Shown: piece by piece, positions 1 through 64,000 of the stretch
Position numbering within the stretch: the first letter of the stretch is position 1
Layout of the letters: every line of letters starts with the position of its first letter
NCBI GenBank assembly: GCA_039545335.1
Contig: BCIN01000008.1
Span: 445,528 to 509,527 of the forward strand
Direction of reading: 5' to 3'
Length of the DNA stretch: 64,000 nt
Source of the DNA: Kondoa subrosea
Taxonomy: Eukaryota
Position numbers and translations under genes: made by a program
Notes under the pieces: model-generated
What the model was told of the DNA's origin: nothing
Database searches by the model: none
What the model saw: only the letters and a program-made list of their open reading frames with translations

Positions 1-1003
1 GATCGACACTTTCGATAGCGCCAGAAGGATAGGGCACAGTCAAGTCGTTGAGTGCGGATGCATAGATTGAGATTTGAGAGAAACGCCGAAGACCTTTCAC
101 GAAGGAAGTCCCTTCTTGAGTCATTCTTTTTGCATGCGAGATTTAGCTTACGTTTGCGACGTAAGGTAGAAGACTTACACTTCAATCAGCGGTTTTCCTT
201 GATGAAAGTCATCTCGAGCGTATAATTGCCCGCCTGATCGACTCAATAGCTTAGAACCAAGGAAAATCAGTGTGGGTGACCAGAACGTCTTGTAGCGAGG
301 TCTTGACACCCAATATTTAGGACTCGTACGCATCGGACTCGACAATTAGACTTACATGCCTAGATGAGGTGTTGCCTGATAGGACAGGTAAAAGCGTCCA
401 TAAGCACGCGGCCGATTGCGCGAGTGTCTAGTCATGGCTCACAAATGTAGCAAAAGAGACTGGTTGCACCGAGTCGAAGTAGCTAGGTTGCCTACTCTCC
501 AGTAGCCCAAGCGTAAACCGAGCAATAAGACCTCCCAGCGAATCTAGACTGAAGTTGAGTATCTCGCGTACTATTTGACGCAACGAGCTTACAGCCCGCT
601 ATCGAGAACTTTAAGATAGTAGCTCCAGCCTTCTCCTGCTCAGCTGTGAGCGCATCGATTTCTTGGGTAATTCGTTCAGAGCATAAATCGATTCCCTGAA
701 ACACAAGCGTCAGCCTTCGGGATCAGACCAGACCAGAATAAGCCTACATCATAGGTGTTCGTTTCACGATTCCCTGCTGCCGCTAGGATGACAAGCTTAA
801 TGCCTGATTCTTGATGTTCTCGCTCCCATCTTTCAGTCAGTAATCGCTCTAATGTGTGTAGATGCTCTGGAACACCCCTATCATCTTGATCAATACAACC
901 ACGATAGTCAAACAGCTGCAGTAGCTGACCAAAGACCGTGCACAAGCACAAGCAAATGAATGCGATTCGAAGTGTTTCCAGTTTCTAAGATTTCTGTGTC
1001 CAT
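1..1003 (-). CDS. DUF676-family putative lipase/serine esterase (Rog1/Lpl1-like), 3' end outside window
   Basis: Spliced reading gives HLLVLVHGLW...NTYDG.DLCSERITQEI...KFSIAGYSLGGLIARFTLGLL. This has the GxSxG nucleophile motif and an N-terminal VLVHGLW typical of DUF676. Confidence 0.8.
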
Positions 1004-1220
1004 CACCAAAGGAGCAGAGAGAGAATTGTTGAAGTCCTGGCTGCGAGATTCCTGATTGAGCAGAGAAAGCAACGAGATAGAATTGTTTCGTCGGTCTTCG
1101 GCAAGCGGTGACGAGTCACTGACGACAAAAAACAATGCAGGACTATATGTTGCGGATGCTATATGTATGTACAAGAAAAGACATGCGAATGAATGAATGG
1201 CATTGAAGACACATGAGAGA

Positions 1221-4207
1221 TCAACTCTTGCAAAGGAACGATTTCAACCTTGAATCAGTAATAGGTTGACGTGAGTAAGGTGTTGTAGTGGGTGTGCTTT
1301 CTCTGGCTGGTATTGCGTCCTCTCGGATAGTGAAAGCAGGTAAGCTCATCCTTGAGACGGAGCGTGAAATGCTTTTGTCATTGAGCATAGTGTTGGCACG
1401 CTTGAGCTTGGTCGGCTGATTGTTAGGTGTTGCAGCTCGAGGTAATGGATCTGATTGACGAGGCTTGAGTTTGCGAGAAGCGGTGCTTTCATTGACAGCT
1501 TTCCTAATATTGGACTTGAGACTGGACTGTAGGAAGCTAATCAGCTTGCAAAGACATGGTTGAAGACACACAGAGCTTACACTTGCAGGAGCTCGCATGA
1601 ATTTGGCCTGCCATCCGGCTACCACAGCACTGACAGCATCTGCCTTGATTGGCTTGTCCTCTTCTTCATTGTCGGAGAGTACAATTGAATCTTCCTGACT
1701 CAAGCCATTCTTGGGCTTTCTGTTCTTTTTCGCCAGAGGAGTCTGTCCGTCTTCACTTGCAGAACCACCATTCCTGATCCGAACATTTGGTTGCTGAGCT
1801 TCTAGAGCTGGAGTAATAGGTTCAGAGAAATCAGAGATATCAGAACTTGCTGCTTCTTTCTGCACGAAAGGATCGCTAGGTAGTCTAGAGATGGGAGAAG
1901 GCGACTTGACCACTGGTTGTTCAGCCTCTACTTCCCCCAAAGGAGCTGCAGAACTGATGCCAAATTCCATTGATTCGGCTTTGCTTTCTTCTCGGGTTAG
2001 TGCTGGTGCGGGTACTGATGCGTCTTCGTCTTTAACTTGAGGTGGACTGGAAAGGATGAAGTTGGCAGCTTCATCATCGGTCTCTGGTACAACCGCATCG
2101 CCCGGTTCAGAAGGACAGAGCTCGCTTGTAGCGTAATCAAGCAAATTCGCATCCATTGCTTCATCTTCCGGGTTCTGCTCTTCAAGAGCCGGTATCGTGG
2201 GCTGAGCTTCTGCTTGTAGTTCCTGAATGTCATCGAGCGAAATTTCGGCAGAATTGTCGACAGAAGTATTGCCAGCTTCCAAAGCTTGCGTTTCTTGTTG
2301 TACGTGTGCCATTCTCCAAGCCTCTTCGGCTTCTTCATCCTCTTCCGCATCGACGTTAAGCAATCCTTCCGCTTCTGTTAGATCAATCGATTCTTGACTC
2401 GTATTTGCTTCATCTTGTTTTTCTCCGGCTTCCTCTTCTGCGTCACTATCATCCAGCAAGACCGTTTCTGTCTCTACATCTTTGCTAGCAGAAGCACCAC
2501 CAAAGAATTTGCTTGCTATGGTAGGCAATCCTTCCACCGCTTCTTTGTAATCGAAAATCTTCCTCTTTTTAGGTGGAGAATTAGGACAAATATTCTTGAG
2601 TGCTTTCCTCTTTTTGCTACTGCTCTTAGTATCTGATGATGAAGAAGAAGAAGAAGAAGGTTTGGAGCCAAAGAAGTTTCGGATATCCCTTGCTCCCTTT
2701 TCTGGCAGATCAAATTTGCTTTTCTTCTTTTGCTGAGAGGCTCGAGGCGAAGTCGCTTTGAGAATAACAGCTTGAGAAGAAGGAAAGATGTCCACCATCG
2801 CTTTACGTGAAAGCGGATCGATGTCTCCAGTAGCTATTCCAGCTGCAATCTCACGAGCCAGACCGCTGAGTGTAAAGATAAGCATATATCGAATATCTGA
2901 GGAGACGACCTACCCTCCAACAGCAAGAAAATCAGATTGTGTCAAACCAGCAGCAGGAGGCGGAGTCAGATGAACTAATTCCTTCTTTGTTGGATCGAAA
3001 ACGCATTGATGTAGAAAGGTCAAGTTGGCTCTTTCGAATTCCTTTTCGTAATTCTTGGGCACTTTCAACTTCGCAGCCAATCGAACAGCTTGAACGACCT
3101 TTTTGGCAGTCTTGTGCTTTCTCATCATTGTGTGCGCTGTCTTGAGACCCATCCCGCTGATCGAGTCAAGATAGTCACACCCACTCAGAATAGCCATACT
3201 GCATGACCATGCATGACATTCAGTACATATCATGACGGAAGATTGCAGCAGCACGTACTGTCGGAACTCCGTGTCTGACCATCCGTCAAAGCGATATTCT
3301 CTGCAGGTAGGAATACGATCTCGCTTGATTTCGATGACGTTACCATCCGCATCCATTTTGAAGAGGATCTACCAATGATTGTGAGCTGGTACTGAGCTCC
3401 GAATCGAGAAATCTAACCGTTTTGCAACCGAAGACAAGCAAATCACTATCTTCTGTGATGAGACCATCAATGATGCCTTGCTGTTCGAGGAAGCAGAGCT
3501 GGGAGTCGGCCTCATAAGGTGCAACAACATAAGAAACATTCTCGCGCTTGAGTTCCTGTCAATGCTTGAGATGAGCTCGTTGCGCAAATACAACCAACCA
3601 AGAGGTATACTTTGATCAATTGATAGGCCATTTCTGGCGTAACATCGCAAGCTTTGACAAAGTACTCTCTTGCTTGAGCAGCTTTGCCTTGAGCCATTAA
3701 GGATTGAGCTTTAGCTAAAGCATCTGCTCGTTTGGCTCCACGATCATCTTCTGTACCCATCTTGCTCGGCAGGAGACCACCATCAAAAACGACATAAGGT
3801 TTGACTCCGAAATGCTTGAGCATGCGAATCTTTCCCATAGCGTATGAGACATATCTGGCAAAGAGATGAGGGCGATAATTACAGCATAGAATGCAAACAT
3901 ACTTCAGCGTCTTCTGCCCGGTAGCGACTTCTTGACTACAGCTGTATACACCTCTGTGATCTTTTAATCAGCCAATGGTGCAGTGAGAGCGAAGTCTACT
4001 TGCCTATGTAGCCAAACGCTATAACAGAAATGAGCAACATACAGACAACGCAGGATATGAGCTTACTAGGCATCAACGCCTAAAGTCTTTCCAGCATAGT
4101 CCTTGACATGTCGAGGCTCTGGAGCGCCATCAGCGAGACTCTTCTGCGAGCTGTAGTAACCAACTTTGGATTTCCTTGAGCATCGGCAGAAGCCCTTGAA
4201 TTCCCAT
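1221..4207 (-). CDS. EXO1: Exonuclease 1 (XPG/Rad2 family), multi-exon
   Basis: MGIQGLLPMLKEIQ start, GVDAYVWLHRG, VVFDGGLLPSK, VAPYEADSQL, EDSDLLVFG and ILSGCDYL..GMGLKTA (H3TH motif). The long disordered tail carries SKFF (MIP-box-like) and ends LKSFLCKS. Confidence 0.93.
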
Positions 4208-4497
4208 GACAGGCCAAGCCTAATCGGTCAGTGGACTATGGTATACGAATCTGTGCGGTATAGTTGACAAGGGGAGGCCAAGGTCGACACAGGACAGCAA
4301 AAATGCCCTTTGTTTTTTCTCTTTGAACGAGAAATCAACAAAGATGTTTCGACGTGTTCCTCTCTACAAAGCTGTCCCGAGGCTCTGGGACTCGGCATAT
4401 ACGCGTAAATACGTTTTCTTCAGAGGTCTGAGGGCTTGCAATAACCAGCAGACTCAGAAAGATCACCTCAGCTCTTCCTTTGCCCAATTACCAGTCC

Positions 4498-6063
4498 TCA
4501 TTCAACTTCCTGGTCACCATCAACAGCATGAGCAGCGCCTGCATCATCTTGGACAATCACATGAACCATTTCCCGCTGCTTCAACAACTTCAATTCTTCC
4601 AAATCATCGCTGACTACAAGCTGGATGCGCTTCTTCGCAGCTGCAATGATCACCGCTTTAGCCGATTCCTGAAAGAGACGCATATCCTCGTCTGAACAGA
4701 GCTGATACACAGGCTTATCGTTTCGATCCTTCGCTTCCATCACAAAGTTCGAGTAAGAGCACTTCCACTGCAAAGTCTTGATATCAGACAAAGCGCCATC
4801 TTCCATCAATGTCAGGAGTTGCTCAGGGTGATGCAAGGTTTTCTTCAAAGGATCAAATTGAGAGATGGGCATGCCAGATAGGGTAAGATGTTCGACGCTA
4901 CTTCCGTTTTCACGACCGACATTTTCTAGGCCAATCGGACCAGCAAGTTCGAGATGCTTGATTCCACTCAGTCCTTGTAGCAAGGCAGTGAGTTTCTGAG
5001 GTTCTGCCTCAGTTGTCAGCAGGAGATCAGATGGTGCCAATGATTTGCTTACTGTTGTCGTCTACTTTGATTGCAAGCGGGTCATTGTCACGCTCGCCCA
5101 CGATGAGTGCGAATTTGGTCAACTGATCAGTCAATTGTAAGACCACTTTCGTCATCCATTCACTCTCAAAACCGCAGGGCAAAGTAATTCGCAGATCATC
5201 CACAGAAGAAGGTAGCATAGCCAGAAAAGTCTTGAAGTAACTAGCGTTGCTTGGAACAGAAGAGATGGAAAAAGTCCTAAGACTACTTTGGACACAACGT
5301 GGGCCGAAATCTTTGTCCTGGTCCAGCGACCATCGCTTGAGTGGGGCGTAATGTAAAGTTCTTACGTCGACGCTCATCTCTTGCAAGACGGGAAGATGCG
5401 CAAGTGCCTTGCTGATCTTGACCAGTTCGGCGGCTTCGTCCCATACCGTTAATTTTAAGCTGGACAGTGTGGCTGCTGCTGAAGAGGCCAGGATGTCACC
5501 GACTGTGCAGTCGATAGAGCCGCGTGGACAGAGATGAATGTCTTGCAAGTTTGGAAACCGCCAAAACAATCTGTCCCATCTAATGCTTCTCTGATTCGGA
5601 TCGCATGGCAGAGTATTTCTGATTGTCCTTTCGAAGCGACACTCCATGGCGTTAACAAGTATGAGCGGACATCCGTCGACACAGATGGCAATATTGTATT
5701 CAGACGAGACGAGAGGTACCCAAACGAACGACGGATAAACCAGGAGTCTCTCGACCCGTTCAGCCATATCCTCGTTCTCTTCTAGACAAGTGTAGAAGCG
5801 AACAACACTGTCTGTAGTATTCAGATGAACCGTCGAATACAAGAGCTTGCGTCTAACCGCAGCATGAGAAGAGATTCAAGAGCTAAGACGTAGCAAGCCT
5901 ACCCAGTCGACAGCCATGCTTTGCTGACGAGACATACACCAGAAGCTAGGAAAGACTTTGCAGCCTGAGAGGGAGCGAAACATTCGACAGGTAGACCCAA
6001 TTCCCTCAACGCATGCTTGATGATTCGCTCATGAATCTCGTGTGGCAGAGTAGTCGTGGTCAT
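4498..6063 (-). CDS. F-box-like / leucine-rich-repeat protein
   Basis: Exon 1 MTTTTLPHEIHERII...CLVSKAWLSTG splices to RKLLYSTVHL (fungal F-box-like pattern), followed by LxxLxL repeats. An intron at ~5005-5052 joins ORFs 5027..5842 and 4498..5040. Confidence 0.65.
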
Positions 6064-6449
6064 CACGTAGCTGATTTCGTAACAGATGCGCTGAAGTATC
6101 GCTGTGCAAGAGCAACCCGCGAAAATTATGTAATGTAAGGTTGAGCTCGAGCGGCCACGTCTAGAAACTGCACTATACCATCGACGTGGATCTCTTGCTG
6201 TTGTTCATCCCGCCTAGGCCCCTTATGTTGATTTTGCCTTGCGGCTTCACTTCAGCTTGAGACTCGAGATTGGCATTGGCAAGACTTTCGAAAAGTCCTT
6301 GGCTACTGGTCGTGCACACTAGTCTGGAAGTTTGCTAGCCAGTGTACGCATCTGCTGCCAGTTTCGCTCAATATCGCTCTTATACTCTTGTTTCCGAAGT
6401 CATCGCAGTGCCAGCGCGTCAATCTGTATCCTTTCTTTTCTACAACGCT

Positions 6450-7530
6450 ATGCAGCGATTACCGGAAGAACTCCACTCAGCAATTGGACCTCTCTATAAC
6501 GACCTTGTGATTGCGTGCAAGAAGCTAGATTGGAATTACCTGGTGGACGAGGTGCATTGGCCTAAAACGAAAAACCTCATATCACCCGGAATGGTTGAGC
6601 GCAAGGCGGTAGAACACCTACTATATCGTCGTTTGCTGTCGGAAGAACCAGAACATATCATAAAGGTTCTGGAAGGCACACCTAAAAGCCTTTCTGGCCT
6701 TAGCAATACTCAACGTATCAATATCCTAAGATACCAGCTCGTCTTCTACCCTCAGCTCTTTATCACATCCAACCATTTCAAGGGTCTCGATGATGCGATT
6801 GCAGCCAAAGTTTACTGCACCAGCATTGGTGTAGCCCTCGTGATGACAGACTTCCTTAGCAAGCCTGGCCCAGACGCAGAATCCAAATTAAAAGCATTAT
6901 GTCGGCGGGAACTCGGAATTATTACGCAGTTTTGGGGCGCTATACTCTCGTCTGTCAACAAACGGCCAGAAGTTTGCAATCGCTTAGTATACCTGTCAAT
7001 GCAAGACCTGTCAACAAAAGAGCATCAGGTGGCACTTATCAACAACATTTGGAATTGGCTGAACAAGCCTGTCAACGACAGCCATCAACGAGAGCTCCAC
7101 CAGGCAATCCATTTCTTTCTCCAGTACTTCAGTGTGCTGTTAGCAATTCCGCTGCCTATCATAACAGAGCTATATCAGGGAGGTCTCAGTTTTCTCAGTC
7201 GTGTTCGCGAATGGGCAACTCCTCAAGAGCGCTTGGGCGTCCTCAAAATTCTTCTGGATCTATCACACTTCAAGGCAACTCTCGATTACCACTGTCTACA
7301 TTGTAAGCAGTATCACATTGGAACCATGGGGCAAGCTACACCGGATATAGCGAAATTGTTCAAGTATTGCTCGAGGTGAGCTCACGAGCTCACGAATTTC
7401 TGCGCGGACAACCTTGACATTGCGCATGACTAGTTGGCATGTCGCTATGTATTGCTCAAGAGATTGCCAATCAGCGGACTGGAAAGCTGGGCATAAAGAG
7501 AGATGTTATGGCAAAAGGAGAATCAAATAG
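6450..7530 (+). CDS. C-terminal MYND zinc-finger protein, paralog A
   Basis: CLHC...CS|SWHVAMYCSRDCQSADWKAGHKERC after intron 7376-7433. Visibly paralogous to the 9802 gene. Confidence 0.78.
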
Positions 7531-7946
7531 GAGGCAGAAGCAGCAAATGAAGAAAGGCGACATGATTGGATAATGTGAGCTTCCTTTTCACGAGTGAGGG
7601 CATACATTCAGCATCTTAGACAAGGCTGATAGTCATTACACGGAGGACAGGCGCACGACACTGATATCAACCTACCTATGCCAACTCACCGCTTTGTCAT
7701 TCCTCGGTATTTCCTACCTGACTCAAGCTATTCTTCCTTTGGGTCTACATCTGGTCCTCATGGTGATCGGGGTATTGCAAAGGAAGAGTTCAATCCGGTC
7801 GCATCTTCGACTTCGAATTGCTTTCGAACGGAAAGGCTCAATATGAAGGGCAGATCACTCTATCCATGCAGTGGTAATCAAATGGATAGGTAGCTATCCA
7901 GCCCAAATCTCACATTAATTACATCGCACAGCAGTTTGACCCTCGA

Positions 7947-10443
7947 GCATTCAATGCAGTCTTTGGCTTGTACAAAACTTTCCATCGTTACTTTGGAACT
8001 GCGCTGCTTCGACATGTGCTATGGAGTGCTGCACGTGCAGCGTTCTGAATGCGTCAAGTCTGATTGCACTTCGATGTCCCAGATCGCTGCGTTTTACTCC
8101 CATACCTCTGTCTTTTGCTCTGCCCTACGATCTTTACGATTCAGTTATAGCTATCCTGCGCTTGAATTTGCTCCCTTAGACCTTAGACCCAGACCGAAAT
8201 GATGCTCAGAGTCAGATTGTCACTTTTGACTCTGCAATAAAAGTCGGGTCATTTTCGAAGCGGGATCGACCCACTTTGCTTGCCTGATATGGAGCACCGC
8301 CGAGACTTGGGCCATGTGTGGCATCAGTGGCCTCATTTCTAGCTTACACCTTGGGCTCTTGGATTCCCTCCTCTTCTCACAAACCACTCACACTTCATCT
8401 CAATCTACATCAAACATGAAAGCTGGATTCGTTGCTCTATCTCTCGCGGCACTCTCTGCAGTGTCTGCTGCTCCTTTAGCCAAGAGGGAAATGACCGATA
8501 TCGATGTCACTAGTTTGTCGCTTTCCTCTGCGCTCGATGGTCTGAGCTAACTTTTATATGCAACAGTCCTCCAGTACGCTCTAACACTAGAACAGTATGT
8601 CGCTCTTCCGAACAGCAACTGTGCTTGTCGCTCATGCTTCTTGACTACCTTAGTCTGGAAAACACTTTCTACAAGCAAGCTTTGGAGAAGTTCGATCAGT
8701 CTGCCTTCACCAATGCTGGCTACTCTTCTTCAGTTCGAAGTAGAATCCAGGAGATCTCAGGTCATGAGAGCTCTCACGTATCATTCCGTAAGCACTTTCC
8801 CGCTCAGCATGTAATCAAGCTTATCCTCTCTTCGCAGTCTCCACTGCTTTGTCTGCAGCTGGTGTTGACCCAACTCAAGCTTGCACTTACGACTTTGGAT
8901 ACAACGATGTCAAGTCCTTCTTGGCTACTTCTTCAATTCTTGAAGGTGTTGGTGTTTCAGCCTACCTCGGAGCTGCTGCGTCAATCACCAATACTGAGTA
9001 CGTTCACTTTTGCTTGTCCAGCGTCTCCAGCTGACTTCCCTCTAGCTACCTGACTGCTGCCGGATCCATCTTGACCGTCGAGTCTCGTCACTCAGCATAT
9101 ATTCGCAACACCATTGGCGAATCTCCATTCCCTCTTGCTTACGACATTCCTCTTGACTTCAACGAAGTTTACTCTTTGGCTGCACCTTTCATCAAGTCTT
9201 GCCCATCAAGCAACCCCACTCTTCCAGTCAAGGCCTTCCCTGGTCTCACTGCTACCACTTCTGGCAAGGCTAAAGCTGGAGGACAGACCAAGTTGACTCC
9301 AACTGATATGTCAAGCATNCAAGGCAAGGGTCAGCTGTACGCTGCATTCATTGGCTTCCCTACCACTTCATTCGGTGAATACAACACCGAGACTGTGAGT
9401 TTCTTTCCTTTACTTTTGAGTNCNTTTGCTCATTTTGACTCGCAGATGATGGTTACTATTCCTGAAGGAGCTGAGGGACAAACCTATGTTGTGCTCACAA
9501 CCAGCAACAAGGCGGTCAGCGATGACAACGTAGTTGCCGGAGTTGGTGTACTTGAGGTTTGCCAGGATTAGAGCGTCTGGGCCAATTGTGTTTCATTGTA
9601 AAATAGCTATTGAGTTCAAAGCAAATGCTAGTATAGTAATCGCAGCGTCTCATTCTTGCCTCTTTTCCCTTCTTCTTTGCCTTAGCTGATTGCTTCACTT
9701 CGCCTTCACTTTTCGAAATTTTGTGTCATGCAGGTTGCTCTTGAATCGCAACTCACAAGTGTCCAAGCCCTGGATCCCCTCTTATTCGTAGCCAGAACGT
9801 AATGCAGCAAGTCCCAGCTCCCCTCTGGGAAACACTGGCGAGCGAGGTCGCGAGGCAGTCCAAAGCAATAGAAGCAATGGATTGGCCTGCAATCATGTCT
9901 GCACCTGCGTTGAAGGGCACAGAAGCTTCACCTGAAGACTCTATGGTCTTTATGAACGCAGTCCGACGTCGCTATCTGGCTGGCAATCCTCATGCTGTAG
10001 CTGTACTGTCCGCGAAACTTGCACTCCGCGGAGATGAGGATCCTGATTATCGTCATGAGCATTACGACGCCCTGGCAAACTTCTTCGCCATCGTTCTGGC
10101 CAATTCCGGTCGCTTCAAAGCTTGGGCTACAGAAGATGCAGCACCTGTTCTCGCGACCTGCATTTCTCAAATCATCGGCTTCGCTGGAAGTGTAGTCATA
10201 TCTGATATGTCTCCCTTCTTCGTCGAAAATGCCTTCAATCTTCTTACGGCCCTTTTCAGCGGCTTAGCAAAGAGACCAGCTTTAGTGGATCAAATTCTAG
10301 GCGAATGGGAATCGATTCCAAATAAAGCAATAGTCGCGGAATACAAGAAAACACTCCACGAGACTCTTCTCAGCATAATAAATTGGTCTGAGAAGGAGAA
10401 GAAGTCGAATCCCATTATGTCTGTTCTGATCAAAGATCAAGCT
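7947..10443 (+). repeat. Left arm of ~2.5-kb inverted segmental duplication
   Basis: The reverse complement of 33401-35928 aligns by eye over the upstream region, the whole ferritin-like gene and the 5' ~640 bp of the MYND gene. One short unalignable stretch at ~8080-8197. Confidence 0.97.
8416..9571 (+). CDS. Secreted Rds1-like ferritin-like (Ferritin_2) stress protein, copy 1
   Basis: Signal peptide MKAGFVALSLAALSAVSAAPLAKR (Kex2-type KR). Spliced motifs LQYALTLEHLENTFY, GHESSH, LEGVGVSAYLG and VESRH; five short introns. Confidence 0.88.
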
Positions 10444-10895
10444 CTCTACCTCGCTGTTGGTCTAGGATACACTGTACCTAATGATATCATGAGTATGGCC
10501 GGTCGGGGACCTGTCTATAACAAGACTTGGGCACAAGTAGCTAAAATGGGAACGGCTGAAGAAAGATTCGCAACCATGTTGCAGCATCAAATGTTCAAGC
10601 ATGCAAAAGCAACGGACTCTTTCGTCTGTCTCTGTTGTGGCAAGTACTACGTTCCGGACGCTCCGCAGGTTCAGGATGAAACGATAGTCAAGCAGTTCAA
10701 AGCTTGTTCCAGGTCAGTCAACACACAGCAATAGGCGCTTGTTTGAATTCATTTGTGATGTACAGCTGTGCGACAGCTATGTACTGTGGTCAAGACTGTC
10801 AGTTGAGGGACTGGAATGAAGGGCACAAGAAGGAGTGCTTTGGGCGCAAACTGCAGAAGGCAAAATCCTCGAAAGATCCGAAGCCTCAAGAGTGA
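9802..10895 (+). CDS. C-terminal MYND zinc-finger protein, paralog B (intact)
   Basis: CLCC...CS|SCATAMYCGQDCQLRDWNEGHKKEC is a canonical MYND after intron 10713-10765. Confidence 0.85.
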
Positions 10896-11280
10896 GAACT
10901 AAGACTGATTTTCAAGAAGCAAGTTATTCCCATAGGAAGAACTGAAGGCGGAAAGGAATGGCCAGAGCAAGCCGACGCGCAAGTTACAGCCTTGAGCATA
11001 ACATTGGTAAGCGAGCAGCTACATGCGCTACTGTGTACTCATAATGCACGCTCAGATTTGTGCACACCTAGCTTGTTGGATGAGCTGACTTGCCGACCTT
11101 AGTCTCACTTGGCGAGCGTTGTCAGTCTTTGCATATATAGACATAGATCAGAAGCGTATTCTAGCACTGTACAAGCCCTGCTCTGCCCATTTGCCGCTTT
11201 ACGACTTATCCTTGTCGTGCTTACTAATCACCTTGTGAAGCGAAAGTAAACAAACTTCTCTCTTCTCTGAATCTGTCAAC

Positions 11281-12685
11281 ATGCGGATCAAATGCACAAT
11301 CTGTCTCAGCAAAGAGGCTACCATAGGGAATCCCGCAACAGCTGATCAATGGGCCACCTCGAATTGCGGGTAAGATCCTGCCTGCGCGCATATCCACGCG
11401 TTCTCTGAGTTTCGCTCTACACAGACATTGCTACCACAAGAACTGCCTTGAGGGTACCTACACTGTGGATAGAAATGGAGACATGGTAATGAAATGCCCT
11501 TGTTGTCGCAAAAAGATCACAACCAAGAAAGTCTATCGTCTGTATTTCGATGAAGCTGGACCGAATGACATTTCTTCTTCTCCGCCTGATGCTCAGATCG
11601 ATGACCCGGAAGAGGACAATGATGAAGAAGATGAAGAAAAGACTACCGCTCGTCTGATAAGGGAAATGCGACTGGGCTTTGCAGCTAAGAAGCAAGAATC
11701 GGAGGCAGCTCAAAAGGCCATTCAGGAGCAATTGGTTCAGATTAATCAGCTCGAGAATCGCTGTCGCCGCTATGAGGCTGACAACGATCAGATCCGCTCT
11801 CAGAAAGATGCTCTTTTCGAGCTCGACAAGCAGAAAGCTGAGCGAATAGTCAAGCTTGAAGCAAGCGTGCGTACCAAGCAACGGAAAGTGGATGATCTTA
11901 CAGCGTACGTGAACAATCTTTGTCAGTCTCTCTTGACGGCCTGATCTTTGCTTCCAGGAGGATGACGGCAAGCGAGACCCGAGCGACAAGCGCGGAGGCA
12001 GAGCGTGATCGGCATATCAGCGATGTCACAAAAGATTTGGAAGCACTGCAGATGCAGCTAAGTCAATCACTGGACAAGCAGTCTCGAACAGCAAGCGAAG
12101 CGGACAAACTGCGCAAGGCGAATGCGAGCTACAAAGACAGACTCGAAAAGCAAGCAGTAAGCAATCGTCCATCAGGAGCTCGCACTTCCTGACAGCAAGA
12201 ATTAGGCGAAGCTAGAGAGACTCAAAGCACAGATTGCACAATCGCAAAATCAGCAACCTGTTCCCAGCTCTTCTCGTAAACGACCTCGAACGGATGACCC
12301 AATCCCATTCAAATCCGGTCCACCGAGTACTTCACGGGCTTCCTCAATGGCACCTCCTTCTTTTAAACCATCTTTAGGCTATACGGTAACAGATCGGCGA
12401 ACTTCGAAACACTCGAAAACCGTCGATTCAGCTCTACTTATCGATGACGAGGATGATATTCCGCAAGTAAACGACTGGCAACCAGAATCAGAAGGAGACG
12501 AAGAGGAGGAAGATGAAGAGGAAGAAGCTTCTTTCATGTACGCTCAAGAATCGTATCAACCAAAAAGAAACAGATTGGGTCCGCTGCCAGATGGTCGATT
12601 AGGGTTACCCAATGGGTTTGTACAACCGAAAGCTCTTCTGGATTTGGGACCGAAACGAAAACCTAAGCTGAGAGTTGTAAAATAG
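11281..12685 (+). CDS. RING finger + coiled-coil E3 ligase (TRAIP-like architecture)
   Basis: Spliced N-terminus MRIKCTIC...CGHICYHKNC...CPCCRKKITTKKVYRLYF, then a long coiled coil and an acidic/basic disordered tail. Confidence 0.72.
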
Positions 12686-12705
12686 AAATGTACAGGGCGC
12701 TCGAT

Positions 12706-14259
12706 CTACATCTTCCGGCGGAAAGCTGATACTTTGCTTCTACTCGGTAAACTACTCTTGACTGCTTGTGATCCGCCGAATGAACCAAACGAACTTGAGC
12801 TTGAGGTCGGCTCCGATAAGCGAGCCTTCTTCGCTGCAGGTTGAGAGATGAAATCCAGTAGATTTGCGGCAGAATCGGCTTGAGTGAGAGAAGGTCTTGG
12901 TCGAGTTCTGACTGGTTCAGCTACTGGTCGACCAAAGATTTTCGGTTTCGCCAACTTGACCGGATTCTCTTTCTTTTCGCTTCGAAGATCATGACCTGGT
13001 TGGTAACCTATATTGAGAGGATCGAGAATACGGATGAAGATAGCACATCCGGGTTCATTCTTCTCTTTTGACTTGCTTTTCTTGAAAGTAGGTAATTGAT
13101 GGAATCTTGTTCCACTCACTCCTTCTTTCATCTCCTCTTCTGCTCCCGCTTCATCCTCGTCTTCTGATTCCACACTAGCTACTCTCGTTTCATCCCTTCT
13201 CATAATGTGAGTCTGCAAATTAAATCTATGCGCCGTTGTTCCACTGGCTATGTTCTCTCCTTTCCCTGTTCGAAAGGCAGCTCCTTTGTTACTTTCGATA
13301 GCAGCGTCTTCCCATAAAGTAGATGCATCGATCTTCATCGTCCCGCTTACTCGACCATGAATTGCTGAATAGGCTGAATTAAGTGGACGAGGTTTAGCAG
13401 ATATACACGATTGAGTGTCTTTACGATCTAATGAGTTTATCAGAATAGTAGGTGGTATCGAAGGGGTGGGAGAAGAAGAGGAAAGAGAATTGTAACGCTT
13501 GAGAGAAGTTATGAGCGACATGTCCGTCTGAATAAGATCTAGATCTCGACTTGATCTAGCTAAGCGGAAGTGATGACGGTGTTTAGGTAGGGAGTTGATG
13601 CCGACGCGTAATGTGTCGATAACGGGTCCGGGTGTGCAATTGGTATTCCTGAGATCTAGGATGCAGAGAGAGGGAAGGAGGTGCATTCGAGCTGCGAAAG
13701 ACAGTGTTATTCGTGAACAACCTTCTAGTGAGAGGATCCGAAGATGCTTGAAGTCATGTTCACTGCTTGTGAGGTATGTAGCAGATTTCTAAAGATATTC
13801 AGACGGGTACAATGAGCTAGGGGAACCGCTTACATCCGTTATACTGTTGTGAGAAACCCGTAGAGCTGTGAGCGATCGACCGAGAATAGGTCGAATGGTG
13901 TTAATAAATTGATCATCGATGTTGAGAAGCGGATCTTGCAAATCCAAGACAGTAATGAAAGAGAACGGTGTAGTCTCTTGACTTCTCCAGATACATCTTT
14001 CATGTAAAATCTTCAACTCCAGACCATCACTCAGCGTTAGCCCAGTGTATACTAAGTATTGCGAAGGTAATTCATTCTGAGCGATCAGTGCCAACCAGAG
14101 ACCATAAGGTAATTTCGGGTCTAGAATATTATTGCGCGGCCAGCTCGCATGGATAGCTTTTGCTAAGAATGTGGAGGCACGGGCAGGAAGACTTGTGAAC
14201 GCCAGCGCCAGCAGAAGATCTTCGTCTTGGGACATTCGACAAAGACGTGCAACGATCAT
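12706..14259 (-). CDS. Hypothetical protein with short LRR region and disordered C-terminus
   Basis: Long ORFs with LRR-like ITVLDL, LTALRVSHNSITD and LCILDLRNTNCT, and an NLS-like AKKARL. The start is uncertain. Confidence 0.55.
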
Positions 14260-14709
14260 GTCAAATAGCGAAGTAGTAGATGAGAGAAATATGTGAGCGA
14301 AATCTGTTTGCGCGTGTATGTTGCGATCGAGAGCAGTTCGGCTGAGGTGATTAGACTTGAGAATAACAGAATCGTCTGAGTCGCGAATGCATGAAACATA
14401 AGATCATTACGACGACGTACAAACACGATGACGAAAGAAGGGTAAAGCAAAACAGACGAAGAGGAAAGGAATAGTGAAGTATGTAAATCAACATGCATTC
14501 GGAAACTCAAAAGGGAGAAGACTAACGCGTTGAGAGTGAATCTGAATGATTCCATACGTTATCTGTCGCCTTCATTCTGTCCATCTTCCTTTAGATTCTC
14601 TCGAAATGCTTGCTTGACCCAAAACCGCGAAGTCTGGGGATAAGATACCTGTGGTCGTGCCAAGAGCCTTGGAGAATATCACTGTCTGCGCTTGCTGGAT
14701 GAGTACCCA

Positions 14710-17700
14710 ATGAGCTTCACTTTTGGGAACTATTCGATGTTTGGGTCAACCGCTGCAAGTAGACAGCAAGATCTGCTCAAGCAAATGGCGGACCAGCAAA
14801 GACAAGGGCAGCCTGCTCCTATGGCTCTTTCGAATGCATCTCCTAGTGTTTCTAGACCTACAATTGCTGCTTTGCCTGCAAATGAAAGTAATCCTTCGTT
14901 GAATAGCAGACCTATTGTCCAAGTCACTACTCATCCGGTCAGAACTGCTCTTGCTTCAACGGAAGATGTTAGAGAAGAGGAAGAGGAGGAAGATGAACTG
15001 GCTAGTGATGCAGAGACGAATGCTGCTGGTTTACAAGCTCCAATACCCGACGTCTTGCCAGCAGCGCCCGAACTTACGCCCGAGGGATCCGCCGGTGGTA
15101 CACAAGCAGAAGGAGAGCCTAAGAAGAAAGGGCGGAGATCAATCACTCCTACAACAACGAAGGTCAGTGGATCATTCACAGCAGCGCAGTTTGATATGAC
15201 AACTTTCGTTTCTCCAGTGCGGTGAAAGTGGACTAATTGGTCACCGAGCGACGAACAAGACTTGTCCCAAATATGCTGAAAGAACTGCTCGAGTCGAAGC
15301 AAAGACGCGTGAATATGTCAATGCTCGTCTAGCTCAAGACGAGGAGGAAGAAGCTGCTGCTTCAGCTGAACGAGAGACAATATCCACTACAGCACGTAAT
15401 ACCTCGCCAGATCGCAACTCTCGGATCCCAACACCGCCAGTTCCTGCTGCACGAATGCATGATCACGAGCATTTAGCTATTACTCGGATCTTAGAGAATC
15501 TCTTGGCCGCCAGAGACCAGAGAGATCAGATGATCGTGGATTGTTTTGCTTTTCTGCCTTGTCCCGCTGCTCATGGCGAATATTACAACCAAGTCGAATC
15601 CCCAAGGAGTTTGCAAACTATCAAGGTGCGCCAACAATAGCTGCATATCGGAATGTAATTAATGAACATTCTGCTATTCGCGCAGAGGGCGTGAGTTTTC
15701 TTCCACTCGAATAGATGAATTGGGCTGAAAGCTCGATGCAGTCATTCTGAAAGGCGCTATTTCAATCAGCAGCAAGTGTACTTCGATCTTAAGTTGGTAT
15801 CACTGAACGGTCTGCAGGTGTTTGACAAGGTGTGTTTGTCTCACACAGTACGAAGAGCTCATTCAGTTCATCCAACTAGAACTCAAACGGTACTCATCGG
15901 TTCTCATGTATTATTAATGTGGGCTGACATATCTGGAGCAGGATATCGAGCATCTCATCGTCTCTCCGACAAGATTGACGATCTATGGGACGAGCAATTT
16001 CCAAGTGTTCGCATGTCTGCTGATATGAAAGATCCGGGCAGATCTGTACCGCAGACGGACACAATTCATGCCTACTATCTCCAAGAAGGCATGTCAGCTA
16101 CCTTACCTGAGATCATCTTCCATCAAAGGTCAAGTACAGTCGATCGAGATGCTTCAGTCATTCCTACCGAAAGACCAGCTTCTTCGCCCTTCGCACCCAG
16201 GCAGCAAAGTAAATCAGCTGCTCCAGAGGAAGTGATCAAACGAACTTCTCCACCTATACTCAAACAATCTTCTCCTGCTCCTCAGCATCCCGTTGCAAGC
16301 AGCAGCAAACTTCAAGCAAAACCTCAACCTATCTGCTACGATTTGACCGACTTACCTGATACGCCTCCTCCTACACCTCCACTTGAATCTGACATACAAC
16401 AGGAAGAAGCAGTATTACCTAATCCCAGTACAGTCGAAGAAGTGCTGAAAGACAGGGAAGCATCTCTTCCTCCAGTCGATGAAAGTATGGATCTGGATCA
16501 ACCTGAGCCTGATCAAGCTCCAGCTCAACAACCTTCTTATAGCGACAATCGGGATTCGTCGCCTTTCGATGTTGAAGCTCTTTTGGAAGAAGCTTATTCC
16601 GGACCAGAGAAAGGCAGCGAATCTAGAAGGGTAGAAGAGAATTCTGAGACTGCGCAAGTGTCTCGCCAACCAGAAGAAATGATGCAAGAGATACAAATAC
16701 AAGACAACAATACTTTGACCACTACTCAAGTGCCTATAGTGCCTAGGCGGAGTGTTTCTCATGATATACAAGTATCTCAATCTACCGTAATTGGTCAAGA
16801 TCTGATGCAGTCTCGTTCGAGCTCGAAAGAACGCAGATCAGAACAGCAACAACCCAATCATATGACTGCCGATCCTCCCGGTACCATTCCATCTATCGTT
16901 GCCAATGTTCCTTCTCGCTCAGTATCCCCACGTAGTCCGCCTTTACAAAATGACAGATCGATTGTTCTTGAACCTCCCGTTCGAGCAACCTCAGTCGCTT
17001 CGAACGTAGAAAGTGGTGCTGAGGCAGATGCCGAAATGACGGACGTTCCTGTAGCGCGCAGCAAATCACCTGATAAAGGCAAGGGTGTTGATCGAACTCA
17101 GTATTTGCCATCGTCACCTCGAAAAGCACAAATTACCGATAGTGCGACTCCCAGAAAACGATTTAAAGCTGTACCCAGTAGGAAAAGTGGTGCTAGTAAT
17201 GCGGAAGATTTCTTCAGCCCAAACAGAACTTCAGCTCTTGCTAGCGCAACAAACAAGGCGCGAAGTCTATCCCCGAATCTGCAAGCTGAAAGGGCAGGTG
17301 CAAGTCAAGATGGTATCTCTTTTTCTCAAGCTGCTTCCGCTCCAGAAGCTGCTGTCATTGGCAGCTCATCGGATTCAGATATTGAGATCATCAACAATCA
17401 ATCTGTCCCACCTGTCCTGGCTCCTTTAGTCACAGCTGATGCTCAACACCAGTCCTCTATCGACGCTGAAATGGATGTTCTGGATGTACCAGCAGATCTC
17501 AATGAGATGCAAGTGGATAGTCCAGCAGAAATGGAAGAAGATACAGAAAGAGTGACTATTCCTCCGAAGCGCGATGAGCAACGACCAGTCAAGAAACGGC
17601 GGATTGGAATGGGTATGCCGACCTCTCGCACCGGTCTTCCATCTCAACGCCGTCCGACACCGGAAGGCGGTTATGAATATGAAGCACCTTACGACATGGG

Positions 17701-19892
17701 TCCGGAAGGCAAAGCAACTATTCGAGTACGATTGTGTAAAGACAAGCATGGACCCAACTTGATAGAAATCCTCAATTCGGACGGAGACAAGGCATCCTGG
17801 CCTCAGTCCGGCCATGAAGAACCAGATAGTACTGGCCAGGTCGATTACTGGCGAGCTTTACCAGACAAATCGGAGGAAGCAAAGACTTGGTATCGTACTA
17901 TTGGCATGGAACTAGCAGATTTCTGGGATCTCTCGCAGAAGAAAGGTATGTATTTGCTTCGCTAATAAGGCATGTCTGTGTTGACGATGATTGTAGATCG
18001 ACAAGAATGGGCTCTCAGATGCTGGCCTCGTGGATATAAACTTTTCGAACATCTGAAGGGAGGCCAACGAAGACCTATAGTGGAGCAACATCTGTGCGGT
18101 TCCAATTTTGCACAATCATGGGCAACGCCTAGGAAAGCTTTGGATCACCTCAACATGCTAGTTAAAGCAGATCCTGCGCCCTGTCCTTGCGAAAGCTGTC
18201 GAGCTCGAGCAGGCGCTGTCCATGTTCAAGTCCCACCTTTGCCTGAGGGTACGAAGATGGCTAGCGAATCGATCATTTGGACACAGCAAAGTCTGGTTGC
18301 TCAAGCCTTCAAACCTCATACAACAGGAACTGGAACCTACGAATACAATCACGAGCTAGGTTTTCACAAAGCCGAAGGCAAAGCTCCTACAACTGATAAT
18401 TATGGACCTCCTAAAGCTCGAGCAAGAGAGAGCAGAAAACTCAAATTTCAAGCAAAGGCCAAAGGATACAAAGGTCCCTATATCAACAGAGAGCGCGAAG
18501 AAGATTTGGCTCGAAGCATTTCTACAAGTTGGGTCCGACATGGAGAAATGGTCTGGGCTCGCATCGCTTATCTTGTCAATGAAGACAACACCATATTCAT
18601 CTCCTACTGGCCTGGTGTCGTTGTCGACCGGCGTCTCATCATTGATACTAAAGTCAGAGCGTCGAAATTGGGCAAATCTGGAGAAACGCCTAGGGAAGAT
18701 GCTTACGAGAATGAACAGCACGTTGAATTCCAGATTGCTCTGTTTGGACTGGTCGAACTGGTTTGGCGAAGCAATGGTGAAATGCTACCAGCCTTAGGTC
18801 ATCAACCCGCTTCTGTACTCAAGACGCTCCCCCTTACTTCCCAAAGCTTTGCTCATATTTATGATGATGAAGAAAAGAAAATCAAAAGAGCTCAATTGCG
18901 TCAACTACTCAAAAGCGACGCCGAAGAAGCACTTTCGGCTTATGCTTTAGCTCTTGAAATCGCTGCTAATGTAGCTTCGAGTTTCAACTTCTTTGATCTA
19001 TACATTACTCGAGAGGAAGGCAAACGAGCCAAAGATACAAAAGAAGTGGCTAATTATCAAGGAGTATATCTTGGAGGTGAACGAATTTGGGTTGGCGATC
19101 TCGTGCGGTTGATTGTGATTACCATGAACGACAAGAGAAGAGAAATTCCGATTCCTGATCCACTTCCCAAGAGAATCGATGCGGATGCAACAATGGGAGC
19201 AGAGGAAGAAGTCGATACTGGTCGCAGTCTCTTGCTCAAGATCAATTCTATCTACTTGGACAGCGAATATGATCATCCTAGAGTATCCGGATCAATCTAT
19301 GAGCTATACGACGAGGATCAATTTGTCACAAACCCAAAAGAAGGTCTTTGTCATCCTGATGAACGGTTCATGCCTTCTCCTCCACCTGGTCACAAGTTTC
19401 GTCTATTGACTGCTATCGGCTGCGAGCATACACTGGACATTGAGCAGTCAGTCTAAAGTCGCAGAGGGAGAATTCTAGGCTAATGTCTGATTCGTAGCAT
19501 CGCTGGTCGATACTATCAAGCTGATCTGCTACATCCCTCTCCTGAAGCTGTGGATGAACCACACGTACCCAAGCTGGATGAAGAAGGCAATGTCGAAGTC
19601 GAGCTGCATACAGATGCGGATCGATGTATGGCTATAGCTGGATTACCACCAGTGTACGTTGCGATTGCTGAACGTAGTGACATGCGATGCTAATAATATG
19701 CTTATGCTATGTACAGGGATTATTTGTTCATTCCCTTTAGTGTTTGTCCCGATCTCTTCCTTTATCGGATGAAGATGAGCTGAACTTGTTCCCGTCCAAT
19801 TTTAGACTTGGGAGAAGAATCGACAAGCTGCGGTCATAAATGCCGAGAAGACTGCGGCAGAAGTGATTTTGGAACTCCATGGACAGACATAA
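14710..19892 (+). CDS. Clr2-family transcriptional silencing protein with N-terminal bromodomain-like region
   Basis: Clr2-like motifs WALRCWPRGYKLFEHLKG...HLCGS...HLNML...CPCESC, VRHGEMVW...YWPG, YQGVYLGGERIWVGDLVRL and IAGRYY. Upstream bromodomain-like FAFLP...EYYNQVESPRSLQTIK...Y...DLKLVSLNG. Confidence 0.75.
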
Positions 19893-20038
19893 GAAGCGCA
19901 TCTCGTTAAATGCCTGGGAAGGTTTCAGCTTGATTGTACAGCATGGATGTATTATAACTCACGTCTTCGGAATTGTACATTGAGTAGATACTCTTCGCGA
20001 CCTGCTCCTCCGTCCGCGCAATATGCTCGGCGAAAGAA

Positions 20039-20420
20039 TCACTTGCAAGTCTTGCAGCCATCAAATTGCATCTCTTCTTCCCTAAGATCGGCTACATTGA
20101 TTCCCCTAAGTAGAGCCGGTGCAGGCACAGAAGCATTGGATACAGGCTGTTTTGTTTCCAAGTATGCTCGTCTTAAGGCTTGCTCTTCGAACTCCGCTTC
20201 TCTTGCGGCCTTCTTGCTAGCTCTTCTAGCTTCATCCCTTATAACACCCTGATACATATTCTAAATGCAATCACGGAGCTCAGAGTTGCATTTCAATGTG
20301 AATCGGCAATCAACGAACTTCGCCCTCTCTGATCTGCAGCCAATGTACACCATAAACGATAAAAGTAGACAGGCATATTGCACCACCAAGTGTTGCTTTA
20401 GCCTTGAGAGAAGAAGCCAT
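20039..20420 (-). CDS. PET117: Cytochrome c oxidase assembly factor Pet117
   Basis: Exon 1 MASSLKAKATLGGAICLSTFIVYGVHWLQIREGE splices to MYQGVIRDEARR, giving the VH..Q..E...M..GVIRD signature. Confidence 0.8.
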
Positions 20421-20697
20421 TCACACAACCAGAAGAACTTCAAGAGGCTGTGGAAGTTTTGGACAGAACCTGTAAATCGAAAACAACGACGCATCCTTCG
20501 GCTCGGCTTGCGAGAACCGACAGAGAGCGAGAGAGAACAGACCGCATTATATCCTCAGACCATTGGGTCTCATTGTTATACCACTTTCTTCGGTCGTGAT
20601 ATCATTACACTAAGTTTCGCTTCAAATTCGAGAGAGAGACTTCAGCTTCGACTGCATTTGAGGCTCTGCCTTTCTGTTCCTCTGCTTCTTCTTTCCG

Positions 20698-21908
20698 ATG
20701 GCTTATGCTCCTCCTTCTCATGCTCCTCCGCTCCCACCGAGAAATCAACAAACAGACGATGATCTGAATCTAACTTCTGAACCTCCTCCTGCTTATACAC
20801 CTACGCCGAATACATACAATGAACAATCAGTTGATTATGGACCTTCTAGGCCATTTCAAGAATCTTACCAAGCGCCCAATATTCCACCTCCTCAACGTTA
20901 TGAAGGACCAGGTGTTCAATCTCAGCATACAGGCGTCTACTCTCCTTTCCCTCTTCAAAATCCATTACCCGGACAAGCGAGACCTGCACTGCAAGGCGCT
21001 TTCGACAGCTACCAGCCGCCTGCTTTACCTCCGCGACAGAATTATTCTGCTCCTCCTGCTCAATCAATACCTTGGCAACCTAGTAGTAGTCCAATTGCCG
21101 GACAAGTACTGCTGAGGAATGGCGAGATATTGGTTTTCCCAAAGACTGGTCACAAGAGTTGCTCCAAATGTAATGACACGGGCTACAAATCAGCAGATCC
21201 ATCGAATCCGTGCAAAAAATGTTCGCAAATCGCTTGTACTATTGCTTTCAGAAGTATTTATATGAATTGTTACAGGCTTTGACAAGTTTGGCAAACCTTT
21301 TTCTGGAGCACTCAAAATCGCTCTCACGTCGAATAATCCGACTCTAGCTAATCCACCGACAGGTGTTCAAATGCCTTTACCTCGATCTCAACCTCCCCAG
21401 CAATCTCAACCTCAACAAAGCTATAACGCTTTCCCAGGTCAACAATATCAGCAGCAAAACATACATCAGCAACAACAATTGTATACTAATCCATATTCTC
21501 CTCCTCAGATGATGATGCCTCAACCTCAAATGAGACCCGGTCCGATAGTAGTTAGACCAGGTGATCCAAGGATAGGGTTAGTTGGAGCTCTCATCGATTT
21601 TTTGTCTTACTACAAACTCATGATCTCTTTGTTTGCAGAGGGAGACTATGTTATGAATGTGGTGGAGATGGGTTAGTGGGTGCTGGGTTCTTCATGCTTG
21701 TAAGTCAAAGAACTTTGGTTTTCTCTTGTAACGTACTAAGCGCATTATTCGCTATCAGGATCAAGTGACGTGCTAGTAAGCTTGTTTCTTCTTGAAAAGT
21801 TACGAAAGACTGCTCATTAATGTTGCAGCCGATGTAATGGTTCTGGTAAGTTGCCGATAGTGTCTTTTGCGCCTAAGCTGAAATATTACTTCAGGCCGAG
21901 TTTTCTGA
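20698..21908 (+). CDS. HUA1: Proline-rich Hua1-like zinc-finger protein
   Basis: PPAY motif, CSKCNDTGYK...PCKKC, and VVRPGDPRIG|GRLCYECGGDG...TCYRCNGSGRVF* after splicing. Confidence 0.75.
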
Positions 21909-22221
21909 AAAGACTCAGGGATTGTGTTGCGTATAGATGCGCACATCCGCGGTGTACAATGTATATAGGGAAAGATCGGACTTTGTCCCATCAAATAGAC
22001 TGTAGATAGAGATTGTTAGTCAAGCGAAGTTTGGAATGGTTCTAAGCATTGTAGAGAATTGGACAATCATTGTAACAGAGCACAAGATACGAATGTACGC
22101 AATGAAGTTTTTTGCAAGAGTTTTTCGCGACATTTTCTATGACCAGTGACCTATTCGCGCAAAAACGAAGTCAGAGGCTGTCAAAAAGCAAAAGGCTAGT
22201 GCTGACCCGCTAATTAACGCC

Positions 22222-23366
22222 CTAGAGCTTCTTGGCCTTGACCATAGCTGTCGAGGAAAATTTTAGCTTGCGCGGAAACTACTTCCCTGGTCAGACACTA
22301 ACATTCAATGTCAGCAACGGCTTGAGCCAAGATATCTTTCTGGATCTGAGGGTTATCAAGATCCTTGAGGACTTTGCCAATGACTGAGTCGACCAATTCC
22401 TTCTGTTCAGCTTCACGAGCTTGAGCTTCGAATCGAACCCAGGAGTCCAAAGTCGACTTGATCTCGGAAGCAAGGGTGACTTTCTGGCGAAGAACGAAAG
22501 CTTCATGTTCTAATTGAGCGGTTTCCTGTCAGCACAAGGAAGCATTAGATAATGCTATTATTTGGGCCAATCTTGCTCACTTTGGACAAGTCAAACAGGC
22601 CTTTAGTAACGCCAACAACATCCTTCATCTCTTCCACAGTGGTGATACGTTCACGCACAGCAGAGGTGTGCTCTGTTCGTGCGGCATTGAGAATGCCAGA
22701 GATTTTCTCAATCTGTCCATCCGCCCATTCCCGGTAAGGAGCACGAATAGCCTATTTTGCGTCCGATTAAATACAAGGCCACTCTTTTTGGCTTTCAGCG
22801 ACCTACAGAAGCGATGTAGGTTGCTAAAAGGGCAAAACTTCCAAGAATGATTGTTTCCTCGTTCACCACATAGAGCTAAGCAGTCGAGAAGCATAGACAT
22901 AAGCGAATGGAGCTAATATAATGGCAGATCTGCTTTGCAGAAGCCTTTGACATACCTCTGAAGAGATGGCCAATCCGCTGAGAGCTGTTCCAAGGGTAAC
23001 AATACCGGTTCTGCAGTAAAGCATCAGTATCCCGCTTCATTTTGGACTTTCGTAGGATCATTGCAAGAGAACAGACTTTGAGACTATCGAGTTCCCAGCT
23101 GTTAAATGAAGTAGTCAGTACAAATGATCCGTATTAAGTCTAAGGGCGAATCCGCACGAAGGGCATCGATCAAGCTCTTCGCCTTGTCGGCAGGCGCTAC
23201 AGCAGTAGCGGTGTTGCTCTGAAATCTTGCTTGGATGCTGTTTTTGTGTACAAATTGAGCAAACGGGACATTTAGGCGAATTTGAGAGCCCTGACCAAGG
23301 CAAAGCAGCTGGCAGTGAGCTTGCGCTTCTTAAAGGAACCCGAGAAAGGAGACGAAGAGATGCCAT
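22222..23366 (-). CDS. ATP4: Mitochondrial ATP synthase subunit b (subunit 4)
   Basis: Presequence MASLRLLSRVPLR, then spliced DKAKSLIDALPGNSIVSKTGIVTLG, ELYVVNEETI, KGLFDLSK and LDSWVRFEAQAREAEQ. Confidence 0.9.
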
Positions 23367-23574
23367 GGCTGTCCGAGGTCTAACGCTCGCACGAAAAGGC
23401 TTGGGAGCGGTGATGAAGTTGAGGAGGTCGGCGAAGTCGGTGATGAAATGGTGATTTACGAAGCGGTTCAAAGCAAATATCTATATATCATATGCAGCGT
23501 ATACAAGGCATGTACAAGTCTAAACGATATCTTTGATCCCAAATTTTTGTTTGCGTTCTTTTCGGCTTTCCTGT

Positions 23575-26500
23575 TCAAGCCTTTGCAGATTTGGTTTGCT
23601 TTGATCTGCGCAAGCTACTCGTTAGCCACGGGACCGTGCCTACACAGTGAATGCTTACCGAAGCTTCATCATTAGGAAGACGAGGCTGTCCAAAAGTGTC
23701 AGATGAAGTAAGTTTCAGATGCGACGGAGCTCACGCATAAGACGAAATGCAGAACAGTAGCGTTATGAACAGATCTCGCGTCATATAGTAGTGCTCGCCA
23801 AGATTCAAAGTCGCCAGGTACTCTGATCCTTTCGAGTAGATACAATAACCGCACTCTGTTGTCGATTGCTGCATAGCAAAATTCAGCTCTTGTCGTACAG
23901 AGCTTGACATTTGAGACTCACTGGATTCTGAATATAGCCGGTGTTGGTTTGCATAAATGGTGCCAAGTACTGCTCGCACGTCTGCCCTTGAGGAGGGACA
24001 AAGCGAGCAAGCTCCCGCTCTGCGCAACGGACAGGGACGTCCCATACGATGGCATTCAATAGTGTACCCATGAGGAAGCTGTGCATCACAATATTGACTA
24101 TTAGTACAGCGCGCCGACGACACAAAGATTTGCTCACCGGAAAGGATTGAGGTACTAGTGGGTGAATGAGACTTTGTATACAGTTGTTACATGTGACGAG
24201 ATACTTACATAGAGCCAATCACGCCAAACGCTGAGGGTAAAAACGCAATTTGTCAGCGCACGCATTGAATTGGAGGAACAATCAACGAACGGAGTGATTT
24301 GATTTGGAGGAGACAGAACACCGCAGAACAAGACCAGCACGGTGATGATGAGAGGATTAACCAATGAAGCAAAGACGGCATTTGGTGCGTATGCAGCGAT
24401 AAACTGTTGTATTCATTCAGCAAAGTGGAACGACATTCATCAATGGACCCTTCACCTGTCCAAGGCCGGTATAGACTGAGTTGCAATTGAGTAAGGTACT
24501 AGATTTGCTCTGCAGTGCAGAGACCTACGGAACTAGAAAGTAAAGAGTGGTCAGCATCGAGCCCAAAATCTGGACTAGAAGCAAACGCACTTCATAAAGC
24601 ACCATCTCAGCGAATACAACGCCTGCCACATTCTTGTCGAAGGAAAAGCCGACAACGCTGTAAAAAGGATCGATTACATGAAACATGGGCAAGAAATGGA
24701 ATAGAAGACGTACGGATACCAGCAAACCCAGTAGAGAAGGGCGCACTGTGAGGTGTACAAATTGGAATAGATTTATTTGGTCAAGTGGAAAGACACTTAC
24801 AACCAACAAATATGGCACTTCAGCTACAATCTCGCCGACAATGAATGCCTTCCAGTTGTAGATCATACTCTTCTTCTCGCGAGTTTCAAAGACATCTCTA
24901 TTGGCAATGAACTGTGGGATGATTCTTTAGATTAGCAAGCTTGTGCTTTTGAGCTTCTTTACCTTAGGCTGTGTTTGAGCTATTACACCGGGCGCGACCT
25001 GAAGCAACAAGGCTTAAATCGGCTATGAAGTGGACAGGCAGGACTTACGAAGATGAAGGTGAAGATGGTGAAGAGCCTGACAAGAGGAGATGTCAATTGT
25101 TTCACCCGCGAACCAGAATTCAACTTACCTATTCTGTAAATCGATGAACTCGGTTCCTATCATGTAATAACTGAATCCATTGAATAGTGCCGATCCAATG
25201 TGTAGGAAGACTGTAAGAGCGGTGCACTTAATGGGGGCAAGCCTTCTAAGAACTATCCGTGACGAACCTTTTGATTTGATGTAATCAGTCTGTCTGTACA
25301 GCTGAGTACTGGCTCTGCGCAAGACGACCTTCATCTGTGTGCCGAGTGAAGCAGCGTATTTGTGATCGTCGCCTCCGGAGCTGACATCCTCGTGCTTTTG
25401 GTTGTTTAACCGATCGATTTCTTGCGAAAGCTTCGAACAGCGATCTGATTCCTGCCAGATCTGACCCCAATCTTCGTCGGAAGCCTTCCCCTATAAATAC
25501 ATTGTGAGACAATCGAATACAGGAGGGCAGAGAAACAAACCGAAACAACATCAATCATGACTGCATTCAGTCATCAGCATCAGCAGAATGCACAGCACAT
25601 GTCGAAATACCTACATTCAGCTGGGTTGACATCTTTGGGCTTATCAACACCATTCTCTTCGAAATAATCCGTTATTTCGTTCACTGGGCCAAAGTAGACA
25701 GTATGGCCGCCTGCTTTCAAGAGCAAAAGCTGGTCGAAGGCTGCGAAGAGAGATGCACTTGGTTGATGAATAACGCAGATCTCCAAACAGCATCAGCGAT
25801 AGTACTGTTCAAAGTAGAAACTTCAACTCACGACAGACTGTCCTGCTTTTGCCAATTTAGTAAGGAAGGTTAAGATGAGGAAAGAGCTTTGTCCATCCAA
25901 TCCTGAAGTCGGCTAATGCAATATAATTTGATCAGATACTGAGCGGAAAAACGATGACGGTAGGGCAATACCTCATCCAAGAAAAGCAGAAGCGGTCGAG
26001 CAACTAGCTCGACCCCAATCGTCAACCTCTTCCGCTGCTCTATGGAAAGGCCAGCTCCCGGGAAGCCAACAATAGCATCCTCGATGTCTTTCAATTCAAG
26101 CAGGTCGATAATCGTGTCCACATAGGCAAGTTTCTCGGAATCTAGTTCCAAAATGAGCAACAGACCTTGCCAAGAGCTCTCGACCCACCTGGAGTGTCAC
26201 GAGGTTGGCGAAGCAAAGCGCTGAATTCAAGCGATTCCCGAACAGTCGCTTCGGGAGTATGTACATCTGATCCGATAGTAAGCGCTGTGAGGCTTGGAGT
26301 CAAGTAAGAGCTGACCCATTTGTTCACAGTAGCCCGTTGTTCTCTGGAACGAGACAGGCAGCTGTTTGCCATTGACCAGGATCTCGCCTCGCAATTCACC
26401 CTACACTGCTGTTAGCCTAGGCTGGAAGAAAGGTTCAAGCATACGCACAGTATCTTTTCGTTGGGCTAAGCAATCCATGAGAGTCGTTTTACCCGCACCA

Positions 26501-29500
26501 GAGCTTCCCATCAAAGCAGTCAAAGTTCCAGGTTTGCAATATCCTTGTACATCATGCAAGAGTTGGTTGCCGTTGATCTCGTAGTTAAGCTTCTTCCAGG
26601 TGAAGACTGTTTTCGCAGTAGCTACGTCTGTTTTCGAATCTCCATGTGGGTGTTTCTCAGAGACTTGAGTATTCTGCGCGCCTTCTTCCTCGTCTTTTGG
26701 ACCTGTTCCGCGAGCTGCGACTTGTTTCACGAATTTGCCGCCCGAATTGTGCTTGCTGATGATTCGACGTGTCAGTATAGGTCAGATCCAGGTTGAGATT
26801 GACATACTAGAGCAGATACGATTTCTCCGAGCCAGCAGGCTTTAATCGTTCAGTCATGACCATAGTGAGTACCAGGAATGCAAGGAAAAGAACAACCACT
26901 ATGCCGTACTATATATATGATCATATCTGAGCATGCATGGCATATCTAACAGACCGACAGCAACTCACATTCCGCCATAAATGGGAACGCGAAAAGTTCA
27001 GCGCGGCACTGAGATAATCATCTCCACGAATTGTCGTTGAGCCAAGTGTATTACCATCGAATGCGCAGCCAGCTGGACCGCCTCCATAGCCTTGACCGTA
27101 GGGAATCAAGCGAGGAGGCACGCAAGCGAAGCTTTTGCCAGCGAATTCGTTTGTCACTGGAGTTTGAATCAAGAGTTAGAGGAAAGAAAAGCAAATGTGG
27201 TGTTGTAAACACTCACTGAGACCTGTAATCAAAGGAAAAGATGGACTTAGACACAAATTTTACGCATGGATGCCCCAAAACTTATTCGAAAGAATAATAT
27301 ACGAGATCTAGCCATCTGAACCAACCAAACCTGCAAATTTTGGTGAACAACGCAATTGGTAATCATCAGGGAAACATACCAAGGTTTCATCTGAGGCACT
27401 GGAATTTGATATCCAGCATATGTGACCATCTGACGCCAGGCCGTGAGCGGTTGTGCACCACAGAGGATCGATGGACTTACAACACTGAAAGCAAAGCCTG
27501 ACACTTTTGCTGCACCTTGAAAACTTCCAAAAGAAGCACCGATGAAGCGGAAGAATGCTGTCATAGCTAATGTACTCGTATAGATGAACAGGAAGTATAT
27601 GAAGTATTGCGAAGCTGTTCGGCTCAGACCAGTCCTGTCATTCTTGCTTTAGCGAGTGTCGCTCGAAAAAGAGCCGATCTTACATGAAGTAGACCACGAT
27701 GGTGAATTGTAAGAATTGTAGGAAGAAAAATCTAAACACAGGTATTGGCTACGGTGATGAATGCCTGCAGAGACTGGACATACGGTAGATCTGCGATAGT
27801 TTGGGCGAGAACAATAATAGCAGGACGATATAAAGAGAAGCCAACGTGTTTGCTGAGAATGCTTCGACCTTCGAAACTGGCCGTCGTTTCACTCAAACTC
27901 ATCAAAGCAGGTTGCTAAAACGGGTCGAGGCAAAGAGTAAGCCAAAAATACGCTGCACATCGTCCGGGTGCTCACCAAAATCGACAGGAAACATGTTCCA
28001 CCTCGTACGAAGATGCCATTGGTATCTTCCTGCATATTGTAGAAGGTAGAGCCAAGTAGAAACGATACAATAAAGGTTGTGCCCTTTCACAAAATTTCAG
28101 ACGCATCTGGATTGGCTCAAAGCAGACTCACAACACGAGCAATGAGAGTTGGTTTATCTGCCCATCTCAATTGATATTCTCTGCGGATAGCAGCCATAAG
28201 CTGAGTTCCAGGGCCGACAATTTGCGGAAGTTTCTTGATAGCACTTTTATGTTTATCGGCTGTGATGACAGCTTTGAGGTTCTCAGCCTGTTCATGACGT
28301 CCTTGCTGATCTTCCATATGTTCTTGTAGCTCTCGATACATGGCTTTGTAGGTTTCGCTTTCGCGATATCGTCTTGCGAAATCATCAATGGCGGTAGGCA
28401 CTTCCTTCTCTTTGCCCTCCTTGACCTTGCGTTCTGAAGTTACAGTCACACCAGTAGCGAAATCCGAAATATTAGCGCCGTCATCGCAAAGGCTAGGTTC
28501 AGAATTTAGCTTAGATTAGTGAGTAATACACGACAAACTCACAAGCCCATTTCTTCGAAGTACTTTCGAGTCTCGCTTCTTGGACCGAAGTATATAATCT
28601 GTCCTTCGGCGATGACCATGATTTTATCAAATTGATCAAAGATACCATTGCCTGCCTGATAAAGCCTGCAAGGAAACGGCATCAGCTGATTCGACAGCGA
28701 TATGTAACTCATACATACGAGACGGCAATGGTGTCATGCAGGATATCGGCTCTTGCTCGCATGATCTTGGCAAACTCCAGCGCTGTATTTGCATCGAGAC
28801 CCTGAAAGTTGGACTTAGGTATAGCTCAAGCTCAGCCTGAAGACGCACTCGAGTCGAATTATCCATCAACATTACCGCACTATCGTCTATATCTCGTGTA
28901 AGTATGAGATACCCAACCGCAGACTGTACAAGCTCACTGGTGAGCACCTCGGCTAGTGAAGTTCGTCTTCTTTCACCACCACTAACACCTCGCACATATG
29001 TGTTACCGACTTTAGTAGATAAGGTATGAGACAAGCCAAAGGTATTGAGCAACTCTTTGGTCGTGGCTTTGATATGTTCCTTGAGTGTAGGCTGCTTGTC
29101 TTCGCCAGCATTAGGCGGCAGTCTACTGGGTGTATTCATAGCGACTGCAAAGTCTAATGTCTGTCCTACTTTGAGATCCGGGTAGTGCTATCATAGGCAT
29201 TAAGCGAGGCTTATTACTGTTGTACGCAGCGACAGGCCTTACATCATCATCTTCTGAGCTGAATATCACTTGTTTCGCAAAAGGTTTCAGTTCTTTGAGT
29301 GTAGAATCGCCGTAGAGGACGTCTCCGTCAATTCCGGCATAGCCAGCAGTCTGCCCAGCCAGCGTTTTGAGGAAAGAGGTGCATCCACTGCCTGGTCTCC
29401 CGACTACGAGGAGCATTTCGCCCTCTTTGATAACGCCATTGAAATCATGCAGCAAATATCGTTCGCCTTTTTTGAGGCTTTCGCCGGCACTTGTGTTTTG

Positions 29501-30141
29501 AGACACCTCTCGATCTGAAGCTGCAGATGCTTCAACTTTGGCGTTCTTGATCTTTTTGAGCTTCTTCTTGTCCTTGATTTTGGCAAAAGGATTGAAGGCC
29601 GTGTTGACATTCTCGCCATAGATTATCTGCGGCAGTCAAGAAGCATAGAAATGAGTGAACAATGATGTTGCTGCTGAAGAGATCTTTGACATACATCGTC
29701 ACCTCCTCCTACTCCTCTAACAGACAGACCGCGAAAAGCGACACTAAGAGCTTTCCCTCTGAGACCTAAGGATTTGAGATGCCATATTTCAGACCCATCG
29801 CTCTTTTGACTGTTTTCGCATACCTGCTTCATTCTTTCGATACACCAAATCCTCAAGCAGTTCCCGGTCTAAGGCAGTCAAGAAGCACAGACATGAGCGA
29901 ATGTTGTTGCTACTGAAAAGGCGCATGACATACAGGCCTGTTGCTGAGCTTCAGTATCTGTTGTCTTGCGTTTGGCTGCTTTGGCAGTCTGTTTTTCAGA
30001 TTTCGAATTGGTTGGATCACTTTCAGTGTCGTTCTGGAAACGAGTGTCAGAAGAAGCTCCAGAGGTAGAAGAATCGTCAGCAGCAGCTCCTTCTACGCCA
30101 TTGCCAATCTGCTCCTTCTCGGTTGGAGCAGCAAATTGCAT
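23575..30141 (-). CDS. Full-size PDR/ABCG multidrug ABC transporter (Snq2/AtrB-like)
   Basis: NBD1 has GRPGSGCTS and [11 protein letters not shown]2 has [16 protein letters not shown] and IHQPSA. Two TMD blocks and many introns; the start codon is approximate. Confidence 0.92.
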
Positions 30142-30424
30142 CGACCGGGTTGATATTCAAGCAACAAGAAATCGCGTTTCCAACGCCTAGAGCTTCAAGT
30201 AGTGCTTGATATATCTGTCTAGGGTAAGTAACTTGTTCTGCAGACTGGATATCACGGTTGAGGGCCAAGAATTGTTGCTCTTTGCTCAGATTGCATCGAC
30301 GTTCTCGGCCGCGATTTCCGGGTTACTAACATTCCTCTCTAAGTCCGCATTGGTGACATGTTTGAACAGTGTCCAGAAGCCGGTCGACCGGGCCTGTAAC
30401 CTCTCGCCAAACTGGCATACATTT

Positions 30425-32861
30425 TCATGCAATCCATGAGTACATCTTCCACAACCAGCCCGTCCGCTTAGAGCCTTCCCTTCGTGCAATCTCTTCGTTG
30501 TCTTTCTCATCTTCATATGATTCTGTATGAGTTCCAGAGACAAGATCGACTTCCAGAAGCGAGGGCGCAGGTTCTCGCTTTAGCACTTTCCATATCACAT
30601 ATAGTAGTGCAAAGACGGGAATTTCGACTACGCACGCATGTCAGATACAATAGTATGACGAGAAGAAATGTATTTACTGTAATTTGACACGAAAGAAATC
30701 GCATCAAATCCTCCTTTGAAAGCGCTCCAGCCTGCTTGAAGTATTGAGCATTGCCTCTACCCTTGATTGCAAGCAATAGACGTACCTTGAACTATGATGA
30801 TGAACGTCACTGCAGCTATCACTATCTCTGGAGCAAACCGAGGCGCGCCATTGAATTTGAGATCTTTCAGAGATCTTCCTTGCGCTTTCCATGCTTTCCG
30901 AAAGCGAAGTGATGCTACACCTATGCAAAGCCAAGCAAGTTGATTTGAGACGCCGACAAGATTTTGCGCCCAACCTGAACGCAATGTCAGCGTCTGATAC
31001 AAAAACAGTAGTCTTGACTGACTGAAGATTTCCGCAGCTCCTCCTGGCAAGAAGGACAGACCGAAGAATACTAGGCCCCATACTGCTGTAAAGAGGACAG
31101 ACGCCCAAGGTACACCATTGCGAGTAGTTCGAAGGAAGAACTTGGGTGCTTGACCCATCGCACTGAGACCATATAAGATCCGACTACCGGCAAAGAGCGC
31201 GTGGTTGCCTGCGCTGATGACTGAGGTGAGGACAACGGTATTCATGAAAGAACCAGCTGCACGAGAGCCGACCATTTGGAAGACAAGGGTAAATGGTGAA
31301 GTCTTGACTGATTTGGTTGATAGGCCTGGGTAATTATAGGGAATATCGAAGCCAATGATGATGACAGTGAGAATATAGAAGATAATTATTCTCCAGAAAA
31401 CTCGTCGAATCCTAGAGTATACAGATCAGTACACAAGGAAGTCGCTGCCGAAGGAAAATGACATACACGCGAGGAATTGTTCGAGTCGGATTCTTCGTCT
31501 CAGCCGCAACAACGCTTATGCTTTCCGTCCCTCCATAGGCAAAAGAAGCTGTAACGAAGCTATGGCGCTGCCGAGTCAAGAATCAAGAAGCACATCTGCC
31601 CTTCACAGACTTACAGACTCGCAAATCCGCCAAAGCCATTGAGGAAGGGAGCAGCTCCAAGCTGTGAGACATGACCATTGAGCAATTGGAATGATCACCC
31701 AGAGGGCTCCTACCCACAGTCCAATTTTCACCACCAACTACACCGAGGTCAGTATTCGAATGGATAAACGATGAAGAACATACTGTATCTCCCTTCAGGA
31801 TTTGCTCCTACATTGACTGCTATGCCTACGAAGAAGAAGGCGATGATGCTGATAACCTTCAACAGACTGAGCCAGTATTCGAGCTCTCCGCTGAGTGTTT
31901 ATTGAGCCGCAGTACCTTCAACAGAGAGTCATACCTACTACGCCCTGACATGTATCAAATTGAGGCCAGTGATAAGGAACCAGAATAATAATGATGGTAA
32001 CCAGACTAAGTGATCCGTCCAATATCCCATGAGGACCTGAGCCGCCGTCAAATCACCAGCGAAACTGATTGCATCATTGAACCAGTCTAGAAAGCGCTTC
32101 AGCTCTATTCGGCGGCCTTCTTGAACGACTAACAATTCCAACCAATTGTAAAGCCAAATGCGGGATCCACAAATCGGGCAGAGTATGAGACGAAAGCTGT
32201 TCGAGATAGTCGAGAGTAAGTAGGATGCGATCTTGCGCAACCAAAGTGCTCACTTCCTGCAATGGGGTATTCGGTCTGAAGAGGCAACAATCAGAAATAC
32301 TGAATATAACCCCAACAGTGATACTTACGGCCATCTCTCCTGTAGGAGATATGTACTGCTGTCAGAGAATGCAATAGCTGAAAAATCGATAGTTGCAAAC
32401 CCAGCAATAACATGACCAGCCATACCAGGGCGCCAACAATAGAGTAGTTGATCAAGAGAGAACCAGGACCACCAGTTGCTAGAGATCTCCCAGTACCTAG
32501 TAGTCATTGTCTCAACCCAAGGAGTAGAGTGTTACGAAGCGAGATTTACCTAGGAACAGCCTATTTGGAGAAAAGCATCAACACGAGTGATAATGTCATG
32601 GGACGGTTTCTTACCCTGTACCGATAGTCCCGCCCTTCGTACCCCTCAGTCAGCCTGATATCAGCGCGAGAAGTCGAGAACAGAGCGCACAATCGCAATC
32701 ATCGATATTTGCCGTGACGTCAAAGCCCTCTTCAGGTTGCCATCTGCTTCCTGTACAGACACCTTGACTGCTCTTTCTGCAAGATCGACATCTTTATTTG
32801 AATCCTTGTCGTTGATGATTGCTGTATTTGAAACACCAGGCAATGTAGGCACTATTGACAT
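30425..32861 (-). CDS. Amino acid permease (APC/YAT family)
   Basis: LKRALTSRQISMIAI|GGTIGTG|LFLG, GELEYW, ASFAYGGTES, VFWRIIIFY, SAGNHALFAGSRILY and GVPWASV. Confidence 0.92.
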
Positions 32862-33400
32862 AGCTGAGGAATATTAACAGTCGAAGTCGAGTGTAGGAGA
32901 TGGCCGTGTGTATGGAACAACGAGAACACTTGTGCTTTTTTTTCTCTGGCAAGGAAATTGCGCCATATACAACGCGAGCATGCTTTTACCGTGTCCCGGC
33001 GCGGCGAATCCGGGACCCCGCAGAAAACTCTACTGTCAGTCAGTTGTCAGTCTCTCGAGCCAGGAAGGGTACAATGTGCAGATACCAGCTAAGGCGATGA
33101 TTGAGACACAAGAGCAGAACTGATGGCAACAAGCCGAAAAAGATTGAAATCAAGATAGTAAATTAATTAAAGTAGCATGATTTCCTCGTTGCACATTCAG
33201 CACAGAGACGGGCAAGTAGGGCATACAAGCAGTGTTAAGAGGCTGAGATGACTGTACTGTTAACGAAACGCCTGATGTATACGTGATCTTCCCAACGACA
33301 TCTTCCCTAATTACATTGCCATAGTGCCATACGGAAGTGGTCTTCACTTGCTGTACTGACTTAGCAAGCGAATGAGGTCTAGTCATATCTCAAAGTAAAT

Positions 33401-34036
33401 AGCTTGATCTTTGATCAAGCAGACATGATGGGATTCGACTGCTTCTCCTTCTCAGACCAATTTATTATGCTGAGAAGAGTCTCGTGGAGTGTTTTCCTGT
33501 ATTCCGCAACTATAGCTTTATTTGGAATCGACACCCATTCGCCTAGAATCTGATCCACTAAAGCTGGTCTCTTTGCTAAGCCGCTGAAAAGGGCCGTGAG
33601 AAGATTGAAGGCATTTTCGACGAAGAAGGGAGACATGTCAGATATGACCACACTTCCAGCGAAACCGATGATTTAGAGAAATGCAGGTCGCGAGAACAGG
33701 TGCTGCATCTTCTGTAGCCCAAGCTTTGAAGCGACCGGAATTGGCCAGAACGATGGCGAAGAAGTTTGCTAGGGCGTCATGATGCTCGTGACGATAATCA
33801 GAATCCTCATCTTCGCAGAGTGCAAGTTTCGCGGACAGTACAGCATGAGGATTGCCAGCCAGATAACGACGTCGGACTGCGTTCATAAAGACCATAGAGT
33901 CTTCAGGTGAGGCTTCTGTGCCCTTCAACGCAGGTGCGGACATGATTGCAGGCCAATCCATTGCTTCTATCGCTTTGGACTGTCTCGCGACTTCGCTCGC
34001 CAGCGTTTGCCAGAGTGATGGTGGGACTTGCTGCAT
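33401..34036 (-). pseudogene. Truncated, frameshifted copy of MYND paralog B
   Basis: Near-identical translation to the 9802 gene. It has a 6-nt deletion (AVAVLS>AVLS), a +1 insertion near 33675 (TCTCTAAATC vs TCTCAAATC) and a 1-nt deletion giving a stop at 33415-33417. Homology ends at ~33401, so the MYND domain is absent. Confidence 0.9.
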
Positions 34037-34265
34037 CGTGATCGTCTTCTGACTACGAACAGGAACTAGTCCAAGGCTCGAAGACTGATCTATTACGTTC
34101 AAGAGCAACCTATATGCCACAAAATTTCGAAAGGGAAGGGAAAGTGAAGAGATCAGCTAAGGCAAAAAGGAAGGGAAAAGAGGCAATGGTTAGATGTTGC
34201 GATTACTATACTAGCATTTGAACTCAATAGCTATTTTACAATGAAACACAATTGGCCCAGACGCT

Positions 34266-35422
34266 CTAATCCTGGCAAACCTCAAGTACACCAACTCCGG
34301 CAACTACGTTGTCATCGCTGACCGCCTTGTTGCTGGTTGTGAGCACAACATAGGTTTGTCCCTCAGCTCCTTCAGGAATAGTAACCATCATCTGCGAGTC
34401 AAAATGAGCAAANGNACTCAAAAGTAAAGGAAAGAAACTCACAGTCTCGGTGTTGTATTCACCGAATGAAGTGGTAGGGAAGCCAATGAATGCAGCGTAC
34501 AGCTGACCCTTGCCTTGNATGCTTGACATATCAGTTGGAGTCAACTTGGTCTGTCCTCCAGCTTTAGCCTTGCCAGAAGTGGTAGCAGTGAGACCAGGGA
34601 AGGCCTTGACTGGAAGAGTGGGGTTGCTTGATGGGCAAGACTTGATGAAAGGTGCAGCCAAAGAGTAAACTTCGTTGAAGTCAAGAGGGATGTCGTATGC
34701 AAGAGGGAATGGAGATTCGCCGATGGTGTTGCGAATATATGCTGAGTGACGAGACTCGACGGTCAAGATGGATCCGGCAGCAGTCAGGTAGCTATTGAGG
34801 AGTCAGCTGGAGACGCTGGACAAGCAAAAAATGAACGTACTCAGGGTTGGTGATTGACGCAGCAGCTCCGAGGTAGGCTGATACACCGACACCTTCGAGG
34901 ATTGAAGAAGTAGCCAAGAAAGACTTGACATCATTGTATCCAAAGTCGTAAGTGCAAGCTTGAGTCGGGTCAACACCAGCTGCAGACAAAGCGGTGGAGA
35001 CTGCGAAGAGAGGATAAGCTTGATTGAATGCTGAGCAGGAAAGTGCTTACGGAATGAGACGTGAGAGCTTTCATGACCTGAGATCTCCTGAATTCTGCTT
35101 CGAACTGAAGAAGAGTAGCCAGCGTTGGTGAAGGCAGACTGATCGAACTTCTCCAAAGCTTGCTTGTAGAACGTGTTCTCCAGACTAAGATAGTCAAGAA
35201 GCATGAGCGACAAGTAAAGTTGCTCCTGAGAAGAATGACATACTGTTCTAGTGTTAAAGCGTACTGAAGAACTGTTGCATGGAGAAGTCAGCTCAGATCA
35301 TCGAGTGCAGAGATAAGCGACAAACTAGTGATATCGATATCGGTCATCTCCCTCTTGGCTAGAGGAGCAGCAGACACTGCAGAGAGTGCCGCGAGAGATA
35401 GAGCAACGAATCCAGCTTTCAT
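34266..35422 (-). CDS. Secreted Rds1-like ferritin-like protein, copy 2
   Basis: Same exon structure and near-identical protein to 8416-9571; the coding differences seen are mostly synonymous. Confidence 0.88.
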
Positions 35423-36095
35423 GTTTGATATAGATTGAGTTGAAGTGTGAGTGGTTTGTGAGAAGAGGAACCAATCCAAGAGCCCAAGGTGTAAGCTAGA
35501 AATGAGGCCACTGATGCCACACATGGCCCAAGTCTCGGCGGTGCTCCATATCAGGCAAGCAAAGTGGGTCGATCCCGCTTCGAAAATGACCCGACTTTTA
35601 TTGCAGAGTCAAAAGTGACAATCTGACTCTGAGCATCATTCGGCCCAGACTTGCTTTAACAGGCCTAATTCAGGGTAGCAGGCAGTTGAACGGACTATAG
35701 GGCAGAGCAGAGTACGAGGTAGCTCGGAGTGAGAGAGAAACGAAGAATGTTAAAAGGCCATTACCGTATGCAGCGTTCCCGCGAGCTCGGACATCGAAGT
35801 GCAATCAGACTCGACGCATTCGGTACGCTGCACGTCAAGCACTCCGATAGCACATGTCGAAGTAGCCCAGTTTCAAAGTAACGGTGGAAGTTTTTGAACA
35901 AGCCAAATTTCCGGACTGCATTGAATGCAGCAAGATGCAGAGTCGGAGGCCTAATAGCTAGATCTCAGACGAGGTCAAGATCAGGAGAACAAAAATAATT
36001 ACAATGAAATGATACTATGCATCTGTATTACTCACAAAATGGAATGTTCACCTACTATATACACCTTTGCCAAACACTGATCATGGGGGTCAAAC

Positions 36096-37857
36096 TTATG
36101 CCATGTCAAGATCTTTCATTTCCATGTTTTCTTTGCCGGGGAAATCAAACTTGACTACCGTCGAATTGCGTCTGTTGTCTCCATTTTGTTCTGCCAATGG
36201 TCGAAGTTGAGCCATGAAATATTGCATGGGCTGCTCGTTGTCCTGTATAAGCAAGAAATGTGAGAAACCATCGACGTTTAGACGAAGGAGAAAAGCGAAC
36301 ATCGTCTACGTGGATTTGAACTTCCGTCTTGACCTGAACACCTTGTTGAACATTACTTGCAAGCATTGATGCCGTAGATCTCTGTGCCAGCGCACTCTTG
36401 GTAGTACGGTAAAGAATGACAAGGATCGTGACCATGAGGGAAGCGCCAAGTGCTGCAAGGTATATCAGCAAAAGCCATACAATGCTAGGCATACAACATA
36501 CGTGTGAAGGCTAGAATCCAAGCCAAACAGATCTGATCAGAAGTTGAGATTAGGGCAGCGGTATCGGCTGTAATCCAGAAGCCAATCGCTAAGTAGAAGA
36601 AGGAGAAAAAGGCGATCAAGACGGTTTCCACAGCCATTAGACGGTATGTGGTCTTGAGTGCTTTGATTTCTTTGTTATTAGACGAGAAATGGATAGATGA
36701 GGTTTGCTGGACCGATTTGCTGTAAAGATGAAGTTGTCTTTGCAGCATTTTGATATAGATAACAGAGACCGGAAGGAAGCAGCATAAGGCAAAGAGGATG
36801 GCAATGACATGCTGATGCGATGATTGTGAGCTTGTGAGGAAGACTTTGCAATAGAGTAAGACTGCTTACAATCAAGAAGCCATGGCTGACCCAGGTTACA
36901 GCAGCATGCAGATCCTCAGAGTACATAGTTAGCCTAAAATCAGAAGATAACATTAAGCGAAGTAGGTGCATGAGATCTGTCTTGACCTACAATCCTAGCC
37001 AAGCTGGATTAAATTGGAACGGATCTCCTGCTGTCCAGGCATTCGAAACAGGAGCCATAGCGTTTTCCAGCTCTTCGTACACATCCCATGCATGCGCAAC
37101 CTCGGAAGTTGCGTAGGCGAAAATTGAAACAGCGCAAGCGACATAAAGAGGGATGAACGCCACGAAGAACGTGTTGACAAGCCAAGTAGGAAGGGTTGGT
37201 AGATTGAAGCGACCATTAGCGGTGACCGAAACGCGGCGTTTGGGAGTCTTCGATGTTGCTGAATTGCCTCTTGACAGATACGTCGCAACGCACATACCAG
37301 ATAGTTCAATCCATGTAAAACCAGCGACTGCAGCCCACAGTATGCCTTGCAGACCTTGATAAGCTACGAATGAAGAGCTGCGGCGAACGAAAGCTTGAAG
37401 AATCAGATGGATTGCAGCGATAGAAATAGTGAAGTAGATGACAGCCAAAATAGAGATAAGGAAAGTCTGGTACAATACATGAGAAAGAACTGAAATGGAA
37501 TGTGTAAGAATCACTGACTGTGTTCGGTGTTATCAGTCGGCCATTGTTGCAATCCTTCAATCTATAAATCCATCCGCCTTTGTTGAAGATCTTGAGAACG
37601 ACAACAGCAACACTGGCCACCAGTCCAACGCAAGATAAGCCATAATTGACGTTCATCATTGGCTCGAACCAGCTTGTCGGTCGGGGTACAGCTTTAGAGA
37701 ACAGAGCATCCAGTAAAGCTCTATTACGGTACTACCAGTCAGGAATCGCGCGAAGATAAAAACTTTAGGCGACGAACATGTATGGATTGATCTGAGGTGG
37801 CAATGTTGCTAGCTTAGTCAGGAGAGCTTGAAGAGCTTCAACATCTGATGATGACAT
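36096..37857 (-). CDS. Uncharacterised multi-pass (about 7 TM) membrane protein
   Basis: Successive exons with hydrophobic helices (YGLSCVGLVASVAVVVL; FLISILAVIYFTISIAAIHLIL; FFVAFIPLYVACAVSIF; VLIAFFSFFYLAIGFW; VWLLLIYLAALGASLMVTILVILY) and a polar tail. Confidence 0.65.
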
Positions 37858-38243
37858 ATTGCAAACTTCTGATAGATAGTTCAGCGCGATAGTCAAGGTG
37901 AAAACGAGAGCAAGAAAGAGAGAGAGGGTAGCATGAAAATATTTGGTTGATAAGGCTTGACTGACAGCACATGGACGCGAAGAAACAGAAGAGAGAGAAC
38001 TCAGAATACAAGTGATTTTTGTCAAGAGCTTGGGTTCTGAAACTTGTGGTTTGAATGATAAGAAGCGACTTCTTTGATCTTCTCATTGCTTTAGGCAAAC
38101 AAGGCAAACCTTCTTGCGACTGCTTTCCGGGAAATTTGAGTCGTCAGCCGCATTCACTCTTCTTCTGATGGATGTCTAACTGGTTCTCTCAGTAATGAAA
38201 TATCCGAAAGAATTTAGCGTGTCGAGCAATATTCGAAGATCTT

Positions 38244-40170
38244 TTATTCTTGTACCGCGCTCGGCGTCGGTGCGGTAGAAGGTCCAGAGAAAGTAGACGC
38301 AGTCATAATACGCGACTTGGCTGCTTGCAGAGGTTGGACATAGCCAAGTTTCAAGCTGACCCAAAAAGCGAAAGATTTCGTTTCTGTTTCTGGTGCAGCT
38401 GATCTTTTATCGTCTCCTGTTGTTGTAGCTGGTTCAGAAGAGTAGAAATATGTTACCAGAAGATGACTCTGTATACAGCCAACATCAGCTCGTGCAACAT
38501 ATATAGCAGAAGTTTCAAATGCAAGAACGCACCTTGAGAGGTCCGACAAAGTCTTTCCCAACTGTAAGTTCGAGTAGTACAGTTGTCCTGTTGGCTTTCT
38601 TCTCCACTATCCCAATAGGTTGTCGCTTTTTGGATCGTCTTTGTCCACTTCCTTCATCCAAATCCATCTCATTCTCATCTTCCGCATCTTCGTACTCCCA
38701 TTGTTCCGCGAACGCATTTATTCCGAAAGAAGAAGTAGGGAACGAGATAGTGAATGGAGGGGTGGGAATGGGTTCAGGTGATTCAATTGTCAATTCGTCA
38801 GCTTTCGACTGAGGTGGTAAATCCAGTTGAACCTGTATAGGTTCATAGAGCGGGTTGACGAAAGCTACTTCAAAAGAATAGGTTCGCCCAGGTCGGAGAG
38901 GATCATTTTCCAATGATAAACCACCTTGCGAAGTAGTGCTCTTCTGAGTTCGACGAATCGAAGCTGCACCTGCTGCACTGAGACGACTGGTTCCAGCGCT
39001 GGTGATTGGAGGTCGACGAAAGAGTTCTATGGCTGGGAGATAGTTGCATGCGACTAATTTGATGCGATATTTGATCGAAGTAGATTTCGCTTCGGGTTTC
39101 GATAGGATATGTTTACATGTTGGACATCGTTTGGTTCGTTTAGCTTGTAAAGGTAATCGAGTCGGTCTTAATTGACTTAGACAGAATTCAGCTTATTACC
39201 CTATACAAAAGGAATCAGACCCTTACGAAGCGTCTGTGATTTGTTGCCATGGGTTAACAGCTTTCTGGCCCATTGTAGCCACTTCATCCAAGCTGGACAT
39301 GTTACGTAGCAGGTCGAGCCTATCTCTTTCCTTCTTCGCTCCGTCTCTTGCTGATTGAAGAGGTTCGTAAGCTTCCAACTCATCTCTACTTGATACTATA
39401 GTAGAAGCTACAGGTCTACTTCTTTGTGCCAGACCAAGTAAAGAGCCATATCGAGAAGGTAAACTTGACAAAGCCGTAGTTTTGGGGAGAGTCGAAGTTG
39501 ACCCAGATTGATTTTGGGCCGCTAGGGCTAAACCAGCTTTAACAAATGGTTCCAGATGATCTTTGACATGTTCAAAACATTGTATTGCAGGAGTAGCTGC
39601 TTCGGCTTTCTGCAGTTGTACTGATATTTGCAAGACACTTAGACCCTTACAATAGGCTTAAAGGGGAAGAAGAATCTTACAAGCTAAACCTGTAGGTTTC
39701 TCAAAAGTGATACCCACTTCTTTCGAATCCCATCGACAGAAAGAACAAGACAGAAAGTAAGGAGGTTCGCCAATGTTAGCTGCTGGAGATTTCAGATCTT
39801 CGACACCAGAAGGGTCTGAGCCAGTAACGGAAAGTGTATGCGTGCATTGCGGACACAGGAAGCAGTTTCGAGCACATCTGATCAAACGAACGCGCAAGAT
39901 AAGGCTCTTGTTGACTTTCTTGGGCGGCAGAGGATTTGCTTACCTATGAAATTCGCCGCGTACTGAAGCTGTAGGTACTTCGAAAAGACAAAGAGGACAA
40001 TAGTAGCAAACCACTTCCTCGGAGATACAGCGAGGACAGCGGATTGCATCGCATTCTTCGCAAAAGAACAATTGGCTCAAAGCATGATGTTCGTAGGCTC
40101 TGTCCAATACAGGAGCTACCACATCAGATGTACTTTGTCTTCCACAATCACAGTGGTATAGCACTTCCAT
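38244..40170 (-). CDS. DCTN4: Dynactin subunit 4 (p62)
   Basis: LSQLFFCEECDAIRCPRC...YYCPLCLFEVP...R|CARNCFLCPQC, PYFLSCSFCRWDS, LQAKRTKRCPTCKHIL.KPE and FVNPLYEPIQV. Confidence 0.9.
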
Positions 40171-41500
40171 CAAGCGCGGGCAGGTATCAGATAACGTTTG
40201 ACGTTGACCTGTGCTTGACTACGAACGTCGAGCCCAAGTTTCTTTGGCTGCTTAGTGCTATACTTCAGTGTCTTCGATGTGGTAGGAATCCTTGCTAAAT
40301 TATGGCCGTGCAGGCATTCTTCTCGCTTAGAGCTTTACGTTGGCGAAGTTGCTCCAGAGCAGTTCAGATGTTTTTCTTCTTACTGCTGTCCTCTACACTT
40401 TGCTGTCTCCTACCATGGCCGCTTCTGCTCTCTTTGTATCGTCTCTCGTTGTCGGTCTCGCCTATTGTGTTGAAATGACTCATAGCATTCGATGTTCAAT
40501 TTCGGCTGTTGGCTCAGTCATAGAGGCTCAATTTGGCACTCTGCGTGATTGCCTTAATGCTTTACTTGATATGCTGCTACAGTAAGATCGACTTTGTCCA
40601 TCCAAGCGCCTTCTTTGCTGCACGCGTTGACTTTGGCTTCTTCTCTTTCAGCCAAGCTCTTATATGACTCGAAGAGTCCGATAAACGTCACTTCTTCACT
40701 CGCCTACGAAAGTCAACGCTGTACGATTGAAGCTCCACAAGCTTGCTTACTCTGCTTAGGCTTTCACACTCAATGGCCAGTCTCTCCAATACTCGAAAGT
40801 TTGATAGACTGTCCAATGTCTGGCTCATGTCAGTGATCATCATGCGCATACGCTGACCCAAGCTTGTTCTCTTGGCTCGCGTGTCTCCCGCTCTAGAATT
40901 TAGCCGCTCTTCAGCCAAACTGAAGCTAACATTTTTGAAATCTTCAGGGACGATCGGACAATGAGAGCATCACAATTGTACATCGGCTTGTTTGTAGGAT
41001 ACAATGAACAGCATTGCAATCCCAAAGGTGGCATGGCTTGATTGCCATAATTGAAATTGATGCACTATTATTCCTCGGTTGACGACTTTGTCCACAAATC
41101 GACTGTCGCTTCCCTCCTAGTCACATACAGCTGATCGCCCATCAAGGCCTCTCGCAGCTCAAGCCACATTATTAGCAAGTTCAGCTCCAACTCTTGCCTT
41201 TTGCCCATTCAAGCTCTTACCAGCTTTCCCTTCGTCGCTCAGACTGCGCTCAACCGCATAAGAGTCCTATGCCCACAGCCTTGTGTGGCTTGCCTACAAC
41301 TTGAAGGGATTCCTTGCCTCAACTTGAAATAATCCACCGAGAACAGAAGTTTGAAGGCTTCCATACAAGAGTGTCCCTCGTGTGTAAGCTAGACTTTCTT
41401 TGCATCCATATCGTCGTTGCTTGGCCCACTGCTTCGCTACATCGATTGTACTCTCGAAGCACATGACCTGATTTGCCATTCCATTGTATAGACCTCAAGC

Positions 41501-44402
41501 ATGGCCACTGCTGCTACTCTACCACCAGCATCGTCGTCGAGCACTGTTTCTGACAGTATCCCGACCAACGGAATGCAACATACTCCAAGAACAGCACAGA
41601 AACCTCCTCTAGCTTTACCTGCAGAGTATGTTCCAATTTACTGGCTTCATGTCACTAAGTCTCGCAATGAATGGAACTCATGCATAACATAATAGTCTGG
41701 TGGCAGCTACTTTTCACAGCCCATCTGGATCAAGCACCTCAAGTTCAACTAGCTCGCCTGTTGTTACTCAACCTTCATCACCCGGTAATACTCATTCAGG
41801 ACATTCAACTGTCGTTCCAGCCTATCCTTACAACACATCACTACTACCTTTCCTTTCTCCTGCAAATGGCAATACTCCAGACGATTCAGAAGTCACTACC
41901 CGAATCCCTAGCGTTCAAGTGGATTACCTTTCTCACGAATGGCAGGAAGAAGATATTTGGGCTAGTTGGAGGTCAACTACCAAACATAAAGCTAGTATGG
42001 CTAATGGTGTGAGGTTGGAAAATGCGAGTTGGAGAACTTGGAACAAGCAGAGAAATAATCTTAAGACTATTAGTCCTGAAACTTTGAATTGGTGAGCAGG
42101 TTGGCTAGCATCATCAGGCTAGTACTGATATTTGCGCCTTCTGGTATCACAGGCTGAAGGATAGTGATGTGACCTGGCTATATGGACCGCTACATACCGG
42201 CTCTGTTGAAGCTGTACCAAAGCATGGAGCGCCAGCGAAAGCGGAAGATCGACTTGGTCTTGATTTCCACACTACAAGTCGAAAGTCGAAACCTTTCTCA
42301 CCTACAACAGCAAATACTGCCGGGCTCGCCACTCCAGGTAGCGCTCTGCCAGCTAATCATCTTCGACATCAACTACAGCCAAAGAAGCCTATCCTCAAGT
42401 ATCGGTCTCTTTCTGATATTCTGACAGTCCCTTCTTTCGGTCGAAGAGCACGTTTCGATTCATCTGAGGGTGAAGGCTCAAGTGATGGCGCCGAGTCAAG
42501 CGACGATAAAGGCTGCATGCCAACCAGCTATCTACCGTCTTCTAGTCTGCGCAATGCCATTACGCCAGACGAGACACACTCATCTCACGATCCTTTGGCT
42601 CCTCCTTCTGGTTCATCAACTCCTTCTCTCGAAAGCGATCACCATGGCCGCAAGTCGCCATCTATAGACGACTCATCTGACAACAACACCGATACTACCA
42701 ATACCTCAGAAGGCAGCAAGAAGAAGCGGAAACATATCGCTTTCAGTCATCGAGTTGAACAGTGCATTGCAGTAGATACGGAAGAAGACAGAGAACGATA
42801 TGGTGCAGCAGCGCAACAAGATTTCAACCAGCTTCGAAGACAGAAAGGATCTGGTTCTTACTTCCGTCGAAACCCGAATGCGCACCCAGATTTCTCAGAC
42901 GGGACTTCAGACGATGATGAACAAGTTCTGACCTTTCGACCAAAGCGCAATGCTTCCCACAACAGTCTTCCGAATCATCATTTACCTTTAGCTTCACCTG
43001 AACACATTACAATCTGCAAATTAGCGCCAACAATATTGAAGAACTCTGAAACTCTACCAAGTCCAAGTCCGGAAGTCGTTTTCTCTCCGGTTAAGACTCC
43101 AGTATCTACTTACTCTTCTAGCAACGCCAGCGATTCACCTTCGTATACCCCGACAGCCGGTTCCCCTCAGAACGAGCGGACGGCCTTACCTCCTGCTAGC
43201 TACATGATTGTACAGCAGCAAGCAGGTGGTAGACGGACCACTACTACTGCACCGGTTCCAGCTCCATCTCAAACTTTCTATGCTCGCTCTCAATCGACCG
43301 AACAGCCCATTTCGCAGTGGGATGGCGATGAAGAAGAATTTGCCTCGGTTGGTTTTGATTACTACGGCACGAATGGTCAAACAGGTGACCTGGATTTCAA
43401 TGATTTTGGTGAAGATGGGGGCGGTAGTGGAATGTATGCAAGCTACGATCCTATTCCTCGTGGCTACTACGCTCAACAAGCTGTCTCTCGATCACCGAGA
43501 GGAACCACTTTCGACTTGGATCAAAATGATGAAGATTATTTAGTTTCACCTCCTTCAGAAATGGGCACACCGACAGCTAAAAGCGTGCAATTGGCTTTTG
43601 GTAGCAAATCACCTGAAATTGGGAAATCCATCTTGAAGACTCGCAAGATTCCTTCTTCCAACGATTCTTCGAGCGATTCTTTAGCTGGTCCATCTTCGCC
43701 ACCTTTACCCTCACAACAACAACAACAACAACAGCATTCTGGTGGGCTTCAACTAGTTGCGGAAGATGATGAATCTACTCGTGGTAGATCCCTTTCCCGA
43801 GGTTCCTCGTCATCCAGTTTGGATGGTAGATCAGTTAGCCGAACAGCTTCAAGTGGTGGCGGAAGTCCTCAAGATTATGTTCTTGGTGGAATCTCAGCGC
43901 AAGGTGTTGAAATGCCTCGAAGAGTCAAAGAAAGAAGATCAACCGATAGTCTTGCTAACAACAGTAATAATAATAATGGATCCAGTCCGACTGATTCGGA
44001 AATGGAAATCACACCGAAAAAGAGTTCAGGAAAGAGAAGGGTTTCGTTTAACAGTGAAGAACCGGAAATCATAAATCATCCCGATGATGATAGCAGTGGG
44101 TCGGAAAAAGATGAGGGCGAGCATAAGAGGTGCGTCTCATACCGTTCAAGCAATTTACATTGCTTATGACGGTTAATTTGTCGCACAGTCGGGATACTCG
44201 CCCTGATCTATTAGAAGGGATTGAGGATTTAACACCGCCAATTCAGTCAAGAACCTCCGACCAACAAGAACATCAAGGAGGTTATATCGGCAACGCGCTG
44301 AACCTTGTCAGTCCCGAAGTCTTTGTGCAGTCGTATACATCAGCTGACTGTTTTTGACAAAGAAAGCTTAGCACGGTGTATAGCTATCTACTAAGGGATT
44401 GA
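41501..44402 (+). CDS. REG1: Reg1-like PP1 (Glc7) regulatory subunit, DUF1752 domain
   Basis: VDYLSHEWQEEDIWASW...RLENASWRTW...SPETLNW|LKDSDVTWLYGPL, KPILK, and KHIAFSHRVEQCIAV (RVxF-type site). Both ends are approximate. Confidence 0.82.
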
Positions 44403-44625
44403 AAGGTATAAAGTTAGGAAGCGGCAGTTTTTGGGAGATTGTCAAACAACGCCTTTGCTTTCAAGATCATTGTACATTATTATTGAGAATCCTAATTAGC
44501 ATCTCTCGTCGTCCTCTTCCCTTGCAGACTTCACTACCTATAACCTCCGGATCAACTCCGGCATTGCACGAAGGCAGTAAGGCAGTTCGTAGAACAACGA
44601 CCTCTCTACCTACCTTCACTTCATC

Positions 44626-47346
<2,721 letters not shown>

Positions 47347-47788
47347 GCGTTCGAGGTTGTCTCTTTTACATTTTGAGTAGTAGAACATAAAATTCTCGAG
47401 GGAAGAAGAAGTCTTCACGGCAGGGCGGATTTTGCAATTGCTAACAAAACACTTTCATACTGTCTTGATCGTCATATGCTCGCGCACTGCCTTGAATTCT
47501 CCACTGATGCCGAAAAAAATGAGAGCGGTGCAAATTGACTTTGCGCGAAAAATCACAACAATCTGGGTCAGGACCCAACAATCACTTGTTCGCCAAATCA
47601 ACTCGACAAAGCGACACAACAGCAGATACGTGAAGCTCAGACAGTTATAGATAGATCGAAACCAGGGGTAACACTTCGAACGCCTTCTTTTCTTTGAACA
47701 TAGCCTGTGTCCGACCTGAACTTTCACGCCCTTTCTCTCAGACAACGACCTGCAGCAAGTGGCCGCAACGAGGACAGATTATAAGCAA

Positions 47789-48953
47789 ATGAGAGAAGAT
47801 TCAAGAGTTTGGCTGGTAGTGAGGCAAGAATCTCAAGGTTCTGCGGTCACTCCTGTAGACCCTTCGAGCTCAACCGGAGGTGGTGATGGTGGGACGAGCT
47901 CTGTACAGCCAGTCACTCCGTACGTTGCTCCATCAAATCATCTGCCAAAATAAGTAAATATTGACACCTTCAAGCAGGTCATCGAGTACTGCAGCGGGTG
48001 GGGGAGCCTCAAGCACTACTGCACCGGTACAACAATCTTCTACGACTCGGACTGGCGACAGTTCCGCGGCAGCAGGTGCCCAACCATCTTCCAGTGCACA
48101 AGCAGCAAGTTCCTCTCGAGCTGCTGCCTCTTCTTCTTCTATCGTCTCTTCTACCTCTACTTCCGTCTCCGTAGTAGTCGTCACTTCAGTCGAAACCGTT
48201 TCTGGTTCCACACGAACTCTGACTTCCTCCTCCTCATCAACAGCTTTGATCCCTACTTCAGCTACAGTACAAAAGAACAACTCTTCTGGTGGTTTAAGCT
48301 CAGCAGCAAAGAGTGGAATTATTGGAGCTGCATCAGGAGTAGGAGGATTGATCGTTTTGGCTTTGCTCTTCTTTTTGGGAACGAGGTATTTGAGGAAAAG
48401 GAAATCAGCTTACGTTCCTGGTGAAGATGAAATTCGTTGGCCTGAAGCTGAAGCGGATAGTGGTGCTTTGTTTGCTCCTGCTGTGAGAAGAACCGGTGGT
48501 GCAGGTCTGGGTAGAGAAACTTCAAGTGAGTCGGTATTCGGTTGATAGGGTACAAAAAGGCTAACGTGATGGTTTATAGTGCGATCTGCTACTTCTATTC
48601 CACCTAGTATCACAACAGCTGGTTATGCGCCTACTTCAGATGGTCACAATGCAGCAGGATTCGGTGCAGCAGGATTAGCAGCCGGAGGGCTAGGTGCAGC
48701 AGGTGCAGGCTACTATGCTGGTCAGAACAGAAGAGAAAGCATGAATAACCCCTACGATCAGTATCATGATGAGGCATATGATCAAGGTCCAACCAATCAA
48801 CAGAATTATCAGTATGAGGAAAGCATCAGAAGTGGGAGAGGACAATTGAGAGTTCTCAATACTAGCAATTATTGTGAGTTGCTTTCTGTTTGCTTGCTAG
48901 ATTCGAGCTCATTCGTGTTGTATAGCTAATTTGGATGGTGTATATGAACGATA
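47789..48953 (+). CDS. Ser/Thr-rich single-pass membrane protein (Mid2/Wsc-like topology)
   Basis: S/T-rich ectodomain, TM segment GIIGAASGVGGLIVLALLFFLG followed by RYLRKRK, and a Tyr-rich cytoplasmic tail. Both ends are approximate. Confidence 0.65.
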
Positions 48954-49334
48954 ATAGTGGAGAACAGGAAAAAGAAGCAAAGCCTAGTGTTGTCATAGGT
49001 CAGTCCTTCGTACAGTCTTGATGCGTGTCTTGGTAGCTTAGGCTTATGACACCACAGTCTACTTGTCATTGTACCTTCAAAAAGGACGTTATTTATATTG
49101 TTTGCGCATGACAATTACTTGAGCACTGGTTGCTTCTTGTTGTAATTCAATACGCTCTTTTTTGTAAATCATTGTCACACTCGTTCTGACTCTTTCCCTT
49201 TTCCTACCTGGCATTACGTAAGAATCGCGCGCATCTTTTGCAAAAAAGTAAACAATCATCTCTCGCACCTTACCTACCATCTTAGAGCTGTCCAGCATCA
49301 CCCTGCACAGCTCTCAAGCCTATCTTGCAGGACC

Positions 49335-52302
49335 ATGAGGCGCTCTGTGCTGGCCAACAAGGATTCTATAGCCAATTCTGAGGCAAACAAAGTAGCCACT
49401 CCTGATCGAGCTCTGAATGCAAGCGGTGGTGGTTTTGGTATCGTGAGCTTCAAGAAAGACTTCAAACCGCCTGCTACCATCAACAGACGCGACGGAGATG
49501 CCAACACAGCTGGTTTAAGGAAACGCAAGCGAGTTTCGTACAAGGGCAAAGCTAACGAACAAGACGATGACGATGATGATGAAGATGGGCCTGCTAAAAA
49601 GAAGAAGAAGAAAGAGTTTGGCGAGTTCTCACCTCCGCCTGCCTTGAAAAGTTATGGCAAGTTTGAAGTAAAACCCTCTGAACCAACTTTGAACTCTGCT
49701 TTCCGATTACCTGAAATGCGCAATACCAAGACTGGTGAAATCGTTGTTACTCGTTTGACTGCTGGAGCTTTAGGTGTTTGTCGAAGAGTGGTTGCGATAC
49801 CTCGACCTCTACATGATCCTTTTTCTGATCACGCCATTGTTCTCTATGATCCTACTGTCGATGATCTGGACAAGCAAGCTGCAGAAGAAGCGGAACGTTT
49901 GCTCAAAGAAAAGGAAAAGGAAGAAATGCAGAATCGAGGACCGCACAAATCTTTAGCTGCTATGCTTGGTCTCAACAAAACCAAAGATCCAGCTGCTGTC
50001 AAAGTTCCAGTCGTTATTGATCCAAGATTGAGCAAAGTGCTCAGACCCCATCAAGTTGAGGGCGTCAAGTTCTTGTACAAGGCTTGCACGGGGAAGATTG
50101 TAGACGGCTCGTATGGTTGTATTATGGCTGATGAGATGGGTTTAGGTAAGCTGATTCGCGTCCCTGAACATCTTCAAGCTGATACGTAATTTAGGCAAGA
50201 CATTACAATGCATCGCTCTTCTTTTCACTCTACTCAAGCAATCACCAAAATCTGGCAAAGGTACTATCGAGAAAGCTATTGTCGTCTGTCCTGCCAGTTT
50301 AGTGCGCAATTGGGCGAATGAGCTGGGTCAGTCGATGTCTCTACTTCCGTTTTAAACCGCTGAAGGTTTCATAGTAAAATGGCTCGGGCCTGGAGCAATC
50401 AATCCCTTGGCCATTGATGGTTCGCTCGCCAAGTCAGAACTAGTCACCGCCATTCGTCAATGGACAGTAGCTACTGGTCGTTCAGTAACTCAGCCTGTCA
50501 TTATCGTTTCCTATGAATCTCTTCGACTTCTCATCGATCAGCTTGGTCAGACGCAAGTTGGTCTACTCTTGGCTGATGAAGCTCATCGACTCAAAAATGC
50601 TCAAAACAACACCTACACCGCCCTCAATTCCATCAACGTACAACGTCGAGTCTTGCTAACCGGTACTCCAGTGCAGAACGATTTAACAGAATACTTCTCT
50701 TTGCTCAACTTCGCCAATCCTGGAATTTTGGGCACAAGATTGGAATTCAGAAAGAATTTCGAGAACGCGATCCTGAAAGGAAGAGATGCCGATGCGACAC
50801 CCAAGCAGCAAGAAGCTTGCGAAGAGAAATTGAAGGAGTTGATTGCGCTCGTCAGCAAGTTCTTGATCCGCAGAACAAACGATCTGCTCACCAAGTATTG
50901 TTCGTTGTTATTTCTATCGTGTTTACACAAGCTGATCAATCTATTCTCTGCAGTACCGGTAAAATACGAACATGTGGTCTTTTGTGCTCCGTCACCGTTC
51001 CAATTGGCTCTGTATCGCCTGGTCACTGCTTCACCAGAAGTCCGAGGTGCAATCAAGGAAAGCGGCAAGAATCCTCTGGTCGCGATTGGCATGTTTCAAA
51101 AGCTTTGTGCTCATCCGGATCTACTGGACCTTTCCAACGTACCTGGTTGCAAAGAAATTTTACCTGATGGTTATGATCCACAAGATCGAAGAAGGGAATT
51201 CATGCCTGAGTTCTCGGGAAAGATGCTTGTCTTAGAAAGGTAAGCGAATGAAGCGCAGCTGTCGGCACCTTGCTGACTCTGCTGCGCAAAGGTTTCTCGA
51301 CAAGATGCACAAAGAAACGGATGACAAGATTGTGCTCATTTCTAACTTTACGGAAGTCATGGATCTGTTTGAGAAGCTGTTGAGACGTAAGAAGTGAGCC
51401 TTGTCTTCATCTTTCTTGGCTCTTTCTCATCGTTTCTTGCCAGATACGCTTTCTTCCGACTTGAAGGTAGCACAACTATCAAGAAGCGTCAAAAGCTGGT
51501 CGATCAATTCAACATGCCAGACAGCAAAGAGAAAGTCTTCCTCTTGTCTAGTAAAGCTGGTGGATGCGGTATAAATTTGATTGGGGCTAATCGCTTGATC
51601 TTGTTTGATCCTGGTGAGTGGAATTACTTCTTCATTTAGTATGCGATTAAGTTAGTGAATAGACTGGAACCCTGCATCGGATCAACAAGCTCTAGCTCGT
51701 GTCTGGCGTGATGGGCAGAAGAAGAATTGTATGTCTCGAATTTTGTCATGTCTGAACATCGCTTACTACTTTAAATGCACAGGCTTTGTCTATCGATTCT
51801 TGTGCGTGATGCTCGACAGACGCTGGATACACACAGCTCATTTGACCCGTATAGGACAACCGGAACAGTAGAAGAAAAGATCTTTCAACGGCAAGCACAC
51901 AAGCAGGCTCTTTCCGCATCAGTGGTCGACGCAAAAGCAGACGAACATCGCCATTTCAGTGTTGGAGATCTGAAGAAGCTATTCCTTTGTAGATCACTCC
52001 CCAATTTCACGTTGCTAAAGTGCTGACCTCGTGAATAGACAAAGACAATACGACAAGTGAAACGCATGACACCTTTAAATGCAAGCGATGCAGAGACGAC
52101 AAGCAATTCATTAAAGCCCCAGCCATGCTTTACGGCGATACGTCTTCATGGAATCACTTGAGCAATGATTGCCTGTCCAATATCCACGACGATCTATTGT
52201 AAGTTCATTCGCACTAAAGTTTCACTGCTGACAGATTCCACCAGGCGAGCTGAAACTGGGCTGGATGCAGTGACGAAAGTTTTCCAGTTTATCTCCTCGT
52301 AA
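49335..52302 (+). CDS. RAD54: Snf2-family DNA translocase Rad54
   Basis: [80 protein letters not shown] and [13 protein letters not shown]. Confidence 0.95.
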
Positions 52303-52673
52303 CGACGACGAACAACGAAGCGCAAAGCAAATGTATCAAAAGCTGTACACACAATCATTCACATAACTGCGTGCGCAGATTCGACAAGACTCCCCCTCTC
52401 CTCAATTTGATTCGGATGTTGTTTCGTCAGATCAAGCGAGTATTCTTTCCTTCGTTCTTAATCCCAGCACATTTTACCTGCCGGATCCGGCTCTCGCATG
52501 ATTCTTGCGTGTGCTTGAGTCTGCTTAGTGCTCTTGTACGGGCACCAGGTGGGCTAATATCGATCGCGGGCATTTCGCGGGGCAACGCTTCAAGCGGATT
52601 CCTTAGACTTCTTTTCCTTTGAAGGCTGTAGTGATCTCAGTTCCTAATACTCGAGCTTCTGATTTGGGTCAAC

Positions 52674-55600
52674 ATGAAGTTATCCTCTCTACTTCTGATC
52701 TGTCTTTCCGCTGTGCTAGTTCAAGGCGATCATTACGACGAAAATTACATTGCTCCAACAGCAACGGGTAAAGGACGGCAGGATGCATTCGACAAGGCAG
52801 CCGAACTTGTTGGTCGCATGACGTGAGTTTCCTTTCATACTTCACGATCTAGGACTGACAAATTCTCAGCCTTGAGGAGAAGCTCAATCTCACCCTGTGG
52901 GGAAACGCTGTCCCACGATTGAATTTTCCTGGATATAAGACTGCAGACGGGTAAGCTGACCTGTCTCTTTGCATGCAATCTTTCCCCCTGCTTACACTTG
53001 TCGCAGGTCGAATGGACCAGCAGGTAGGATTTCGGCTGCTTCGAGATAGTGCCTACTCATTTCGGTATAGGCACATTTGCTAACCACTCCTCTTTCGTCT
53101 CGAGCATTACTATGGCTGCGTACGTTGGGTCCTCTTGGGCATTTAAATTTGTTCGCTAATGCTTGTACTTCTACCCAGTACGCTTGATCGAGAGCTGATG
53201 TATGAACGCGGACGCTTGACGGGACAGCAATTGAAGAAGAAAGGGTGAGTTTGGTACACAGTTGCATCATGATAACTCTCGCTAACTTCTTCTTGACAAT
53301 CCGATTAGCTACAATGGCTTATTAGGGCCAATGATTAATATGATGCGGTACTTGTCTATTCTTTCCACGTTATGTCAAATATACTTATCTTGTGCTCAGA
53401 GCACCCGAAGCTGGTAGAAACTTTGAAGGATATGGTAATTTCTCTCGTTGACCGGATTTTCTGCGAGATCTGATGCTCTGAATCAGGGCCTGAGCCGTAT
53501 GCAATACATAGCTGGAAGAAACTTGTCTAACGTGCCTTGAAGGTATTTGGCGGGAATTGCTGTTGCTGAATTCGTCAAGGGCTGTCAAGACGCAGGAACA
53601 TTCACCGTTACTAAAGTCAGTACACGACATGTCAAGAACATGTAGCATTCCGCTCAGTACTTGTACAGCATTATGTCGCAAATGAACAAGAGCACGGGCG
53701 TCAATTGGAATCAAGCGAAGTCGATGCTCGTACTTTCAACGAAGTGAGACTTTAGCGATCTTGCCAGGCGAGGCTCGTCAGCTCATCATGGTTTTAGGTC
53801 TATGACTGGCCTTTTGCAGATGCAGTCAGAGCTAACAGTGGAGGTACGCAATCGCTCATCAGGCGGAAATATGAAGTTCAAGCCTGAAGGCTGCCAGGCA
53901 TCATGTCTTCTTACAATCTTCTCAACGGGACCTGTATGTCTTCTCGAGACAGCTTCACAACTCAGCATCTGATTTTTTTTCTGGGGTTGCAGATACTAGC
54001 GGCAATCCTGCTTTACTTGGAGCTGCACTCAAAGGTGTTTTAGATTTCCAAGGTTTCGTGGTTACGGACTTTCAAGCCGAAAGACTCGGTGTCGCTGGCT
54101 TCCGAGCTGGAGGAGATGCACAGTAAGTTGAAGTATTTCGGTGGCACTTGGCTCACGCAGCTGTACAGGCTCGGTGGTTCTTCTGCTATTGATCCGCCTG
54201 GCTCCATCGCTTCAATAGGAGGCAGTCGATTTGGACAGAACCTGACTGTCTTTGTAAATAACAACTCGCTTCCTCTCTATCGGGTCGACGATGCCGCGAG
54301 ACGTCTTCTTGCACCTTGGTTCTTATTGGGCCAAGACAAAGTCAAGTATCCATCTCTACCAAATGACATTGTCACAGATAACGAAGAAGCTGCCTCGCAT
54401 ATTCGTAAGGCTGGAAGTGCAGCTACTGTTCTACTCAAGAACACCAAGAATGCATTGCCGCTCAAGCAGGGACAGTCGATCACACTCTTTGGTATTGACG
54501 CAGACGATGATCCAAATGGCCCTAATCAATCTGGTCGAGGTTATCGAGTATCAGCCAACCCAGAAATTTTCGTAAAGGTGCCCAATACGGGCGCTCAGAA
54601 CAACGGTACTTTGGCTTGTGGTTGGGTAGGAGCTTATCGTTCTTATTTTTGGGCCGCTCGCTTACTCTGTGTCAGGGTTCGGCTTTCAATCTTTTCCCCT
54701 ACTTGGTTTCGCCTGTTTCTGCTTTACGCGCAAGAGCTCAGAAAGACGGCAGCTCATTCTCTTTCGTGCGCAATCCATACAATCAAGGACCGATTATTGC
54801 TGCTGCCTCGAAGCCGGATACAACCTGTTTGGTTTTCACATCATCGAGCTCAGGTGAGGAAATAGATGCAGTAGACAACAATATTGGAGATCGCCAGAAT
54901 ATCACCAGTTGGCACGGTATGCTCTCTTATCTTCTCTCTATTTTGTATCACTTCCATCTGACATTCAAATAGGCGGCGATGAACTTATCAAAACCGTTTC
55001 AGCTAGATGTGCAAATACAAGTCAGTCTAACAGCACCTATTACCTTGCATGCTGAATGTGACTTTTAGTTGTGGTTGTTCATGCCGTTGGACCGATACTC
55101 ATGGATGTCCGTCTTGCTTTTGTTCTGCGCTTGATATAGACGCTGAGGTTTTGCTCATCAGTGGGCAGACAACAAGAACGTGACTGCAATTGTCTTTGCT
55201 GGTTTGCCAGGGTATTTCACTCTTTAGGCAATATATGCCATTGCTGAACTACCTCAAAACAGGCAAGAAAGCGGAAACTCCTTAACAGATGTTCTGTATG
55301 GCGACTACAATCCTAGCGGAAAACTTCCTTTCACCATTGCCTACGATGTCAAAGATTATCCAGGTAAGAATGCTGTGTTTTACATCTGAAAATACACTAA
55401 AGCAGCGATTCTTAGCTGTCGTGGATTTCAACATTTCGAACTTTGATGGCGTCTACCAACCTATTCCTTACACAGAAGGCATCTTCTTGGACTACAGACA
55501 CTTCCAGGAAGCGGGTATTAAACCTCGCTACGAATTCGGTGCAGGATTGAGGTGAGACAGCCTTCTTGTGTCGTTACTGCTTACTTGAACCACGCTGCTA

Positions 55601-56063
55601 GCTACACTACCTTTGCCTACTCAGATATCAAGGCGACTAAGGGCAATGCTTCACTTTCTCAAGGCGAATTAGCTCCGGGCGGATATGTCAATCTGTTTGA
55701 AGAAGCCTTTTCTGTGGAAGTACTTGTCAAGAACACTGGTCGATTAGATGGTCATGCAACTCCTCAACTCTATATTCAGCAACCTGAAAGTGCCAAACAA
55801 CCGCCCAAAGTTATGCGTGGTTTTGAGAAGGTTATGCTGAAAGCTGGTGAATCTGCTACAATTAAATTCGCTCTCCGCTTAAAGGCAAGTTTGAATCTTC
55901 CGATCGTGTATTTCGTCCGCTAATGCTGATTGTCTTGGTATAACAGGATATCTCAACATGGGATACTCCTTCTGCTGGCTGGAAGATTGCTGAAGGAAAG
56001 ATTGTCGCTTACGTCGGTGAAAGCTCTTCTGATCTAAGAGCCAATGTTACATTGATCTCATAA
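52674..56063 (+). CDS. Secreted glycoside hydrolase family 3 beta-glucosidase
   Basis: Signal peptide, then spliced [35 protein letters not shown] (nucleophile Asp), [26 protein letters not shown] and an Fn3-like C-terminus. Confidence 0.92.
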
Positions 56064-56379
56064 GATAAGCATCAAGTGTAGGTAGGCTTAGTAAGCAAGT
56101 TCAAGGGAAATGTAAAATAGCTTGAGAGGTCTTATATTGCAGATATCTTAGGTAGAGCATAGACTGACCAGACCCAGAAGGAGCAGGAAGGAACCTGAAG
56201 GAATTTAAGCAGACATCTTGCAAATCGCATTTTTGCTTAATATCGTTTGTCATCAGCCAGCGACGACTATTCTTTCCAATTTCGAGCCTTCAGCAGCACA
56301 ACAGAGCGCTGTATAAAATTTCTACCTATTCAACTATGACTCAATAGCTACAGCTGTCCTGTCCAAGCAATTAGTAATC

Positions 56380-58091
56380 ATGCTACTCAAAACCCTGGGA
56401 TCCGAGTTAGGCTTCGTGGAGATCTGGTCAGCAGCTCCCCATGCAAGAAAGGACATTTTGATTCTCTACTTCATGTATGGCTGCATTGCGAATGCTTCCC
56501 CATTGAGCTCATGCACGGGTCCAGTCGAATGGTCAGACTCTTTGGATTCGGTCTATCCAACTCAATTCTGGTCTTACACGCTCGTTACAATCTTGGTTGG
56601 AACGATGTCTATATTGGCAGCTTTATCTCCGTAACTTTGCTCGGGAATGCGCTCATGGCTTGTATATGGCTTCTCTGAACCTTTGGCACAGCTGATTTAG
56701 CTGCTCTAGTGCTGGTCACACGATCTTTGCCATATGTTGGTCAAAGAAGAATGACTTCTATTGGTCCCTTCCTATCCATTATCTCTGGATTGATCTTCTA
56801 CTATTCAAGCAATGCTCCATTGCTACTTCTGGCTTCCGTACTAGGAGTAATTTCACCTGTCGCAAACGAAGTTAGTCCATGGCAGGCCGTCGACATAGCA
56901 GTCTTGTCTCAGCTGGTGCATGCTGAAGCGCGCACCCATATATTCGTCAGTTCCCCTTCGCAATCAATCATTTTACTAGACTCAGGGTCATGGTAGACGA
57001 GCTATCTCTTCGTTGGAGCTCTATCGTCATCCATAGGCGGTGTGACAACAGGCGCCGTCATTCATCACTTCACTCCGTCAGTCGGCGCATCAGAGGCTTA
57101 TCGTAGAGTCTTTCTAGTATTCTCAGTGAGTCGTGAACAATGGTAGCTCGAGAGTGACTAATTATGTTTTAGCTCGCTGGCACTCTGTCCTGTCTCGCAT
57201 CCCTCTTCATCTCACCTAAGGCTAATCTCCCTACGCAAACTCCCTCTCCTGTCTCAGACGAACGAACGCCTCTGATACCAGATCAACCGCAAGATCTACC
57301 TAAAGTCGTGCCCCCGAGCGAAGAGAATTCAATTACACCTCGCTTCGGTGCTTCGATTGCACTCGTCTTGTGCATAGTATCTGGTTTCGATACCTTTGCC
57401 TCAGGTAAGTTTACATGCACTATTGGCTGTGTCAAACTCTTTAACACGCTTTTTGAAGCTATTGCATCTCCTTCATACATCAGTTATGACTTGAATGAGC
57501 GATTTCATCCTCCTATTCAAACAATTACAGTACGTGTAGACTCTGTGCGAGGGCGAAGGAAAGTTCATTCTTGTTTACTACAGTCTACTTTAGGCGCATG
57601 CGGTCTGTTAGCTGGCATCAGCTTCGCCATGGCTGGTCCCCTTTCGAGACGTCTAGGCATTCTGACAACAATGTTCGCCTCGCACATTATTGCCCAAATC
57701 TTTCTCATCTCTTACGGTCTGGCAACGAATATGCGATTGTCAATAACACTCATTCTCTTTCGAGCTTCTTTCGCTGTATTGGAAATGGTTCCGCGTACAG
57801 CATTCTTCACTTCCATCATTAAAGCAGAAGATCGGGCTAGAGTGTTTGGCTACGTACGTCTTTATTCTTTACTTTGAGTGCATGCGCGATTCTTATCGAC
57901 GTTTTGGTTAGATTAATCTGGCCAGAACACTCACTGCAGCAGCTGGACCGTTCGTCGATGGTTTCTTGGCAGCAAGAGGATTGATCTGGGCTGCATTTGT
58001 GACTAGTGGCATATTGAAACTGATAGCTTACGATGGAGGTCTAGGACTGTTCTTTGCTTTCAGAGGAAAGCGGAAAATAGAAAGTATATAG
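56380..58091 (+). CDS. Major facilitator superfamily transporter
   Basis: RMVRLFGFG, GVISPVANEVSPWQAVD, LSRRLGILTTMFASH and PRTAFFTSII..EDRARVFG, with many TM helices. Confidence 0.78.
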
Positions 58092-58231
58092 ACATATAGA
58101 CATGTGCAAAAAGAGTGTAACTATGGAACAGAAATGCCAATTGAATTTTGCCAACGACGAATGCTCTAGTGCTATGATACAAGAGTAAATGATCGGCCTA
58201 GTATGTGTATTTACAAGATATATTGTCCTTC

Positions 58232-60668
58232 TCAAATTACGTTTGTTGGCTGAGACCAACTCTTGGACAGAGCTGGGTTCGGTCTGATATATTGATAACC
58301 TGTCGAATGACGATATGCTTGATTGACAGTCTGAGTAGACTGAGCTCGAGGAATTGGTTGGGTGTATGATGGATATATTGGAACTCCATATGGCTGATAT
58401 TGCTGTTGCATGAAAGGAAAGGGTGTCATATTGTATTGCGATGCTTGTAATGGTAGAACGACTTCGGTATAAAATGATTGAATAGGCATGGCACTGTGCC
58501 TGCGATTGTCGCCATCTGATCGTCTTTTCGTAGCATCGTTTGTGCGGCTGTTTTCTTTAGCTTTGGTTTCAGCTAAGTTGAGCGTCGACCAAGAAGCAGG
58601 AGATGAGGACAGAAGCTGGGATCGTCTCTTATCCCGTATGTCTGCCGGCGACTGTAGACCCGAATTTGGCTGTTGCTGATACAGAGTAGATTGTCTCTTA
58701 TTCAGCGAATCGCGTGATGTAGATGATGGAAGACTGGACATTCTCTTCCTGTTTGCTGAATCGGCCAATATCTTCTCGTATTCGCGCTTGCTCGCTTCAT
58801 CGGACCATTGACTCGATGCACCGCTAGAACTTCTTGGCATGCTCTGAGATCGCTGATTGGGCGGTGCAGCAGTTGGAGAAGGATAAGAGATAGGTTTCGG
58901 GCCTTGAGCGATCGAATTTGGCCTAAGCAGCTTCGGCTTGACGGGCGACTTTGATCCCTTCGAATCACGAAAAAGAGCCAGAGGCATCTCATCCTCCTCC
59001 TCTTCTTTAGCAACCGAATTGGTGGTTGCAGAAGCAGGTGTCGAAGCTGCTCTTTTGGGAAGAACGGGTTTTCGAGCAAAAGGAAGGTTGACGGGAGAAG
59101 TTTCTTGTGGAGAGCTAACAATCTGCTGAGCTCGAGAAAGACGTTTTGAACTTCTCTTCTCTTGTGCTCTTCTCGCTTGTGCTGCTTGTTCTCGATGCAA
59201 AGCCATTTGAGATTCGATAACATGGGTAAACTTGAATGGTTCTGCTTCACGAGCGATGATTCGCATGGGTTGAACATTTGTAGGAAGGTATTCCATCATA
59301 CGCTGAGCGAACTGAGGTCTGTCGATCCACACTAGAAGAGGGCTGGTTTTTAATTCTGCTATAGATTTGCCTTGAAGACCCGTCGATACAATTGCTTCTT
59401 CAGCTGTAGAGACTGGGCCATCAAAAGTGAGTAGAGGTTTCGTTATGGGAGAAGTGATTGATACAGCTGATGGACGACTATTGCGAGGAATGAAGCCAGA
59501 AATTTCTCTTTGCTGTTCTTTCGATAATGACATGCCAGGCGCGAACGGCGATCCGAGCTTTTTCAAAAGAGCTTGACGCTGCAAGGAGATGCTTAACTGC
59601 CTAGGTGATTTTGCGTTGACCATCTTGGCTGTGGACGAAGGCATCGTGGTGATCGCAGGTAGGGTAGCTGCTTCTCTTATCTTGGTGCAGGTGTGATTGT
59701 AAAGTGCTCTTGAGCCGAGCAAGCTGTACATTTTGGTCAGTCATTGTGCTGCTTTGGGAGAGACAATAACTTACGGAGAAGGAGGTGAAGAGGAGGCGAT
59801 TGATGCCGACGAAGTTGACATTCGCTTATTCATGTTTGACTTGGGATTGACCACGTCAGGAGGCGTCGCAGGTATTTGTAGAACAGGCAGAACAGGTCTC
59901 GGTTTCAGAACTCGTTCTGTATCGTGACAATCAGCTTTGTTACCCACTCGACAGTCATCAAAGATGGAACTCACTTTTGAATTGATTCCCATCAGCTTCA
60001 TCTTCATCCTCTTCCGAATCATCTGAAATTTCCCAAACACTCTTGCCCCTTTTCTCCAGTCTCCCACCGACCGTGGCACTCCTTCCAATCTCTGGCCTGC
60101 TGATAATCGGCGTACTGTTGATAGGCAGAGCAGGCTTCAAGCCCATTTCGGCGGCCGCTGTCATGTCGCTCATCCAAGAAGATTCGTTTGGTTCCAAAGT
60201 GATTTGCGGTAGCAATTCAAGTGATAGAGCTGGTGGAGAAGTTATGGGTGATGAGGTAGATGATGATGATGCAGAAGAGGAAGAAGAAGCGCTTGAGGTT
60301 GAAGGTGAAAGCTCGGGCACATTGAGTCCGCTCAAAGGTGGACTTAGAGGTGTGAGCGTTGTAGCTTTTCTGCCAAAGAGCGATAGGCTCCTACTATTGT
60401 ATCTCTGTCTTGGTTTCGAAACTGGTTTTGGGTCGATTTCGGACTCCGTTTGCTGCGATGCAAAGACAGGCGGCGAGGCATCGACGATTTTAGATATTTT
60501 GGAGCTGGATAACATACGTTTCAATCGACCTGGTGCTCTGTTAGGAGGAGATAGATGATTTGACTGCTCCTGAACGGCTTCATCTTGCGATTTTGGAAAG
60601 GGTTTCTTTTTGAGCGAAGTCCAGGACAAGCGTCTGCCGTTGTTTGACGGCACAGTAAGGCCAGACAT
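58232..60668 (-). CDS. Hypothetical Ser/Pro-rich low-complexity protein
   Basis: Long consecutive minus-strand ORFs (236, 105 and 499 aa) separated by intron-like gaps; no recognisable domain. Confidence 0.6.
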
Positions 60669-62250
60669 GGTATCCTTATCAAATGCTAGGCATGCAAAGG
60701 GGTATACTGAAGGGGGTATCGTGTTTTCAAGACAAGGGGTAAAAACAGTGCTGTGATAATAATGAAATTGACTACGTGCCTGGGGAGAAATGCCGACTAG
60801 AGCAGCTTGGCGAGATCTTGTCTCCTAAGACCAGCACAACACAGAATAGTAGGGCGACAGGCAAAGAAAGAATCCAAGCCAACAAATTTGCGAGATTCTA
60901 AGAAGGCGCGTGCAAAAGGCGATTTGGTAATCATAAGAGTATCGTTCTGGTACAATATGGAGCGACAAGAGCTTTGCAGCGCTAAGTCTGCGAACACACA
61001 TCGATATCTCAAGAAAACCTTACTAATACTTCAAGTTGAAGCTTTAATGAAATCGAGATCTGCAACGGGATCTGCAAATCGTTTGTCGCTTCAGCGCAAA
61101 CGGTTTTCTGAGAGTCTGAGACAGACTGGCCGGTCGTCGGATATCGGTGTCGGCGCATCTTGGAGTAACTCATTCGATGTAGCTCAGATTGCATTTATAG
61201 AACACTTTTGATCCGTTCTGATAGACCTAAGTACTCTGCTATGCTGTCTGCAACCAGTTGACTTAGAATCAGATCAGCTCAAGTTCGAAGTATTGTATAA
61301 GCTAGATCACTCACTGATCTTGCAGCTCTGACAATCCACTGACGATGATTGTACCAATTGGACCAGTATTGACTCCCTTGATAGTGATTGGAAAGGCTCC
61401 TCCTGCCGCAGCATACTCTGGAGGATTGCACATGCCATTGCCAAAGACTTTGCCTCGCTGAGAAACAGTATCAGCTGAGTATGATTGGTTTCGCGAAGAA
61501 CGGGACGTACCTTCGTGCAGTTCTTGTGATACCGGAGACTACTCATACCGAATCTTCGAGTTACATTTTCTTTCGCTTGAATCCATTCATGATTGTCGGC
61601 ATTTGTCAAGCAAGGTTTATGTAACCCAACAGCAGATAAGAAGAGGACATGCTAAGCGTATAAATTAGAGTAAGAAAAGAAGCAAAGAGGCAGTGGAGCG
61701 AGAGATAAACGTGCACCATTGAAAAGCTTGATTTGAATCACACAGTCTCGGTCCGCATTCATAGACTTGTCCGCGAGGAAGCGTTTGCGAATGATATTGC
61801 CTAGCTCCCAACTAGAGGAAAGCAAGACAACAAGGGTATCAGAAGCAAATCCGAGCAAAACATTGGAACGGACGCTGTGTCATTTGAGAAGCTCGCAAAG
61901 ACAAGCAGTCGCTCTTGTTCTTCGCACGCTGAGACTAATTCAGCTATATCGAGCGGCATCGTCGTCGCGAAAACAAGCGTCAATTCCAAAGACATCGCCA
62001 CTCACGACTCAAATAGAATAGCGAAGGTATCCTTTATTATATGCTCCCAGGTTAGTTGAACATCACTCTCGCCTACAAGGTCGCCTAAGCTGCTTTATTA
62101 GCTAAATTGATTTGACCCACGGTTAGGACTTCGGATTAAGGACTGTAGCTATTCCTATTCCGTTTATGTCCTTCTTACGCTCTCTTCTTGTTCTGCTTCT
62201 TTTCTCTCAACAGCATTGTCCTTCTTCTTCCTCTCTATTAAGTTTTGAAA

Positions 62251-62987
62251 ATGCCACGGAACAAACAGAATATGACTCCGCGAGAAAGAGAGCAAGAAGA
62301 AGCAATCTATGAAGAGCGCAAGGAAAAATATATCAAGAATCGAAAAGAGTTCGAGTGGCTTCAAGCTGAAGCTGATGCTTTGAAGCTCAGAGGACTCATT
62401 GTTAGTGATTCGTGCCACCATAAGAGCAAGATCAACCGCTGAACTACAGTTCCTTTCTTTAGAACGAGGAAGAACGGAAAGAATGGGACCTCATTTGGGA
62501 AGACTTGGATAAAAGATGCGAATGGTTGGACTGGTTCAAGGAAACATATCCCAAAAGTTCGGCCATTGAGTGGTTCAGCAAAGAGGAATGTGACAAAAGG
62601 AGGAATGATCGAGCAAAAGCAGCATTGCAGAGATTTGACCGAAAAAAAGCCAAAGCTCAAGAGGAACGACTTGGAGCTCGTCAGAGCGCTCCCGCTCAGC
62701 CTCATGACGACCAGTTCTCTCGTTTGGGGGCTCGGCTCAATCGTCCAACCCACGAATCACCTCCAGCAATGAACGGCGTTCCATTTGGACAAGCATCTTA
62801 TCCGGGGTTTCCCGTACAAGCTGCACCTTATACACCTTATCCACCTCATCAGAGCTTTTACGTGCCAGCGTCTTACGCGGGCCCTTCCGTACAAGCGCCT
62901 CATCCGAGCTATCCTCCGGGCTATCACGGACAAGCATCTCCTCAGGGCTACTACGGCCCCTACAATAGCTACGGAGGCCGAATGTGA
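62251..62987 (+). CDS. Hypothetical protein, charged N-terminus and Pro/Tyr/Gly-rich tail
   Basis: Two ORFs joined by a GT-AG intron at ~62401-62462. Confidence 0.55.
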
Positions 62988-63037
62988 TGAGGCTTGTCCC
63001 ATCGGGATACTAGCAATTGTAACTCACAGCCGTCCAA

Positions 63038-64000
63038 TCATGCATCGGCGATTCTTCTTTTCTGCTTCCTGACCGCTTCACGATGCCTGTGTATTCGCAG
63101 CATCAGCTCTCATCCATAGAGCTTGAGTTGCATCTCACCTTTTTCTGATCTGTTCGGTCAGTCTTCCCCGCCTTTCTATATGTCTCTCCTCCCGTTCTTG
63201 AGCACTACCTAGAGGTCTGAAGCGTTTTCCGCTCCCTGAGGTCCAGCTCCTAGCTTCCAATCTTGCTCTCTGCTCATCATCTAATGTTAGGCCCAACCGT
63301 TCTTCGTCTTCAGGTAGGAACAAAGGGAAAAAGAGCTGTTCATCTTGACCAAACATTGTCCCACGAGCGGAATCTTTCTGACTTGGTTGAACGATGTTTG
63401 CAGGTCGAGAAGGCCGAGCAGGCGCAACATAAGAAGGTTGTTCTTGTATTTCACCTGTAAAGGGATCTGTATCGAGATCAAATGGAGCCAAGGCATCGAA
63501 CAACGAGAAGCCCTCTGGTTGAATATTATCAGCGTATATATAAGCTGAAGTAGCAAAGATGATACCTTCAGCTTCTTGCGGCTTGAACATATCCTTCAAT
63601 TTGGTCATCTTGGTATCCGCTTGCGCTTCATCCATTTCAGTATCTTCTCCTGCTATCTCTTCTTCTAGTTCTTGCGCCTCTTCGATAAGCTCTGGCTCAT
63701 CAGTCTTTTCATCCTCTTCTTCAGCTGGAATGTAACGCTCAACAGCTTTCCAAGCAGTACTCTCCTGTTGCGAAATAGCAGAAGGTAAGATGATTTTCCT
63801 CTTCTTCGTTGGTACAGGTTGTTCTTCTTCTGCCATGGCAATATTCGGTTCTTTAGACTGGTTTTCAGCAACAGGTTCAACGATTTTGACTTTCTTTTCC
63901 TTTTTCTTCTTCTTTTGCGGCGGAGTCTCTTCGATGATAGTATCTGCACTGATTTGAGGTCTAGTTTCAGGCATAGGAAGAGCATCGACTTCTTCAGGCT
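63038..64000 (-). CDS. NOL8/Nop8-like nucleolar protein, 3' part (5' outside window)
   Basis: Acidic and lysine-rich region, LKDMFKP, GFSLF, and C-terminal RRGRLTEQIRKR|HREAVRKQKRR resembling the NOL8 C-terminal motif. Confidence 0.55.

Follow-up and report, generated by a model that had tools for sequence, protein, structure and literature searches.

The 24-kb flip/flop region of Saccharomyces chromosome XIV, as described by Salzberg et al. (2022, PMC9731477), is bounded by almost identical 4-kb arms, has been shown in both orientations, and is the one common region of its kind in their account. The same report cites a share of about 4% of conversions that are crossovers, and records 0 flips between these near-identical 4-kb arms in ≈53,800 mitoses and 950 meioses. 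In Candida albicans, long ORF-containing repeats were described by Todd et al. (2019, PMC6591007), with PCR-confirmed inversions between inverted copies and spacers of 3–94 kb (median ≈35 kb). The mating-type flip/flop of Ogataea polymorpha, in the description by Hanson et al. (2017, PMC5720833), has identical arms, adjoining MAT genes and a silencing centromere, and needs induction by starvation. Inverted duplications of up to ≈1.9 kb also arise at breakpoints in the staggered-break model, where they were tied to inversions with the help of outgroups (Ranz et al. 2007, PMC1885836).

Here, we describe an inverted repeat in Kondoa subrosea, found in a stretch of 64,000 nucleotides (the window, C8:445528–509527, where C8 is contig BCIN01000008.1) from an intron-rich genome of 18.9 Mb in 27 contigs. 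We consider it probable that the repeat is an old local inverted gene duplication that has been partly homogenised and whose orientation is mostly static. A comparison of the window with itself by blastn gave a single long inverted match (E 0), in which 2310 of 2549 columns were identical (91%) and 61 were gap columns, enclosing an interior of 22,945 bp (Table 1). The arms on which the original prediction was built are real, although its inner ends (10443/33401) fell 6 bases short.

As in the region described on Saccharomyces chromosome XIV, a gene-bearing inverted repeat surrounds ≈23–24 kb of ordinary genes, and a crossover would break no gene; the homogenisation by gene conversion seen there is partial in Kondoa and does not extend over the whole arm. 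Unlike that region, the Kondoa arms match at 91%, a single orientation is known, and 625 kb of the contig contain ten pairs of a similar kind. The locus would be an inverted gene duplication of the chromosome XIV type, less homogenised; two orientations are the defining feature of that type, and membership is unproven. The C. albicans repeats, as reported, are likewise two-copy, gene-containing and inverted; there, however, intra-chromosomal repeats are reported to be mostly tandem and the inversions were confirmed by PCR, whereas the dispersed pairs on C8 are almost all inverted. The described O. polymorpha locus is similar in its dimensions, with arms of 2–2.5 kb around 19–23 kb, and in carrying a truncated gene copy in one arm. 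The reported staggered-break duplications resemble the Kondoa pair as inverted copies of unique genes, ≈88% identical, of which one has often decayed, but the Kondoa left arm seems to keep both of its original neighbours.

Table 1. Features of the inverted repeat and its surroundings (positions are those of the window).
Feature	Position	Strand	Evidence
Left arm of inverted repeat	7947..10449	+	blastn, 91% to right arm; outer junction in 2,299-bp contig with 0 differences
Right arm of inverted repeat	33395..35928	-	blastn; right-arm alleles and outer flank present in contigs aligned on left arm
Unique interior, ordinary genes (Clr2-like, PET117, ATP4, ABC-2 transporter, amino-acid permease, others)	10450..33394	.	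Pfam
Ferritin-like gene, PF13668, Rds1-type, 6 exons, 297 aa, intact	8416..9571	+	Pfam on three exons; GT-AG introns
Second ferritin-like gene, intact, 297 aa	34266..35422	-	2 aa differences from 8416..9571 copy; gene model
Identical promoter stretch, 168 bp	8198..8365	+	partner 35473-35640; 0 differences, neighbours 10-40% diverged
Gene-conversion tract, left copy, 468 bp	9149..9616	+	no phased difference, 3 mirrored Ns
Gene-conversion tract, right copy	34221..34688	-	alignment with left copy
MYND-B, intact	9802..10895	+	5' two thirds inside arm, MYND finger in unique interior DNA; zf-MYND on last exon
Truncated, frameshifted MYND-B copy	33395..34036	-	comparison with MYND-B: 22 synonymous, 12 nonsynonymous differences
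MYND-A, distant paralogue	6450..7506, 3' end approximate	+	zf-MYND match at C8:452965-453033; just outside left arm
Arm of second, neighbouring inverted pair	5724..6155	-	partner C8:435200-435630 outside window; 86% over 432 bp

The presence of both arms was checked in two sets of short-read contigs over positions 5500–9421. These sets represent two runs from one sample, possibly the assembled sample, and so are not independent. Alleles specific to the left and right arms occurred at nearly equal depth (160/155 in one set and 54/61 in the other, compared to 140 and 58 for the flank), while stretches common to both arms reached 227–237 and 98–113, or ≈1.6–1.9 times the single-copy depth. One contig spans the left outer junction, and the right outer flank is carried by a loose contig end. 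The contigs break at the core shared by the arms and cannot be phased across it; they also collapse single-base bubbles, with only the right-arm allele present at 9115 and 9139, and the letters under Ns cannot be read from them. Both arms exist, and a misassembly of the two is unlikely because the arm-specific alleles are nearly equal in depth.

In each arm, ≈470 bp of sequence precede a ferritin-like gene with six exons. This complete Ferritin_2 gene is the main content of each arm and had been left unnamed in the text of the original prediction. Both copies are intact and have been retained under purifying selection, with a dS of 0.21 and a dN of 0.005 upstream of the core (dN/dS ≈0.02). Both products appear to be of a secreted type, since the N-terminus is hydrophobic and, on inspection by eye, resembles a signal peptide. 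We take the name Rds1 to apply to the pair, in part from a rust-fungus study in which an rds1p-like secreted protein is tied to PF13668 (PMC7990074).

The divergence between the ferritin-like copies stops at position 9149. Upstream of it, 24 of 131 synonymous sites (18%) and 26 of 212 columns in introns 1–4 differ; within 9149–9616, Ns aside, none of 88 synonymous sites and none of 51 intron columns do. With all Ns counted there are at most 3 differences in the core, where ≈22 would be expected (Poisson P 4e-7). The 468-bp core is a gene-conversion tract, and the arms therefore do recombine ectopically. The 168-bp promoter stretch is either a second conversion tract or a constrained element. 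Together, the two stretches make up ≈640 of the 2,503 bp of the arm, about a quarter, while the remainder is 5–40% diverged. The MYND portion also has an identical run of 94 bp, which on a rough estimate could arise by chance.

The core had been described as identical over 9149–9620/34217–34688. Near-identity is borne out, but the figure is probably 99% and not 100%, given three Ns mirrored in the two arms (9319/34518, 9422/34415 and 9424/34413), which are the only Ns in the window. No phased difference comes closer to them than 171 bp. Across the surveyed 625 kb there are 29 short runs of N, all of them within two inverted pairs, and the other of these has 7 mirrored Ns at least 124 bp from a phased difference, as well as 11 one-sided Ns that do not follow the pattern. 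The mirrored Ns are probably real differences between the arms that the assembler could not assign. This calls for caution, as short-read assemblies leave the conversion cores of such repeats only partly resolved.

The 3' part of MYND-B is single-copy in the genome, and other paralogues are 20–27% identical, while MYND-A matches MYND-B at 33% over 61 aa. In the right copy, one base is inserted at 33675, 6 bp are missing in frame and one further base is missing near 33418, and the copy ends with the arm at 33395; a search for a remnant of its 3' end gave a best local score of 23, equalled or exceeded in 129 of 200 shuffles. A copy that was neutral from birth would be expected to show more than half nonsynonymous differences. 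The share in the cut copy is below this (P 0.001–0.02 across transition biases), and the ratio is equal on both sides of the frameshift. Because of this low nonsynonymous share, the cut copy seems to have been selected until a recent time; the simplest account is a complete second gene, cut only later. A simple late deletion would allow, but does not predict, the absence of a remnant of the right 3' end, which counts against this account. In a protein search with MYND-B, none of 2,145 candidates (170–543 aa) passed at E 0.001; in a protein atlas it was placed with Basidiomycota clusters of MYND type (0.90, low recognition), which is a lead only.

Ordinary genes fill the interior. Pfam was run on 50 ORFs in the first 45 kb of the window and on 5 small exons, and upheld the labels Clr2, ATP synthase b (ATP4), ABC-2 transporter, amino-acid permease and PET117, while RING, LRR and HUA1 had no match in the exons submitted. 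No recombinase or transposase was matched in the same set. A DNA transposon with terminal inverted repeats was rejected: the flanks at the outer ends differ (no target-site duplication), no transposase was found in the 50 ORFs, and there are two copies only. Homology between the outer flanks is at the level of chance (56 of 200 shuffles equal or better). A search for a tRNA anchor, made with bacterial settings that may miss intron-bearing tRNAs, gave none in the window and none at 8 loci. The neighbouring inverted pair ends 1.8 kb to the left of the 7947 arm, and its opposite-strand joint is present in the contigs.

Similar pairs are common along the contig. In a survey of C8 from 245 to 870 kb (625 kb out of 1.12 Mb, and 3% of the genome), 29 blastn rows were reduced to 11 inverted pairs with spacers of 2.7–79 kb, which enclose 48% of the stretch. 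Direct repeats amounted to 1 dispersed pair (4.2 kb) and 4 tandem pairs of less than 1.6 kb. Protein comparison added an older dispersed direct pair (38–46%), a further tandem pair and a distant MYND pair in inverted orientation. The excess of inverted over dispersed direct pairs (11 vs 1) has a binomial P of 0.006, or 0.02 (9 vs 1) without the two pairs that prompted the choice of region. None of the 11 pairs cross, where 2.5 would be expected (P ≈0.05; P 0.2 without the two chosen pairs). The other arms also carry ordinary genes, including a protein kinase, ribosomal L21p and Yae1. In unconverted coding parts, the synonymous difference is 0.17–0.30 in 9 of 11 pairs, including the present pair upstream of its core, although frame choice biases these pair-by-pair values upward and n is small. 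The exceptions are one old pair in two blocks (≈0.5) and one heavily converted pair (0.06). A second inverted pair of ferritin-like genes, with an identical run of 1,348 bp, lies on contig C6, and 240 kb from other contigs contained 1 inverted and 1 tandem pair, in pieces of 10–40 kb that are too short for comparison.

Taken as an old duplication, the locus probably formed as follows. A local event would have set down, at a distance of 23 kb, an inverted copy of a ferritin-like gene together with its promoter and the MYND gene next to it, either by copy-and-paste or by a staggered-break inversion that then flipped back. The head-to-tail position of MYND-A ahead of the left arm is a hint that the original lies on the left. 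The second MYND copy would have been selected for most of its history and lately cut and frameshifted, and occasional repair of one arm from the other would have overwritten one or two patches. By geometry, if such repair were resolved as a crossover, the interior would be inverted and no gene harmed. This agrees with the original prediction, in which a crossover in the core leaves all genes whole, and the conversion tract indicates that the arms recombine. Inverted pairs may persist in this way since their recombination is harmless, while recombination between direct pairs would delete the genes between them. Only a quarter of the arm is homogenised, and flips of the 23-kb segment are therefore expected to be rare accidents, with the orientation probably fixed or nearly so. 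The static duplication that had been offered as an alternative to an invertible locus fits best, in a mostly static form, and such pairs are common on the contig.

We also considered the possibility that the interior inverts recurrently and neutrally, so that both orientations segregate among strains as on Saccharomyces chromosome XIV. The conversion tract between the arms, the layout and interior size shared with the flip/flop region and the lack of crossing among the 11 pairs are consistent with this, as is the 32-kb inversion associated with a 1.7-kb inverted repeat in the C. albicans data (PMC6591007). However, the arms are 91% identical and their longest near-identical run is 468 bp, compared to almost identical 4-kb arms in the flip/flop region, and a synonymous divergence of 0.2 has accumulated in the unconverted part. 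Only one orientation has been observed, in contigs that could not have revealed another. Recurrent inversion is possible but somewhat unlikely, although the absence of crossing pairs may mean that flips are more frequent than we have assumed.

An origin compatible with both the static and the recurrently inverting reading is that the arms were once alleles in two parental genomes that had diverged and then met in a hybrid ancestor. This would explain how even the cut MYND copy, at 22 synonymous against 12 nonsynonymous differences, diverged under selection. It would also account for the similar age of many pairs, as the narrow range of synonymous difference suggests. The same numbers would be given by a full-length duplicate that was cut late, however; the synonymous values carry the bias and small numbers noted above, and every pair would need its own non-homologous junction. 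We regard a hybrid origin as quite improbable.

A regulated switch is very improbable. One route would be a position effect of the Ogataea kind; another would join the frameshifted MYND 5' end to the single 3' end of MYND-B. Since that 3' end is unique, an exchange of this second kind would formally disrupt the gene and might likewise repair it. However, the target below the frameshift is 281 bp long and ≈94% identical, its longest identical run is 55 bp, and it shows no homogenisation. The proposed MYND on/off switch is thus unsupported and unlikely, and a crossover there would be a rare loss-of-function accident. The analogy with Ogataea and Komagataella mating-type loci also fails on the features tested. 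The arms are not identical, and the surveyed 625 kb carry ten further pairs of this kind. Among the best candidates only, STE3 matches fell on C1 and C4 and homeodomain matches on C2, C3, C6 and C11, with none on C8, and Pfam found no MAT gene in the window ORFs scanned. By a sequence proxy, no centromere-like region adjoins either arm: both outer flanks are gene-dense with average GC (0.44–0.48), the only gene-poor stretch is ≈127 kb away, and the locus is more than 400 kb from both contig ends. As judged from these MAT-type matches off C8 and the lack of a centromere-like flank, the locus is not a mating-type flip/flop. Of the invertible locus originally proposed, rare passive flips are possible, while a regulated flip-flop is very unlikely.

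That the assembler wrote one locus twice is next to inconceivable: the mirrored Ns do point to a core that was not fully resolved, but the arms are 9% diverged, their alleles appear separately at single-copy depth, and both outer junctions are present in raw-data contigs.

The locus adds a basidiomycete-type example to the gene-bearing inverted repeats that undergo conversion. The density of inverted pairs is a more interesting lead than the single locus. No fungal chromosome with a comparable density was found in a literature search that was made mostly at listing level and largely outside subscription papers. Tentatively, and as an unlikely extension, the chromosome might be made up for the most part of invertible blocks that sit side by side or one inside another without crossing, with inverted copies of ordinary genes at the borders of each. 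Ectopic recombination would then occur often enough to remove pairs that are direct or interleaved, and strains would differ in the orientation of dozens of blocks, amounting to hundreds of regions like that of chromosome XIV, perhaps from one burst such as a hybridisation. If many blocks flip among strains, the dependence of inversion rate on arm length, identity and spacing would become measurable at dozens of loci, and origin and survival could be separated as sources of the orientation bias of duplicates.

Ferritin-like genes in inverted orientation recur on contig C6, where the two arms share an identical run of 1,348 bp and the 3.9 kb between them contains a MYND gene and an ORF labelled GDSL-like by eye. 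Genome-wide, a MYND match lies within 10 kb of four of the nine ferritin-like loci, which by a rough estimate exceeds the expectation from the 36 MYND matches listed. Another ferritin-like gene is found on C8, 1 kb beyond the right arm of the 798/839-kb pair and outside that arm. This pair has long near-identical runs, with Ns at matching positions in both arms, and a third copy at 80% identity on C7 (332533–337437); a Pfam search of four of its ORFs returned no match.

The main inverted repeat of the window carries a short near-palindrome at the outer end of both arms, of 11 bp on the left (7947–7957) and 15–17 bp on the right (35915–35931). For the membrane-protein gene directly beyond the right arm, Pfam gave no convincing match. 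In the inverted paralogue pair close to this repeat, on its left side, the copies are 47% identical, and the DNA of their 5′ ends and promoters is 86% identical; as judged from sequence, gene conversion in this pair is confined to the gene start.

Repeats, duplicated genes and receptor loci (contig coordinates unless marked as window)
Feature	Position	Orientation or strand	Remarks
Ferritin-like pair, second in genome	C6:1050454-1052791 / 1056644-1058984	inverted	94% identity
Repeat pair, 5.4 kb	C8:798162-804773 / 839086-844913	inverted	93% identity
Paralogue pair	window 5724-6155 and C8:435200-435630	inverted	
Membrane-protein gene	window 36100-37860	-	multi-exon
Kinase gene, two copies	C8:307935-309441 / 344154-345666	inverted	90% identity; Pfam Pkinase
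Ribosomal L21p gene, duplicated	C8 648/682 kb	inverted	
Yae1 gene, duplicated	C8 688/704 kb	inverted	
STE3-like receptor loci (four)	C1:2745580, C1:2428923, C4:51017, C4:1439612		
Gene-poor stretch	C8:320226-326401	inverted	99.6% identity; arms around a 2.7-kb core

Ordinary genes on C8 are also duplicated as inverted copies, among them a kinase that by eye reads like an Aurora-type enzyme. The two STE3-like (pheromone-receptor type) loci on C4 have a common exon pattern.

The most gene-poor part of the surveyed 625 kb of C8 is itself an inverted repeat, one arm of which carries a 1,165-N gap. Komagataella centromeres are reportedly of the inverted-repeat type, and the layout of this stretch resembles them, making it a candidate centromere.
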